Shown here: positions 1-64,000 of the stretch, piece after piece
Layout: each line of letters starts with the position of its first letter
How positions within the stretch are numbered: the stretch's first letter is position 1
Assembly: GCA_025558095.1 (NCBI GenBank)
Contig: JAIVFI010000037.1
Span: forward strand, 1 to 64,000
DNA: 64,000 nucleotides
Reading direction: 5' to 3'
Origin: Hyaloraphidium curvatum SAG 235-1
Taxonomy: Eukaryota; Fungi; Monoblepharomycota
The notes under the pieces: generated by a model
Told to the model about the DNA's origin: nothing
The model's database searches: none
The model's input: only the letters and a program-made list of their open reading frames with translations
Program-made: the position numbers and the translations under genes

Positions 1-2
1 CC

Positions 3-521
3 AACCCACCGCTCCGGATCACCGGCACACGCCTCCTCGCCTACCCCCCGCAGAATCCCGGCGCCGCGGACGATACCGCGGCCATCCTCCTCGAGTATCC
101 TGGCTCCACCGCCGTCGGCGAAGGCAGCTGGGTGCAGCTCACCCCTGCCATCGGCGCCAACCCCGCCGTGTACGGGAGCGAGGGCGGTGTGGCGATCGTC
201 GACGGCGAGGTGGTGCTTTGGGGACAGAGCGGGGTGTCGGAGACGGACAAGGCGAAATACGGGAGGGAGAAGGAGGTGCAGAGGAAGGTGGAGGTCCCGG
301 AGCTGCGAGCGCCGACGAGGAGCGCGCCGGAGCTCGCTGTCTGGGCGGCTGAGCAGGGCGTCGGCAGCGAGGAAGTAGGCAAGGTGGTGGCGGAGGAGCT
401 GGTCAACGTCGACGTGGCACTGAGGGCCCAGGCGGTGCTAGAAGCGGGCCTGCGGAGCGCGAAGGAGGGGAGGAAGGTGGCATGGGAGGAGATTTGGAAC
501 CAAGACGAGGCACGTCTTTAG
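3..521 (+). CDS. 3' part of a Gfo/Idh/MocA-family oxidoreductase (gene starts before the window)
   Basis: Open frame from base 3 reads ..AADDTAAILLEYPGSTAVGEGSW..AVYGSEG..AQAVLEAGLRSAKEGRKV, typical of the C-terminal domain of this family. Confidence 0.65.
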   Translation, partial: NPPLRITGTRLLAYPPQNPGAADDTAAILLEYPGSTAVGEGSWVQLTPAIGANPAVYGSEGGVAIVDGEVVLWGQSGVSETDKAKYGREKEVQRKVEVPELRAPTRSAPELAVWAAEQGVGSEEVGKVVAEELVNVDVALRAQAVLEAGLRSAKEGRKVAWEEIWNQDEARL

Positions 522-984
522 CAGCAGGAAGAAGAGCACGTGTGTAGCTTGTTTGCTTTGGCGTCTACCTCCCGAATAGTCCTCGTGATCTTCTAGATTC
601 GAGCGTTCACATCGCCGCATGCGCCGCCCGCCAGTCGGCCTTACGCGCAAATAGTCTTGGACCCCGCATTGAACTCTGGGCAATGGACGAGCCAACGACT
701 GTACTCCATTTGCCGCATCCTTCCGAGTGAATATGCGTTCGATTGCTTTGTCCCGGGAGGAACGCGTCCGCGATGGCGGGTACTCGACGCGGCCGTCCGC
801 TCGAGACGCGTCGAGCTTGGACGTTCCCGCTGAACTCGAAGCCCTTCTGAGTCGCGACCATCGGGATTCTTGAACCGGTCTTTGATCTGTCGGACGGCTG
901 GACAGGTGGATTCTCGAAACGTTCGCCATTGAAGGTTGTAGTACTGCCGATCATAGAGCTCCAAAGTCAGACCACTCCTGCTCG

Positions 985-2206
985 GCATGCAAGCGTTCTT
1001 GTGCCCCCCCACGCCGCCCGCTGGCGCTTGGCCCCGCAGTACCTCGCCACCCGCACCGCGCGCACCTCTTCAGCCTTCCCGGAGCCCCGCAGGGGTCGCA
1101 CGTATCGTCCGGCTGATCCAGCTCCGGGATCGCCCGGCTCCGCCCAGTGCGCGCCTCGCTTCCCCCGCCCCGTGGTCCGCCCGCAGCCGTTCCAGGAACG
1201 CGCTGCTGATGCCCCTGTGCGCCTCCGCGACGAGGAGCCGCATGATCAGATCCAGGAGGTAAAGCGGCGAATTTTGGACCACGGGGTCGTTTCCTTTGCC
1301 GGGATCGTGGAAAAACAGGGCGGATTCCCGGAAGAACCTGCCGGCGACGTCGAAGGGCGAGAGGCCGCGCCGCACGGCGGGCTTTTCCGAGCCGAAGAGG
1401 AGCGAGGCAAGCGGCCGGCCGTTCTCCTGGAGCGCATGGAGCAGCAGGTTTGCGCCGGCCCGGAAGGGCAGCTGCCGCGCGGTCTCGAACGCGTCCAGTT
1501 CCGCGCCGAGCGAGGAGACGGAGGCCATCATGGCGGCCACGAGGAGCTCCGGATCGTCGCCGAGGCGCGCGCGCACCACCCTCGAAGCCCGCGCGAGGCT
1601 TTCCAGGGTGAACATGGGGAGGAAGGCCGCCTCCCCGAACGCCTTGGCAAACGTCTCCCCGCTCCCCGGAACCGAACCCGACCAGGACGCGTCCCGATCC
1701 CAGTCAACGAACACGGCGATGGTCTTCCTTAGAGCGGGGTAGGCGATGCGGAACACCCCCAGGGCGAGGTCCGCCTGCGTGGCCGTGGGTGCCCCCAGCG
1801 TCGGGACCCTGCCGCGCGGGAAGAGGCGCGGCCGGAAGCGCTCCCCGAACCGGGCTCCGGCGAGCCCCTTGGGCTCGTCGTCGTTGCAGAACCCGTCCAC
1901 GAGCCACATCAGGTCCAGGACGCTCACGACGGCGTACGGCGGGGGTGCACTGAGGCCGGGCGTCGGCGAGGCGGTCGCGTCCAGGTAGCGGAAGTACGTC
2001 GTCGAAATGTCTCTTAAGAGCTCCGAGACGGCAAGCATGAGGCCATCGCGGTCCAGGTCCTTCCAGATGGCGACGTTCCGGGCTTCCTCAGCCGGCGCGA
2101 CCGCCACGTCGGCACCGCCCGGGGTCTGCGCGACGGCCTGGTCGGGGGATCCGGAGTCGCCCTCCACGGCAGAGGCAACTGGAGAAGTGGAAAGAAATGA
2201 TCCCAT
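985..2206 (-). pseudogene. MYND zinc-finger protein with frameshifted C-terminal finger (paralog of 4938-6160)
   Basis: ORF 1070-2287, likely start MGSFLST at 2206. Downstream the finger DTCDPCGAPGRLKRCARC / VARYCGAKRQRAAWG / HKNAC is split over several frames, with a C-to-R change at a Zn ligand. Confidence 0.7.
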
Positions 2207-2302
2207 CGCTCTTCCTTCCGCTTCCCCCGTTCGTGCAACGGAGTTCGGAGCGAGTCGGGTGGCAAGTGCACGTGGCGCGGGCGACACTCATTCGGAGCTC
2301 CG

Positions 2303-3861
2303 ATGTCCTCCAACGGCGGCGCGAAAAAGCCGGCGAAGCCGGCCGAGGGCGACGGCAAGAAGCCGGAAGACAAGAAGGACGCGCCCGATGGGGGGAGCGC
2401 GGGCGATGCCGCGGCGGACGCCAAGCCCGACGAGCCGGCGGCGCCCGAGGACGACCACGTCGAGCTGACCGACGACGGCGTGCTCGTCCACTCGCACGTG
2501 CACGGCGATGCCGCAAAGGAGGCGGAGGAAGCGGCCGCCGAGGCGGGCACGAAGGGGAACGGGGGGGGCGGGGCGCCCGCCGTCCCCGTGGTGGAGGAAC
2601 CGCCGGCCGGGGAGGACGCCTCGAAGGATCCCCCGGCGTCGGACGCCAAGAAGGACTCGCAAGCCACCAATGTCGACGCTCCCGCTGCCGACAACACCCT
2701 CCACCCGCCGCCCGACCCGCAACCCCCGCGCCCGCTCTCCCCCTCCTCGATCCCCGTCTCCTTCTCCCCCTCGGCGCTGCGCACCACGCAGCAGTCCAAG
2801 CGCCCGCCCGTGCACCACCAGGTCATCTTCGACCGGTGGTACGGGAGGCAGGGCGGGGAGACGAGGGGCATCCTGAGGCTGAGGGAGTTTGACGCCGGGG
2901 TGGAGGTCGAGGGCGCCGTGTGGTGGGTTGCCCCCGCCGGTCCTCGGATCTCCATCCCCTCATCCCCCCATCCGATGCAGCATGCAGGCGTTCCCCTCGC
3001 AGGGCTTCACCGGCCTCATCCTCGGCACCCACCTCATCGACTCGCTCTCCCTCCCCCTCCTCGGCGTCCTCACCTCCCCGCTCCTGCCGCCCAAGGCCAT
3101 GATCAGCAACTCGGCGCCGTCGCACCAGCTGCGGATCCACGGGGACCACAGGGTGGTGGTGTTTGCGGGGGAGGCAAAGGTGGAGAGGGAGGAGGTGGCC
3201 AACGCGGTGGTGGAGTGCATCGTGGACTTCTGCAAGCGGTAACATGCTGCGTGCGGCCTGCCGTGCGTGCCCTCGCTGATGCTCGCGGGGCAGGCACCGC
3301 ATTCGCCTCCTCCTCACCGTCGAAGGCCTCCCCACGACCCCCAACGCGCAGCCGGGCGTGCTCCGGCTCAAGGAGTCCGCCTCCGAGGAAGAAGACGGCG
3401 CGAAGCTCGTCGCGGATCTCGATCTGGACGCGCGCAGCAAGGAAAAGGCCAAGTACCTCGGCACCGACCCCGATTTCTGCGCCAGGATGGCCGAGGAAGG
3501 CCTGGAGCAGATCGACGAGGGCGTCGTGGCCGGGCTCACGGGGGGCCTGTTGGCCGAGGCGCTGCTGGAGCCCATCTACCTGGCGTGCTTGCTGGTGCCG
3601 GCGACGTCGCTGTTTCCGGACACGGGGTCGGCGGTGCGGGCCCTTCAGGTGGGCGGCTCGACCCGGGGTCGCATGCCTCGATGATGACACCGTCCCCTAC
3701 GGCAGATCATCAAGAAGTTCGTCCCCGCGCTTGCGGACCTCGACACGGCGCCGCTCGAGGCCAAGGCCAAGGAGACCGAGGAGGCGGTGGTGGGGCTGGT
3801 GAGGGCGCTGCAGGGCGGGCTGAAGAAGGAGATGGAGGCACCCAGGGGGCTCTATGGGTGA
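2303..3861 (+). CDS. PAC2-family proteasome assembly chaperone with low-complexity N-terminal extension and C-terminal HbYX motif (LYG)
   Basis: Introns at about 2923-2980, 3239-3293 and 3649-3705 give EGAVCMQAFPSQGFTGLILGTHLIDSL..LGVLTSPLLPP..LRIHG..LLLTVEGLP..GVVAGLTGGLLAEA..LLVPATSLFPDTGSAV..LDTAPLEAKAKETEE..RGLYG*. Confidence 0.75.
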
Positions 3862-3950
3862 CGACGGCGGGGGTGGTTGTGTTCGATGTTCGCCGCGCTG
3901 CATTACAGTTCTGTGTCGCCGGCGCGCCCCCTGGGCGTCCCTCCGCCCCT

Positions 3951-4796
3951 TCACGCCACGGCGTCCGCGGCCGCCCCCGCCGCCTTGGCATCCTCCGCGA
4001 CGCCCTGCTTCAGGTCCCCGCCGATGATCGTCCCGTCCTCGAAGAACGCGCCCGTCTTCTTCATTCCCCCGCAGCTCTGCCTGATGGTCACGTAGATCCG
4101 CACGGCGACAAACAGCCCGGCCATGGCGACCCACGAGACGACCGCCGCCCTTCCCGAGACGAAAATTGCGATCGGTATGGAGATGGCAAACACCACGGGC
4201 GGGATGGCCAGCCGCACCGCGGTGATCCACACGATCCGCGCCGTGATGCCCGGGTGTGTCAGCGGCTTCTCCTTGAAAATCAACGGGCCGAAGCGCGCAT
4301 AGGTCCACATGACGAGCGCGGCGAGGCCGACGAGCCCGACGACGACGGAGTAGTACACGGTGGCGGAGGGGTCCGCGAACGCCGACTCGCCTAGCACGGC
4401 GGTGGCCGAGGGCACCAGGCACACGAAGAGGAGGAACAGCAGCTCCAGCAGGACGAGGGCGTGGTCGGTCGAGGTGATCCACGAGTAGCACGCGCGGTGC
4501 ACGATCCAGTAGCGGCCCACGACCGCGAAAGAGATCAAATAAGAGACGATGCGCGGCCACATGGCGTACAGCCGCTCGCTCATCGGGGGCTCCTCGCCCG
4601 CGGCGTCGGGCGGCAGGTCGGGCAGCTTGATTTCCAGCGCCAGCAAGGTCATGGCGATGGCGACGACGGCGTCCGAAAAGACGAGGAGCTGCTCGACGGC
4701 AAAGAGGTCGTTGGGGGCGCGGCGGGCGTGCAGCGCGAGGGGCGGCACGGTCGGGTCGATGTCGCGCGAGGCGACGGACTCTGCCGAGGAGGACAT
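3951..4796 (-). CDS. TMEM175/DUF1211-family K+ channel, single-repeat (prokaryote-like) form
   Basis: Intronless 281 aa ORF with the FSDAVVAIAMTLLAL signature, YLISFAVVGRYWIVH and about 6 TM helices. Confidence 0.85.
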   Translation of the reverse strand: MSSSAESVASRDIDPTVPPLALHARRAPNDLFAVEQLLVFSDAVVAIAMTLLALEIKLPDLPPDAAGEEPPMSERLYAMWPRIVSYLISFAVVGRYWIVHRACYSWITSTDHALVLLELLFLLFVCLVPSATAVLGESAFADPSATVYYSVVVGLVGLAALVMWTYARFGPLIFKEKPLTHPGITARIVWITAVRLAIPPVVFAISIPIAIFVSGRAAVVSWVAMAGLFVAVRIYVTIRQSCGGMKKTGAFFEDGTIIGGDLKQGVAEDAKAAGAAADAVA

Positions 4797-4937
4797 GTTG
4801 TCCTGCAGTTAGGGATAGGGCGTCCCTCGTCCAGATGGAGCGGCGTCCCTCGCAAGGGATTTGGCCGCGAAGGCGTCGGAGTAGTCGGCCGCTCCCAGCG
4901 TTCCCGGGCGTAAAGGAGCTCGGAGTGTTGGAAATCG

Positions 4938-6160
4938 ATGGCCCCGTCTTGTTCCGATACCGCTGCCGTGCAGAGCGTGGCCTGTTCCCTGCAGCAGGCC
5001 GCTCCGCAGACCCCGGCCGCCGCAGACGTGGCGGTCACACCGGCCGAGCAACCCCGGAACGTCACGCTCTGGAGCGAGCTTGAACGGGACGCCCTCTTCG
5101 GCGCCGTATCGGAGCTTGTGGAGGACTTTTCGATGCCTTACTTGCGGTACCTGGACGCGACGACGTCGCCGAAGACTCGCCTCATGGAACCTCCGGAACA
5201 CGTACTCGAATGCCTCCATGACCTCATGTGGCTCACAGGCGGCCTCCTCGAAGACGGCGAGCCCAAAATGCCGGCGACCCTCGCTTCGGGCGGCGGTTCC
5301 GTGCCCGCCTGTTTCCCCGCGGACGGATCCCCACTGAGGATGCGCCCGCGGCCGTGCAGGCGGACCTGGCCCTCCGTGCGTTCCGCATCGTTTATCCGGC
5401 GTTGCGGAGATCGATCTCCGTGTTCTGCGACTGGGAACGGGTCCTGGCCTGGGCCGACACGCTCCGGGGCGGCCGGCCGTCGTACACCAAGGCCTTTGGC
5501 GAGGCCGCCTTCCTCTCCGTGATGATCCTCGCGGGCCTGGCACAGGCTTCCAAACCCGTCGGAAATCGCATGGGGGACGATCCGGAGGTGCTGATCTGCG
5601 TGATGATGGCGGCCGTCGCCTCGCTCAGCGGGATTGTCGAGGTCTTTGAGAGCAGGACGAAGTAACCAGGTGCCTTTCGCGATCGCGACGAACCTGCTGA
5701 TTCACACCGTCCAAGAAAACGGCAAGCCGCTTTCGGCGCTCGTTTTCGGAACTGAACATCAGTCAGTTCCGCGTGGCCTCTTGCCCTTCAACGTCTCGAG
5801 CAAGTTCTTCCGCGATTCCGCCCAGGTCTTGTACGATGCCAAGGACGATCGGCGGGTCGGACCCGCGGCGGTTTTGGCCCTGGAGAACCTGGACGTGTTC
5901 ATGAAGCTCCTCGTGGCATCGGCGCCGACCGGGATGAGCACCGACTTCCTCGACCGGCTGCGCAAGACCACAAGGCGAAGGACGTGAGGCGCATCTCGAA
6001 GCGGCACCGCGCGAAAGGCACGCTCGGCTAAGCTGAGGACGCATGCGACCGCTGTGGGGCTTCGAGTAGGCTGCAGAGGCGCTCGCGGTGCGGCGTGGCG
6101 ACGTACTGGGGGCCGAGTGCCAGCGGGCGGCGCGGGGGAAGCACACGAAGGCCTGTGTGG
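4938..6160 (+). pseudogene. Decayed MYND zinc-finger gene, inverted paralog of 985-2206
   Basis: ORFs 4938-5522, 5228-5665 and 5634-5987 align in sequence with the 1070-2287 protein (RNVTLWSELERD, RLFPRGRIPT, KAFGEAAFL, QENGKPL). The finger remnant ACDRCGASSRLQRRSRC..TYW / AECQRAARGKHTKAC has lost Cys ligands. Confidence 0.8.
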
Positions 6161-6300
6161 CGAGCAGGTCGGTTGGATGGTTTGGAAGGGATGGGGGGAA
6201 GTTTGGCGGCAAGTCACGGCGCCCCAACTGCTCGGGACTGCAGCAGGTTCTCTCGTGCCACTTAGCAGAGACAAAGCTTCTGTTCCGGCAAAGGGAAACA

Positions 6301-7416
6301 ATGAGCTTTCTTTGGTCATTCGTCTTACTTCTCCCCTTTTCCCTCTCGCTCGTGCCGTCGCCATGCGGGATTGCAGATGGCGAAATACGGGTGTGGCGCT
6401 CTCCGCCGTCAACCGCTGACGTGTCGCCGCAGCACACATTGTCACGGCCGCGGGCAGATTGGAGGAGGAGCCGCCCCCTGCGGCAGCCACTGTCATTGGC
6501 CGCTGTATTCCGTGCCTCTCTCTCGCCCGTCTGCCAGCTCGCCCCTGATGGCTCCGACCGGGTGTCGGACGACGTGCGGCGGTTGCTGAACCTCGTTGAC
6601 GCGAAGCCCGGCTTCCTCGCGGCGGTGAGAAAGTACGAGGCAGAGCTCGACTGGGCAGACGCCAACTCGGCCGACGTGTGCCGTGCCGTGCTGGGAATGT
6701 GCTTCGCCGCGGGGCTTCTCGCCGAGTGCCGCATCGAGGCGGTGCCGGCCTCTTGCGCGGTCTTCTTCCGCACCGACGATGCGCAAGAGTGCGGCGAGAT
6801 TGCGCAGGGCGTGCCTGGGATGCCGGACCTGTGCTTTGCCTGGGGACGCGAGTGCGCGAAGATCGCGTACCCTGTGCTCTCGGAACGCGCTCGCCGATCG
6901 CACCCGCCCTTCCTCCCAGCGGCCGACGAGGACGTGACCGAGGCCGCCGCCCAGATCGCCACCTTTGCCCTGGAGACCGCGATCGCCAGGCCCCTCCTGG
7001 CACGCCTCGTGGTCCCCGAGGACACCCCGCCGGCCGGCGTCACGTTCCGCAGCCCATGCATCTCCTGCGGTGCGCGCAAGGTGGAGCTGCGGAGCCTCAT
7101 CCTCTGGACCGCGGGCGGCAAAGGGAGGCTCGTCACTTCCATCTGCGCAACGAGCGCGCCGCTGTGCCACGCAAGGCGGTGCGCCGTCCGAGGCCCGCGA
7201 ACCCTGCAAGCTGCCCGGGACGCCCTGTTCGGTCCCGGATCCGAAGCCGTTCTGCGCTGCGGGAGCTGCAAAGTGGCCAAGCTTCCTTCAGAGCTGAAAA
7301 GGTGCGCGAGGTGCAAAGGGGCGTGGTACTGCTCGGCCGAGTGCCAGCGTTCGGACTGGCCGAGCCACAAGCTGCGTTGTGCCCAGGCGACTGTTGGCGG
7401 ATCGGGATGGGCGTGA
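6301..7416 (+). CDS. MYND zinc-finger protein with an upstream CxxC..PxCxxxxC module (start uncertain)
   Basis: CGSCKVAKLPSELKRCARCKGAWYCSAECQRSDWPSHKLRC at the C-terminus. Confidence 0.75.
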   Translation: MSFLWSFVLLLPFSLSLVPSPCGIADGEIRVWRSPPSTADVSPQHTLSRPRADWRRSRPLRQPLSLAAVFRASLSPVCQLAPDGSDRVSDDVRRLLNLVDAKPGFLAAVRKYEAELDWADANSADVCRAVLGMCFAAGLLAECRIEAVPASCAVFFRTDDAQECGEIAQGVPGMPDLCFAWGRECAKIAYPVLSERARRSHPPFLPAADEDVTEAAAQIATFALETAIARPLLARLVVPEDTPPAGVTFRSPCISCGARKVELRSLILWTAGGKGRLVTSICATSAPLCHARRCAVRGPRTLQAARDALFGPGSEAVLRCGSCKVAKLPSELKRCARCKGAWYCSAECQRSDWPSHKLRCAQATVGGSGWA

Positions 7417-8227
7417 TTCTGGGCAGGCGAGGCCCGAAGCTTCGGACTTGGTCGGAGGTCTCGCTTCGGGGTATCTTTTTCAATGCTTGGTTCATTCGTT
7501 TTGAGTCGCCAGTAGAAGAAAAGCAGAGCTCGTAGGCTAGTGAGTCGCTGCCGCAGATGACCAGGCTGTCCCGGTCCGCCGCCTGACCACTTAATCGCCG
7601 GAAACAATGGCCGAAGACCCTTGAACCCACCAGAGCCGCGGGCGTACCGAGGCGAGCTAGGTGGAAGAGGATGCGTATGGGCTCGGCGGCGCCCCGCGCG
7701 TCGAAATCTGGGTTGAAGGTTCAAGAACCCCCGGGAAGCGTCGGCCGGCCACGCGCAGTAGAGCTCGTATTCGTCGGCGGGCGCGTCATCGGCCTCGCAG
7801 AAGGGGGGGGGGGGGACGCTGCTCGTCCTGGGCCCCGGCGTTGCAGCCGCACGCGGCCAAGGTGGATGGCGCGAGAGCGAGGGACGAAACGACGCGTGAC
7901 CAGCGGAGGACCAAATCCCGTCCCGTGAAGGAGCGCGTCCGAGCTCCGAATCGCCCACCGGCAATGAAAGATCGCATTCGACCATGAGGTATTGACTGTA
8001 GACTCATTGCTTCGGCCGAGGTGGCATCGATATTCTTCGAGTATTGGCCTCATTTATGCTTTGGTGCGGTGCGAAGGAGGGTCCCGTCGCCGCGATCGGA
8101 CGCCGGAGCTAGACGTTTGGCTCGTTCCGGAATCCCAAGCGGCTGTTTGATCAGCGTGATTACGTCGTGAGGCTTCGGGAGACACTGGGTGGATTTCGAA
8201 TAGGCCTCATTACACACGTCCTTTCTC

Positions 8228-8244
8228 AAAAAAAAAAAAAAAAA
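8228..8244 (+). repeat. Poly(A) tract of about 17 nt in GC-rich context
   Basis: Read directly; lies about 50 nt upstream of the ATG at 8294. Confidence 0.9.
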
Positions 8245-8293
8245 GGTCGCGGTCGGCCTGGTCAGTGCATCGCAACACACACGGGGTTCGCCT

Positions 8294-9020
8294 ATGTCGG
8301 ACTGGCCGGCGGACCAATTGGAGGACGGGAATGCCCCGAGGAAGCCCGCCGGATTGACGGCGGCCGAGCGCCGGGCGGTTCTGCCCGACGACGGCGCCTA
8401 CGCGGGCGGCCCTGCCCTGGACGTTCCGGCGCTGCTCGCGGGGCTGGACGGCCTCCCCGTACCGCTGGCGACCACGCGCCTGCAGCTTTCGGCGGTGTTC
8501 GGCTTCCTGGCGCGCACGGCGGGCGAGCGGCTCATGCTGAGCTCCGTCTGCTGGGTTCTGCTGCTTGTACCGCTCCTGGTGTTCAACGCGAGGCTTGGCG
8601 CGTTCGGCGCGAAGCAGGCGGCAATCGGCGCCACGGCCATTGCCGCCCACAACGTGGCCTGCATCGTACTCGGCGCCCTGTCCATCTGGACCGCCGTCAA
8701 CTATGCCCGGACGGTGCCGTCGCTGGACACCAACCCGTTCGCGACCTTGGTCCGCTGGCGACGCCTGCTCGCTCCGGACCGGGACAAAGTGCCAAGCGAG
8801 GTTGCGGACGGGGAACCGACTAAGGAGCGGGAGATCTCGCCGCTGGTCCGCCACGATCCCGAGGATCGGCTATGCCCGTGTCCCTTTCCGGGCTGCGCCG
8901 GCTCGGTGCTGACCTCGACGTGGATCTTGTATCTCCTGGATCCCGCCGTTCAGAGTATCATCATGTTGTCGGCCTTTGCCCTTTCCATGTGGACCCTGCT
9001 CGCAACGTTTGCACCTGTGA
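8294..9020 (+). pseudogene. 5' half (TM1-TM3) of the 7-TM family gene, truncated by a rearrangement
   Basis: Closely similar to the 10197-11668 protein up to LLATFAP, then joined to an oppositely oriented duplicated block. Confidence 0.8.
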
Positions 9021-9023
9021 CGT

Positions 9024-9581
9024 GCCGCCCGCGTAGGTGCCGTCGTCGGGAAGCACCGCCCGCCGCTCGGCCGACGTCAGCTCGAGAGGCTTTCTCGAAG
9101 TACTTTCGCCATCCATGTTGTCCGCCGCCGACATGTCCTGTTGTGGTGCTCGTGGGCGCTGTTGTGGTGCTCGTGGGCCCTCGTCCTCGCGCGCGGAGCC
9201 CCGGATGCGATCGATCGCGCGCGGAACATTCCTCGATCCCACGTCTCCCACGCGATAGAACCATGGCCCCGCCTCTGGTCTAATGCCTACATCGTCCCAT
9301 TTTGCGTGTCTGTCTAGGTCTCTAACAGGCGCCTCCCGCGGCCGCCCTCGCCGCCGTGCTGGGCACATACCTCGCCGACCAGCGGTTGAACGTATCGGGC
9401 GACGTGACGCGCATATAGTGGGTCCGCGACGTGTTGCGCACCTCCAACGTGCTCATCGCGTACCTCATTGACGTCCATGGGACAGCCGGCTGCTCTCGAT
9501 GGTCTCCTTCGCGACGAAGCGCGCCGCCGCCGGCCGCGCAAACGCCGCCTTCCTCCTCTTCGAAAACGCCGACGCCCACCC
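9024..9581. repeat. Direct duplicate of 11553-12087: 5' end of the 7-TM gene (-), divergent promoter and first ~26 codons of the FATP gene (+)
   Basis: Shared sequence such as gggcacatacctcgccgaccagcggttgaacgtatcgggcgacg...atggtctccttcgcgacgaagcgc in both copies. MSAADNMDGESTSRKPLELTSAERRAV reads from 9134 (-). Confidence 0.9.
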
Positions 9582-9985
9582 GCGTCCGCTACACCAACCA
9601 CCGCCTTCCCATGCGCGCCTACGGCGACTGCATATGCAGTGCCCCCCCCCTACTCGGCCCTGGGTCTGCAGCAGTGCGACAGCTCGCAGAACTGGCTGGC
9701 CTGCAACTCCGCCAACGGCGCCTCCATCTCCGGCGAGACCTCCTCGAACGGCCTGTGCTTCCCCGACGCCCCTTCCGGTTACTGCTGCGCCAGCATGCAG
9801 GGCCTGTACCACATGGGCTACTGCGCCGGCAAGAAGATCTGCACCCGCTCCGGGGTCATGGGATTCCACGACGATGACCCCAAGAACACGTACTGCGACC
9901 CCGCCACGGGGGAGGTCACCGGGACCAGCAACGCCGGCCAAACTGGGCTGTGCGACAGCACAGCGGGGGCTTACTATTGGCTCGG
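9582..9985 (+). pseudogene. Fragment of a Cys-rich, probably secreted protein lacking its 5' end
   Basis: QCDSSQNWLACNSANG..GLCFPDAPSGYCCASMQG..GYCAGKKICTRSG..TYCDPATG..GLCDS in ORF 9468-10436; begins exactly at the duplication breakpoint. Confidence 0.45.
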
Positions 9986-10196
9986 GTTGGTTGAAGTGCA
10001 GCCGCCGGGCAAGGAATGTCCCAAGGAATGCGGGCTGACTCTGATCCTTCCGACAGCTGTTGCGGCGCTTACAGTCCTTGATGATATAGCCCTCCACCGC
10101 GACCAAGCTCGGGCCGAAAGGATGTACAAAGACAGTAAACGGGAAATACAAACTCCCGCACGTGCTTTTCCTGGGCGGCAGGCCGGCGGCGCCCTC

Positions 10197-11668
10197 TCAC
10201 CCCGCGCACATGGTCTCGAGGGTAAAGTACACTCCTGCGGCCCTCAACACCGTCCACAGCCCGAAACACAGCGTCACGCAGGTGACCGCCACCGTCCGCA
10301 CGACCCCCGCGTCCACCACGAACCCCACGAACCTTGCCCTTGCGCCCTCGGTCTGCGCAAACAGCGACAAGAGGGCGTCGTGGTCCGCCAGAGAGCGCGC
10401 GACGGCGGGTTGGTTGTGGGCGCGGGAGCGGAGTAGGAGGACGGAGGAGCGGGTGCGGCGGTACAGGTCCGCCGCGCGGCCGGTGCGGGCGTTGGCCGCG
10501 GCGACGGCGACGAGCTCGTCGCCGATGGCGATGGGCCACAGGAGGAGCATAACAGGGATCCAGAGGGGCACGCAGCCCGCTAGGACGGCGCTGAAGAGCA
10601 TCCACGCAACGAGGTTGGCGGCCATGAGGATGAGCACGAAGCGGCCGTTGGAGATGAAGGCCAGCTGGGCGGGCCAGGATTCGGCGAGACGGAGGTGCAG
10701 CGCCACGTAGGGCTCATCCGCGGCAGGCACGGGCTCCGGACCCCCTTCGACGGCGGCCCTGTGCCTTTCGACCATGTCCGAGAGGAGCAACGACAGAGCG
10801 CGGTGCTGCAGACGTCCAGAAAGATTGAGCACTCGGGAACTAGGAGCGTTGTAAGGCAGGATGAAGTGCGTGACGGGTGTGTAGGCAAGCGTAGCGCAGG
10901 CAAAGAGGGCAAAGAGGAGGATGCTCCACCAGGTCGACCACATGAGAGGGGCAAAGGTGACGAGAAGGGTGTAGGAGGCGAGGAAGAAGGCCGCAAAGAG
11001 AATAAGACTCTGAACAATGGGGTCCACCAGGTACATGATCCAGGTCGAGGTCAGAACGGGGCCGGCGCAGCTGGGCAAGGGACATGGGCAAAGCGGGTCC
11101 TCGGGATTGTGGCGGACCAGAGGCGAGACGTCCGGCTCCTCGCCCGGCTCCAAGTCCGGCACCTGGCACGGCACTTCGCGAGGCTCCGGGGCCAGCAACC
11201 GTCGCCAGCGGACCACGGTTGCGAAAGGGTTCGAGTCCAGCGACGGCACGGTCCGGGCATAGTTGGCGGCGGTCCAGATAGCCAGGCAACCGAGCAAGAC
11301 GTTCGCCACATTGTGGGCGGCGACCGCGGCAGCGCCGACGGCCGCCTGCTTCGCGCCGAACGCGCCCAACCGTGCGTTGAACACCAGGAGCGGCACCAGC
11401 AGCAGCGTCCAGCAGACGGAGCTCAGGATGATCCGCTCGCCCGAGTGCCGTGTCAAAAATCCAAACGCCGCAGAAAGCTGCAAGCGCGTGGTCGCCAGCG
11501 GCACTGGGAGGCCGTCCAGCCCCGAGAGCAGCGCAGCCGCGTCGAGCGCCGGGCCGCCCGCGTAGGTGCCGTCGTCGGGCGAAACCGCCCGCCGTTCGGC
11601 GGAGGTCAGCTCTATGGGCTTCTCGGGCCATTTCCGTCCGCCATTTGGTGATCCGGCCCGTCCGACAT
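10197..11668 (-). CDS. Unnamed 7-TM membrane protein (candidate GRL/DUF3537-like 7TMIC); 1-nt frameshift near codon 16
   Basis: Seven hydrophobic segments, HNPEDPLCPCPLPSCAG motif and C-terminal RARFVGFVVDAGVVRTVAVTCVTLCFGLWTVLR. ATG at 11668 reads MSDGPDHQMADGNGPR, then shifts relative to the paralog at 8294 (CCGAGAAG vs CCGAGGAAG). Confidence 0.7.
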
Positions 11669-12004
11669 GTCTGCTTGTGCTGCGCGTGCGGGCCTTCCTC
11701 GGGGCCTCTGCGATCTCCGCGATCGATGGGAACATTCCTCCGATCCACGTCTCCCACGCGATACAACCATGGCCCCGCCGCTGGTCTTGTGCCCATATGA
11801 TGCCATGTCGCGTGCCTGACTTGCTCTTTGATAGGCGCTGCCCGCGGCCGCCCTCGCCGCCGCGCTGGGCACATACCTCGCCGACCAGCGGTTGAACGTA
11901 TCGGGCGACGTGACGCGCATATAGTGGGTCCGCGACGTGTTGCGCACCTCCCACCTGCTCATTGCGTACCTCATTGACGTCCATGGGACAGCCGGCTGCT
12001 CTCG

Positions 12005-14114
12005 ATGGTCTCCTTCGCGACGAAGCGCGCCGCCGCCGGCCGCGCAAACGCCGCCTTCCTCCTCTTCGAAAACGCCGACGCCCACCCCGCCAAGATCGCC
12101 CTCCGCTCCGAAGACCGCAGGGAATGGACCTACCCCGCCGTCCGCGCCTCGGTCCTCGCCCTCGCCTCCTTCCTCCGCGCCGACCTTGCGCTTTCCCCGG
12201 GCTCCACCGTGGCCGTGCTGATGGACACCTCCCCCGCCATGGTGTTCTGCTACTACGCGTGCTACGCCTCGCGGACCGTCATGGCGGGGCTCAACACGCA
12301 CCTGGTGGGCCCGTCGCTGCTGCACTGCGTGCGGGCGTGCGGGGCGGCGGTGGTCATCGTCGAGCCGGCGTACGTGGAGCGGGTGGAGGCGATCAGGGGT
12401 GAGCTGGAGCGGGACGGGGTGCGGATTGTGCTCTGGGACGAGGGGGCCGAGGGGTCGGGGCCGGTGGTCAATGAACGGTACCTCCTGGCCCGCGCGACGG
12501 ATGGAGGGAAGGCGGTGCTCGAGGACATGGGCAAGACGCAGCTCACGGACCCGGCCTACGTCATGTTCACGTCCGGGGTAGGGGTTCTGGTCGTCGTACC
12601 GAAGTGCCTCCTCTGACAGCAGGCACGGGCAGACGACCGGCGTGCCAAAGGCCAACGTGCGCACACACCAAAACTCCATCTTCTTTGCCGCACCGGGTGG
12701 ACTGATCACATTTGCCGCTCCCAAAGCCAACGACGTCGTCCTCGGGTGTCTGTGGGTTACCCTCTTGTGCCTGCTAGAGTTCGTCTGGGACCCGCTAACG
12801 ACTCCCCAGCCCGCTGTGCCACGTCACCTGCTGGTTCGCCATGACGGGTGCCCTGGGGCAGGGCGCCACCTTTGTCCCGGTGCGCAAGTTCAGCGCGACA
12901 AAGTTCTGGCAGCAGGCCGCGGACCTCGGGGCCACGGTGTTCTACTGTGGGTGATGCGCGCATCTCTGCCGCCACAAGTGCCCACCTCGCTCCCCCCGCA
13001 GACGTCGGCGAGATGGCGCGCTACCTCGCCGCGCAACCCCCTTCCGACCACGAGAAGCGCCACCGCGTCCGCACGGTGGTCGGCAACGGCCTCCGGCGGG
13101 ACCTATTCCCCCTCTTCCCCACGCGCTTCGGCATCCCCCGCGTGGTCGAGATGTACGGCGCCTCGGACGGCACCTCGTTCCTGCTCAACGACTGGACCGC
13201 CGGCAGCCCCGGCGAGGGCAGCGTTGGGCGGGCGGGCCCGCTGCTGCGGAGGATGATGGGCGGGCCGGTGCTGCTGAAGGTGGATGCGGCGTCGGGGGAG
13301 GTGGTGAGGGGGGAGGACGGGCTGTGCAGGGCGGCGGGGCCGGGGGAGCCGGGGGAGTGCGTGAGCCCAGTGGGTTGCTTCCCCTCTGCAACCCGTGGTG
13401 TGTGTGGCTGACGGTTTGCGCAGTGGGTCGAGGGCGCGGTCAACTACCGCAACGACCCCACCTCGGTCGAGAAGAAGATCCTCCGCGACGTGTTCAAGAA
13501 GGGCGACGCCTTCTGGCGCATGGGCGACCTCCTCTCGCGGGACTCGGCCGGGCGCTACTACTTTGTCGACCGCCTCGGCGACACATTCCGCTGGAAATCC
13601 GAGAACGTATCGACGTTCGAGGTGGCGACGTCGCTGGGGGAGCATCCGGCGGTGGAGGACGCGACGGTGTACGGGGTCAAGGTGCCCGGGGCGGCGGGGA
13701 GAGCGGGGATGGCGATCGTGGTGCTCAAGGAGGCGTATCGGGGTTTGCCGAGGGAGGAGACGGAGAAGCTGATGCGGGAGCTGGGGAAGTTCGCGCTGGA
13801 GCGGATTCCCAGATGTGGGTGGCCGGTCTGTGATTGGCGACGGATCTAACGTCTCCGATGCGTCGACGTGCAGACGCGACGCCCGTGTTCGTCCGGCTGC
13901 AGGGCGAGATCGAGCTAACGGTGTCGCTGAAGCACCGCAAGCTCGAGTACCAGAACGAGGGCTACTCCACGGCGGACTGGTGGATGCCGCCAGGATCGTG
14001 AGTGTTTGACTTCGGGTTACGGTAGTGCGAAGGCTGATCGGTGCCAGGGACGAGTACGTGCCGTTCCGCGAAGAGGACATGGTCAAGATCGACGTCGGCA
14101 AGGCGCGACTGTGA
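12005..14114 (+). CDS. FAT1: Fatty acid transport protein / very-long-chain acyl-CoA synthetase (FATP/Fat1-like), multi-exon, C-terminal PTS1-like ARL
   Basis: YVMFTSG|TTGVPKA AMP-binding motif, EMYGASDG, FKKGDAFWRMGDLL, YFVDRLGDTFRWKSENVSTFEV FATP motif; ends DVGKARL*. Confidence 0.85.
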
Positions 14115-14817
14115 AACGGTGTCAGCCTGACCCCAAGCGGCTCCTTCCGCGGCGCGACAGAGAAGAAGCCATCCGTGCATCATATGTGCTTTTGAGGTTA
14201 AATCCTTGAACCCCGCTCACTCCCGTTCACTCCCGCTCTGCCGCGCGATCCCGGCCTCCGAGCCCGAATCTCTGCCTCGTAGTCGCCCGCGTGTCCCCAA
14301 AACCTCGGTTCCCAGCGCGTGTCCCGCATTCCCTCCGAGCTGCCCCGAACGTTGCTCGCCTCCGAACCCATGCCATCGCAGTCGGTCGTCCTCGGCCAAC
14401 GCCGGGCGCCCGGACCGTCGCTGGCTGGCACTGTCGGGTTGCAGAACCACGGCAGAGACGCGCGGCTTCCTTCCGCACGGTCCGCGCCGGTGCACTTCCG
14501 CACGGTCACCCACCCCGCCCACCGGCATTGACTCAGGCCCCCCTCCGCCGTCTCTCCCGTGAGCCTCCCCGCGGTGCGCCCCCGCTCGCCGCGCCCTCCC
14601 CCGCGCCGCCCATCCGCCCGCCGCGCCGCCGGCCCGCGGGGCGCGCGGTTGCCCCGCGCGGCGGCGTGCGCCACCCGCCGCCCGCGCGGCGCACACAAAC
14701 GGGCATTCCGGTCGGCCGGGCAGAAGGGCGCGGGGACGGGCGCGGCGAGACGGCATTTTGGACGCGCGGCTGACGACCGTCCCGCAGGAAGCACCGCACG
14801 CGCGCGCGACAGACACG

Positions 14818-15398
14818 ATGTGGGCACAACCGGCACGGCGCGCCGCATCCCCGCAATCTGACCCGCGGCTGCCTCCTCCGCCCCTTGCTTCCCTTTCTCG
14901 CGGCGTCAATTTCGGCAGGACCGAGGGTCTGAAGCTCGAGACGGTGCCCTTCGACGCCAGGTTCCCCAACCAGAACCAGGTGCGTTGCTCTCGGCTCGGG
15001 GGCCATTTACCCTCCTTTGCTAATCTATTCTACTTCGGCAGACCCGCAACTGCTGGCAGGTGGGCATCCCGGCGGCCGGACCAGGCCGGAGGGCGGATGC
15101 ACGGCTGCGGGGTCATCTCTCCCACCCCGCCCGTCCCCCTCCCCTTACCGCCTCGTGGTCCCCCCATCCGCACATCCTAACCCCCTCTCCCCTCTAGAAC
15201 TTCGTCGACTTCCACCGCTGCGCCAAGGCCAAGGGCGACGACTTCCCCCCCTGCCTGGCCTTCAAGAAGGCCTACCTGTCGCTGTGCCCCAGCGCGTGGG
15301 TGGAGAAGTGGACGGAGCAGCTCGAGAACGGCACGTTCCCGGCCAAGGGCTTGGTGGAGGAGAAGCACGGGCACGATGATGGGCACGGGCACCACTGA
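14818..15398 (+). CDS. COX12: Cytochrome c oxidase subunit 6B with His-rich tail
   Basis: Exons encode (M)TEGLKLETVPFDARFPNQNQ | TRNCWQ (15042-15059) | NFVDFHRCAKAKGDDFPPCLAFKKAYLSLCPSAWVEKWTEQLENGTFP.. with the Cx9C / Cx10C pattern. Confidence 0.93.
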
Positions 15399-15842
15399 AG
15401 GCGTCGAAATGGGGGGAGCACTTTGGGCACCGACGATTTGGGGGGGAGGGGGACGCTAATGCCATCGAGGATTCGACGAAGCAGGCCGCATTGGTGCCGC
15501 CCACATTCTGTCCTCGCGCTCTTTCCCGCTGTCCCGCAGGATGCTCCTCCGTACACGAGCGGGGCTGGCGTACAGGGTTCCGTTGCAGCGACGGACGGGA
15601 TCGGGGCAGCGAAACGCCTCCAAACGATGGCGCTCCATCCATCGGGGTCGCACGAGGTCGGATCGGCGCGCTTTCGTTCGCGATGGCCCGTCTTTCCGTG
15701 CGATTACAAGTGCGCGCCGCCATGGGACGCCCGCTGCGAGGCCCATTCGCCCGAATACCCAGCCCCGGGATGCGGCGGACCGCTATCGGGCTCAAAGCAT
15801 TGTGAAATCGCTCGCAGAGTCCGTTCCTCGGCCTCCATCGCA

Positions 15843-15875
15843 AGTCAGTCACGGCACGAACGTCAGTCAAATCAG
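15843..15875 (+). promoter_or_regulatory. Conserved AGTCAGTCA..GTCAGTCAAA upstream motif of Sel1-kinase copy 1
   Basis: Same motif at 19693-19729, 55925-55960 (-) and 59559-59587, each about 80-125 nt upstream of the ATG. Confidence 0.55.
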
Positions 15876-15953
15876 CGACACCAGCCCGCACCCCCCCTCA
15901 GGGCCTCCACTCCCGCGTTCCTTCGGCGCTCGGACGGGTTCGGCGGGAAAGCG

Positions 15954-18558
15954 ATGTTTCGGAAGAAAGCCGCGGCGAAGCCTGTGAGCGCGGAGAGCGC
16001 GCAGACCGTGGAGAGCGTGGAGAGTGGAGAGGAGTGCCACCGTCGGGGTTGGCAGTACGAGAACGGCGACGGCGTCGCCAACGACCTCGTAGAGGCCGCG
16101 AAGTGGTACTGTAAGTCGGCGGACCAGGGCAACGCGAGCGGGCAGGTCAATCTCGGACGGTGCTACGAATATGGCTGGGGCGTGGCGAAGGATCTTGCCG
16201 AGGCCGCGAAGTGGTACCGCAAGTCGGCGGACCAGGGCAACGCCGTCGGGCAGGTCCACCTCGGACGGTGCTTTGAGAACGGCTGGGGCGTCGTCAAGGA
16301 CCTCGTAGAGGCCGCGAAGTGGTACCGCAAGTCGGCCGACCAGGGCAACGCTGATGGACAGGACAGCCTCGGCGCGTGCTACGAGAACGGGTCGGGTGTG
16401 GCGAAGGACCTCGCCGAAGCCAGCCGGTGGTACCGCAAATCGGCCGACCAGGGCGATGCGTACGGGCAGAAGAACCTAGGACGGTGCTACGAGAACGGCT
16501 GGGGCGTCGCCAACGACCTCGTAGAGGCCGCGAAGTGGTACCGCAAGTCGGCGGACCAGGGCAACGCGAGCGGGCAGTTCAACCTGGGACGGTGCTACGA
16601 ATATGGCTGGGGCGTGGCGAAGGATCTTGCCGAGGCCGCGAAGTGGTACCGCAAGTCGGCGGACCAGGGCAACGCCGTCGGGCAGGTCAACCTCGGACTG
16701 TGCTACGAGAACGGCTGGGGCGTAGCCAAGGATCTCGCAGAGGCTGCAAAGTGGTACCGCAAATCGGCCGACCAGGGCGATTCGTACGGGCAGAACCATC
16801 TCGGCCGGTGCTACGAGAACGGCTGGGGCGTCGCCAAGGATCTTGCCGAGGCGGCAAAGTGGTACCGAAAGGCGGCGGACCAGGGGAACGCCAGCGGGCA
16901 GGTCAATCTCGGAAGGCTTTACGAGAACGGCTGGGGCGTCGCCAAGGACCTCGCCGAGGCCTTGCGGTGGTACCGCAAATCGGCCGACCAGGGCAACTTG
17001 GACGGGCAGTACAATCTCGCACTTTGTTACCAGTTCGGCAAAGGCGTCGAAGTCAATCTCACCACGGCGCTGGATCTGTACCAGAAGGCCGCTGCGCAGG
17101 GTGACGAGGACGCCAAAGCTCGCGTGGAGCAGGTGCAGGCGGCCATCAACGTGCAGCGGGCTGCAGAGGAGCGCCGGCGGACGGAAGAGGCCGAGGCTGC
17201 CGAGCGGAGCCGTGCCGCTGCCGAGGCGCGCGCGAAGCAGGAAGCCGAAGCCGAAGCACGACGCCGGCGGGAGGAAAACTGGGCGAAGGAACGCGAGAGG
17301 CTGGAGCTCGAGCGCCGGCGCCAGGAGGCGGAAGCCGAAGCCCGTCGCCGCCGGGAGGAGGACCTGGCCCACGAGCGCGAGAGGCTGGAGCTCCAGCGCC
17401 GACGGATGGAGCTCGAGAACGAGGCCAAAGCGAGGGAGCTTGCCCTGCTTGCCGAAAGGTTGAAGCTGGAGCAGGAGCTCGCGGCGTTGAAGGTCCCGCA
17501 AGCCCAGACCCGGCTCGACGGATCGGCGCGGACGGCTGTTCCCAGCGCTCCTGGGAGCGCGGCCACGGATCGCACTGCCGACGAGGCCGGCAAGCCCAAC
17601 CTGGCGCGTTCCAAGACCTCGTTCTGGGTGGAAGAGGCCGACATTTCCTACGACCGGTCGAGCTGCCTCGGCAAGGGCGGCTTCGGGGTCGTCTATCGGG
17701 GCAAGTATCTTGACCTGACGGACGTGGCCGTCAAGGTGGCCCTCGACACGTACAGCACGGAGGAAGCCAGCGTCTTTCTCGAGGCCGAGGTCAAGGTCTG
17801 GGCTGAGCTGCCGGCCCACGACAATGGTGAGCGGTATGACTTTCGGCATGATGCGCATCCTGCTCACCAGATCGACTTCCAGTCGTCCCGCTCCTCGGCT
17901 ACCGCACCTCCCCGACGTTCCTGGTCACCAAGCTCTTCACGGGCGGGAGCATGAAGAGCTTCCTCGCCGCCCGGAACTGGGACCTCGCCCTCGCGCTGCA
18001 CCTCCTCGGCGACGCCGCCGTCGGCATGACCTTTCTCCACTCCAAGGGCGTCATCCACTCGGACCTCAAGGCCGAGAACGTGCTCGTCGAGGACGGCACC
18101 CGGATGCCCGTCGCTAAGATCGCCGACTTCGGCCTGGCCAAGGTGCGCACGCGGGTCGAGGACACCAAGGGGAACAAGGCGTACCAGTACCAGGGGCTCG
18201 CGGGGGCGACGATCCGGTACGCGCCGCCCGAGTTCTTCGACGAGGAGCCGCTGCGCAAGCCGTCGGACGTGTGGACGTTCGGGATGATGTGCTACCAGGT
18301 GCTTTCGGGCGGACGGGACCCGTTCTCGGACCTCACGAATCCGCCGGCTGTGAGTTGGCATTCGGCGCGAGCTTCCCGGCCTTGCTAACTGTTTTGCAGG
18401 TCATGAAGGCCATCTTTGGCGGCAAGCGCCCGCCGAGGCCCGACAACGTGCCGGATGCCGTGTGGTCGCTGATGCAGTCGTGCTGGAAGGAGGAGATGGG
18501 CGAGCGGCCGACAATGGCCGAGGTGGCGCGACAGCTCGTCCGGATCAGGGGTCGCTAG
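15954..18558 (+). CDS. Sel1-repeat (10 units) / coiled-coil / TKL-type protein kinase, copy 1
   Basis: 36-aa repeats GQxxLGxCYENGWGVAKDLAEAAKWYRKSADQG; E/R-rich coiled coil; GKGGFG, VAVK, HSDLKAEN, DFG, YAPPE, SDVWTFG. Introns 17827-17882 and 18350-18399. Confidence 0.92.
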
Positions 18559-18769
18559 GGAACGAAATCATCACGGGATTGCAATCCGATACTGTTTCGA
18601 TGACTTCCGCGTCTGCCGCCTGAGGACGCATGGCTCGGCGGGTGATCCGAGTTACGTCAGTCAGCGGCGGCCGGTGGCCAATCCGGCTCTCAAACCCGGT
18701 TTCGACCACGGCGCCATGTCCGCCACGACGGCCTCGCGGCTCGCCGCGCCGTCTCATTCACTGCAGCGG

Positions 18770-19117
18770 AGCGCGGAGACGGGCGCGGCGCGGCGGCATT
18801 CTACGCGCGGCTCACGACCGTCCCGCAGGAAGCACCGCACGCGCGCGCCTTTCCCCCCTCTCCTTACCGTCCCCTCGTCCCCCCATTCGCACCCACTAAC
18901 CCCCTCCCCCCCTTAGAACTTCGTCGACTTCCACCGCTGCGCCAAGGCCAAGGGCGACGACTTCCCCCCCTGCCTGGCCTTCAAGAAGGCTTACCTGTCG
19001 CTGTGCCCCTCGGCGTGGGTGGAGAAGTGGACGGAGCAGCTCGAGAACGGCACGTTCCCGGCCAAGGGCTTGGTGGAGGAGAAGCACGGGCACGATGATG
19101 GGCACGGGCACCACTGA
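18770..19117 (+). pseudogene. COX12: Partial COX6B duplicate (upstream piece fused to last exon; first coding exons deleted)
   Basis: Last exon 18917-19117 is nearly identical to 15198-15398; upstream cccgcaggaagcaccgcacgcgcgcgc jumps straight into the last intron. Confidence 0.85.
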
Positions 19118-19807
19118 ACGGGGGGTGGGGGATGCTTTTGCACTGAACGGGGGGGATTGGGAGGGGACGCTAATGCCATCGAGGATCTGACGAAGCAGGC
19201 CGGAGTGGTGCCGTCCGCGTCGTCCGCGTACCGTCCTTGCCTTCTTTCCCGCCCTCCGTCGCTGGCATCTCCAGGCAAGTCCCCTCCGCCCCGTCGTCCG
19301 CTCACCCGCCTTCGCCCATCGGGACCACCCTGCATCTCAGCGATCCCAACCTGCGCAGCGGGGAGCTCGCAGAGGAGCCGCGTCCCGCGACGGGGCGGAT
19401 GCGCACCGGGCGGCACATCACTCCGGTGCCCGGTGCAACGCCGAAGGACATCGGGGCATCGCGGTGCCTGGGTTCTATGCCAATCCATTCGGCGCGGAAA
19501 CAGGAGCACGGATCGGCGCCGTTCCGGCCGCGATGGCCCCTCTTTCCGTGCGACGCGGAGGGAGGGTCGCCGCCTCGCGCCCGCGGGGTGCGCCTTGGCC
19601 CCGAATTCCCCCAGAGCCGGATCCGGCGGATCACTATCGAGCTCAAGCATCAGCATGACGGCCGCAGAGTCCGTTTCTCGGCCTCCATCGCAAGTCAGTC
19701 ACGGCACGAAAGTCAGTCAGTCAAATCAGCGACACCAGCCCGCGCTCCCCCTCAGGGCCTCCACTCCCGCGTTCCTTCGGCGCTCGGACGGGTTCGCCGG
19801 GGGAGCG

Positions 19808-22800
19808 ATGTTTCGGAAGAAAGCCGCCGCGAAGCCTGAGAGCACGGAGAGCGCGGAGGAGTGCTTCAGCCGGGGCTATAAGCTCTACACCGGCGATGGC
19901 GTGCCCCAGGACCTGGCCGAGGCCGCAAAGTGGTTCCGCAAGGCTGCAGAGAAGGGACACGCAATGGGGCAGAACAATCTCGGCGTGCTCTATCGGGACG
20001 GTTCGGGCGTCGTTCAGGACCTTGATGAGGCCGCGCGGTGGTTCCGAAAGTCGGCCGACCAGGGCAACGCCCTTGGGCAGTGTAACCTCGGCGCGTGCTA
20101 CGAGAACGGCTCGGGCGTGGCCAAGGACCTCGCCGAAGCTCTGCGGTGGTATCGCAAATCGGCCGACCAGGGCAACGCGTACGGGCAGAAGGATTTGGGA
20201 CGGTGCTACGAGAACGGCTTGGGCGTCTCCAAGGACCTCGCAGAGGCCGCCAAGTGGTACCGCAAGTCGGCCGACCAGGGCAACGTGATCGCGCAGTACA
20301 ATCTCGGACGGTGCTACGAGAACGGCTGGGGCGTGGCCAAGGACCTTGTCGAAGCTGAGCGGTGGTACCGCAAGGCGGCCGACCAGGAGAACGTGATCGC
20401 GCAGTACAGTCTCGGACGGTGCTACGAGAACGGCTGGGGCGTTGCGCAGGACTATGCCGAAGCAGCACGGTGGTACCGCATGTCGGCCGAGCAGGGGGAC
20501 GCCTACGGCCAGAGGGCCCTCGGAACCTGCTACGAGAACGGCCGGGGCGTGGCCAAGGATCTTGCCGAGGCCGCGAAGTGGTACCGCAAGGCGGCCGACC
20601 AGGGCAACGCGATCGGGCAACACGACCTGGGACGGTGCTACGAGAACGGCTGGGGCGTGGCCAAGGACCTCCTCTTAGCTGAGAGGTGGTACCGCAAGTC
20701 GGCCGACCAGGGGAACGTGATCGCGCAGTCCGAAGTCGGACGGTGCTACGAGAACGGCTGGGGAGTGACCAAGGACCTTGCCCAGGCTGCAAAGTGGTAC
20801 CGCAAGTCGGCGGACCAGGGCAACGCCAGCGGGCAGGTCAACCTCGGACGGTGCTACGAGAACGGCTGGGGCGTGGCCAAGGATCTTGCCGAGGCCGCGA
20901 GGTGGTACCGCAAGGCGGCCGACCAGGGCAACGCGATCGGGCAACACGACCTGGGACGGTGCTACGAGAACGGCTGGGGCGTGGCCAAGGACCTCGTCTT
21001 AGCTGGGAGGTGGTACCGCAAGTCGGCCGACCAGGGGAACGTGATCGCGCAGTCCGAACTCGGACGGTGCTACGAGAACGGCTGGGGAGTGACCAAGGAC
21101 CTTGCCCAGGCTGCAAAGTGGTACCGCAAGTCGGCGGACCAGGGCAACGCCAGCGGGCAGGTCAACCTCGGACGGTGCTACGAGAACGGCTGGGGCGTGG
21201 CCAAGGACCTCGCCGAGGCTGCACTGTGGTACCGCAAGTCGGCGGACCAGGGCAATGCGCAGGGACAGCTCAACGTCGGACGATGCTACGAGAACGGATG
21301 GGACGTTGCGCAGGACCAGACCGAGGCGGTGCGGTGGTACCGCAAATCGGCCGACCAGGGCTACGCGTACGGCCAGTTCGCCCTCGGTCTCTGCTACGAG
21401 TACGGCAAGGCCGTCGAAGTCAATTTCACCTTGGCCCTGGATCTGTACCAGAAGGCCGCGGCACAGGGTCTTGAGGAGGCAAAGCAGGGCGTGGAGCGGG
21501 TGCAGATAGCCATCAATGAGCAGCGGGCTGCAGAGGAGCGCCGACGGAGAGAAGAGGCCGAGGCTGCCGAGCGGAGCCGTGCAGCTGCCGAGGGCCGCGC
21601 GAGGCAGGAAGCGGAAGCGGATGCGCGACGCCGGCGGGAGGAAAACTTGGCGAAGGAACGCGAGAGGCTGGAGCTCGTGGAGGCGGAAGCCGAAGCCCGT
21701 CGCCGCCGGGAGGAGGACCTGGCCCACGAGCGCGAGAGGCTGGAGCTCCAGCGCCGACGGATGGAGCTCGAGAACGAGGCCAAGGCGAAGGAGCTGGCGC
21801 TGCTTGCCGAAAGGTTGAAGCTGGAGCAGGAGCTCGCGGCGTTGAAGGTCCCGCAAGCCCAGACCCGGCTCGACGGATCGGCGCGGACGGCTGTTCCCAG
21901 CGCTCCTGGGAGCGCGGCCACGGATCGCACTGCCGACGAGGCCGGCAAGCCCAACCTGGCGCGTTCCAAGACCTCGTTCTGGGTGGAAGAGGCCGACATT
22001 TCCTACGACCGGTCGAGCTGCCTCGGCAAGGGCGGCTTCGGGGTCGTCTATCGGGGCAAGTATCTTGACCTGACGGACGTGGCCGTCAAGGTGGCCCTCG
22101 ACACGTACAGCACGGAGGAAGCCAACGTCTTTCTCGAGGCCGAGGTCAAAATCTGGGCCGAGCTGCCAGCCCACGACAACGGTGAGCGGAAGGATGGCGT
22201 CTGCCGCTGCGCGTCCTTGCTTATTCCGTCTTCTGCCAGTGGTCGCGCTGCTCGGCTACCGCACCTCCCCGACGTTCCTGGTCACCAAGCTCTTCACGGG
22301 CGGGAGCATGAAGAGCTTCCTCGCCGCCCGGAACTGGGACCTCGCCCTCGCGCTGCACCTCCTCGGCGACGCCGCCGTCGGCATGACCTTTCTCCACTCC
22401 AAGGGCGTCATCCACTCGGACCTCAAGGCCGAGAACGTGCTCGTCGAGGACGGCACCCGGATGCCCGTCGCCAAGATTGCCGATTTCGGCCTGGCCAAGG
22501 TGCGCACGCGGGTCGAGGACACCAAGGGGAACAAGGCGTACCAGTACAAGGGGCTCGCGGGGGCGACGATACGCTACGCGCCGCCCGAGTTCTTCGACGA
22601 GGAGCCGCTGCGCAAGCCGTCGGACGTGTGGACGTTCGGGATGATGTGCTACCAGGTGCTTTCGGGCGGCCGGGACCCGTTCTCGGACCTCACGAATCCG
22701 CCGGCTGTGAGTTGGCATTCGGCGCGAGCTTCCCGGCCTTGCTAACTGTTTTGCAGGTCATGAAGGCCATCTTTGGCGGCAAGCGCCCGCCGAGGCCCGA

Positions 22801-22915
22801 CAACGTGCCGGATGCCGTGTGGTCGCTGGTGCAGTCGTGCTGGAAGGAGGAGATGGGGGAGAGGCCGACGATGGCCGAGGTGGCGAGGGAGCTCATCCGC
22901 ATCAGGGGTCGCTAG
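19808..22915 (+). CDS. Sel1-repeat (15 units) / coiled-coil / TKL-type protein kinase, copy 2
   Basis: Same architecture as copy 1; kinase exons almost identical; two introns at the same positions. Confidence 0.92.
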   Translation: MFRKKAAAKPESTESAEECFSRGYKLYTGDGVPQDLAEAAKWFRKAAEKGHAMGQNNLGVLYRDGSGVVQDLDEAARWFRKSADQGNALGQCNLGACYENGSGVAKDLAEALRWYRKSADQGNAYGQKDLGRCYENGLGVSKDLAEAAKWYRKSADQGNVIAQYNLGRCYENGWGVAKDLVEAERWYRKAADQENVIAQYSLGRCYENGWGVAQDYAEAARWYRMSAEQGDAYGQRALGTCYENGRGVAKDLAEAAKWYRKAADQGNAIGQHDLGRCYENGWGVAKDLLLAERWYRKSADQGNVIAQSEVGRCYENGWGVTKDLAQAAKWYRKSADQGNASGQVNLGRCYENGWGVAKDLAEAARWYRKAADQGNAIGQHDLGRCYENGWGVAKDLVLAGRWYRKSADQGNVIAQSELGRCYENGWGVTKDLAQAAKWYRKSADQGNASGQVNLGRCYENGWGVAKDLAEAALWYRKSADQGNAQGQLNVGRCYENGWDVAQDQTEAVRWYRKSADQGYAYGQFALGLCYEYGKAVEVNFTLALDLYQKAAAQGLEEAKQGVERVQIAINEQRAAEERRRREEAEAAERSRAAAEGRARQEAEADARRRREENLAKERERLELVEAEAEARRRREEDLAHERERLELQRRRMELENEAKAKELALLAERLKLEQELAALKVPQAQTRLDGSARTAVPSAPGSAATDRTADEAGKPNLARSKTSFWVEEADISYDRSSCLGKGGFGVVYRGKYLDLTDVAVKVALDTYSTEEANVFLEAEVKIWAELPAHDNGERKDGVCRCASLLIPSSASGRAARLPHLPDVPGHQALHGREHEELPRRPELGPRPRAAPPRRRRRRHDLSPLQGRHPLGPQGRERARRGRHPDARRQDCRFRPGQGAHAGRGHQGEQGVPVQGARGGDDTLRAARVLRRGAAAQAVGRVDVRDDVLPGAFGRPGPVLGPHESAGCELAFGASFPALLTVLQVMKAIFGGKRPPRPDNVPDAVWSLVQSCWKEEMGERPTMAEVARELIRIRGR

Positions 22916-23084
22916 GAGTCAAAATCATCAAAGCATTGCAATCCAATACTGTTTCGATGACTTCGATGTCTGCCGCCTAAGAACGCATGGCTCTGCGGGT
23001 GATCCGAGTAGACGTCAGAGTGAGCGGCCCGCCGGTGGCCAATCCGGCTTCCATCCCCAACTCGATTGTCGACCACGCGCCGCC

Positions 23085-24887
23085 ATGTCCGCCGAGGCGG
23101 CCTCGTGGCTCGCCCTGCCGTCGGCGACGACGTTCCTCCTCGTCGCCGCCGTGGCGCTTCTCGCGTACGAGCTGATACGGAGAACATGGTTCTCGTTCGA
23201 CGACGACCTGCCGCTCCTCATGGGCCTGCCGTTCCTGAACCGGCCGCCCGCGGACCGTATCCGCGACATGCACGACTTTGAGAAGGGTGGGCTGCCGCGC
23301 AGGCGGGTCTCCAGAGCGCGCTGGCTGACGTGCTCGGCCGCAGAGCTCACATGGAAGCTCAAGACACCCGTGTACCGCACCATGTCCTACCTGAAGCCGT
23401 GGACGCGCTCGGTGCTCATCGGTGACCCGGCCATACTGAAGGAGATCTACGTCGGCGCGGCCGGGGGCTGGGAGAAGTTTGACCGCGGGCACCCGTATCA
23501 GGACTCCATGCAGCACCACGCCGGGGGTCTGATCCTGATCAAGAACGGGCAGCGCTGGCGCGAGGCACGCGAGGCGCTGGGCAACAAGACGTTCTCCTCG
23601 ACCACGATGCGGACCTACGTGCCCATCCTGAGGGAGCAGTTCACCATCATGCTGGAGCAGATTGAGCGGCGGCTGCGCGAGAGCGGCAAAGACACGGTGG
23701 ACCTGCAGGACATCTATTCCAACATGACTTTCGACATGATCTGCCGCCTCGTCTTTGGCGAGTCGGTGCACGCCCAGACGTCCCCCGAAGGCGCGGCCTA
23801 CCTCCACGCCTGGGACGGCGTCCTCGGCCTTGCCAACATCCTCTCCCTGCTCCACTCGCTGGTCGACAAATGGGTCTGGAAGCTGTTCCCCAAGATCTAC
23901 AACAAGTTCAACACCGACCTCACCAAGATCCAGTCGCTCGTGGACGACAACGTCCAGCGGCGGAAACGCGGCGAGGACCTCGACCGCGTGTCGATCCTGG
24001 ACGACCTGTTCCGCAACGAGAAGGCCCCCGCATGGCTCAAGGAGGACGCCAACGTCAAGCAGCAGCTCATCACCTTGCTCTTCGCCGGCCACGACGTGGG
24101 CCCGACGTGCCGCTCTCGCCACGACCTCCCTGACATCTCCACCCGCAGACCACCGCCGCCCTCCTCTCCTTCCTCACCTACGAGCTCGCTGCCCACCCCG
24201 ACTGGCAGCGCCGCGTGCGCGAGGAGGTCGTCGAGGCCTTTGGCACCGACACCTCGGAGCTCATCACCAACCTCGACAAGCTCGAGGCCATGCCGGTGCT
24301 AAATGCGTGCATCAAGGAGACCCTCCGGATGTACCCCTCGGCGCCGTTCGGCGCGGGGAGGGTGATGAACACGGATTACCTGTTCAAGTACACGGACCCC
24401 CTGACGGGCAAGCCGAGGCAGATCGACCTGAGGAAGGGCGGTGCGTGGTGCGATGGCGTGATGCGGTCCTTGGCTCACTTTGCCCTGCACAGACTCGATT
24501 CGCCCGTCGATGTACATCGCGCAGATGTACCAACCTTTTTGGGACCCCGCGTACGGCCCGGTCACCGAGTGGAACCCCGACCGCTTCCTCAAGGACCCCA
24601 ACGGCGGCGCCATCTCCATGTACTGCTACGCTCCGGTGGGTCGCCGTGCCGCACGCTCCGGCCGACTTGCAGCTCACCACGCCCTTCCCGCCGCGCAGTT
24701 CGGCAACGGCGCCCGTCGGTGCGCGGGCGAGCGGCTCGCCCTGTCCGAGGCGCGGCTGACCATCTCGGAGCTGGCGCGGCGGTACGAGTGGCGGATGCAG
24801 GACGGGTTTAAGTTCGCGGTCCTCATGACTGGAACGATAAAGGCACGGGACGGGGTGAAGGTGGTGATGAAGAAGCTGCAGAGGTAG
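23085..24887 (+). CDS. Cytochrome P450 (multi-exon)
   Basis: N-terminal TM anchor, LLFAGHD|T I-helix, KETLR, WNPDRF, FGNGARRCAGE heme motif. Confidence 0.93.
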
Positions 24888-25026
24888 AACTAGAATAGAG
24901 GCGGCGATTCGCCGACGTGTTGGTTGAAACGGGTAGGACCGAACGATACAAGCAAAGAAAGACATGTTTTCACGGCAGCCAACAAGCCGGAATCCCCAAC
25001 GGCATCCAAGAATGAGCAGACGAGGT

Positions 25027-26022
25027 TCAGTTGGGGTCACAAGAGCCCGACACGCAACTCCCCGCACAGGTTCTGTTACAGCCCCCGCAATGCGCCGGGT
25101 CCTCCAAGATGTTGAAGCACGCGGTGCCGCACTTGTCGAGCCCCGACCCGTCGCACAGGCATTCGCCGTTCATGCAAATCTGCCAGGCACCGCACTCTGT
25201 TCCGCACTCCCCGCAGTGGGCCTGGTTGTCGTTTGTGTCGACGCATCCGTCGGGATCGCACAGCGTTCCGGAGTCGCACTCGCACTTGCTGTTCGTGCAG
25301 GTCTGGCCGGCGTCGCAGGCTAAAGGGGGAGAGTGGGGATCAGATGGGGTTCAAGGATAACCATGCCCCGCGATCCCCAAGAACCAACAAGTCACGCAGT
25401 CCCCGCAGTAGATGTTGTCCGAGGTGGTGTCGCGGCACAGATCGTCGCAGACTTCGCCCCCGCCGGGGCACTCGCATGTCCCGGCGACGCAGACCTGACC
25501 GCCCCCGATGGCGGTGCAGTCTGGAAATCCGTCAGATTGCCGGTTCCTGTGCCGCCAATGGCAGCAGTTTACCCACTGTTCCCGCACGTCCCGCAATCGT
25601 TGGCGTCGATCGAGGAGTTGGCGACGCAGTACGTCGTGCAGTCGAGCTGCCCCGGGCCGCAGCGGGGGGCGTCGTAGCGCCTGTAGAGCTTCGCGTAGAG
25701 CTCGATATCCGAGTCGACGCAGGCAACGTGGCCTCGCGGCGTGCCTGGGAAGCCGTACTCGCTGGCCGGGATGAGGATCAGCGGACGCGAAACGGGCCGG
25801 GGCATGCCGCCCGGTCGCGGGCCACCGTACCAAAACCTGTCCACATCGCAGTCTGCACAGGTGCGGCGAAACACAGCCCCCTGGCCGGCCCTGGGCGCAG
25901 GCCTGGGGAGGCGTGGGAGCGCGATTCAGTGGGTGGACCCGGCAGGGACGCGGCCGCGCCTGCACCCACGAGGAGGCGGCCCCCGCGAGCATTGCCAGCA
26001 GCAGCGCAATGCGGAGGATCAT
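25027..26022 (-). CDS. Secreted Cys-rich repeat protein (STIG1-like DxxxCGxCG repeats); apparent frameshift near 25875
   Basis: Signal peptide MILRIALLLAMLAGAASS; repeats IDANDCGTCGN, SDNIYCGDC, DNQAHCGECGTEC, EDPAHCGGCNRTC across introns. Confidence 0.65.
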
Positions 26023-26427
26023 GGTAGGCTATGGTGGTGCGGAATGGGCCGGATCAGCCCCCGGCGGCCCGGTGTGGGTGTGTCCCCAAAACGCAATGAT
26101 CCTGCGGGGTGTTGCGCACAGCCCGCGTGCCAAGGCCGGGTGGAGATAGGGGTCTTTCCCAGATCCCCTTCCGGCCTGGTGGGAGAAGCGGCGGTTTTGA
26201 AAGGAACTGGCTTCATCCTCGGGATTGCGACTCGGAGCGGCCTTGGTGGGGGTTGCAGGAGTGGGTCTGGTAAGGCGGCCACGAACCTCCAGAGCAGGGA
26301 TTCGTACATGCGCGCCCCAACCGTGTCTGCTCTCATCGATACCACCAGATGCCCTATCCCGCGACAAACGAGCCCGCCGATCCGCGACCCCACCGCCCAC
26401 GCCCACGTTCCGTTCCACCCGCACCCC

Positions 26428-28227
26428 TCACGGCCTCTTGAGCACGTTCCGCTCCGTCCTCGCCATCACCCCCGCCCACTCCCTCCCCCTCCTCGTCGAC
26501 TCGTCCAGCACCTGGTCCGCCCACGCCCGCGTCCTCAGCCTCCTCGCCACGCGGCCCCAGACGGGGTTGCACACGGCCCTCCCCAGCGTCCCCTCCCCCA
26601 AGACGCGCGGATCGTCCAGCTGCGGCTCCGCCACGTCCCGCCAGAACCGCGGCAGGTCGTGCATCCCCCCCTCCCCCAGCAGAAGCGCGTGCAGCAGCGC
26701 CGCGACCACCTCGTCCGGCGGCAGCGCCGCCTGCCCCCTGCACTCGGCCGCCAGCCGCGTCTCGCCCCTGTACAGGCACTTTGCCCACCACCCCCTCGCC
26801 TCGTCCGCCCCCGGGGACGTCGGAGACACCCCGTACGCGTCCATCTCGGCGAGCAGCCCCTCTGCGGCCCGGCGGTCGGGGTAGGCCAGCATCCCCGCGC
26901 AGGCAAACAGCGCGCCCGCCGACCGCGCGAGCGGCGTCGGGCGGACGGCGGCCCAGTGCTTCCTGACCACCCTCAACGCCTCGTCCCGCTCGCCCCGCGC
27001 GGCTAGGGCCTCGGCCACGCGCACGACGTCGGGGGTGCAGGTGGGGTCCTCGAGCCAGGGGGCGTACGCCGCCCGGGCGCCGTCGGGGTCGTTGGCCAGC
27101 ACGCGGGCGACGGCGAGCGACATCCTCACCGAGCGGAGGTGGCGGTCCCGCGCGTGGGGAGGGTACGCGCCCAGGATGTCGGTCACGGCGCGGACCATGC
27201 CGTGCGAGGCAAAGGCCTCGGCGAGCGCGGCGTCCAGGGCAAAAGCGGGCGGGGGGGATTCGGTGCGGGGGAGCACGCGCATCGCGGCGGTGTGCCATTC
27301 CCGCGCGCGGGGGTACGACAGGCGGCCGGCGGCGACGATCAGGTCGGTGAAGGCCGAGAGGGGGGGGAGAGCGTCGTCGTGGGGGCCGGTGCGGCGCGGG
27401 GTTGTCGAGGCCTTGGACAGGTACGCCTTCATGACGTCCTCGGCGTCGTCCACCCTCGGCGGGTCGTCGGAGAGCAGCGCCGACGCGGCATGGCCGGCCC
27501 AGGTGCCCGACATTTCCCCGCCGCCCTCGATGTGCAGCGCCAGGCAGGCCATGGCTTCCTCGAAAGAGCCGGAAAGCGCGTCCATGGCGGCCTCGAGCGC
27601 CAGGGGAGGGACGGGCGCCCGCCGCCGCGCAGCGAGCTCGTGGAGCGCCATGCTGACCACACGTTGGCGAGTGGCCAGCCACGGGACGTCCCTCAGCGCC
27701 AATAAAAGCTCGATCAGCGACGCGTTGTCGACCAAATGCACCCGTCCCGATCGGCAGGCGGTGTCGAACGCCGCCGCGGCCTGCACTGCCTCGCCCTCCT
27801 GGAGGTGCGTCCGCATGCGGTTTGCGGGGGCCACGCCGGGCGCCACGGCGGGGGCGAGGCGGCCTTCGCGGTCCCGCACGGCCCGCAGAGCACGCGGGTT
27901 GCGCAGCGGGTGGTGCGCCTCGGCGATGGCCAGCACGCGCTCCGGCCAGCCCGATGGCAGGGAGGGCGGGGGCCGTTCGCGCTCCGCCTGCTCCCGGGCG
28001 TCCCGGACCGCCTGCCGCACTTCCTCCGCCCTCTCAGCAACTTCCTCGGTGATTCCCTCGACGCGCATGTTGGCGAAAGACAGGGTCGACTGCCGCGCCC
28101 GCGTTGGCGTCCGGCCGCCGGCAAAGGGCGCCACCGCGCCGCACGCCTCCGCCGCCCCGCGATGGCCCGCCGCCGCGAAGCACGAGTGCCGTCCGGCGAG
28201 CCCGCGGCGGGCAAGGCGGGGCAGCAT
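26428..28227 (-). CDS. Probable mitochondrial helical-repeat (PPR-like) protein
   Basis: Presequence-like MLPRLARRGLAGRHS; long Ala/Leu/Arg-rich helical ORF with PPR-like AEGLLAEMDAYGVSPT. Confidence 0.5.
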   Translation of the reverse strand: MLPRLARRGLAGRHSCFAAAGHRGAAEACGAVAPFAGGRTPTRARQSTLSFANMRVEGITEEVAERAEEVRQAVRDAREQAERERPPPSLPSGWPERVLAIAEAHHPLRNPRALRAVRDREGRLAPAVAPGVAPANRMRTHLQEGEAVQAAAAFDTACRSGRVHLVDNASLIELLLALRDVPWLATRQRVVSMALHELAARRRAPVPPLALEAAMDALSGSFEEAMACLALHIEGGGEMSGTWAGHAASALLSDDPPRVDDAEDVMKAYLSKASTTPRRTGPHDDALPPLSAFTDLIVAAGRLSYPRAREWHTAAMRVLPRTESPPPAFALDAALAEAFASHGMVRAVTDILGAYPPHARDRHLRSVRMSLAVARVLANDPDGARAAYAPWLEDPTCTPDVVRVAEALAARGERDEALRVVRKHWAAVRPTPLARSAGALFACAGMLAYPDRRAAEGLLAEMDAYGVSPTSPGADEARGWWAKCLYRGETRLAAECRGQAALPPDEVVAALLHALLLGEGGMHDLPRFWRDVAEPQLDDPRVLGEGTLGRAVCNPVWGRVARRLRTRAWADQVLDESTRRGREWAGVMARTERNVLKRP

Positions 28228-28540
28228 CGCCGGGAGGGGAGCTGGGGAGGGGAGACGCAGGGCCGACCGGCGCGCTTGTCGTTTTGTTTGATCGTCCGCC
28301 GCGGACCTCACCGCATTCCAGCCACGGCCTGAAGTTCTCCAGCAAGACGGCCATCAGCGCCGCGGAAGCCTCGGGGCCGGCTTGCGCAATAGCTCGCGTC
28401 GGAAGGCGCGGGCATCGTTGTTTACTTGCGTCCAGGCCCCGGTGCCGTCGCCGCGTTGATGGACTCAAGCAAAGGGGAAAGATCGCCCAGACTTCGAGGC
28501 TCTAAACGATCGCATCCACCGCCATGAAGCCGGCCGTTTG

Positions 28541-29815
28541 TCACGCCGGGGCCGGCACCACCCGCGCCCGCACCGCCTCCTCCAAGAAGGATCCCCACAT
28601 CTCCCCCGGCGGCGGCAACCCCTCCGCCCCCGCGAACCCATGCGCCCGCAGCTTCTCGAGCGAAAACTCCGAGTCGTGCGGGTGCACGAACGACAGGTCC
28701 AGGAACCCGTTCAGCAGGCTGCCCAGCGGGACGTCCAGCATCCCGGGATTCCCCGCCCGCACGCGGGCCCACGCCTCCTCCGCGGCCTCCCGTCCGCCCA
28801 GCAGTTCCACCGCCGACGTCCCCCTCACTTGGTCCGCCGGTCCCCGAGGAGGCATGCGGAACCACCGCGCGATCGCGGCCCACGTCTCCTCCCACGGCGT
28901 GCCCTGCGCCGACACGGCGTTGAACGCCTCCCCCTCCGGCCCGTCCAGGGCGGCCCACGCAGCGACCTCTGCGATCCGCGCCGGGGTGGCGAACGAGTCC
29001 TTCCTCGCGTACGCCGCCGCACACCCCGGGAAAGCCAGCGGCTTTCCCATGGCCTTGAGCAGCGATGCGTACACCGCGATGTTCAGGCCGAGGTTCTGCA
29101 GCCCGGGCGGAAACGACCGCGGCAGGCCTACAATGAAGCCCGGGCGGACGAAGGAGCATTTGAACCCCCTTCGCGAGGCGTGCTCCCGCACCGCGGCCTC
29201 GGCGACGGTGTAGGACATGGTCCCGGGGCAGCGAGACCTGTCCTCGTCGAAGGGGAGGGAGTAGCCCGCCCATAGCGCGGGCCCCAGATGCATGCCGTAG
29301 AGTTTCCCGCCCGTGGAGAGGGTGAAGCTCTCCAATTCGGCGCCGGCGCCGTCCAGCGCGTCCAGGAACCCCGCGATCCACTTGTCGTTGGGCGCCCCCG
29401 CGTCCGACCCCGCGTCGGCGGCCAGCCGCGTGTACAGCGCGTCCCTCACGCGGCCGGGAAGCATCCTGGCCACCCCGCGCACGGCGCCTGTCCTGTCCGC
29501 CCGCCGCAGCGCCGCGCGGAGGGTCGCCGGGTGCGCGGGCATGGCCGCCTTTTTCGACGCCTCGGCGAACCAGAACACGTGCGTGATCCGCCGCGCCGCG
29601 CCGCCGAGCGACGATAGCGCGGTCGCGACGGAGGAGGGGTCGGAGATGTCGGCGCGGAGGTCGGCGTGGGCGCCGGGCACCGGCAGCGCGGGCGGCGACC
29701 GCGACACGGAAACGACGCGCGAAAAAGCGCCCCGCTTCACGAGATGCGCCGCCATCCCGGCACCGGCGGTGCCGGTTCCTCCCACAACGACCGCAATGCG
29801 CTGCCCGGCAGTCAT
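28541..29815 (-). CDS. PRISE/VEP1-like atypical SDR (progesterone 5-beta-reductase family)
   Basis: VVVGGTGTAG Rossmann motif, ITHVFW, LSTGGKLYG, VRPGFIVG, GKPLAFPG, GEAFN, SLEKLRAHGF. Confidence 0.75.
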   Translation of the reverse strand: MTAGQRIAVVVGGTGTAGAGMAAHLVKRGAFSRVVSVSRSPPALPVPGAHADLRADISDPSSVATALSSLGGAARRITHVFWFAEASKKAAMPAHPATLRAALRRADRTGAVRGVARMLPGRVRDALYTRLAADAGSDAGAPNDKWIAGFLDALDGAGAELESFTLSTGGKLYGMHLGPALWAGYSLPFDEDRSRCPGTMSYTVAEAAVREHASRRGFKCSFVRPGFIVGLPRSFPPGLQNLGLNIAVYASLLKAMGKPLAFPGCAAAYARKDSFATPARIAEVAAWAALDGPEGEAFNAVSAQGTPWEETWAAIARWFRMPPRGPADQVRGTSAVELLGGREAAEEAWARVRAGNPGMLDVPLGSLLNGFLDLSFVHPHDSEFSLEKLRAHGFAGAEGLPPPGEMWGSFLEEAVRARVVPAPA

Positions 29816-29987
29816 CCGGGCGGGTTGCGGGGGGAGGAAGTTATTTAGCCTACAGAGCGCGGGCGGCGATCGGCGGCGCCAAAGCGGGTTCAACACGACC
29901 AGGCCCTCCGCGGCGCAGGAAAAATGGCGGGCATTCTGGTGTTCCAAAGATCTATACGTCCTCTATCTTCCCATCATCCAGCCCCGT

Positions 29988-31615
29988 TCACGCCTTCTTT
30001 TCGACCTCCGCCATCTCCGGTGCGCTTCCGGCTCCCTCGGCTCCCTCCGCCGGCCCCGATCCCAGCCGGACGTAGTCGTCGCCCTCGACCACCAACCGCC
30101 TCCTCAGCGACCGATCGTTCGCAAACGCCACCGCGACCCCCGCGACAAGCGACAGGCCCGCGGTGATCCACCAGCAGATCGCGTAGCTCCCCCTCGCATC
30201 GTACTCGACCGCCCCCAGGTAGGCCCCCAGGAAGGCGCCCAGCTGGTGCACCGCGAACGCGACGCTGTTGATGGTCGCCAGCCACCTGGTCCCGCAGATG
30301 GCGGCGAACAGCGAGGTGGTCACGGGGATCGAGGGGAACCAGGCGAGGCCGAGGAGCACGCAGACGGAGATGACGCCCGCCGGGGTGGCGGGGATGACGA
30401 TGAGGACGACGAGCATGGTGCCGCGGAAGAGGTAGATGGCCGCCAGGAGGTACTTGAGCCGTAGCCCTTTGATGAGCATGGGGAGGATGCCCGAGACGAA
30501 GGTGGCGAGGGTCGAGGTGATGCCGAGGACGGAGATGCACCATGCCGCGGTGGAGGAGGAGAGCCCGCGGTCGCGGAGGGAGGCTGCCATGGATGCCGAG
30601 GTGAAGCCGACGGTCCACCCGCAGGAGGTGTAGGCCAGGACGAAAAGGAGGATGGGTACCGAGGTGAAGGCCTCCTTGATGGCGGCCCATGCGTTGGGAG
30701 GGTCCGGCACGGGTTCGTAGCGGGGTCCGGCGGGTGCGACGGCGACTTCCACCGCGGCGGGCTTGGCCGGCTCCTTTGCTTCCGCCTCCGGCTTCTCCGC
30801 CGGCTCCTTGCTGTCCTTCTCCGGCTCAGCGCTCTGCGCGGGGGCAGGTACCGGCGGCACGGCCCTGGGCTTCTGCTTCCGCAGCATGACGACCATCGGA
30901 AACACGATCATGGCCTGGAACGCGATGATGTACGCGGCCTTGACCCATCCGAACGCGGAGATGAGGTACTGCGCCAGCGGTGCCAGCGCGAACTGGCCCG
31001 TCTGCGCCAGCGCCGACACGGTGCCAAAGACCAGGGAGCGCTTCCGTACGGCGCGGATGTCGTTGGCGGGGAACAGCCGGCCGACGTTGCCCAGCAGGAT
31101 GCCGACGGAGATGCCGGCCCCGCCGATGCCGACCAGTATCGACTGCCCCGCGATCCAGGCCGCCTGCGACATGTGCTCCGCCGAAGCAAAGACGAAGTTG
31201 CCCCCCACGAACAGGGCGGAGGCGACGAGCATGATGAGCGCGGGCCGCCCGAAGGTCTCGATGAGGGTCGCCCACATCGGGCCGAAGAAGCCGTTGAGGA
31301 GGTTGCCGATGGCGAAGGCGAGGGAGAAGGCGCTGCGCGGCCAGCCCATGCCTTCCTGGATCGGCACCTGTTGCAGAAGCTCGGAGGTCAGCACCTGCGG
31401 CTCCGCAAGCCAGGCGCAGGCGACTGCTCACGTTGAACACGCCCATGGCCAGGCGGCCGCCGAGCGTCTGGAAGGCGATCATGCTTGCGGCCTGCAGGAG
31501 GGAATCAGCGGCTGCGAGGTCGGAGTCTGCAGGCGACACGGACGAAGGTGACCCCGAGCGGGCCGTTGACGATCCCGGCGGCGGTCCCGAGGAACGACGG
31601 CGCCTCCATCGCCAT
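29988..31615 (-). CDS. MFS transporter (12 TM) with 5' introns
   Basis: GWPRSAFSLAFAIGNLLNG..GRP; HQLGAFLGAYLG..YDARGSY; many TM helices. Confidence 0.85.
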
Positions 31616-32020
31616 GCTGGAGTGAGGTGGAGCGTCCGATGTCCTTGCACGCGGTTTGCAAACAACCTCGGTGCGTTGGTCGGTCCGGAGGACGCGGTGG
31701 CTAATCGTTCGGCGAGGCGGAGCCCGGAAACCACCGAACCACCCGCGCGGCACAACCCCTGTAGCGCCGCGTTTGCGAACACCAATCGCGCAATCAGGTC
31801 TCTTCCCGCGGAAATATGCGGCTTCTAGTGCTTCGAACGCGCCTGACCAGACTTGGGGGCGCGGGGTCTGAGTGGTGTTGCGGGGGCTGCGAGGTCTTCA
31901 TCTCGGAAGCAATGCAGCATGGAGGTGCATGTAATCATCATAGGAAAACCAATTCCGCCAAAGTCGCCATTCCAGCACTCAATATCCGCTTATCCGCCAC
32001 GACGAAGAATTTCGTACTGG

Positions 32021-32330
32021 TCACCCCGCGGCGGCGACCGCCGCGGCTGGGTCGCCATGCCTTCCGCAGTTGAGCTTGTGCTTGGGCCAGTCCGCTTTCT
32101 GGCAGTCGACCGAGCAGTACCAGACCGACTTGCAGCTCGCGCACCGCCGGAGAGCCGCCCGATCCTTGCTGGCCTGGCACCAGTAGCAGGTGAGCTCCGA
32201 CAGGTGGATTTCGTGTGCGGTGAGGGCCTGGTACGCGGCGGTCAGGATCCCGGAGAAGCGGGGCGCGCAGCTGGCTCTGTGGCAGGCGGGCGCGGTGACG
32301 GTCCGGTACTCCGAGAACAGGTTGCCTCCA
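32021..32330 (-). pseudogene. 3' fragment of a MYND zinc-finger gene
   Basis: TAPACHRASC..CYWCQASKDRAALRRCASCKSVWYCSVDCQKADWPKHKLNC with no evident 5' part. Confidence 0.65.
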
Positions 32331-32339
32331 AGCCGCCCA

Positions 32340-32480
32340 TGCGGATGGCCCCGTGCAGCGGGTGCCCCGCGCAATTGCCGTTCTCGAAGCTCAGAAGGTG
32401 CACGAGGTGCAAGGCGGACTACTATCGCTCAGCAGAGTGCCAGCGGGCGGACTGGGCCAAGCACAAGCAGCTCGGGGAGT
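32340..32480 (+). pseudogene. Degenerate MYND finger fragment
   Basis: PCSGC..LRRCTRCKADYYRSAECQRADWAKHKQLG; two Cys ligands lost. Confidence 0.6.
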
Positions 32481-32538
32481 CCCCCGATCGGGGCGAGGGT
32501 GATCGGGAGCCGGAGCTTCGACGTGTCGGGGCAACAGC

Positions 32539-33159
32539 GTGCTCGGATCCGCGGATGTAGGCGAGATTGCTCTATACCTCGGCTTGATGTGCGTCTTGAC
32601 CGCGGACGACCTCTGGCTCCGCTTGCTGCCGGGATGGTGTTCGACCCGTTGCACCCGTCCCCTGTCGTGCATCACCGTCCCCACCCGAGCCCACGTTGCT
32701 TCGTTCGCTCTTGAGTGCAGCCTGGCGCAACCCGCAATGGAGGCGTTCTTGGCGCGCGAGCTCGGGCGACAGCCTGGTTCCGCTCCTCGCAGCCCCTGCA
32801 TCGCCTGCGGCATCAGCACATCAGAGTTCCGGACGGGGATTTCCTGGGGCGGCGAGGGAGGGAGCCGCGGTTCCGCGGACCTGACGTTCGCAATGGGCGC
32901 CCTATGCCGCTCGCCCGGGTGCGCCGTGGCCGGGGTTCGGATCGTGCGGCGAGCTATGGAAAGTACGACCGGTGAAGGAACAGGCACGTCTCGGGCTTTT
33001 TGTAATGCATGGCAACGTCCAGAAGAGGCCTACGGAGCTCAAGAGGTGCGGCAGGTGCAAGGCCGCCAGATACTGCTCGGCGGGTGCCAACGGGCGGACT
33101 GGCCGCGCCACAAGCCCGATTGCACCGACGTCAAGGGGACCCGAGGTGGCGACGGATGA
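32539..33159 (+). pseudogene. Frameshifted MYND gene, paralog of 6301-7416
   Basis: HVASFALECSLAQP..RSPCIACG..ALCRSPGCAV aligns with QIATFALETAIARP..RSPCISCG..PLCHARRCAV; finger split across frames (FCNA / ELKRCGRCKAARYCS / CQRADWPRHKPDC). Confidence 0.7.
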
Positions 33160-33323
33160 GCCGACGCGAAAGGAACAGCAGAATTGGAGATGATTTCGAC
33201 GGCCGACAGTCTGGAGCATTCGCATTGCGGACAATACACGACCGATCCCTGCTGGTCCAACCGACGTACCCCGGTCTACCCGGTACCCGCTTGACCATGA
33301 CTTGATCCCCGCCCCGACAGCAA

Positions 33324-34225
33324 TCACTCGGCCTTGCCGCCGCCCGCCGCTCGCCTCTTGAACGCCGCCACGTCCTTGGCATCCGGCTTGGTCAACAGCA
33401 CGAAGTAGGCCGCCGTCCCCCCGCACAGCGCCAGCGCCACCAGCTCCGACGGATCCAGCGCTCCCCTCCTGTGGGCGTCCCAGTCGCCGTAAGGCCCGCC
33501 CCAGTTGCCCTTTCCGAACACGCCCCAGAAGAACCGCTGCACCGGGTTGACCAGGAACCCGGCGATGGCGACGATCATGCCCCCGCGGTGGGCGGCGAGG
33601 TCGCCGTCGTTGAGCGCCTTGAGCGCCGTGCCGTAGCCGAGGGTGATGGCGGTCAGCGCGGCGGCGTTGCCCCAGTGGAGCACGCGGCTGATGGGGACCA
33701 TCCCCTGGACGAACAGGATGTAGGCGATCTGGACCTGTGCGGGGGGCGGAAGGGGGTTAGGGGCTCTGGTGGACAGCGGAATGGCGGGAGAGGGACCTGG
33801 GTGGCGATCACGAGGGGGAAGGCGAGGGTTCCGAGCACGCGGTGGAGCTTGTAGCTGCGTTGCCTGATCCAGGGGGTGGCCTGCATGATGAAGAGGGAGA
33901 GCAGGACGGCGGAGCCGGCGATGTGCAGGCGGATGGAGGTCTGCCGCTCATGGAACCTGCAGGGGCGGGGGCGGGGTGAGCTCCGGGGAATGGACCGCAA
34001 GGCCAGCCGTACGTACATGGGGGAAATGCCGAGCTCGTGGAAGGTCGCGAGCACCGACGGCGACGCCGAGCCGTCGTCGGGGATCACGGCGCCCTTGAAA
34101 CCCACGACGTTCTCGGCCTCGGACTTTGTGAAGTAGCTCACGATCCGGTCGAACGTCCAGAGCGAGGAGAACGCGAAGGCCGCGCCGGCGGCGACCATGG
34201 GCGCGTAGCCGAGGATGGAGGCCAT
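33324..34225 (-). CDS. DUF2306-like membrane protein (2 introns)
   Basis: RLHIAGSAVLLSLFIMQATPWIRQRSYKLHRVLG and AAHRGGM..VQRFF motifs. Confidence 0.6.
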
Positions 34226-34814
34226 CTCCGTCGCGTGCTGCTCCTGCGGCGCGTGGGGATAAGCCGGGCGCGGCGCGGCGCGCGGGGCGCGGACCCACGC
34301 GGCGAGCGCGAAAACACCGGGGCGGAGAGAGGAGCGCCGCAGAGGTGCGGGAGGCGTGCGCGGCGCGGATTCTCGCGAGCGGGACACCACGACGGTGCTG
34401 GGGCGCTTTCAAGCGTCGGCCCCCGCAACAACTCGCTGCAGCACAGCCCGCAGCAAAAATCATCGATGATGTTGTTCCTCATGGCACCGTTACCACACGG
34501 CATGGTGCTGGGGGCTCGCTCTCTGATCGATCCGCGTCTCCTGGAGGATTGCAGAGGAGGGTTACTGCTCGCACGAGAACGAGCACTTTGCTTGCTCGTC
34601 CGATCGCCCGCCAAGACAACGCTACTACCACCATCCGAGGGAATCGAAATGTGCCGCAGATTGCCCGCTCGATGGATTGGAGCTCCGCTTTAGGCTCCCG
34701 GTGTGATTTAGCTGCGGCGCACTGGATTCTTCGACTCCGGGTCTCCGCGGTGGGAACAGTGGGGAGGACGCGTCCGCTTGCCCCTGCAAACCGAGCTCCT
34801 TCTTCATACCCTCC

Positions 34815-35447
34815 ATGGCCACGACCCTGCTGGACGACGACGCGGTCCAGATCCTCCTGGGCGGCCTCCCCCCACCCCGCGACGCGTCTTCCCCCCCGGC
34901 GCTCGCGATGCGCGTCTCCTTCCACATCCTCCCCTCCACCCCCCACCCGCACGCCCTCTCCTCCAACTCCCACACCATGCTCTCGCTCACCCCCACCGGC
35001 ATCTCGGAGTGGCTCGCCTTGACGTCCGCGGACGGGAAGTCGGGGGCGACGCTGATCCGCTGCGGGCCCGACACGGCGGGGCTGGGCGGGCTGATGCACG
35101 GCGCGCTGTCGTTCCTCCTGCTGGACATGTCGTGCGGGATGGTGGCCTCGGCTGCGTCGGGCGGCGTGGCGATGACGAGGAAGGCGGATCTGCGGTGGAG
35201 GAAGGCGGCCCCCGTCCCGGGGGTGTACTGCGTCCGGACGAGGGTGGCGAAGCTCGATCCGCCGGGGACGCAGCGGCGGCAGGTGGTCGTGGAGGGCGGG
35301 CTGGTTTCGTGGGACGCGTACCGGGCCGAGGTGCTGGACGGGAGGCCGGATGCCGCGGTGGAGGCATTCGTGGAGGCGACGATCGACTTTGGCGTCGTCC
35401 CCCGGGGCAAGGTCGATGCGGGACCGATTGCACCGTCGTCTCTCTAG
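34815..35447 (+). CDS. HotDog-fold thioesterase (PaaI/THEM4-like)
   Basis: AGLGGLMHGALSFLLLDMSCG; AMTRKADLRWRKAAPV. Confidence 0.7.
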   Translation: MATTLLDDDAVQILLGGLPPPRDASSPPALAMRVSFHILPSTPHPHALSSNSHTMLSLTPTGISEWLALTSADGKSGATLIRCGPDTAGLGGLMHGALSFLLLDMSCGMVASAASGGVAMTRKADLRWRKAAPVPGVYCVRTRVAKLDPPGTQRRQVVVEGGLVSWDAYRAEVLDGRPDAAVEAFVEATIDFGVVPRGKVDAGPIAPSSL

Positions 35448-35721
35448 ATGTCTTTCTCCAAAATCCTGGCTTCGAGCCGGTAGCCTCGGTCAAGCCCAGG
35501 TCCAGTCAAGCCCTTGAGGCGACGGTTGGTCCCATCTGACACTGTTTCCTTTCGCCAAAAGACCCCGCAGACTGGTCCGTACCAACTGGAATCTATTCGC
35601 TCGACGTGAAGGATCACCCGGACCGCTGCGCAGGCTGTTGCGACCCGTCTGGAGCACACCGCACGCCGAAGTTCGCGGGTTTCCTCCACACTACTTGTCG
35701 CCGCCGATTCCCAAGGACGTC

Positions 35722-37347
35722 ATGTCTCCCGCCGACGATTTCTCCCCGGACGAATGGCTGGCGCTCCTTCCTGCCCCGGTGTCACCCCCGTTCCCCCCGC
35801 CCGGCCCGCTGCGCGTCCCCGCCGACCCCGCGGCCGACGCGCGCTCCGCCCGGCCGCTCACGCGCGCGGCCCTGCGGGCGGCGATCCGCCCGCTGAGCGC
35901 GCACCTGACGGGCTGGCTGGACGCGCAGTACGCGCTGGCGCCGCTCAACGCCCGCCTGCTGCTCCGCTTCACGAGCTTCTGCGTGCTCGGCCTGGCACTG
36001 GCCCCCGCCCCGGCCGTGCTCAACGACGGCCGCTTCTCCGTCCGCGGGATGGGCTGGGGCCTCGCGGCGTACGGCCTCTTCTTCGCGTTCAACCAGCTGG
36101 CCATGGTCAGGGGGAGCTGGCGGGGGGCCGGCGTCGGGAAACGCGGGCAGGCCGCCGACCCGGACCTGGGGTCGCACGCGCTGGCTCCCGTGGCGCGGTG
36201 GAGCCAGCTAGTCCGTGCGGCCGACGGTGTCGCCAGAGGGAATGGCGACGTGGAGCACGGCCGGGACGCCGCCGGGGCCGCCCAGGCAGTCTGCTCGGCT
36301 CTTGTCACCCACAGGGAGGGCGACCCGCTCTGCCCCTGCCCCATGCCCTCGTGCGCCGGTGGCCTCGCGGACGCGGCCGCATGGTCGCGTGCCGCCGAGT
36401 ACGGGATCCGGACCGCGCTCGCCGTCGCCTCGACCGTTGTCGCGGCCTACACCGCCTTCGTCACATTTGCCCCGCGCTTCTGGACCTCCTGGTGGTGGGC
36501 CCTGCTCGCGTGCTTGTACATCGTGGCGATGGTGTGGAGCCTCGTCACGGGGCCGCTGGGCCGGATCTCGGCCGTCTTCCCCGTGATGGGCCTCGTCGAG
36601 AGGCTCCACGTGAGGGCCGTGTCGCTCGCGCTGGGCGGTCTGCTGGACCGCCTGCACGCGCAGCTCGCCGGCGGTCGGCACGACTTGGGGAAACCCGGCT
36701 CGGAAAGAGCCGACGGGGAAAAGTCGGAGGTATTGAAGGCAGACCGTGAAGCAACGGACCCGGACAGCACGCACGAGGAGCTCTACGTCCGGCTCCACCT
36801 GCTCCTGTCGACGGTCTGGCAGAAACGCATCCTCAACCCGTGGACGGGGGACGTCACCGCCCTCGCCATCTTCGCCACCTCGTCCATCCTCTGCATCGCG
36901 CTCAACATCGTTCGTACACCTTGCTCCAACCGCCGCACCGGCCTGACCCGCCTCCCACCGCAGATCGGCGGCCTCTGCGTCCCCGCGTGGACGCTGCTCT
37001 TCGGCGCCTTCGTCCTCGTCCTCTTCTTCCTCGACCTCTCGAGCACCGCCGCCAGCAACGCCCAGATCCGCTCCGTCACCTCTCTCTACTCCTCCGCCCG
37101 CCAATCGCTCCGCCGCATGGCCCTGCTGCACCCTTCGCACCCCGCGCTCCCCGCGTTGGACCGGCACGACGCGATGCTGGCGTCGTTCCTGGACGCCGGC
37201 GGTTACGAGATGCGGTTCTGGGGGTTCGCGGTCGGGTACGGGACCGTGCGGACGGTCGCGGCGACGGTGCTGACGGTCGGCTTCGGGCTGTGGGGGGTGG
37301 CGCGGGGGAGCGGGATGTACGTGACGCCCGAGACGGTGTGCTACTGA
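35722..37347 (+). CDS. 7-TM family member (candidate 7TMIC), intact
   Basis: HREGDPLCPCPMPSCAG, EELYVRLH..W, MRFWGFAVGYGTVRTVAATVLTVGFGLWGVAR..TPETVC; in-frame intron about 36910-36963. Confidence 0.8.
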   Translation: MSPADDFSPDEWLALLPAPVSPPFPPPGPLRVPADPAADARSARPLTRAALRAAIRPLSAHLTGWLDAQYALAPLNARLLLRFTSFCVLGLALAPAPAVLNDGRFSVRGMGWGLAAYGLFFAFNQLAMVRGSWRGAGVGKRGQAADPDLGSHALAPVARWSQLVRAADGVARGNGDVEHGRDAAGAAQAVCSALVTHREGDPLCPCPMPSCAGGLADAAAWSRAAEYGIRTALAVASTVVAAYTAFVTFAPRFWTSWWWALLACLYIVAMVWSLVTGPLGRISAVFPVMGLVERLHVRAVSLALGGLLDRLHAQLAGGRHDLGKPGSERADGEKSEVLKADREATDPDSTHEELYVRLHLLLSTVWQKRILNPWTGDVTALAIFATSSILCIALNIVRTPCSNRRTGLTRLPPQIGGLCVPAWTLLFGAFVLVLFFLDLSSTAASNAQIRSVTSLYSSARQSLRRMALLHPSHPALPALDRHDAMLASFLDAGGYEMRFWGFAVGYGTVRTVAATVLTVGFGLWGVARGSGMYVTPETVCY

Positions 37348-37414
37348 GCCCTGGGCGGGGTGTGGGTGGGTTGAAAAGGTTGAATGCAATCGGCATGCGA
37401 TTTCCATGGAAGCC

Positions 37415-38179
37415 GTGCGGGTGCCCGGCGCGGAGGGCGTCCTCCAGCGCGCCGGGGGCGATCAGGCCCGCGCGGGAGGTGTTGACGACCAGCGCGTCCG
37501 GCTTCATCCGCGCGAGGTCCTCGGCGGCGACGATGCCCCGCGTTGCGGGGACGAGGCGCATGTGCAGGGTCAGCACGTCGGCGCGGGAGAAGAAGTCGGC
37601 CTTGTCGCGGGCGGCTTCGAAGCCGTCCTCGGCGGCCTGCGCGCGGGAGGGCTCGCGGCCCCACACCAGGACGTGCATGCCGAACGTCTGGCCGTAGCGG
37701 GCGATCTCGCGGCCGATGCGGCCGTACCCGAATATGCCCAGCGTCTTGCCCCTCAGGCTGGAGCCCAGGCCGACCTGCCATCGCCCCTCCTTCATCGCGG
37801 CCATCTGCTGCGGGATCCCCCTCACGGCCGCGATCACCAGGCCCCACGTGAGCTCGGCGGTCGCGTAGGACGGGGTCCCCGGGTGCAGGTTCGAGCACAG
37901 CAGCACGCCGCGCGCGGTCAGCGCGTCGACGTCGACGTGCGGGTACACGCTGCGCTGGCTCACGAGCCGGAGCTTGGGCAGGCGGCTGATGAGCGGGGCG
38001 CGCAAAGCGGTGCGCTCGCGGATCAGCACGAGGGCTTCGGCGTCCGCGAACCGCCGCGCGAGCTCGCCCTCGTCCGTCGTGTGGTCGTTGAACACCGTGA
38101 CGTCGTGGCCGTCCAGCAGCGAGAAGCAGGGGAGGGTGTGGAGCGTGTCGCTCCAGTCGTCGAGGATCGAGACGCGCAT
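37415..38179 (-). pseudogene. Bacterial-type D-2-hydroxyacid dehydrogenase, C-terminally truncated
   Basis: Intronless MRVSILDDW..LVLIRERT..GIFGYGRIG..VNTSRAGLI; similarity stops at ALRAGHP, before the expected DV..EP and TPH catalytic motifs. Confidence 0.75.
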
Positions 38180-38325
38180 GACTGAACAGCGACGCGCTCT
38201 GATGGCGATCCTGAGCCGGGCCAATGGTGAATCGGCCTAACCAGGTCACTTCCGGGAGAATTGGCAGGGGCACACGAGTGACGAGAGGGAGACAAAAGGG
38301 ATTCCCGCAACGGGCCCTGTTTACG

Positions 38326-40180
38326 ATGCTCGTCACCGCGGTGCTGCTCGCCTCCGCGGCCTACTTGATCTTTGAATTGTGGTGGAGACGCTCCGCCGAC
38401 CGAGGCGATGGCGACGCGGTCGCGACGCTCGTCGGCGTGCCGTGCGTGTCCTCCTCGGCTTGGTCCCGACGCCGGCACTCACTCGTCCTGCGCCTCCCGA
38501 AGCTTCATCAACCGCCCCTCGCTGTCCAACGCGAAAAAGTCCTTCGTGACCGACCTGGACGCGATCCGCGCGACGGGCCGCAAGAACCTCCGATGGGTCA
38601 ACCCTCTCCGGCCCGGCGTCACCGTGGTCGTCGTGTCGGACCCCGCCGTGCTCCGCGAGATCTTCGTCGGTGCGAAATGGGAGAACTTCACGCGCGCGCA
38701 CCCGGCCATGGGCCCGCAGCAGGAATACGCCGGCGGGCTGATCCTCCAGCCCAACGGGGACGAGTGGCGGCAGGCGAGGGCGCTGTTCGACCGCACCTTC
38801 ACCACCCCGGCCGTGCGGTCGTACGTGCCGATCCTGGTGGACCTGCGGGACACGTTCATGGGGCAGATCCGAAAGGTCAACGCCGCGGCGCCCGACGGGT
38901 TCGACATCCAGCCCGAGCTCTTCAAGTTCACCTTCGAGTGGGACACTCCCTCGGCGACCTGGATTGCGGGCGACTGACAATGTTTCCGCCCCCGCAGCGC
39001 CATCTGCAGGCTCGCGTTCGGCGAGGAGATCGGGGCCATGACGACCAAGGAGGGCGAGAAGCTCCTCGACGCGTGGAACGAGTGGTTCGGCGCGACCTCG
39101 ATCCTCATGCTCGTCAACATCCTCTTCTCCAACGACGCCTGGGTACGCCCCGATCGACTCGGCCGACGGACCCGACGCTCATCCCCGCGCCCGCAGAAAT
39201 ACTTCACGGGCCTCAAGAAGAACACCGAGCGCGGCCGCGACACCATCTACGGCCTGATCCAGCGCGGCATCGACCGCCGCAAGCGCGGGGAGGACCTGGA
39301 CCGGGTCAGCATCCTGGACAACGCGATGCGGAGCGAGAAGCTGCCGGCGTTCATGAAGAACGACGAGGCGGAGCTTAGGAGGCAGTTTTGCACTCTGCTG
39401 TGGGTCTCCCGGGGCGAAGCGGGCCCGGCGGGCGCTCACGGCCGCCGTTTTCCAGGTTCGCCGGCCACGACACGACCGCGGGCACCACCGCCATCGCCAC
39501 GCACTTCCTCGCGCACAACCCCAGGTGGCAGAAGGCCATCCGCGCCGAGGTCGCCGCGGCCGTCCCCGCGGGCGAGCCCATCTCCCTCGAGCCCCTCGAG
39601 AACCTACCCGCGCTGAATGCGGTGGTCAAGGAGACCCTGCGGATCCTGCCCGCGGCGCCGTACGGCGGGACGAGGGTGATGGGCTGCGACATGGACTTCA
39701 CCTACGTGGACGGGGTCGACGGCCGAAGCAAGACGATCAAGTTCCGCGAAGGAGATTGGATCTTTCCTTTCGTGTACGGGGCGCAGCACGACCGGGATTA
39801 CTGGGCCCAGGATCCGGACGTGTGGGACCCTCAACGCTGGCTCGACGATCCGAACGGGGGAGCAAAGGTGATCCCGCCACACACCCGGGAAGTCGAGGCG
39901 CTGATGCCGCAGCGACAGAACCTCTACGCCAACAGCCCGTTCGGCAACGGAGCGCGCCGCTGTATCGGGGAACGGTAGGGGGACCCGCCCTAAGTCATGG
40001 CACGCAGGCTGATCGTCCCGCCCTCCCAGGCTCGCTCTCGGGGAGACCCGCGTCCTCCTCGCCTCGATCCTCCGCGAGTTCGACATCGCGCCCGGGGACT
40101 ACGTCTTCGACGTCAAGAACGAGGCGACGGTGTCGGCCGCCAACGGCGTCAAGGTCAGGCTCGTCCCCGTCAAGGCCTAG
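38326..40180 (+). CDS. Cytochrome P450 (multi-exon), paralog of 23085-24887
   Basis: FAGHDTT, KETLR, WDPQRW, FGNGARRCIGE; shares RRKRGEDLDRVSILD with the first P450. Confidence 0.92.
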
Positions 40181-40219
40181 TGTGACATCCCTGTATTGGA
40201 GCAACAGCACGCTGCCGGG

Positions 40220-40971
40220 TCACAACCTCTCCTTGTACTCCCGGGCAAAGAACTCGGCCATGGTCTCCCCCTCGTACGGCGACGGCTCGTTCTTCTCCAC
40301 CCAGAGCTTCTCCGCGGGCGTGCGCGGCGCGGGCGGGCTGATCCCCGACTCGCGCCAGAGGTCCGCCGTTGGCTCCTCGATGTGCAGCTGGGGCCCAAGA
40401 GGGAATACCGTCAGGTGGGGCGCGAATGATCCGGGAACGAGGCCCACCTCCCACTCGTAGCCCTTGTCCGCGATGAAGGGCTTGAACTTTGTCCCGAAAG
40501 AAGCCCGTTCAGTCGGAATCCCGGCCACCGTGCCCGATGCAGCCACCCACCCGCGACTCGAGGGCCGTGATGCTCCTCTGCCGGTCCTTCTCGGACCGGT
40601 TCGCCCGCGCCAGGTGCTGGCTCACAATCCTCACGAACGGCTTCCCCGTCCGCGACGCCCGCTCGTCGTGGGACTCGTTGCCGATGAAGAACGAGTCGGC
40701 CTCCACGGGGATGAAGAGGACGATCACGTAGAACGCGGGAAGGCCGACGGAGGTGCTGGTAGGCGGTCGGAGGCGGGTAAGCGGCGAGCGCGGGCCCGAG
40801 GCACGGGACGAGGTGCTCACTACATCGCCGTGAGGGACTTGGCGATGGCCCGCTTCTCCTCGGGAGAGAAGAGGGTCGCAGGCGCGTAGATTCCTAGACG
40901 GCGGGCGACGCGCTCCAGCGGCTGCCGGGGAGCCCGACGGACGCGACCGATGGCCCACGGTGAAGCGGCAT
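40220..40971 (-). CDS. Fungal-type putative oxalocrotonate tautomerase (Tautomerase_3 / cis-CaaD-like)
   Basis: Spliced MPLHRIYAPATLFSPEEKRAIAKSLTAMYTSVGLPAFYVIVLF..FVRIVSQHLAR..ADKGYEWE..DLWRESG..AEKLWVEKN, with N-terminal catalytic Pro. Confidence 0.8.
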
Positions 40972-41204
40972 GTCTCGATGCAGGTCTATCGAGGGAAATT
41001 CGCGGGTTGCAGTGCGTCTGCGTTGCGGAGCTGCGGACCGGAGATTCAAGTAGCGGTCGGTCTCGAGTTCTGCCGCCGGGACCCGGAAACCACATGGCGG
41101 AATTTAGAAATACCGCTACAGGGAAGCCCAGGGCTGCGATAGATCCATCAAGATCTGATTTCCCGTCATCCAGTGGATGCCGGAGACTGCGTCGATGGAG
41201 GCGG

Positions 41205-42811
41205 TTATCTTCGTACAAACCCGCCGCGCGTTCCACTTACGGGGCACACCATCTCGATCGTCACGCCGACCCCCGCTCCGCGCAGCACGCTCCAGAGCCC
41301 GACCACCAGGGTAAACAGCGTCGCCACGATGGTGCGCACCAGGTCGTAGGTGATGGGCACGCCGAACGCGCGGACGCGGTAGAGATCCACGTCCGCGAAG
41401 CCGGCGAGGATGGGCTCGTGCCACGCTGCAGACGTGGCGAGGTCGGTGCGACCGCGGGCGGAAGCGGAGGCGCCGATGGAGCGGAGGGAGTGCGAGGCCG
41501 AGCGGTACAGGGCGGCTATGCGGTCCGGGGAGGTGTTGGCGGCGGCCAGGACCGAGAGCTCAAAGACGAGCAAGAACAGGACGAGGTAAAGAACGCCGGC
41601 GAGGAGGTTGGCCGGAATGCAGGACGATCCGATCTGCGAAAGGGAGCCAGGAATGAGGAATCAAGAAACGCTGAAGCGCCTCCTCCTCCCCCGCAACCCA
41701 CAAGAATGATCAGGAGCCCGACCAAAGTCCCAAGCAGGCCCGCCAATGCAACGGCGCGACGGGCGTCCGTGCCTGCTTTTGTCTGCCTCCAGGTCGTGAT
41801 CAGCGCGGCGTGCAGTGCCATGTAGGGCTCCGACTCGGCATCACGCGGCTTCCATGCCCCCACTGGCTGGGCAAGAGCGTCCCGGAGGCGTGCAAGCAGG
41901 TCGTCCAGACAGCGCTGGGCGGCGCGACGGCGCATCCTGGTGTCGAGCCCAAACACGGCAGCATTGCGGGCATGCCCTCCCAGGACCACAATGGCAGGCA
42001 TTGCCGAGATGACGACAATGCCGAAGACGGATAGCGTGGCGGCCCACGGGGTCGACCAGGTAGAAACGCCAAAGGTGACGATCGGGGTCCAAACGTACAG
42101 CACCACTGCAAACGACAGCAACCCGATAATCTGCGCCACGGCTGATGCGGTATAGAAGAAAAAAACCGCACGGATCAGCCCGCCGGTGCAGCTCGGTTTC
42201 GGGCAAGTGCACAAGGAGTCCCCGGGGACGTGCTGCGTGAACAATGTGCCCCCCGCCTGGGGGAGCTCGAGATAGCGGACGACGCCCGCGAGAACGTGGC
42301 CGTCGGCAGACGACCCGGAGCTGGTCGCGTCGTCCGGCCGCATGAAGACGTCCTTCTCGGAGGGGCGGAACCGACCAACGAAAACGCGCGAGTCCCAAAT
42401 CGCAAATGTCAAGACGTAGGCGACCGTGGCCACGATCAGCTGTCGGGTACCGAACCGGCCGTCGTTCTCGATCCATACGAGCGCCACGAAGAACAGCGTG
42501 AACGCTTGTTGCACGATCCGAAGGGGCAGGTAGTGTGGCAGCACATGTTTCGCCAGCAACGGGTGGAGCCGCGCGAGCAGCCGCGCCGCCGGCGCCCCTT
42601 CGAGCCCCGCAAAAAGCACGTCCCAGCCGAGCGGCGGCGCCGCCGCTCTCTCCTCGCCGACCCGCACCGCGAGCTCGCGCAGTTCGTCGGGCACGTCCGC
42701 CGAGTCCGGGCCGGCTACCGGCGGCGCCGGGAACAGCGCCGCCCACTCCGCCGAGGAAAACAGAGAACGAGATGCCCCGCTTAGAGGGGCGCCGTCTTCG
42801 GCGGCGTCCAT
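41205..42811 (-). CDS. 7-TM family member (candidate 7TMIC), intact, one intron
   Basis: HVPGDSLCTCPKPSCTG, SEPYMALH..W, RVRAFGVPITYDLVRTIVATLFTLVVGLWSVLR..TIEMVC. Confidence 0.8.
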
Positions 42812-43227
42812 CGTGGGACGGGTCCTCCCGCGCGCGCATGCGCTGGCGGGGTTTCTCAGAAATCCTTCCTAGCCGGGCGGTTCATGCCGAGTCGATCTTG
42901 GACATCCGGCTATCCATCAGCGGTGGAGAATTCTTCTCTCGACCGACGACCGTCTATCTTCCGCGCGCGTTTGGGATGGAGTCTCGATCTTGATGGAGTG
43001 CGTCCTGGGCCCCTTCATTGACGTCTCGCTGTTCTGTCACCTGCTTCAAGCGTGGGCCGGACATCGACGACCGATCGGAGACATCCTTGCGGAACCCATC
43101 AGAACTCTGTACTTGGCAGCTCGGCGGAGATCTAACCCGTCCCGTCTTCCCCGATTCGATCGTCAGACCATGTGGCAACAAAGTGCGCGATCCCTTTGCG
43201 CCTGCCTCCCACCTCACTCGCCCCGCC

Positions 43228-44821
43228 ATGGCCTCAACCACCGTCAAATTGGGATCGTTCTCGTCGGACGTGCCGCTTTTGGAGTCAAATGGAGATGCGC
43301 CACCGGCGGGACCAGCCAGCCCGGGAGCCGAGGGCACGGGTTCGGCTGGCCTCGAAACGACGGTCGCGCCGGACGCTCAGACGGGCCTGGAGCCTGCCGT
43401 CCCGGACCAGAACGGACTGAAAAAGGACATCGCGGACGAAGGGAACGTACTGGAAGCGGCGCCAAGTCCCGCTGACCCGGTCCAGGAGGACGGCTCCCCT
43501 GACCAGCTGAAGTTCGACGGAGGCTGGGGATGGGCCGTCGTGACGGCCAGCTTCCTCTGCAACCTCATCAACATCGGCATTCAGCAGTCGTATGGCATTT
43601 TCCTGTCGTACTACGCGACCTACACCTTCCCCACTGCGTCGATCTCGCTCATTGCCCTGGTCTCGTCGCTTCAGACGGGCGTCTCGTTCTTCTGCGGACC
43701 TTTTGTCGGACGAATGACGGCGCAATTCGGACCCAGATTGACGTGCCTCATTGGCATTGTTCTGCAGGTGGCAGCCAATATTGGCGCCAGCTTCTCGCCG
43801 TCAATCGGTGCCATACTCGCGACTCAGGGCATCCTTTTCGGTCTGGGATCGTCCTTCGTCGTCAATGCTGCCAGCTCGGCCCCCGCAATGTGGTTTCGCA
43901 AGCGGCTGCCGATGGCATTTGGTATCGGGCTCTCGGGAAGTGGAATCGGCGGGCTGGTGATGGTGTACCTGACCCAGGCGACGCTGGATCAGCTTGGTTC
44001 TCAGTGAGTAGCTGGTGCGATTGCGAAGTTGGAGAGGTGCAAGCTAATCTTACGTCTTTCCAACCACCAGATGGACGCTGAGGATCTACGCTATCATGAC
44101 GGCCGGCTTGCTCATCCCTTCAGCGCTGACCATGGTCAACCGCGGCCCGCGCGACAAGACGGCCCCGAAGCAGCCCATCATCGCCGTCAGCCTCTTCAAA
44201 AACTCGCAGTTCCTCATCCTGTTCCTCGGATGCCTCTTTTGCGCCTTCGCGTTCCCGACCCCGTTTTTCCTGCCGAGCTATGCCGCCGACAAGGGGCTCG
44301 CGCCGATCCAGGGCTCCACGTTCCTCGCGCTCGCGACGGGCATCTCCGCCGTCGGCACGATCCTCGCCGGGCTCGCCGCCCCGCGGTTCGGAACCCTGAA
44401 CATGCTCGTCCTCACGCAGCTCATGTCGTCGCTCTCCATCTTTCTCTTCTGGATCCCGGCTGCCAACCCGTCCGGCGGCGCCAACGTCGGGCTGCTCTAC
44501 GTCTTCGTCCTGGTCTTTGGCAGCGGGTTCGGACCCTTCTGGACGCTGAGCGCCAACTCGGCGGCTCTCCTCTTCTCCCACCTCGCCCCCTTCCCCGTGG
44601 TCGTCGGCAGCATCTACTTCTCGCTCTCCCTGCCCTTCTTCACCAACTCGCCCATCTTTGGCGCGATCCTCGACGCCGGGACGACGTATCCCAACGGCGT
44701 GCGTAGCGCAAACTACCTGTACGCGCAGATCTGGGTTGGCGGGATCTACCTGCTCGGGACGTGCTGCTTTGCAATCGTGCGGTTCCGCGAGGCAAAGTGG
44801 AAGCTGATCGCAAAAGTGTGA
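43228..44821 (+). CDS. MFS monocarboxylate-transporter-like (MCH/MCT) protein
   Basis: DGGWGWAVV, WFRKRLPMAFGIGLSGSGIGG; one intron near 44005-44070. Confidence 0.88.
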
Positions 44822-44869
44822 TGTCTTGGAATGTGAATGCCTTTACCCGCACCCCTCCATGGGCGCCTC

Positions 44870-45012
44870 CCTACCGGCCCCACCCACCCCGCCGCCCGCT
44901 GCGCCTCCTCCACCGCGCCAAACACCATCGCCAGCACCGCATCGTACGCCCCCACGTCCCCGTAGTGCAGGCAGTCCCCCCTGGCCCACCAGTGCCCTTC
45001 GGCGCGCGTGCC
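44870..45012 (-). pseudogene. 3' remnant of a TBL/PC-esterase (SGNH-like O-acetyltransferase)
   Basis: Reads TRAEGHWWARGDCLHYGDVGAYDAVLAMVF, matching the RxDxH..DCxH C-terminal motif; no 5' part. Confidence 0.45.
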
Positions 45013-45629
45013 CCCCCGCGGACGCCGCGCTGCCCGCCGCGCCGGGGGGGCATCCGCTGTTCCGGTGCGAGTTTGCGGGGGGCGTGCCGGGGATCGCGGG
45101 TAGGAGGCTGTACTGGATGGACTGCGGGTGCGCGGTGCCGCTGTCGTTCGCGGGCGGGGACGGGTACGTGAGGATGAGGATCCAGAGGGGCGGGGTGCAG
45201 CTGGCGGGGTTGGCCGTCTACTAAGTACTATTGTAGCGCTGTGGAATTGGTGCCCATGTACATGTGATCTAATTTTGACGGAGCGGCATCCTTAGCGGCC
45301 CATCCCTCAATGGATTCTGACTCGGGTCTAGACACCGAGACAACTCATGTCGTCGTTCCTTGTATCTCTCGGGGGCGGCGAGCAGAGCCAATGGGTGACA
45401 CGGCGCTGACCTCCCGGAACTCGTTCACTGGTTTGTCGCGCCTTGTGCGTCCAGCGGCCGCCAAATGCCGCGTTCGAAAACAGACCCTGCCGTTTGTCAG
45501 CAGCCGGGTGGCGGGGCTCCGATGACGTCCGGCGTCCCTTGACACCGCCCTTCACGGACTCACCCTCCAACAACATTGACTCCGGACACCGCGAGAGAAC
45601 CGCTCTCCCTGCGGCCCTGCCCCCCATCA

Positions 45630-48600
45630 ATGAAGTTCCTTCACCCAGCGGCCGCGGCCCCCACCGAGGAGCCGCCGCCGCGCTCCGACACTCCGCCGGC
45701 CAGCCGGACACCGGACCTGCTGCAGCGCATGTCGCCTCGGAGCCGCACGGACTCCAACTCGTGGCCGGGCGACACCGACACCGACAAGTCCGAGTCGTCG
45801 TTCCGCCCGCCCGGCGCAGAGCGCCGCCGCGGAGCGCGCTTCGGGCGGGGCCCCGCAGACGCCGCCCCGACGTCGCTGGCCGGCCTCCTCCGCCGCGACC
45901 TCCGCATCGCCCTGCTCTCCATCGGGCTGCTTCCGGACCCCGAGGCGCCCACCCCGGCGGGAAGGCTGGCCGGTTCGCCCCGCGCAGCCGCCGCGGAGTG
46001 GGCCAAGGCCGCAGCGTGGACTGCCGCCTTCTGCCTCGCCTTCTTCATCTTCGCATACCTCAGCCACATGTTCTACGACTCCTTTGGCTTCAGCTCCGTT
46101 TGGCTGCCCAATGGCCTGATCGTCGGGGCGTACATGGGCCTGCACTGGCGCGCCCGCTGGCTCCTCCCGGCCGCGACGTTCGCGACCAACACCCTCTCCA
46201 ACCACTACGTGGCGCACGAGCTGTGGGCGGGTGCCGCGGCGTCCGCCGCCGCCATTATCCTGGAGATCCTCCTTATCTCCTGGGTAACCCTGGCGCTGGC
46301 CAGTGCCTTTTCGCGGCGCCCTGGGGTCCGCCTCGACCTGGAATCGCTGTGGCACGTCCTCGCCTTCGGTATTGGCATGCTCTTCTGCCTGCCGGCGAAC
46401 GCGCTGTACGCCTGGGTGCAGATGGTGATCCAGGGGCAGCAAGGCGTGCCGTTCCCCGAGGTCATGCTCAGGTACATCGACTACGGCGCCGTGGTCGCCT
46501 GGACCCCCTTCATCGTGGCGGCCTGCAACACCCGGCCCAACTGGAAAGCGTGGAAAAAGCATCCGCTCAGGATCGTCGGCCTCGGCCTCATCCTCTTCCT
46601 CATCATCTCGATCACCATCATGCTGAGCAGCAAGCTCAAGGACGTGCTCTTCGGCGCCGTCGTCGGCCTCTTCTTCTCCATGCCCCTCATCATCCTCTCC
46701 GCCCCCCTCACCGAATCCAAGTCCCGCCTAGCGGTCGTCACCATGTGCGCCATGGTGGCGAGCATCATGAGCCTCATCATGATCCCGTGCTCGTATTACG
46801 TCGAACTGCGCAAGGGCAACGTCACCGACACCTCCCCGGGCCAGCTCCTGCTGCGGCACCTCCTTTGGATCCAGATCTGCATCTGCATCACGGTCTTTTC
46901 CAGCCTCCTTTTCGCGGATCTGCTGCTTGCGGTGGACCACGCCAAGGCCACCGTCGAGGAGCGGGTCCGAGTGCGCACGGAGCAGCTCCGCAAGGCCCGC
47001 GCGGCCGCCGAGCAGGCCGACCGGGAGAAGGGCGCATTCATCTTCTTCCTTTGCCACGAGCTTCGCAACCCCCTGCACGCCGTGAGCAACCTCACAGAGT
47101 CGCTCATCGAGGAGCGCGCAGCCGGGTTGAAGCAGGAGGCCGGCGCCGCGGCGCTCGAGGAGCCAGCGAGCCCGCTACTTGGACAAATCGACACCAGCCT
47201 GCTCGTCGAAGGGCGGCGGGAGGGCGCGCCGGCGGGAGAGCCGGCCGAGGCGGACCCGCTGCATGCGATACACCTCTGCACGGGGTACATGCTCGCGCTG
47301 CTGGCGGATGTGCTCGATGCGGGGAGGTTCGAGAGCGGCGCCGTGAGGCTCGACAGTTCGAGGACGGACCTGGCGGAGATCACCGAGTCGGTGTCGGCCA
47401 TGGCGGGGGAAATGGCAAGGACGCACCAGGTGGCTTTCGAACTGAAGGTGGGCTTATCGCGCCAGCGGTACGATAACTTTGCTCACGTTGTCTTCGGTAG
47501 ATGGCGCCCGATGTGCCCCGCTACGTCATGTGCGACCGCCTGCGTCTGCAGCAGGTCATCAACAACCTCCTCTCCAACGCCTTCAAGTTCACCAAGGCCG
47601 GCTCCATCACCCTCTCCATCGACTGCGGCCCCAAGAGCGCGCCCGTGCCCGCGGACCAGGTCTCCATCCCCATCCCCTCCGACGCCTCATCCACCACGGG
47701 CAGCTCCTCCGCCGCCACAGCCGTCGACCCCACCCCGTCGTGCCGCATGCTCCGGATCACCTGCGCTGACACCGGCGTCGGCATTCCCCCCGCCGTCCTC
47801 CCCACGCTTTTCCAGCCCTGGACGCAGGCTTCGGTGAGCACCTACAGGGATTACGGCGGATCCGGCCTGGGGCTGGCCATCGCGGCGCAGATCGTCGCGT
47901 TGATGGGGGGCGAGATCGGGGCGAGGAGCGAGGTGGGGGTGGGGACGGAGTTCGAGTTTTGGGTGCCGCTGGAGGAGTGTGCGGGGCCGGAGGTGGTCGA
48001 GGGGGCAAAGGAGGCGCGCAAGACGGGGGCGGACGTGCGCAAGGGGGTGTCGGAGATGACGTTGGCTTCCGGGCTGCCGGAGGCCCCGGTTGCGGCCCTG
48101 CCGGGGCCTTTCTGGGACTCGCAAGTGGCCGTGGATGCAACGACGGACCCGTTGCCCCCGCCTCGGACTCGGCGAATCCTCGTCACGGACGATTCGGCCA
48201 TCAACCGACGGATCTTGGTCAAGATGCTCCGCGCCGTGCTGGCCCGCCACGAGCCCGCCACGCGCGACGACTGGGAGATCGACGAGGCCGAGAACGGCGC
48301 CGAGGCCGTGGACTTGGTGCGCGCGGACCTCGCGGGACCCAAGGAGCTCGCGCTGGTGCTGATGGACGTGGTTATGCCCGTGATGGACGGGTTCGAGGCC
48401 ACGCGCGAGATACGGCGGCTGCAGCGCGAGGCAATTGAAGCGGCCCAGGCGCCGCTGCCGACCGAGAGCGCGGTGTCGACATCGACCCTGGGGGCGGACA
48501 TGGACGAGGAGCCGTGGGAGCTTCCAGTGGTGATCACCACGGCGAATCAGGTCAGCAATTCGCCGGACCAGGAGTGGGCGTTGTGCGGGGCCAGCGAGGC

Positions 48601-48667
48601 CATCTCGAAGCCGTTTGGAAAGGACAAGATCGAGGCGCTGCTCGTCAAGCACGGGTGCCTGGCGTGA
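45630..48667 (+). CDS. Membrane-bound hybrid histidine kinase (MASE1-like multi-TM sensor, HisKA, HATPase, REC)
   Basis: SSVWLPNGL plus about 8-9 TMs; FLCHELRNPL; NNLLSNAFKFT; DTGVGI; YGGSGLGLAI; VTDDSAIN, LMDVVMPVMDG, SKPF. Intron 47448-47500. Confidence 0.9.
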
Positions 48668-48834
48668 TGTTGGCCCCTGTAATCGGCATGGCTGTCGAAC
48701 ATGTTTTGGCTCGGTGCAGTTTCGCCGCCAGCCGGGTGACCGTGCAGTGCGCCAACCGATCTGCGCGGGCTGAAACAGTCTGCCCCAACAGCAGACGGTG
48801 CCACGCCGTTACGACGGTGACCCCCGTCCCAGCG

Positions 48835-49846
48835 ATGCCGGCTCCTGCGATACCGCGGTGGCTCCTTGCCGGGCTCGCCGGGTTCGCCGCGGCGGCGCTG
48901 GTCTTCCGGGCGGACGCGCCGCCGTCGGTGGTCGCGGTGATGGCGCTCGCGCCGCACCGCTGCTTCTCGCCGGCGGGCGAGGAGCAGAAGCTGCGGTCGG
49001 TGCGCGCGCGCGCCGACTACGCGCGGCTGCACGGCTACGCGTTCCGCGCGGACGGCGGCGTGCACCCGCTGGCGCCGAACCATTGGAACAAAATCGCCGC
49101 GCTGCACCGCGCCGCGCGGCTGCACCCCACGGCAGAGTGGCTGTTCTTCGCGGATGTCGACGGGATCGTGGTCAACGCGCGGGTGCCGCTGCCGCTGGCC
49201 AGGTACCCGGCGGGCGTCGACCTCGTGGTGACCGGCAACGAGTCGGCCGTGTACGGCCCGGCGCCGGACCCGCGGAGGAGCATCAACTCGGGCGTGCTGC
49301 TGCTACGCAACACGCCCTGGATGCGCGGCTTCCTGGGCAGGCAGCTCGAGATCGCCCGGGCCTTCACCGCGGACCCCGACGGCGCCCTGGCATCGGAGGT
49401 CAGGGCCTTCTTCGGCGCTAGGTACCACCAGCACATCCAGGACCAGACGGCCCTGTTATACATATTGAGACACATGCCCGTGGAGGATCGCGGCAGGGTG
49501 TTTTTTGAAGATCGGGTCTTCAACAGCCCCGACATGTGTGGGTGCCTGCCGGTGGACCCCCGAAAACCACGCTCAGGCGCGCCACCCGGCAGGGATGGAC
49601 AAGATGAAATGGAAGCCCCCCGGCTACGTCCGCACCGAACGATCCTTCTCCTTCGTGCACTTCACGGGCTGCCAGTTCTGCTACAACGGGTCCAAGGGGC
49701 TTCCGACGGAGGATTGCTTCGCGGCGTGGGACGCGGCATGGGAGCGGCACGAAAGGGACTTGCGAGCGGAAGAGGACGGGAGGCTGGCGGGGCGCGGAGC
49801 GACGGCGTGGGTGGAAGGGCTTGCAGGGAGCAAGGATGTGCCGTGA
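48835..49846 (+). CDS. GT34-family glycosyltransferase (galactosyl/xylosyltransferase-like)
   Basis: Type II anchor; HWNKI, WLFFADVDG, SINSGVLLLRN, QDQTAL, FVHFTGCQFC. Confidence 0.8.
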
Positions 49847-49983
49847 CGCCCTCAGGCCTCCCATCCCCCTGGCGAGAGGCAGTTCCTCGGCCACATATCC
49901 AATCGATCACATTTTGGTACGGATCTGGAGCGAAGGCGACGCCGTGCAGAAACATCAACGCGTCGCGGCTCGGATGACGCGGA

Positions 49984-51559
49984 ATGTCGCCCGAGGAAAC
50001 GGACCCCAAATGGCCCCCGGCATTCACGCCCACGGTCTGGGCGGCCCTGTTCCCCGCGTACCCGTCACCGCCGCCGCCGGCCGACATGCCCCCCGAACTC
50101 GCGCGCCTCGCGTCCCCCGCGGTCGCTGCGCAGGCGCGCGCCGAGCGGCCCATGACCCTGAAGCAGCTGCTCGCGGGACTCCCTATCGCACCGCTTGAGC
50201 GGGGCTTGGTGCGGGTGCAGCTGGCCGTGCTGGGCAAGGCGGGCGGGAACGCGACGTTCTTCCTCCACAGGGCGCTCTACGTGGCGTGCCGGGTGGCGCT
50301 CATGCCCGCACTCGTCTGGATCGGGAACTCGTCGTACGGGCTGTTCGGAACGAGGCAGCTGGTGGCCATGACGGTCGGCTACGCCGTGCAGCAGGGGATG
50401 TGGGAGCTCGGTATCATGCGCGGCCGCGTTTACGGGAAGGAGGAGGAAGTCTTCCTGGGGATCCCCGAGGCGCAGTCAGCGCTGGACAATCATCTCATGG
50501 CGGGCGTAGCTAGGTACCGTCTCCTGCAGGAAGACGCCTCGGACGTGGAGGCCACTCCGGGCGAACTTGCCGCCGTGCTCCTGGAACACGAACCCGGCGA
50601 CACGCTGTGCTCTTGCCCGAAAAGCAGATGCGCAGGTCGTCAACTGGACGCTGTGCCTGCACTCGGCCTCGCCACCTTCGCCGCCATCCAGTGCGGGCAG
50701 TTCGTCGTGTTTCTCATCGTTTCCTTCTGGACGGTCCTGGTTACCTTTCGCGGATTCACGTGGAGCTCGCCCTGGGCTGCCACCCTCGTAGCCGTTGCGG
50801 TAGGCTATGTTGCCCTCCACCTCGTATTTGTCACGCTCGGCGTCAGCATGGGCATGTCCAACTTCGCGATTTTCGGGTTGGAGATGCGGCTTCGGCGCCG
50901 CGCAATGAAGCACTGCCTCGATGCCTCATAGCAAGGCTGGAGGGCCGACTCGCCAACGCTGAGGAAGAAGGGCTGCCTTCGGAAGCTGAATCGGAGCCAT
51001 ACGTCGTGTTGCACGCGGCCCTGGCAACGTCGTGGAGCTCGCGTCTGTCCTTGTCCGAGAGCAACCGCTTCGTTTCCCTCATGGGATTCCTGGGGGACTT
51101 TCTTGCCATCGTTATCGTCATGGTGAGCCGCTCTCCCTCGCTTATCTCTGACCACGCTGACGCAGTGCTTCAAACATCCCAGATTTCTTCGTCCTGCATC
51201 ACCGCCCCGTTCCTTGCCTCCTTCCTGTGGATGGGTTCCATCATCCTCGTGTTCGACCTCATCAACCTTGCCGCCGCCAACTCCGAAACCTCGCGCATCG
51301 CCGCGCTCTACTCCTCCGCGGTCTTCGCGCCGGCCCATCTTCGCCCGTGGCGGCCGCGATCGGGTGGCACGAAAAGATCCTGCGCGGCTTCACGGACGTG
51401 GACGCGTACCGCGCGCGGTTCTTCGAGGTGCCGGTGACCCCGGCGCTGGTGCGGACCGCGGCGGTGACGGCGTTCACGGTCGGCGTTGGAATGTGGAGCG
51501 TGCTCAGGGGGGCGGGGATCGGGGTGACGATCGAGATGGCTTGCCCGTCGGCCGCCTAG
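49984..51559 (+). pseudogene. 7-TM family member with frameshifts and a small deletion
   Basis: HEPGDTLCSCPKSRCAG; SEPYVVLH..W in a second frame; RARFFEVPVTPALVRTAAVTAFTVGVGMWSVLR..TIEMAC in a further frame. Confidence 0.75.
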
Positions 51560-51654
51560 CTAGGGGAGGTGATTCTGATAATGGGTTCTCTTCTTTTAGA
51601 GATCTGGTGCTCGATTCAACGTGCCACTCTGCTGTCGGTCTCTCCCAGATGGGC

Positions 51655-52656
51655 TCAAGCGCTCGTGGACGTCCCCCCAGCCGATGGCTTCGACGGCACC
51701 TCGCACGCGGCCTTGTGCTTCGGCCAGTCCTTCCTCTGGCATTCCCTGCCGCAGTAGTGCGCGGCACGGCAGCGGGAGCACCTCCGCATCTCGGCCTTGG
51801 GCGAGCTCCTCTCGCAGTATGTGCAAACGAGCTCCGCGTCATCCCCGGAGGTGATCTTTTTCAGGTACGCCCTACGCACCGCGGCATGGCACGGCCCGTC
51901 CGGCCCGCAGGTCGGCCAGATCGTCGCGGCAAACGTCCGGCGACGGCCCTGCCGCCCGGTTTCGACGCACTCGACGAGAGACCTGTCTGCCGCGGATCCG
52001 TGGGCGGCCGAGCGGCTGCACAGCACGCAGGTCAGGGGCAGGCGCGGGTCCTCGGAGAAGAGCGCGGCGCGGGAGGAAAGCTCGAAGAGAACGGCGCGCT
52101 TGCCTGCGTCGTCCTTCCAGAAATAGTCGCCGTACAGGGAGACGTTGCAGGTGTCGAGGACTGCCACGGCATCGTCCGGATCGGGCCCGCCTCCCGCGTG
52201 GGGCATTGACCGGCGCGCCCGGATCGCCAGGGTGGCTTCCACCGCGGGGCGCCCGCCGCCGGCCATGGAGCGGTACCACGAGTCCTCGGCATCGACCATC
52301 TCCCGTTTCGCTCCGTATGCGCACTCCGGGCCCCCGCAGTGCGGCGCCATGTGGGCCACGACGACCTTGTCCGCGCGCCACGTAAGCGCACGGGTCATGG
52401 CCAGGCCGCACGCTGCTCTCCCGCAGCGGCAGGTCCAGGTCGACGAAGGCCCGATTTCCGAAGCAAAAGAATCGAACGCCGAGTGCAGGGCTGCTGCCGC
52501 GGAGAAATCCATCTCGCCTGAGGCCGCCATCGAGTGGGGGCGCTCGTAGGCCTTGACGTCTCTTTCCGGGCCCGAGTGCACCTCCAGGCGGAGCGTCAGA
52601 TGCAGCTGCACCATTTTGGGGGCCATCCTGTGCTCCTTTGGTGGACGATATGGCAA
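51655..52656 (-). CDS. MYND zinc-finger protein with two upstream Cys modules (start uncertain)
   Basis: CTYCERSSPKAEMRRCSRCRAAHYCGRECQRKDWPKHKAAC. Confidence 0.8.
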   Translation of the reverse strand: MPYRPPKEHRMAPKMVQLHLTLRLEVHSGPERDVKAYERPHSMAASGEMDFSAAAALHSAFDSFASEIGPSSTWTCRCGRAACGLAMTRALTWRADKVVVAHMAPHCGGPECAYGAKREMVDAEDSWYRSMAGGGRPAVEATLAIRARRSMPHAGGGPDPDDAVAVLDTCNVSLYGDYFWKDDAGKRAVLFELSSRAALFSEDPRLPLTCVLCSRSAAHGSAADRSLVECVETGRQGRRRTFAATIWPTCGPDGPCHAAVRRAYLKKITSGDDAELVCTYCERSSPKAEMRRCSRCRAAHYCGRECQRKDWPKHKAACEVPSKPSAGGTSTSA

Positions 52657-52745
52657 GGAACGGGCAGCCCAGCGTGAAGAAGACGTTTCGACTGTTTCCG
52701 CACGGCCCGCCCGGCGCCACCTGAATCACCTCCGGCCTCGCAAGG

Positions 52746-54075
52746 ATGCCCCTCCTCCGCCCCCTCGCGCGCGCCTACTCGACGCTCCCCGCGTCGGTCG
52801 ACATCGCCGTGCTCGGCGCGGGTGTCGCGGGGCTCGCGGCCGCGCAGCAGATCCGCTCGACGGCGGGCTCGCGTGGCCCGTCGGTGGCGGTCCTCGAGGC
52901 CAGAACGAGGCCGCTGGGCAGGCTGCATTCGCTGGATTTGGGCAACGGCGTCAAGGCCGACGCCGGGGCGCAGTGGCTCCACGCCGACGCCGCGAAGGCG
53001 GGGGCGTTGGAGGGCTGGTTCCGGGAAGCCGGCGTGTCCTATTCCGAATGGCACGTCGAGGAGCGCGCCCTGGACGTTCCCGACCCCCTCTCGCTCCCCG
53101 CTGGCGACAAGAGCGAGCCCGTGGACGCGCTCAGGGCCAACCTCGCGCCCGGTGCCCCTGGGACCAACCTCCTGTTCCCGGGCGGGCTGGCAAAGACTTT
53201 CGGGCCGCTGGCGGACGGGTTGGACGTTCGGTACGGGGTCAAAGTGACGGGAATCAGGGTGGGCGAGGGCAAGGGGAGGAAGGTGGCGGTTGAGACGGGC
53301 GAGGGGACGGTCGAGGCGGACTGGGTGGTCTGCGCGCTGCCTCTCCGTGAGTGTGATGCGGGATCGACCCGACGTTCGTTCGACGCTGATCCGTTTCTTC
53401 CGCCTGTTCTCCGTCCCGCCTCGCCTTTCGGCCCTCGTTTCCGCCCTCCCGCCCACAGCCATCCTCCGCTCCCTCCCAATCACCCCCTCCCTGACCCCCA
53501 CGCACCTCTCCTCCCTATCCCAACTCCGCACCCGCACCCTCGAAAAGCTCCTCCTCCCCCTCCCCCCTTCCCTCCCCGCGCAGCTCTTCGGCACCGCCCA
53601 CAGGCTGCTCCTCCGCACTCCCACCCGGGGCAGGTTCACCCTCCTCGACATGCGCCCGTGGACAGGGCAGCCGTGGGCGGGCCTGTTCGCCACGGACGAG
53701 GCCGGGAAGGCGCTGGCGTCGTTGAGCGAGGAGGAGGCGGGGGAGGTGGGCAGGGAGCTCGTCCTCGGCGCCGTCCGCGCGGCGGGCCTCCCTGCGCCCG
53801 ATCTCCCCACCAAGGGCGCCGTGCGCAGCGCATGGTCGCTCGACCCCTTCTCCCTCGGCTCGTTCACATCCGTGCTCCCCGGCGCCAGCTACTCCCCGCT
53901 CCCGCCGATCACCCTGCCGGGGGAGGACGGCCCCGAGCCGCGGGTGCTGTTCGCGGGGGAGCACGCGCCGCCGAGCGGCAGTGCGGGGGACGTGGGGACG
54001 GTGCAGGGGGCGTGGATGTCGGGGGTGAGGGCGGGGGAGGAGGCGGGGTTGGCGTGGGGGGCGTCGAGGTTGTGA
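52746..54075 (+). CDS. Flavin-containing amine oxidase, one intron; N-terminal presequence-like segment and C-terminal SRL
   Basis: VLGAGVAGLAAA, VLEARTRPLGR, DAGAQWLH, WSLDPFSLGSF, VLFAGEH, GTVQGAWMSGVRAG. Confidence 0.85.
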
Positions 54076-54186
54076 TGCAACCGGGCACCGTGAGAGAAGG
54101 CGGGAAGCAAGGAAGGGGTGATAGAGACTGGCATAGCCGACGAATCGGATCGGGTTCGCTGTCCGGCGCGGTGATGATTTCGTCTC

Positions 54187-55836
54187 CTAGCGACCCCGGA
54201 TCCGTATGAGCTCCCGTGCTACCTCGGCCATCGTCGGCCGCTCGCCCATCTCCTCCTTCCAGCACGACAGCATCAGCGACCACACGGCGTCCGGTACGTT
54301 GGCGGGCCTCTGGGGCCGCTTGCGGCCGAAGATGGCCTTCATGATCTGGTGCGGAAGACAATTAGATCCGTGTCCTGTCCACGGTCGGTCGACGTGCCGC
54401 TGGCGGGTTGTTGAGCTCCGCAAACGGGTCCCTGCCGCCCGATAGCACCTGGTAGCACATCATCCCGAACGTCCACACGTCTGACGGCTTGCGCAGCGGC
54501 TCCTCGTCAAAGTACTCGGGCGGCGCGTAGCGCACCGTGGCGCCGCCGAGCCCCTGGTACTGGTACGCCTTGTTGCCCTTGGTGTCCTCGACCCGCGTGC
54601 GCACCTTGGCCAGGCCGAAGTCGGCGATCTTGGCCACGGGCATGCGGCCGCCGTCCTCGACGAGGACGTTCTCGGCCTTGAGGTCCGAGTGGATGACGCC
54701 CTTGGAGTGCAGGAAGGTCATGCCGAAGGCGGCGTCTTGGGGTGCAGCGAGAGGGCGGGGTCCCAGTTGCGGGCGGCTAAGAAGCTCTTCATGCTTCCGC
54801 CCGTGAAGAGCTTGGTGATCAGGAACGTCGGCGACGTGCGGTAGCCGAGCAGCGCGACCCTGCTCTGCCGACTTGCGGTACCACTGCTCGGCCTCTACCA
54901 GGTCCTTGACAACGCCCCAGCCATTTTCGTAGCACCGTCCGAGGTTGATCTGCCCCAAAGCATTGCCCTGGTCGGCCGACTTGCGGTACCACCGCACGGC
55001 CTCGGCATAATCCTGGGGGACGCCCCAGCCGTTTTCGTAGCACCGTCCCAGGTCTTTCTGCCCGTACGAGTTGCCCTGGTCGGCCGATTTGCGGTACCAC
55101 CGGACGGCCTCCGCGAGGTCCTTGGCCACGCCCCGTCCGTCCTCGAAGCAGGATCCTAGGTTGCTCTGCGCATTGCCATTCCCTTGGTCTGCAGACCAGC
55201 GATACCACCGCACGGCCTCGGCATAATCCTGGGGGACGCCCCAGCCCTTCTCGTAACAGACTCCGAGGGCGTGCTGCCCGTACTCATTGCCCTGCTCTGC
55301 CGACTTGCGGTACCACTGCTCGGCCTCTACCAGGTCCTTGGCAACGCCCCAGCCATTTTCGTAGCACCGTCCGAGGTTGATCTGCCCCAAAGCATTGCCC
55401 TGATCGGCCGACTTGCGGTACCATCGCTCAGCCTCTACTAGGCCCCTGGAACGCCCCAGCCGTTCTCATAGCACCGTCCCAGATTGAGCTGGCCATCTGC
55501 ACTACCCTGGTCGGCCGACTTGCGGTACCACTTCGCGGCCTCGACGAGATCCTTGACCACACCCCAGCCGTTCTCGCAGCAACGTCCAAGGTCATTCTGC
55601 CGGTACGGGTTCCCCTGGTCGGCCGACTTGCGGTACCACCGCGCCGCCTCAACAAGGTCCTTCGTCATGCCCCAGCCGAGCTCGTAACACATCCCAAGGT
55701 TCCTCTGCCCGTGCGAGTGGCCCTTGTCCGCCGCCTTGCGATACCACTTTGCTGCCTGGACAAGGTCCTTCGCCACGCCATCGCCCTTCTCGTACTTCAG
55801 ACCCCGGCGATTGCAATCCTCCGCACTCTCGAACAT
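54187..55836 (-). pseudogene. Sel1-kinase copy 3: 9 repeats, frameshift in repeat 4, coiled coil and kinase N-lobe deleted
   Basis: Repeat ..KSAEQG joined directly to gtcgcgctgctcggctac (kinase exon 2) near 54858; frameshift and stop near 55440. Confidence 0.85.
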
Positions 55837-56466
55837 TGCTCTTCGCGCCGCGAGGACGAGGAACACCGTCGGACGTCGAGAATCGGGAGGGAACGGCCCT
55901 GAAGAGGAGCAGGCTGGTGCCACTTGATTTGACTGACTGACTTTCGCTCGTGACTGACTTCACCTGGAGCCCGAGAAACGGACTCTAAAGGCAATTCAAT
56001 GATGATTTGAGCCCTATAGCCGTCCGCCGGAGCCGGCACGGGCGATTCGGGGCACACGAGCACCTCGCACCGGGCGTCAGCCAGCCCGGAACGCGTCTGC
56101 GCATCACACGGAAAGAGAACCACCGGAGACGAAACAATACGAGGGGATCAGGTCCCGGAGCTCTGCAGGCCCAATCGCTCGTGGTGCCGCCTGGAGGCTC
56201 ATTTTTGTGACTTCGCGTCTGTTGATGCCGATCCGTCCAATCGAGGACCGGAGCGCGACCACGGGTCCTCGGAGTAAGCTATGAGATTAGGACGCATGCG
56301 GATGCGGGATGAAGCTGCCAAATTGATTCCGCGACCGACTCACTCGCCTCCGCGCCCGATGATGACTCGATGAATTCGCGCCATTTTCCTCCTCCACGCC
56401 CACCGTGTTCTGCACCCCCTCCGCCGCAAAAAAACCCCCATCCGCACCGCTGAAAAGCCATCGAAA

Positions 56467-57765
56467 ATGGTCGCCTCGCAGCAGGTCGTCTCGGCCACCT
56501 CCGGCACCCCCTCCCGCGCCCGGGCCGCCCGCGACGCCCCCAACTCCGCCGACCCCACCTCCCTCGCCGCGCTCCTCCTCTCCCCCACCCTGTCCCACGC
56601 CGACGCGCTCACGATTGCCGAGCTCATCTCCGCCCCGCTGGATCGCACGGCCGAGTATTACCGCCACCTCGCGCTCGCCAGCACCCCGCCGCCCCCTTTC
56701 CTCCCCACCGCCGTCGACCCCGGGTTCGCCGCCAGTGTGCCCGCGACGCTCAAAGCCGTCATGGGCGCCGCCAAGCTCGCATGGAAGCTGGCTCCCCGCC
56801 GCGGCGGCCCGGGCGGGCGAGGTGACGTGGCGGACCGCGGCCCGGTCGCGCTCGCCGTCGCGCACGGGGCGCTCCTGCCGACCCTCGGATGGATCCGGGC
56901 GGCGTTTGACGAGGGAACGATGCGGAGGTGGGGCGTGGTCGGGCCGTTCCCCGCGGACGCGTCATCCACTGCGCACGAGCCGGCTGGCGGCAAGCCCGGG
57001 GCGGACGTTCGCGCCGCGTTCCTCGAGGCATTCGTGCTGCCCCTCGACGCATGCATGATGGTCCTCCGCCCGCTCGAAGAGCACGCGGCGCTGCGGCGCA
57101 GGCTCGCCAGGCGGCCGGACTACGCCGAGGCGTCGGCCTTGCTCGCGCTGCTTGCCGACCCCGTGCGGGCGCTGTTCGAGCAAAAGGACTGGATGGCAGC
57201 GCCGGACGAGGACAAGATTGCGGCGATGCGCGCACTCGCCGGCGCCGGCACGGGGATCGCGATGGTGCTCCACGAGGACCCCGGGCCCGTGAGGGCGTAC
57301 CGCCTCCGCGCGGCCAACGGGGGGCGGCGCGACCTCGTCGGCGCGCTCTGCGGCTCGTTGGGCAGGCTCGCCTGGCTGGCCGAGCGCCGCGGGTTGCCGG
57401 GGGCCGAGGCGGCGGGGGTCGCGGCGGGGCTTCTCGCGGCCGCGATCGGAGTGCGGGGAAGGGAAGGGGGCTGGGCGACGCAGACGAGCGAGGCGATGGA
57501 GTCCGGGGCGCAGGAGCTGATGGAGACCAAGAGGCAGGCCGAGGGCCCCGGGACGGACCGGTGTGACGCGTGCGGCAGGCCGGAATCAGGGGGCAAGCTC
57601 ATGTGGTGCGCGCGGTGCGGGTTCGCGAGGTACTGCTCGCGCGAGTGCCAGCGCGGGGACTGGAAGGCGGGGCACGGGAAGGGGTGCGCGGGGGTGCCGG
57701 TGCCGGGGTTCGGGCAGGGGGCGAAGGGGGGCGCGATCGGGGGCGGCGGGAGGATGGCGGGGTGA
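56467..57765 (+). CDS. MYND zinc-finger protein with helical N-terminal region
   Basis: CDACGRPESGGKLMWCARCGFARYCSRECQRGDWKAGHGKGC. Confidence 0.85.
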   Translation: MVASQQVVSATSGTPSRARAARDAPNSADPTSLAALLLSPTLSHADALTIAELISAPLDRTAEYYRHLALASTPPPPFLPTAVDPGFAASVPATLKAVMGAAKLAWKLAPRRGGPGGRGDVADRGPVALAVAHGALLPTLGWIRAAFDEGTMRRWGVVGPFPADASSTAHEPAGGKPGADVRAAFLEAFVLPLDACMMVLRPLEEHAALRRRLARRPDYAEASALLALLADPVRALFEQKDWMAAPDEDKIAAMRALAGAGTGIAMVLHEDPGPVRAYRLRAANGGRRDLVGALCGSLGRLAWLAERRGLPGAEAAGVAAGLLAAAIGVRGREGGWATQTSEAMESGAQELMETKRQAEGPGTDRCDACGRPESGGKLMWCARCGFARYCSRECQRGDWKAGHGKGCAGVPVPGFGQGAKGGAIGGGGRMAG

Positions 57766-57951
57766 GCAAGCGGCAAAGGATGGAGGTACTCGCCCAGGAA
57801 CATTCGGGAGAGGAAGAGCTAGAGGGACACGGCTGCGGAGCAGGGCCATGTACAGTATCGGGAAAGGTGTGGGCGCGGGGCGAGGAAAAAGTGCTTCGGC
57901 GACGGGGAAAGGCAAGAGACGTTTAGGTCCGATCCCCCCCCCGCCGACGGC

Positions 57952-59070
57952 TCACCCCCACTCCTCCGTCGCGTTCCCCACCCTCCCCCACCTCTCCGCC
58001 ACCGCCAAGCACTCGACGCACATCACCCCCCACCCCCCCAACCCACGCAGCACGCCCCACCCCTCCCCCGCGTCCCCCCCGCGGCGCCACGCGAACGCCT
58101 CCCTGCCAACCTTCTTCAAATACCCGGCGGCTTCCTCGCCGCTCGAAAACGCCGCCAGCGCGACCGCCGCGCCGCGGGGGAACTGCTGCACGTTCATCGG
58201 CGGGAGCACCAGCGGCACCGTGTTCCCCGCCAATGCTTCGTACGCCTCCCGCGGGGGCATCTCCGACCCCTCCGCGGGCCGCGGGAACGCGGCGAACCTG
58301 TACCCGGCCAATTCGCCCGCCGTGGCGTTGCACCCCAGCCGGGCCAGCGCGTCCAGCTGCTCCAGCTCCACGAGCAGGCGGGGGGTGATGGTGCCGGGGC
58401 AGTCGGCGTAGGCGACGCGGGGGTCCTTTGCGAGGAACGCGGCCAAGGCCTTGCGGGGGGGGGTGCGGCCGGGGGTGAGGGCGGCGAGGAGGGCGGCGTC
58501 CAGGGGGACAACGGGCGCGTCGGCGCCCGCCTCGGGGGAAGACAGCAGCTCGAACGCGTCGGCGAGGACGGGTTCGGCGCCGTTGGGCGCGCGCAGGAGC
58601 CACGGCACCCATTCCGGCGCGTCGCCGGCGGCCTCGGGCCCGAACGCGCCCTCCAATCTCGAGCGGTCGCGGACCGCCGCTTCCGCGTGGAACGCGATCG
58701 CCGACGCCGCGGAGAAGGCGGGCCCGGCGGGGGGCGGCGGGTGGTGGCAGCACGCCACGGGGCACGGGGGGCACTCCTTCCTCCCCATCGCCTGCGGCGA
58801 GCCCGGCGCGGGCGCGGCCCAGACGACGTCCACCGGCCCGCGGTGTTTACCCGCGGCGCTCCGCAGGGCGGCGAGCGTGCGCGCGCGTCGGCACAGCGGC
58901 GCGGGGAGCCCGCGGCATTCGGCCGGGTGGGGCGGCTGCCGCGCGCTGCGCGGGGCCGGGGGGGCGGGCGGCGCGGGGCGGTGGTACGCGGCAATGTAGG
59001 CCAGCCGGAGGAGAACGAAGAGGGGGAGGAGCGCGGCGAGGAGGGCGGATTTCCGGAGGGAGGCCCGCAT
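57952..59070 (-). CDS. Degenerate GT10 alpha-1,3-fucosyltransferase-like type II membrane protein
   Basis: TM anchor and Pro-rich stem; ASAIAFH; YRFAAFPRP..PREAYEALAGNTVPLVL resembles YKFxLxFEN..TEK..AL..xVPxV. Confidence 0.5.
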   Translation of the reverse strand: MRASLRKSALLAALLPLFVLLRLAYIAAYHRPAPPAPPAPRSARQPPHPAECRGLPAPLCRRARTLAALRSAAGKHRGPVDVVWAAPAPGSPQAMGRKECPPCPVACCHHPPPPAGPAFSAASAIAFHAEAAVRDRSRLEGAFGPEAAGDAPEWVPWLLRAPNGAEPVLADAFELLSSPEAGADAPVVPLDAALLAALTPGRTPPRKALAAFLAKDPRVAYADCPGTITPRLLVELEQLDALARLGCNATAGELAGYRFAAFPRPAEGSEMPPREAYEALAGNTVPLVLPPMNVQQFPRGAAVALAAFSSGEEAAGYLKKVGREAFAWRRGGDAGEGWGVLRGLGGWGVMCVECLAVAERWGRVGNATEEWG

Positions 59071-59186
59071 TTCGGTGGGACGCGGGGTGCGGTGACCGTT
59101 GCTGGGAGGCGCGTGCGGCGCGGTTGCGGCAGGCGGTGCACGCACGGAATCGGAACCCGGCAAGGACGGATTCACATAAAGCGGAA

Positions 59187-59250
59187 GACAAAGCTCTTGA
59201 TCTAGTACACGAATGCAATGCTTGCAGCGGCGCGCAAGGCCGCGGGTATC
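59187..59250 (+). repeat. About 65-bp direct repeat (left); partner at 62154-62219
   Basis: gacaaagctcttgatctagtacacgaatgcaa...gcggcgcgcaaggccgcgggtatc in both copies. Confidence 0.9.
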
Positions 59251-59679
59251 CTCGATTTGCAGGAGCGAAGGAGGAAAGAGCGAAGGAGGAAAGCTGTCGC
59301 CGCGTCGGAAGAGATCGGGGGGACGACAATCCGTGTTGCGGTTTCGGCCAATCGATCAGCTCCACGAAATGTCGGATCGGCTCTTTTTCGTCAACAGCGG
59401 CTCTCTTTCCGTGCGTCTCACGCACCGGTGGCCTGCCGACACCCTCTGCGAGCTGCCGGTCCGCCCCGAATCCCCCCGAAATGGATCGGGCGTGCCCCCT
59501 ATCGACTCGCTGCATCATCGGATCGTCCGTCAGAGTCCGTTTTTCGGGCTCCACGGCAAGTCGGTCACGGGCACAAAGTCAGTCAAACCCGCGACACCAG
59601 CCCGCTCCCCCCTCAGGGCTCCACTCCGTGCGTTTCCTCGGCTTAGGACTGGTTCCGCGGGCTCGTTGCTTACAGAACC

Positions 59680-61932
59680 ATGAGCGAGGGCGGGGAAGAG
59701 TGCAATCGCCGGGGTTGGAAGTACGAGAACGGCGACGGCGTGGCAAAAGACCTGGTCGAGGCCGCCAAGTGGTACCGCAAGTCGGCGGAGCAGGGCGACG
59801 CCAACGGACAGTGCAACCTCGGCCGGTGCATCGAGAACGGGTGGGGCTTCGTAAAGGATGTCGACGTGGCCATGGGGTGGTACCGTCTGTCGGCCAACCA
59901 GGGCAACGCCAGCGGGCAGGACAACCTCGGACGGTGCTACGCGAACGGCTGGGGAGTCGCCAAGGACCTCGTCGAAGCCGTCAAGTGGCACCGCAAATCG
60001 GCTGAGCAGGGCAACGCCTTGGGGCAATACAACCTCGGACGGTGCTACGAGTACGGCTTGGGCGTTTCGCAGGACCACGTCGAAGCAGCACGGTGGTACC
60101 GCAAGTCGGCCGAGCAGGGGGACGCGTACGGCCAGAGGGCCCTCGGAACCTGCTACGAGAGCGGCTGCGGCGTCGCCACAAATTTGGCCGAGGCCGCAAA
60201 GTGGTACCGCAAGGCGGCCGACCAGGGCAACGCCTTGGGGCAATACAACCTCGGACGGTGCTACGAGAACGGCCGGGGCGTGGCCCAGGACGTCGCCGAA
60301 GCCGTGCGATGGTACCGCAAGTCAGCCGACCAGGGCGATGCGTACGTGCAGTTCTACCTCGGCGTGTGCTACGAAAACGGCTGGGGCGTGGCAAAGGATC
60401 TCATCGAGGCAGCCCGCTGTTACCGAAGATCGGCCGAGCAAGGCAACGCAGACGGCCAGAACGCCCTGGGATTCTGCTACGAGGTCGGCAAGGTCTTCGA
60501 CGTCAATCTCTCCTTGGCGCTGGATCTGTACCGGAAGGCGGCCGGACAGGGTCACGCGGACGCCAAGCTGGGTGCGGAGCGGGTGGAGGCAGCTCTCCAA
60601 GAGCAGCATTCTGCGGAAGAAGGCCGGCGGGGAGAAAAGGTCGAGGCAGCAGGTCGAAATCATGCTGCTGCCGAGGCCCGGACCGGGCAAGATGCGGGAG
60701 CCGATGCTGGGCGCCGCCGGGAAGAGGGCCTGGCGCACGAGCGCGAGAGGCTCGAGTTGCAACGTCGGATGGTGGAGCTCGAGAACGAGACCAAAGCGAG
60801 GGAACTGGCGCTGCTGGCCGAGAAGCTGAAGCTGGAGCAGGAGCTCGCGGCGTTGAAGGTCCCGCAAGCGCAGACGCCGCAAGACGGGTCGGGTCGGACC
60901 GCGGTTCCCAGCCCTCCCGGAAGCGCACGCACGGATCGCACGGCGGAGGGGAACGCCAAGCCAGGCCTGCCTCGCTCCAAGACGTCGTTCTGGGTGGACG
61001 AGGCCGACATCTCGTACGACCGGTCGAGCTGCCTCGGCAAGGGCGGCTTCGGGATCGTCTACCGCGGCAAGTACCTCGGACTGACGGACGTGGCCGTCAA
61101 GGTGGCTCTAGATACGTACAGCACGGAGGACGCCAACTTGTTCCTGGAGGCCGAGGTCAAGGCCTGGGCCGAGCTGCCCGCGCATGATAACGGTGAGCCA
61201 ATGGACTTCAGGCGGTGACTCGTGTCATTGCTCATCCGATCGTTCGCAAGTGGTCGCGCTGCTCGGCTACCGCACGTCGCCGACGTTCCTGATAACCAAG
61301 CTCTTCACGGGCGGGAGCATGAAGAGCTTCCTCGCCGCCCGCAACTGGGACCCCGCCCTGTCGCTGCACCTCCTCGCCGACGCCGCCGTCGGCATGACCT
61401 TCCTGCACTCCAAGGGCGTCATCCACTCGGACCTCAAGGCCGAGAACGTCCTCGTCGAGGACGGCGGCCGCATGCCCGTGGCCAAGATCGCCGACTTCGG
61501 CCTGGCCAAGGTGCGCACGCGGGTCGAGGACACCAAGGGCAACAAGGCGTACCAGTACCAGGGGCTCGGCGGCGCCACGGTGCGCTACGCGCCGCCCGAG
61601 TACTTTGACGAGGAGCCGCTGCGCAAGCCGTCGGACGTGTGGACGTTCGGGATGATGTGCTACCAGGTGCTATCGGGCGGCAGGGACCCGTTTGCGGAGC
61701 TCAACAACCCGCCAGCGGTACGTCGACGGACCGTGGACAGGCAGAACACGGATCTGATTGTCTTCCGCGCCAGATCATGAAGGCCATCTTCGGCGGCAAG
61801 CGGCCCCAGAGGCCCGGTAACGTGCCGGACGCGGTGTGGTCGCTGATGCAGTCGTGCTGGAAGGAGGAGATGGGCGAGCGGCCGACCATGGCCGAGGTGG
61901 CGCGGGAGCTCGTCCGGATCCGCGGTCGCTAG
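59680..61932 (+). CDS. Sel1-repeat (8 units) / coiled-coil / TKL-type protein kinase, copy 4
   Basis: Same architecture and intron positions as copies 1 and 2. Confidence 0.9.
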
Positions 61933-61986
61933 GCGGCAACAGCTGTCCCCGCTTTGGATTAGATGCTTGAGCATGTACGTCGTGAC

Positions 61987-62073
61987 GCTGCCGCTCGGCG
62001 GCGCGTGCTTCCCCGCGAACAGCACCCGCGGCCTGGGGCCGGCCCCCCCCCCGGCCACGGACCCGGGGGAAGC
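61987..62073 (-). pseudogene. Remnant of the amine oxidase 3' end
   Basis: PRVLFAGKHAPPSGS vs PRVLFAGEHAPPSGS at about 53938-53982. Confidence 0.8.
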
Positions 62074-62153
62074 ATCGCGTGGTTCGAGCGACCTGGACAG
62101 GTCCGCGGGATCGGAGCGGGACGGACCGCAGAGTGGGTCGGCCAAAACGGCCG

Positions 62154-62219
62154 GACAAAGCTCTTGATCTAGTACACGAATGCAAAGCTGGCGGGGCGGC
62201 GCGCAAGGCCGCGGGTATC
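62154..62219 (+). repeat. About 65-bp direct repeat (right); partner at 59187-59250
   Basis: 32-nt identical core plus an identical 3' block. Confidence 0.9.
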
Positions 62220-62293
62220 GCACCCCTCGAACGGGGGAGGTATGTACGGGTCCGAACGGTCCGACTGACGCGCCCCGTGCACGCTGCCACCGG

Positions 62294-63097
62294 TCACCAC
62301 ACGCCGTAGTCCAGCATCTCCAGCATCTCCCTCTCTGCGGTCCTCACCGCCTCGACGGGGAACCCCCCCGCCTCGGCAAACACCCGCAGCGGCGGCCCCC
62401 GCCCGTCCTCGGCAAACTTCCTCGCGAGCATGCACGAGACCACCATGACGAGGTAGTGCGTGCCCCACGAGGTGGAGGAGCGGCGCAGGCGGTCCGTCGA
62501 TGCGGGTGCGCTCGTTCCCCGGGGGTAGGCGGTGCCGGATTCGAGCTTTGCCCGCAGCCTGCGGACCAGCCCGCACGCGCGCCGCAGCACGCCGTCGTCC
62601 AGGCCCGCGGCGGCGGCCACCCTGTCCAGATAGCGGGCCAGCTTGTCCGCGTCGGCGTGTGCCCGCGCGAGGTGCAGCGCCAGGTCGTTTCCAGAAAGCA
62701 GCCGCGGACAGCCCGGGTGCGCGCAGGCGCCGAACCAGCAGAAGTGTGCCGCCTCGAGGCACTCTGCTAGTGCGTCCGCGGGGTCCGGCTGGCGGGCGAC
62801 GAGCGTGGCATCGGGGTCGTTGTCCGTTTCCGGCCACGCCGGCGGGCCCTTCCCGCCCGGCCACTCTGCCGGCTCCCCGCCCGGCGACGACGCCGCCGAG
62901 TCCGCGCAGTCCGCCGCGCCGCACGCGCCGCACTCGCCGCCGCAGCTCCCCCCCGACCCGTGGGTCCGGTGCAGCCCCGAGGTGCCCCCCTGCCCCGCCC
63001 ACTCCTCCTCCTCCCCCACGGCGGGCGCAGACAGCGCGCGTATCATCGCGCGCAGCTTCTCCGCCGTCGCCGCGGGCGGCGGGTACGCGGCGTCCAT
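62294..63097 (-). CDS. PHO80/PCL-type cyclin-like protein
   Basis: YLDRV..RACGLVRRL..HYLVMVVSCMLARKFAED..VFAEAGGFPVEAVRTAEREMLEMLDY cyclin box. Confidence 0.7.
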   Translation of the reverse strand: MDAAYPPPAATAEKLRAMIRALSAPAVGEEEEWAGQGGTSGLHRTHGSGGSCGGECGACGAADCADSAASSPGGEPAEWPGGKGPPAWPETDNDPDATLVARQPDPADALAECLEAAHFCWFGACAHPGCPRLLSGNDLALHLARAHADADKLARYLDRVAAAAGLDDGVLRRACGLVRRLRAKLESGTAYPRGTSAPASTDRLRRSSTSWGTHYLVMVVSCMLARKFAEDGRGPPLRVFAEAGGFPVEAVRTAEREMLEMLDYGVW

Positions 63098-64000
63098 CTC
63101 CGACAGCAGGGCGGTCCGGTGCGACGTGCGCCGTTGGTGGGCGATCGGCCGACCGACGACCCAGGCTGGACCCTTGGCGGGGGGCGGCACGTCCGCCCCG
63201 ACCCTGCCTCCGTGCGGCCGCCCCCCAATAGCGCCCATCCCGCGGGAGGATGCGATCCCGACCTGGCTTGCGCCGACGAACCCCGCGGGCACCCCGCTGT
63301 CCGCGACCGTCGGCCGCCGACCGGCCGCCGTTCGGATCTTCCGCGACATGAGCCTAATCCCATCGCGGCGGCATCCCGTCCCCACGCTCCTCCCCGCGCA
63401 TCCTCCACCGCCACGCACCGTCCCCGCCCATCCTTGCATTCACCCCGTTCGCCTCCCGGCTCCGTTTCCGGCCCCCGGTGCCGCCGATCCCGCGGCAGCC
63501 CGATGCGGTTGCTCCGCCCCTCCAGCCAGCACGATCCAACCGCCGTCGCCGCCCCTCCGCACGCCGCAGCCCCCGCCCCAAGCACCCTCCCCCGCGCACG
63601 GAAACGTGCTTCCGAACCCCCGCGGGGGCGCAGCGGGCGGTAGGTGAGGGTGGGGCGAGGGAATGACTAGGCAGCCGCGCCTGGACGGTCGGGCGGCAGC
63701 CGTCGCCTCACCGAACCTCCGCGGCACGGATCGCGACACGATTGTAGATCGCACGCCGGCCCCGCCTCCGCCCGTTCCAACGTGCCCGCGCCCGGACGTC
63801 CGGTCTACGCGGCGGAAGGACGTGCGGCGGATGAAGCCCTGCATCGTCACGAATACCACAGATACCCAGCCCGCACGCCCGTCTATCGCCTCCCGTCCCG
63901 TCCTGCCTCCCTTGCCGCCCCACAACGCTCCCACGCCCCCGCTCACGCCAGGACGCACCCCTTCGACCCCGTCAGCCATTGTCCCCCCCGAAAGCGAGCG

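Follow-up and report, generated by a model that had tools for sequence, protein, structure and literature searches.

A family of about 400 loci in the genome of the fungus Hyaloraphidium curvatum encodes proteins that, with a probability of about 70 %, have the fold of the insect odorant and gustatory receptors (ORs and GRs; 7TMIC) and act, by analogy, as ligand-gated tetrameric channels. In the predicted models the structural characters published for the 7TMIC superfamily are present. We infer homology rather than convergence, and likewise that the proteins form tetramers, conduct ions, are gated by ligands and serve in sensing. A preliminary description of the DNA had proposed a seven-TM ion-channel architecture like that of Gr, Or and GRL proteins, and the AF2 folds, the topology and the helix arrangement bore this out. 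The window, the whole analysed stretch of 64,000 nucleotides at positions 1 to 64,000 of contig JAIVFI010000037.1, contained five homologous loci and one small fragment, as identified by tblastn and the family HMM on its six-frame translation; five homologues and a 5' fragment had also been listed in the preliminary description. Three copies were intact (A, B and C) and two were decayed (D and the copy starting at 8294). The features are:

8294-9283, plus strand: truncated copy, annotated 329-aa protein P0152, TM4-TM7 missing
9021-9581, both strands or strand unspecified: debris of a rearranged duplication, directly repeating the 5' ends of A and of an AMP-binding gene and the divergent promoter region
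10200-11735, minus strand: gene A, intact, intron-less, 512 aa, stop codon 10197-10199; annotated protein P0151 identical
10239-10409, minus strand: residues 443-499 of A, TM7a, linker and TM7b, from DSSP on the model and conservation
11064-11135, minus strand: residues 201-224 of A, H/D/C/C/C motif in the TM2-TM3 loop, from the 108-sequence alignment
35722-37347, plus strand: gene B, intact, transcribed, predicted 523 aa, stop codon 37345-37347
41205-42811, minus strand: gene C, intact, 512 aa (P0067, KAI9004941.1), stop codon 41205-41207
49984-51556, plus strand: gene D, two frameshifts in the assembled sequence, HMM matches in three frames

The loci of the earlier gene list were real, while three gene models had to be revised: A starts at 11735 and not at 11668, the open reading frame of B spans an intron, and D is disrupted. 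Position 11668 is the point where the similarity of A to the 8294 copy begins; the family HMM matched A at 10203-11555 on the minus strand (E 1.7e-128). Gene B (HMM match 35725-37341, plus strand, E 1.3e-149) consists of exon 1 (35722-36909) and exon 2 (36964-37344), separated by an in-frame phase-0 GT..AG intron of 54 nt (36910-36963). The 541-aa open reading frame translates through this intron, and the resulting insert of 18 aa was unique to B in the alignment. Its reading as a genuine loop was rejected, as RNA contigs splice the stretch out: a contig of run X1 joined 36384-36909 to 36964-37233. Gene C has exon 1 at 41702-42811 and exon 2 at 41208-41633 (HMM matches 42793-41693 and 41648-41235, minus strand), with a phase-0 GT..AG intron of 68 nt (41634-41701) at a position identical to that of B. 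Gene D retained the family intron (51123-51182, 60 nt), and its HMM matches lay one per frame on the plus strand at 49984-50922, 50922-51353 and 51269-51553. Two frame shifts were located, one near 50905-50925 next to a TGCCTC duplication and the other near 51318-51330. These changes were not accepted as introns, for there was no room between the HMM matches and no GT..AG was present there; D as assembled is probably a pseudogene. The annotated protein KAI9004945.1 (P0131, 466 aa), mapped back onto the window, bypasses both lesions, thus the conserved RLxRRA segment is lost from the annotated D.

Over its first 243 or so residues the 8294 copy repeats the 5' half of A (TM1-TM3) in inverted orientation, with 81 % nucleotide identity between 8294-8956 and 11668-11007 and 75 % amino acid identity to A residues 37-264; the remaining open reading frame is unrelated, and the HMM match (8387-9022, plus strand) spanned only profile positions 39-239. 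The AMP-binding gene whose 5' end is duplicated in the adjacent debris is the neighbour of A. Within the debris, 9021-9097 matched 11550-11625 at 84 % and 9223-9581 matched 11729-12087 at 93 %, and tblastn located the 23-aa family fragment at 9092-9024 on the minus strand. Such rearranged fragments beside A, together with numerous and dispersed copies in a genome of 67 % GC with many spurious open reading frames, might suggest that the copies are cargo or debris of mobile elements or annotation artefacts of GC-rich DNA rather than cellular genes. The identities argue against this: members of the window other than the A/8294 pair shared 26-43 % of their amino acids over aligned pieces, with short C-terminal pieces of C and D as an exception (62 % over 69 aa), which points to an ancient family rather than a young repeat, and flanking repeats were not common to the window copies. 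A phase-0 intron at a conserved position that is spliced in the RNA of gene B, dN/dS values below 0.5 and confident predicted folds also speak against an origin as debris or artefact, which we regard as hardly credible.

Judged from sequence searches, the family comprises about 400 loci in the 32-Mb genome of H. curvatum and is so far known only from there. A search of the own genome gave 117 exon-level matches among 734 candidates, spread over many contigs. At E ≤ 1e-3 the family profile matched 454 representatives in a set of 1.84 billion proteins, and 283 of these passed E ≤ 1e-30; the matches inspected were the best 150 of the 454, and weaker ones could include other species. All 20 relatives looked up by name were "hypothetical proteins" of H. 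curvatum. Word-indexed protein searches returned 1-5 H. curvatum proteins each, the named ones again hypothetical, and have little bearing on other taxa, their prefilter being swamped by low-complexity words. A DNA pattern for D-x2-CPC-x4-C occurred 257 times in the genome and 4 times in the reversed control; since the pattern was present in 59 % of the sampled members, some 400-430 loci are expected. Profile search and pattern count thus supplied the genome-wide number that the preliminary description had called for, and the presence of pseudogenes beside intact members agrees with its picture of a lineage-specific family in expansion and decay. Between close paralogues dN/dS was 0.27-0.49, which as a whole-sequence measure shows constraint and no positive selection overall. 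A literature search yielded no paper pairing Hyaloraphidium with gustatory receptors, and Hyaloraphidium is absent from the main text of the 7TMIC survey papers.

The characters of a 7TMIC are seven transmembrane helices, short outer and long inner loops, long TM4 to TM6 and a split TM7 (Himmel, Moi & Benton 2023). The family-averaged hydropathy profile had seven peaks, in agreement with the helices of the AF2 models of A and C. Loops 1-2, 3-4 and 5-6 were short and loops 2-3, 4-5 and 6-7 long, an alternation already noted on first reading. Mean lengths over 108 members were 8.5, 15 and 6 residues for the outer loops EL1, EL2 and EL3 and 14 for the C-terminal tail, against 76, 77 and 69 for the inner loops IL1, IL2 and IL3. 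On average a protein had 2.1 lysines and arginines in its putative outer loops, a density of 0.048 per residue, versus 12.1 in the inner flanks of 15 residues (density 0.112), with EL1 as the exception to this inside-positive bias; by the positive-inside rule, the charges indirectly point to a cytoplasmic N-terminus.

Both models were confident (A: pLDDT 89.3, pTM 0.86; C: pLDDT 90.5, pTM 0.89). In A, TM5 measured 45 residues, TM6 47 (52 in C), TM7a 18, the linker 15 and TM7b 24. The split of TM7 lay at 443-460 and 476-499 in A and at 433-449 and 466-489 in C; DSSP on the model of A assigned to the linker a small beta-hairpin around the invariant G471. TM4 was kinked or broken in both models, a membrane helix of 24 residues followed by a break of 5-7 residues and a cytoplasmic helix of 30-31 residues, and the lack of one continuous long helix counts against the 7TMIC reading. 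The best full-length structural matches of these two independently modelled members were insect ORs and GRs, the likeness that the preliminary description had proposed to look for; however, no E-value of a Foldseek search of the PDB was significant (best OR or GR 0.046, TM-scores 0.28-0.41), and this also counts against the 7TMIC reading. In the ESM Atlas, the best matches (TM-scores 0.66-0.68) were unnamed cnidarian and echinoderm clusters of about 400 aa.

At the level of sequence no connection to a known 7TMIC family was found, and this counts against the 7TMIC reading, as does the missing GR/GRL TM7 motif. None of 98 family members matched the Pfam models 7tm_6, 7tm_7, Trehalose_recp, DUF3537 or PHTF at E ≤ 10, and a Pfam scan of the five window proteins gave noise only. 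Queried against PDB sequences, neither one protein nor the family profile brought up anything relevant, and the profile matched no OR or GR. PF12056 and PF08395 had no match in the genome (PF08395 in six-frame translation) in searches run without a positive control. A profile similarity common to 7TMICs was found neither with the single-family HMMs on the 98 members nor with the family profile against the PDB. The C-terminus of DUF3537 proteins runs roughly GITVxGFxxDRxxLHTIF..LxLWLL; the resemblance to DUF3537 and to a '(G)F.(I/V)D' hairpin that had been seen at first received no HMM support, PF12056, 7tm_7 and 7tm_6 being among the models with 0 of 98 matches. A language-model lead from A to DUF3537 (0.92, low recognition) was dropped, as nothing above 0.82 was obtained for a second member, P0002. 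The GR/GRL TM7 motif (T/S)Yhhhhh(Q/K/E)(F/L/M) occurred in the last 60 residues of 0 of 118 full-length members, in its relaxed form too; the sole possible counterpart is a conserved threonine, T488 (96 %). The likeness of the fold might be convergent or an artefact of helical bundles, and the proteins an unrelated new class of seven-helix membrane proteins. We consider such an unrelated class improbable.

Conservation was highest in TM7b, the hairpin, TM7a and the TM5-6 loop and lowest in TM1-TM5 (2.6 bits in TM7b versus 1.2-1.4 bits in TM1-5). Nowhere is the family more conserved than in residues 443-499 of A, comprising TM7a, hairpin and TM7b, a putative anchor and pore segment. The consensus of 108 sequences read AAxN...LYxxA...LRxL...HxxxLxxF......RARFxGFxVxxGxxRTxxVTxxTVxVGLWxxLRGxGV...C and recovered the C-terminal motif first described as AAxN..A.LY....L..H...L..F....RxRF[VW]GFxVxxxxVRTxxxTxxT[LV]xxGLWxVLR. 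On TM7b, a polar stripe was formed by T481, T485, T488, G492 and S495, with R480 and R498 on the flanks. A cation pore would not be expected to have conserved arginines at the two ends of TM7b, and these count against the 7TMIC reading.

Four copies of A residues 268-512 reached 0.64 in ESMFold2 versus 0.00 for the best control, a value obtained with a truncated chain outside the calibration of the test and possibly influenced by memory of solved ORs and GRs. Of 30 proteins solved as pairs of one chain 21 attained this mark, against 0 of 23 for which the solved structure is a single chain. The three runs agreed in at least 88 % of contacts, with a partner pLDDT of at least 60. The intersubunit contacts predicted for the truncated chains were at 337-348, 426-440 and 444-461, that is, at the start of TM5, the end of TM6 and TM7a in the anchor region; TM7b contributed none of the confident contacts reported.

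By analogy with insect receptors, each subunit would have a cytoplasmic N-terminus and an external C-terminus. A tetramer would assemble through a cytoplasmic anchor domain of the TM5 and TM6 extensions and TM7a, and the conserved TM7b helices would line a central pore. The variable TM1-TM5 bundle would form the ligand pocket, so that paralogues may gate on different small molecules. Two features are specific to the family. In the long TM2-TM3 loop, IL1, which is predicted to be cytoplasmic, A carries the motif H209-x3-D213-x2-C216-x-C218-x4-C223, in which H209, C216 and C223 are shared by all of 108 sequences and D213 and C218 each by at least 94 % of them; the pLDDT of the A model was 85-89 across the motif, which is possibly a metal site within the loop of about 76 residues. 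A conserved cysteine pair, one in the TM5-6 loop and one in the C-terminal tail, is possibly a disulfide.

H. curvatum is a non-flagellate, non-swimming aquatic fungus. The OR/GR-like fold may be real and the proteins nevertheless no ligand-gated sensory channels. They could, for example, be channels that are constitutively open or regulated in another way, transporters, or scaffolds in the plasma membrane or in internal membranes, and something other than chemosensing would have diversified them, such as conflict with viruses, parasites or toxins, or self/non-self recognition. Plant DUF3537, PHTF and most unicellular 7TMICs have no assigned function in the literature, a fungus without flagella has no obvious use for chemotaxis, the arginines at the TM7b ends and the cytoplasmic H/C motif are foreign to insect receptors, and immune-like systems, too, typically have very large families that evolve fast and contain pseudogenes. 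On the other hand, variable TM1-5 bundles with a conserved TM7 and anchor are the pattern of insect ORs and other 7TMICs, and the dN/dS values reflect constraint; a non-sensory role is regarded as unlikely, although more probable than an unrelated protein class. A fuller version of the chemoreceptor reading stays tentative, at somewhat less than even odds: a non-flagellate unicellular fungus would have built independently an insect-scale repertoire of about 400 ligand-gated channels of OR/GR fold, with IL1 as a possibly zinc-binding module, an outer cysteine pair and arginine rings at the ends of TM7b. These rings could even make the pore anion-selective. If the chemoreceptor reading is true, this would be the first large non-animal expansion of 7TMICs and the largest outside animals, large combinatorial chemoreceptor arrays of this fold would not be an animal invention, and the family would allow sensing and conduction by ancestral 7TMICs to be studied in a tractable microbe.

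7TMICs have been recorded in animals, plants, protists and a small number of chytrids. The counts reported per species outside animals are low: a single gene for either of two Spizellomyces species, six each for Thecamonas and Vitrella, and, among higher plants, 4-12 of the DUF3537 type. The first intracellular loop of PHTF proteins has hundreds of residues. Plant DUF3537 (PF12056) and PHTF-like Class-B 7TMICs have the core fold without the GR TM7 motif, as in H. curvatum, and PHTF-like proteins likewise possess an enlarged first intracellular loop, described only as long versus about 76 residues here (Himmel, Moi & Benton 2023); PF12056 was matched by none of the 98 H. curvatum members at E ≤ 10. 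The chytrid proteins SpunGRL1 and SpalGRL1 are likewise fungal; they show the secondary structure typical of GRLs, and their TM7 motif can hardly be recognised (Benton et al. 2020, PMC7746228). Set apart by description, they are single-copy and were found via GRL sequence similarity, whereas the H. curvatum family has about 400 loci and no such link. Solved insect receptors are BmGr9 (8vc1), DmGr43a (8jm9), MhOR5 (7lic), AaegOR10 (8v00/8v02), AgamOR28 (8v3c/8v3d) and ApisOR5-Orco (8z9z). Compared with insect GRs and ORs, the H. curvatum family has a fungal host, no HMM-detectable similarity and no TM7 motif, and it adds the IL1 of about 76 residues with its H/D/C/C/C motif, the kinked or broken TM4, the cysteine pair of TM5-6 loop and C-tail and the arginines at both TM7b ends. 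The segment lengths of BmGr9 are 53 residues for TM5, 45 for TM6, 15 for TM7a, 14 for the linker and 21 for TM7b, and those of A are 45, 47, 18, 15 and 24.

Copies of the 7-TM family in the window were sought by tblastn with two uninterrupted ORFs and by a family-HMM scan in six frames, and the five loci and one small fragment of the preliminary description were present at the positions it had named. The surrounding assembly of H. curvatum, a monoblepharid, chytrid-grade fungus, comprises 31.9 Mb in 55 contigs with about 67 % GC. Three members are intact, one of them transcribed, and two decayed members and debris accompany them.

Family loci and unrelated genes in the window
8294-9283, plus strand: ORF annotated as P0152; inverted copy of the 5' half of gene A (81 % nt), then unrelated sequence; lacks TM4-TM7
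10200-11735, minus strand: gene A, single exon, 512 codons, identical to annotated P0151
35722-37347, plus strand: gene B, reads as one 541-codon ORF with a 54-nt GT..AG interval inside; product of 523 aa
41205-42811, minus strand: gene C, two exons, 100 % identical to KAI9004941.1 (P0067); 68-nt GT..AG phase-0 intron
49984-51556, plus strand: gene D, probable pseudogene; family intron at 51123-51182
12005-13849, plus strand: AMP-binding (acyl-CoA synthetase-like) enzyme, unrelated to the family
22773-24302, plus strand: cytochrome P450, unrelated
45576-47837, plus strand: HisKA histidine-kinase ORF, unrelated
52746-54209, plus strand: flavin amine oxidase, unrelated
56467-57765, plus strand: zf-MYND protein, unrelated

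Transcription of gene B was evident from RNA contigs of a public RNA-type run of the same organism, which joined position 36909 directly to 36964. Because these contigs splice across the 54-nt interval, the 18-residue "insert" of B, seen in no other aligned member, is an in-frame intron. Its position, directly 5' of the codons I-G-x-x-C-[IV]-P, is exactly common to B and C; gene C was analysed via its database protein and B exon by exon. Another RNA contig (depth 759) joined 41241-41493, within the last exon of C, to downstream minus-strand exons (region 41187-41493, 37212-41186) across a 54-nt CT..AC intron with the donor directly after the VCP codons, and extended into a gene on the plus strand whose introns are GT..AG. 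This may represent transcriptional read-through, a neighbouring gene that overlaps, or use of an alternative 3' end by C. Gene D carried two frame changes without room for an intron, one beside a duplicated TGCCTC; the database protein KAI9004945.1 (P0131) skips both lesions and lacks the conserved RLxRRA segment. Adjoining the truncated copy at 8294-9283 were direct duplicates of the first codons of A, of the divergent promoter and of the 5' end of the AMP-binding neighbour. The ORFs 9499-10038 (plus) and 9314-9601 (minus) begin with near-identical copies of the AMP-binding gene 5' end and of sequence upstream of A. Both arose by the local segmental duplication and are unlikely to be genes.

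The family was large, and the relatives looked up by name all came from one species. Searching its genome of origin with gene B gave 117 matches at exon level (80 scored of 734 first-look candidates). Searched with a 12-sequence profile, a set of 1.84 billion clustered proteins yielded 454 representatives at E<=1e-3, of which 283 reached E<=1e-30; all 20 of these 454 that were looked up were H. curvatum proteins, as were all named database relatives of the studied proteins, annotated as "hypothetical". A DNA pattern for D-x2-C-P-C-x4-C occurred 257 times genome-wide versus 4 times for the reversed control, and 59 % of the sampled members carry the exact motif, thus about 400-430 loci are estimated, pseudogenes counted. 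Outside the pair of A and the 8294 copy, window members shared 26-43 % identity over aligned pieces, the exception being the C-terminal pieces of C and D, which are short (69 aa) and 62 % identical. Judged from these sequences, the family is old and dispersed, with local duplications. Close pairs had dN/dS values of 0.27-0.49, which indicates genes under constraint. A second multi-copy family in the window (15423-17954, 19157-22915 and 59680-61218, plus strand; 54362-55390, minus strand) encodes proteins with 10-15 Sel1 repeats in 108-bp tandem units, with a protein-kinase domain in at least one (19157-22915). Its copies are 75-95 % identical in nucleotides, hence this family is much younger than the 7-TM family. 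The C-terminal exon of B (36964-37344) had a dS of 0.26 and 80 % aa identity to a paralogue on contig C6 (L003:2685-3077), much closer than exon 1, which had a dS of about 0.9 to a second close paralogue, located on C38 (L002:1525-2694). This contrast between two different paralogues is only suggestive; gene conversion affecting the conserved pore/anchor exon, or strong codon constraint, might account for it. The annotated members P0007, P0012, P0040 and P0114 (710-788 aa) far exceed 500 aa, and P0118 contains PF13563 and PF07823 in addition; merged gene models are the probable cause, with real fusions as the alternative.

Family-averaged hydropathy had seven peaks, in agreement with the seven hydrophobic segments described from the sequence. 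Loops facing the same side as the C-terminus averaged 6-15 residues and carried 2.1 K+R per protein, against 12.1 in the 15-residue flanks on the opposite side, that of the N-terminus. Owing to this bias the positive-inside rule predicts a cytoplasmic N-terminus, the inverse of a GPCR. The C-terminal consensus noticed earlier was recovered in the family alignment. Conservation was weakest across TM1-TM5, at 1.2-1.4 bits, and peaked in TM7b at 2.6 bits, with the TM5-6 loop, tail, hairpin and TM7a also among the most conserved parts. In the 108-sequence alignment, numbered after gene A, the TM2-TM3 loop had invariant H209, C216 and C223 and near-invariant D213 and C218; this H/D/C/C/C motif falls on the face predicted to be cytoplasmic and resembles a putative metal-binding knuckle. 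Two further cysteines, C388 (TM5-6 loop) and C510 (tail), were near-invariant, and N415, G471, R480, T488 and R498 were also conserved. TM7b displayed a hydroxyl/glycine stripe at i, i+4, i+7, i+11 and i+14 (T481, T485, T488, G492, S495) between conserved arginines capping both ends.

Confident AlphaFold2 models were obtained for A (108 paralogues as input; pLDDT 89.3, pTM 0.86) and C (98 paralogues; pLDDT 90.5, pTM 0.89). In both, a small beta-bridge connects the TM5-6 loop to the tail, and C388 and C510 lie beside this bridge on the predicted outer side, where they could form a disulfide. Foldseek returned no significant match in the PDB; its top ranks were nonetheless occupied by ORs and GRs of insects, with probabilities of up to 0.97, E-values of 0.05-0.7 and TM of 0.28-0.41. 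An exhaustive VIA-align comparison with 48,161 PDB representatives gave a clearer result than Foldseek. For both modelled members, the top full-length matches by structure were insect ORs and GRs. The ESM Atlas shape search yielded TM 0.66-0.68 to unnamed clusters of about 400 aa from cnidarians and echinoderms; GRL reports exist for a cnidarian (Nematostella vectensis) and an echinoderm (SpurGRL1). Four copies of A residues 268-512, a job outside the calibration of the tool in its copy number, its truncated chain and its eukaryotic source, scored 0.64 in ESMFold2, and the highest of three controls scored 0.00. Of 30 proteins solved as one-chain pairs, 21 attained this mark; of 23 solved as single chains, none did. 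Contact agreement between the four-copy runs was at least 88 % and partner pLDDT at least 60. Confident contacts were predicted at 426-440 (cytoplasmic end of TM6), 444-461 (TM7a) and 337-348 (start of TM5), a region corresponding to the anchor domain of ORs and GRs. The score could reflect memory of solved receptors; the prediction supports likeness, not binding. By analogy, the proteins may form a tetrameric channel joined by a cytoplasmic anchor bundle, with TM7b lining the pore and a ligand pocket in the variable TM1-TM5/6 bundle of each subunit, and the opening stimulus would differ from paralogue to paralogue. The arginine rings, if pore-facing, would argue for anion over cation permeation.

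The preliminary description had likened the family to the GR/GRL, OR and DUF3537 proteins. The family is not placed in any of them: the GR/GRL TM7 motif occurred in 0 of 118 members, and none of the 98 members scanned matched a Pfam model even at E<=10, the 7TMIC models included. PDB sequence searches found no match to solved proteins, and the methods applied revealed no sequence-profile link to 7TMICs. Grounds for 7TMIC assignment are seven TM helices, outer loops shorter than inner ones, N-in/C-out orientation, long TM4-6 and a split TM7 (Himmel, Moi and Benton). In prediction the family shows all of these features, with one reservation: TM4 is not a single long helix, since a distinct cytoplasmic helix of 30 residues follows the one in the membrane. 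With the structural features present and no motif, Pfam or profile link found, the family is classed as a candidate 7TMIC, defined by structure.

Two Spizellomyces chytrids are reported to have GRLs as single genes (Benton et al. 2020, PMC7746228), and a later structural screen reported 7TMICs in Chytridiomycota and Blastocladiomycota. The main texts of both studies do not mention Hyaloraphidium, and none of the papers in the library searched links it to gustatory receptors. In the C-terminal half, segment lengths track closely those of the solved BmGr9: TM5, TM6, TM7a, linker and TM7b measure 45, 47, 18, 15 and 24 residues in the family versus 53, 45, 15, 14 and 21 in BmGr9. With about 400 loci, the family far exceeds the 7TMIC counts reported outside animals.

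Follow-up and report, generated by a model that had tools for sequence, protein, structure and literature searches.

Sel1-repeat kinases of Hyaloraphidium curvatum: gene structure, repeat turnover and a proposed recognition mechanism

Domain architecture of four Sel1-kinase loci

The window analyzed here, a 64,000-nucleotide stretch of the Hyaloraphidium curvatum genome, contains four paralogous Sel1-kinase loci. Copies 1, 2 and 4 are intact and copy 3 is broken; the four paralogues reported in a preliminary description of this DNA are thus present as loci, although one of them is not an intact gene.

15954-18558, + strand: copy 1, 832 aa; exons 15954-17826, 17883-18349 and 18400-18558
16023-17102, + strand: copy 1, 10-unit Sel1 array; charged helical segment 17103-17489; linker 17490-17621; kinase from 17622
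17238-17401, + strand: copy 1, 84-bp tandem duplication within the helical segment (2.0 copies, 82% matches, TRF)
19808-22915, + strand: copy 2, 999 aa; exons 19808-22181, 22240-22706 and 22757-22915
19850-21469, + strand: copy 2, 15-unit Sel1 array; helical segment 21470-21844; linker 21845-21976; kinase from 21977
21607-21748, + strand: 72-bp duplication in the helical segment of copy 2
54187-55836, - strand: copy 3, broken; 9 Sel1 units from 55827 down to about 54860; stop at 54187
59187-59250, + strand: left member of the direct-repeat pair around the copy-4 cassette
59680-61932, + strand: copy 4, 712 aa; exons 59680-61192, 61251-61717 and 61774-61932
59689-60552, + strand: copy 4, 8-unit Sel1 array; helical segment 60553-60855; linker 60856-60987; kinase from 60988
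62154-62219, + strand: right member of the direct-repeat pair around the copy-4 cassette

The intact copies share one order: the Sel1 array comes first, then a charged helical segment, then some 44 residues of Pro/Ser/Ala linker, and last the kinase. Array and helical segment occupy a single exon, while the kinase is interrupted by two introns of 50-58 nt. TRF, in-register unit counts and the exon models agree with the earlier report of 10, 15, 9 and 8 units of 108 bp in a single exon. The copy 4 model coincides exactly with NCBI protein P0002; copy 1 is identical to P0001 at 821 of 832 residues, after which the P0001 model continues into the next gene, and the database search returned no protein model for copy 2. 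No transmembrane segment or signal peptide was found in the proteins, as had been claimed: the highest 19-residue Kyte-Doolittle mean (1.45) lies within the kinase and the N-termini are hydrophilic. The preliminary reading of a soluble protein that joins Sel1 repeats to a kinase, here placed in the TK/TKL superfamily, holds, with a charged helical segment as its middle part.

The kinase is conserved and lacks the RD arginine

Copies 1, 2 and 4 carry the complete motif set of an active eukaryotic protein kinase (GKGGFG for GxGxxG, VAVK, EAEVK, HSDLKAEN, DFG and APPE) and are predicted to be active on that ground. The HSDLKAEN loop occurs in all four copies and has no Arg before the catalytic Asp, which makes these non-RD kinases, a type that usually depends on partners or clustering for activation. 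Pfam scored the domain higher as PK_Tyr_Ser-Thr (103.7 bits) than as Pkinase (79.3 bits), and the top PDB sequence matches are the tyrosine kinases EGFR, LCK and BTK, while the best database matches outside fungi are plant RLK/Pelle kinases at about 30% identity. The catalytic loop is of the Ser/Thr type and a CW-x6-RP motif, common to TK and TKL, is present; the GxRP motif resembles that of the fungal FslK lineage (PMC3937382). Together these features support a predicted Ser/Thr-type kinase of the TK/TKL superfamily, with TKL, named in the preliminary description as the group of RIPK and IRAK, as a candidate placement beside TK and the FslK lineage.

As first described, the kinase is almost invariant, with a dN of 0.011 between copies 1 and 2 and of about 0.045 against copy 4. 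The dN/dS of 0.12-0.14, at dS of up to 0.33, indicates strong purifying selection. Identity between copies 1 and 2 differs along the gene, at 78-80% in the last Sel1 unit, 99-100% in the linker and kinase exons and 66% in intron 1, so that the kinase half looks like a mosaic between copies, as might arise from gene conversion.

Duplication and loss of gene copies

Copy 3 is dead. Unit 4 has lost 1 nt near 55445 (within ~55438-55455), which creates the stop codons TAG TAG; the array runs out of frame into kinase exon 2 at ~54849-54868, a 4-bp deletion interrupts the kinase at ~54731-54747, and the intron-2 donor at ~54395 is GC. Since the array is joined directly to exon 2, the helical segment, the linker, the kinase N-lobe and intron 1 are missing. 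Copy 4 lies between direct repeats with 92% identity over 64 nt, the first 32 nt being identical, and this sequence has no further occurrence in the genome. The tandem pair and the copy flanked by the 64-nt direct repeat show that gene-sized cassettes duplicate.

Such a history raises the question of whether these loci lack any function of their own and are simply duplicates in decay or a cassette that spreads passively. The dead copy, the repeat-bracketed copy 4, which resembles an inserted cassette, and two loci elsewhere in the genome that appear truncated or frameshifted (L007 and L001) would all fit. Against this, the reading frames of copies 1, 2 and 4 are open, their splice sites are undamaged and no catalytic motif is missing, and there are signs of transcription and splicing: in run X2, whose designation as RNA is the tool's guess backed by patchy cover and one spliced junction, the spliced exon 1-exon 2 junction of copy 2 was recovered as a loose end, along with contigs on copies 3 and 4. 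Contigs identical to copy 3 occur in both DNA-like and RNA-like runs. The runs covered number three, come from one organism and consist of short contigs broken within the arrays. It is the selection data that make this reading highly improbable, as the low kinase dN/dS, maintained at appreciable dS, and the purifying selection in the repeats described below indicate that the intact copies are functional.

Turnover of the Sel1 arrays

The arrays consist of tandem 108-bp units without indels (TRF), corresponding to the tandem 36-residue two-helix units that define Sel1-like repeats (SLR). Pfam Sel1 (PF08238) was matched by 10 units in copy 1 (E 3.5e-94) and 15 in copy 2 (E 2.2e-150), and the first and last cap units of the solenoid are fixed. 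An AlphaFold model of the copy-4 array, built without an alignment (pLDDT 53) and used for secondary structure only, alternates two predicted helices per unit, with helix A at positions 2-13. The solved bacterial Sel1-repeat protein 6OK3 matches the array with an E of 3.6e-127 and roughly 45-50% identity over several units, judged by eye from the printed alignment, and shares the 36-residue two-helix repeat, as does HcpC (1OUV). Sel1-like repeat proteins of bacteria lack a kinase and are either secreted or located in the periplasm. The strength of the 6OK3 match led us to consider horizontal transfer from bacteria, which we rejected as unsupported given units so close to the consensus, the presence of introns and a host-like GC content; near-consensus units, not a demonstrated transfer, would also account for the similarity itself.

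The units had been called highly similar, which overstates the case: unit-to-unit matches are 70-79% (TRF), synonymous difference between units is about 0.43, and only a few blocks inside the arrays reach 97-99% identity. Blocks of three or four units do duplicate within arrays, the clearest case being units 8-10 and 11-13 of copy 2, about 95% identical over 108 aa. High internal conservation of fungal NLR repeats has been set at >85% identity over at least 100 aa (PMC4986451), a level that the copy 2 block exceeds. Copy 1 is borderline (internal units average 82%; best twin block 72 aa) and copy 4 is ordinary at 62%, other Sel1 arrays in the genome having 40-64%.

These observations bear on the proposal that the arrays are diversifying non-self receptors in a NOD-less surveillance system, in which the helical segment oligomerizes and the non-RD kinase triggers defence or death in the manner of NLRs and of IRAK/RIPK; the molecules sensed would be parasite, bacterial or conspecific. 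Recent block duplications that alter array length, and the birth-and-death pattern with one dead copy, count in its favor. However, units are no more alike within arrays than between them (mean identity 0.72 and 0.71) and are old at synonymous sites, and high synonymous divergence between units therefore argues against array-wide concerted evolution of the HET-E kind. Of the HET-E-like shuffling originally suggested, the duplication of unit blocks stands and the array-wide process does not.

A variable helix face with omega near 1

Variability within the arrays is concentrated on a single face of helix A, made up of unit positions 3, 6, 7 and 10; entropy averages 0.8 bits and rises to 2.8, 3.3 and 2.1 bits at positions 3, 6 and 7, respectively. 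In TPR proteins, ligand contacts are made by positions 2, 5, 6 and 9 of the concave face (PMC1261162). With a +1 offset of the L-G-Y scaffold the variable Sel1 positions match these contacts, which by analogy would place them on the concave surface. The contrast drawn earlier between a conserved kinase and variable arrays is upheld by unit entropy, kinase dN and the identity between copies 1 and 2.

Pooling positions 3, 6 and 7 gave a pN/pS of 1.25, compared with 0.29 for the remaining positions. A tree-based count gives an omega of 1.15 at positions 3, 6, 7 and 10, with position 6 alone reaching P 0.04, uncorrected, among 36 sites tested; repeat-wide omega is 0.35, and purifying selection is significant at 21 of 36 positions. 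In the comparison of repeat positions with the kinase that the preliminary description called for, the variable sites stand at about 1.1-1.25, and an omega near 1 does not show positive selection. Elsewhere in the genome, Sel1 arrays vary at these positions too (Spearman 0.79), and a variable helix face that is generic to Sel1 arrays here is no proof of a specificity-determining role. Five residues are near-fixed in this family though variable in other Sel1 arrays (E13, N14, W16, L22 and K31).

This pattern could be explained if the proteins are ordinary scaffold kinases, in which the Sel1 solenoid is a constitutive adaptor to an endogenous complex, as in Sel1/Hrd3-type and Skt5-type adaptors, the paralogues are redundant or subfunctionalized, and positions 3, 6, 7 and 10 drift neutrally. 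Neutral-like omega at the variable sites amid strong purifying selection elsewhere agrees with it, as does the variability profile shared with the other arrays, and the near-fixed residues, together with the old synonymous divergence, point to a conserved common binding feature. The genes adjoining the copies, annotated from ORFs and Pfam, are also unrelated, with housekeeping or metabolic roles. A genome search for VWA domains gave no match beside any of the Sel1-kinase loci retrieved. A fixed partner, however, poorly explains why arrays differ in length (8, 10 and 15 units) and have duplicated blocks so recently, or why copies have repeatedly been lost and rebuilt in this genome. Also against it, a database search did not find the family outside H. 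curvatum at >50% identity. We regard the scaffold explanation as possible but doubtful.

Comparison with immune receptors

The surveillance proposal can be weighed further against known systems. Like fungal NLRs of the HET-E/HET-D type, the H. curvatum proteins are soluble, have a superstructure-forming array whose unit number changes by block duplication, and concentrate variability on a putative binding surface; protein kinase is also among the listed effector domains of fungal NLRs (Dyrka et al. 2014, PMC4986451). In contrast to NLRs, they lack the NACHT or NB-ARC domain that defines the class, their repeats are Sel1 and not WD, ANK or TPR, array-wide concerted evolution is absent, and omega at the variable sites falls short of demonstrated positive selection. 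The absence of NACHT and NB-ARC extends from the proteins (Pfam) to a six-frame search of the genome with E up to 0.001, as the preliminary description of a system without these domains had it, and a niche for NOD-less recognition could accordingly be open.

A second comparison is with the non-RD receptor and receptor-associated kinases of innate immunity, namely the plant EFR/XA21 class and the animal IRAK and RIPK relatives. The loss of the HRD Arg (HSD in H. curvatum) and the attached repeat-domain sensor are common to both, and the non-RD loop in every copy counts in favor of surveillance; the H. curvatum proteins differ in being soluble, without a transmembrane segment or ectodomain. Also in its favor, this kinase clade is not limited to Sel1: further H. 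curvatum proteins combine it with ANK, LRR or RCC1 repeats. Weighing against it are the generic nature of the variable positions, an omega that is nominally above 1 at one of 36 sites, the ordinary or borderline conservation of the copy 4 and copy 1 arrays, a repertoire of about a dozen loci, and a window in which ORF and Pfam annotation found neither a death domain nor an executioner domain. The proteins may be immune receptors, yet the full surveillance scheme appears unlikely.

A broader version of the same idea is that the non-RD clade with its interchangeable Sel1, ANK, LRR and RCC1 sensors provides NOD-less cytosolic innate recognition, with the Sel1-helix-kinase genes as its fastest-turning members, array length and positions 3, 6, 7 and 10 setting specificity, and dead or kinase-less copies serving as sequence donors or decoys. 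We consider this improbable as a whole.

Proposed recognition mechanism

On balance we lean, by a modest degree, toward a young family, so far only in H. curvatum, of soluble receptor-like Ser/Thr kinases. In the proposed mechanism, the partner, be it a protein, a peptide or a glycan, would dock on the concave face of the solenoid, where TPR analogy places the variable helix-A positions, and residues 3, 6, 7 and 10 of every unit would determine which partner is accepted. Docking would then gather or release the kinase domains through a helical spacer or zipper, which may allow the activation that non-RD kinases usually need. The helical segment is 41-53% charged, Ala-rich and variable in length among copies; it resembles an ER/K helix and could be a single-helix spacer, and about five Leu heptads are discernible by eye at its end. 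The coiled-coil oligomerizer of the preliminary description is a putative role for this segment. A homodimer prediction for two chains of P0001 residues 384-515 scored 0.00 and is uninformative either way.

Sel1-kinase fusions in other early-diverging fungi

Few gene families have expanded as much in early-diverging fungi as the Sel1-kinase fusions. They form lineage-specific, multi-copy families of no known function (PMC8647823; PMC8778642). The H. curvatum genes are a reversed-order variant of these fusions, sharing a TK/TKL-type kinase and a long Sel1 array in one soluble protein. In H. curvatum the array comes first, whereas the kinase is first in most others, including those of Gonapodya, Polychytrium and Actinomortierella; among the best 147 database representatives, 28 proteins combine kinase and Sel1, most of them kinase-first, and the array is clearly first only in P0215. 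The interposed charged helical segment and linker further distinguish the H. curvatum proteins, and their kinase matches the others weakly (18-125 bits), which suggests that the fusion may be independent. A literature search returned nothing relevant on Sel1 with TKL in Rhizophagus or on Hyaloraphidium kinases. Acanthamoeba Sel1-kinases were considered as a parallel and dropped, as the genome paper does not contain the term 'Sel1'.

The number of copies, about a dozen and not hundreds, also sets H. curvatum apart from the expanded families. With three intact genes, one dead and several derivatives, a clear unit-level history and a defined variable face, this small family is tractable for questions of binding, and allows one to ask whether repeat-kinase fusions replace NLRs in fungi that lack them; should the proteins be ordinary scaffolds, a recurring speculation about the expansions in arbuscular mycorrhizal fungi (AMF) would be removed. 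An architecture census of the genome identified at least eight further loci with related Sel1, helix or kinase modules, and one locus in the genome, L004, is kinase-first.

Architecture of the Sel1-kinase genes

The anatomy of this gene family is real and neatly modular. In the window (64-74% GC), which is the start of contig C37 of the H. curvatum (Monoblepharidomycetes) assembly (G000; 31.9 Mb, 55 contigs), TRF delineated four arrays of 108-bp units with zero indels, and translation, motif searches and splice-site inspection yielded three intact gene models alongside one dead copy:

Copy 1, 15954-18558, intact, 832 aa
Copy 2, 19808-22915, intact, 999 aa
Copy 3, 55836-54187, minus strand, dead copy
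Copy 4, 59680-61932, intact, 712 aa

Counted in register, the arrays of copies 1, 2, 3 and 4 contain 10, 15, 9 and 8 units, the numbers given in the preliminary description, and Pfam agrees. The intact genes each comprise a long exon 1 and two introns of 50-58 nt, both within the kinase, with exon 1 encoding the entire Sel1 array, a charged helical segment, a linker and the kinase N-lobe. The arrays thus do lie in a single exon, as had been described, and no stretch is hydrophobic enough for the signal peptide or TM segment that the same description had reported to be lacking.

The copy 4 model is identical at every residue to the NCBI protein P0002, and that of copy 1 agrees with P0001 over 821 of its 832 residues; a search with exon 1 of copy 2 recovered NCBI proteins from H. 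curvatum, and no database protein was returned for copy 2 itself. In X2, a public sequencing run of putative RNA whose patchy contigs do not resolve expression levels, one loose end joins the end of copy 2 exon 1 to exon 2 precisely at the predicted junction, which confirms the modelled splicing of copy 2. X2 also includes contigs that match copy 3, and others that match the beginning of copy 4, with full identity. P0001 departs from copy 1 eleven residues short of the stop and enters a COX6B-like frame (Pfam PF02297; 18558-19200), and is probably a fused model of copy 1 and the neighbouring COX6B-like gene.

A MYND-finger gene lies between copies 3 and 4, while the remaining neighbours are unrelated (P450, reductase, MFS transporter, hybrid histidine kinase, glycosyltransferase and amine oxidase). 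The hybrid histidine kinase gene (45443-48667; HisKA, HATPase_c and response-regulator receiver) is positioned between the two Sel1-kinase gene pairs.

Decay, probable conversion and duplication of the copies

The family had been presented as four paralogues with almost invariant kinases. Three intact genes remain from that account, and the fourth is a wreck because copy 3 carries four lesions. One base lost from unit 4 produces TAG TAG; the array after unit 9 is fused straight to kinase exon 2, out of frame, so that the last cap unit, helix, linker, kinase N-lobe and intron 1 are missing; exon 2 has a 4-bp deletion, which happens to restore the downstream frame; and the intron 2 donor is GC. 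Public-run contigs match the lesion stretches with zero differences. A single low-depth contig from another run, X3, lacks one further base of copy 3 unit 4 (55505), which may reflect an allele or an error.

Turnover in the family proceeds through duplication of cassettes and of repeat units. Copies 1 and 2 form a tandem pair with mosaic identity: the last unit matches at 78-80%, the helix at 87-96% and the linker and kinase exons at 99-100%, with ~66% across intron 1 (17827-17882 versus 22182-22239), an identical intron 2 and 82-84% downstream. The kinase half of this pair has seemingly been gene-converted, with tracts that appear to stop at intron 1. Copies 3 and 4 are arranged head to head at a distance of 3.8 kb; their kinases are 91-100% identical and their first units only ~83%. 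A 64-nt direct repeat (59187-59250 and 62154-62219; 92% identity, first 32 nt identical) flanks copy 4 together with its upstream region and has no further occurrences in the genome. Copy 4 looks like an inserted, gene-sized DNA cassette of ~2.9 kb that retained its introns, with the 64-nt repeats as its footprint.

Among the repeat units, synonymous difference is ~0.43 of sites. Clear recent duplications join units 2 and 6 of copy 1 (97%), units 5 and 9 of copy 3 (98%) and, as a block, units 8-10 and 11-13 of copy 2 (98, 99 and 93%). Mean unit identity is the same within arrays (0.72) as between them (0.71), with no array-wide homogenisation like that of HET-E. Internal amino-acid identity is 82% in copy 1, 72% in copy 2, 62% in copy 4 and 40-64% in other arrays; under the published definition of 85% over 100 aa (PMC4986451), only copy 2 qualifies, through its single duplicated block.

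Variable positions of the Sel1 arrays

The first unit (EEC..RG..Y..GDGV) and the last (..ALDLY.KAA.QG) are fixed in every array. Across the 27 internal units, entropy reaches 2.8, 3.3 and 2.1 bits at positions 3, 6 and 7 of the 36-residue unit, with intermediate variability at positions 10, 16, 23, 26 and 27 and most others nearly fixed. A low-confidence model, read for secondary structure only, predicts helix A at positions 2-13 and helix B at about 19/21-34, and the i, i+3, i+4, i+7 spacing of positions 3, 6, 7 and 10 places them on one helical face. From the common L-G-Y scaffold and the TPR consensus, we take each Sel1 position to be the TPR position plus one, an offset that equates 3, 6, 7 and 10 with TPR positions 2, 5, 6 and 9. 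In TPRs, these positions touch the ligand from the concave face (PMC1261162). By analogy, we infer that the variable Sel1 positions may correspond to such contacts.

In pairwise comparisons, positions 3, 6 and 7 have a pN/pS of 1.25 and the remaining positions 0.29. A tree-based count over 34 units gave a global omega of 0.35, significant purifying selection at 21 positions and nominally faster than neutral change at position 6 only (P 0.04, uncorrected). With omega at 1.15 for positions 3, 6, 7 and 10 and position 6 alone nominally above neutrality, the variable face evolves at an approximately neutral rate. The comparison of repeat positions with the kinase suggested in the preliminary description separates a near-neutral face from a kinase with dN/dS of 0.12-0.14, and shows no clear positive selection. 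The variability profile correlates with the profile of 61 units taken from twelve further Sel1 loci in the genome (Spearman 0.79), and its variable positions are generic to Sel1 arrays; the family stands out by near-fixed residues at positions 10, 13, 14, 16, 22 and 31, which vary in other Sel1 arrays of the genome.

These results bear on the idea that the family forms an NLR-like surveillance system of Sel1 sensor, coiled-coil oligomeriser and kinase effector, lacking NACHT and NB-ARC domains. A six-frame search of the assembly found neither domain, and weak matches could hide in split exons; the arrays themselves are neither homogenised nor clearly under positive selection. These tests leave room for the NLR-like reading and do not favour it.

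Helical segment and kinase

The helical segment spans 101-129 residues, with 41-53% Asp/Glu/Arg/Lys and ~20% Ala. It contains an internal duplication of 28 residues in copy 1 and 24 in copy 2, the equivalent being single in copy 4, and Leu heptads are discernible by eye in its final ~35 residues. The segment may be an ER/K-type spacer with a short terminal zipper.

All catalytic motifs are kept in copies 1, 2 and 4, and the catalytic loop reads HSDLKAEN in all four copies, which identifies a non-RD kinase of the Ser/Thr type. The Pfam Tyr/Ser-Thr model outscores Pkinase, the CW-x6-RP motif common to TK and TKL is present, and the subdomain X motif is GxRP, a form described in the fungal FslK lineage (PMC3937382). 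Among solved structures, the best sequence matches are to EGFR, LCK and BTK, and the top non-fungal database matches are plant RLK/Pelle kinases at ~30% identity. The kinase may belong to TKL, the RIPK/IRAK group.

Distribution and relatives of the family

In the H. curvatum assembly the kinase exon matches 23 places, headed by the four in the window; the Sel1 model matches at least 150 units across many contigs, and a family-specific query of last unit plus helix matches about a dozen loci. These copy counts are probably inflated because small contigs C48, C51, C52 and C54, probably haplotigs or redundant assembly, repeat the matches of larger ones. The equal-score pairs are C52 and C1 near 548 kb, C54 and C7 near 29 kb, C51 and C10 near 53 kb, and C48 and C30 near 60 kb.

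The nearest kinases elsewhere in H. curvatum are fused to ANK, LRR or RCC1 repeats or to a second kinase domain, and the closest protein from another organism, the chytrid Polyrhizophydium, is 36% identical. In a library of 1.84 billion proteins, kinase and Sel1 occur together in 28 of the best 147 matches, named examples coming from Gonapodya, Polychytrium and Actinomortierella. Most of the 28 have the kinase before the array, in agreement with the earlier statement that such fusions are usually kinase-first, and within these 147 matches the array is clearly first only in P0215. Both Sel1-like families and kinase families are known to be expanded in Glomeromycotina (PMC8647823; PMC8778642). 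The window family belongs to a known kind, the Sel1-repeat kinases of early-diverging fungi, but differs in its reversed domain order, its inserted charged helix and its non-RD kinase.

Eight of twelve fetched loci were read, among them:

L001, probable frameshifted copy
L002, Sel1-kinase without helix, units near-identical
L004, G000:C32:350000-355000, kinase-first, Sel1-last fusion, non-RD (HCDLKPEN)
L007, G000:C7:12500-16500, one open frame running from eight Sel1 units and half a charged helix into the last kinase exon only
L010, G000:C1:1538000-1542000, Sel1-helix-kinase, helix type shared with the window genes, kinase of a different subfamily (GSGAF..VAMK)
L011, Sel1-helix-kinase gene, different kinase subfamily

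The last kinase exon of L007 reads ..FGGKRPPRP..VRIRGR, and this kinase-less derivative may act as a decoy or regulator, or may be a pseudogene. In L010, a complete four-unit Sel1 module with caps is tandemly duplicated in one frame upstream of the helix.
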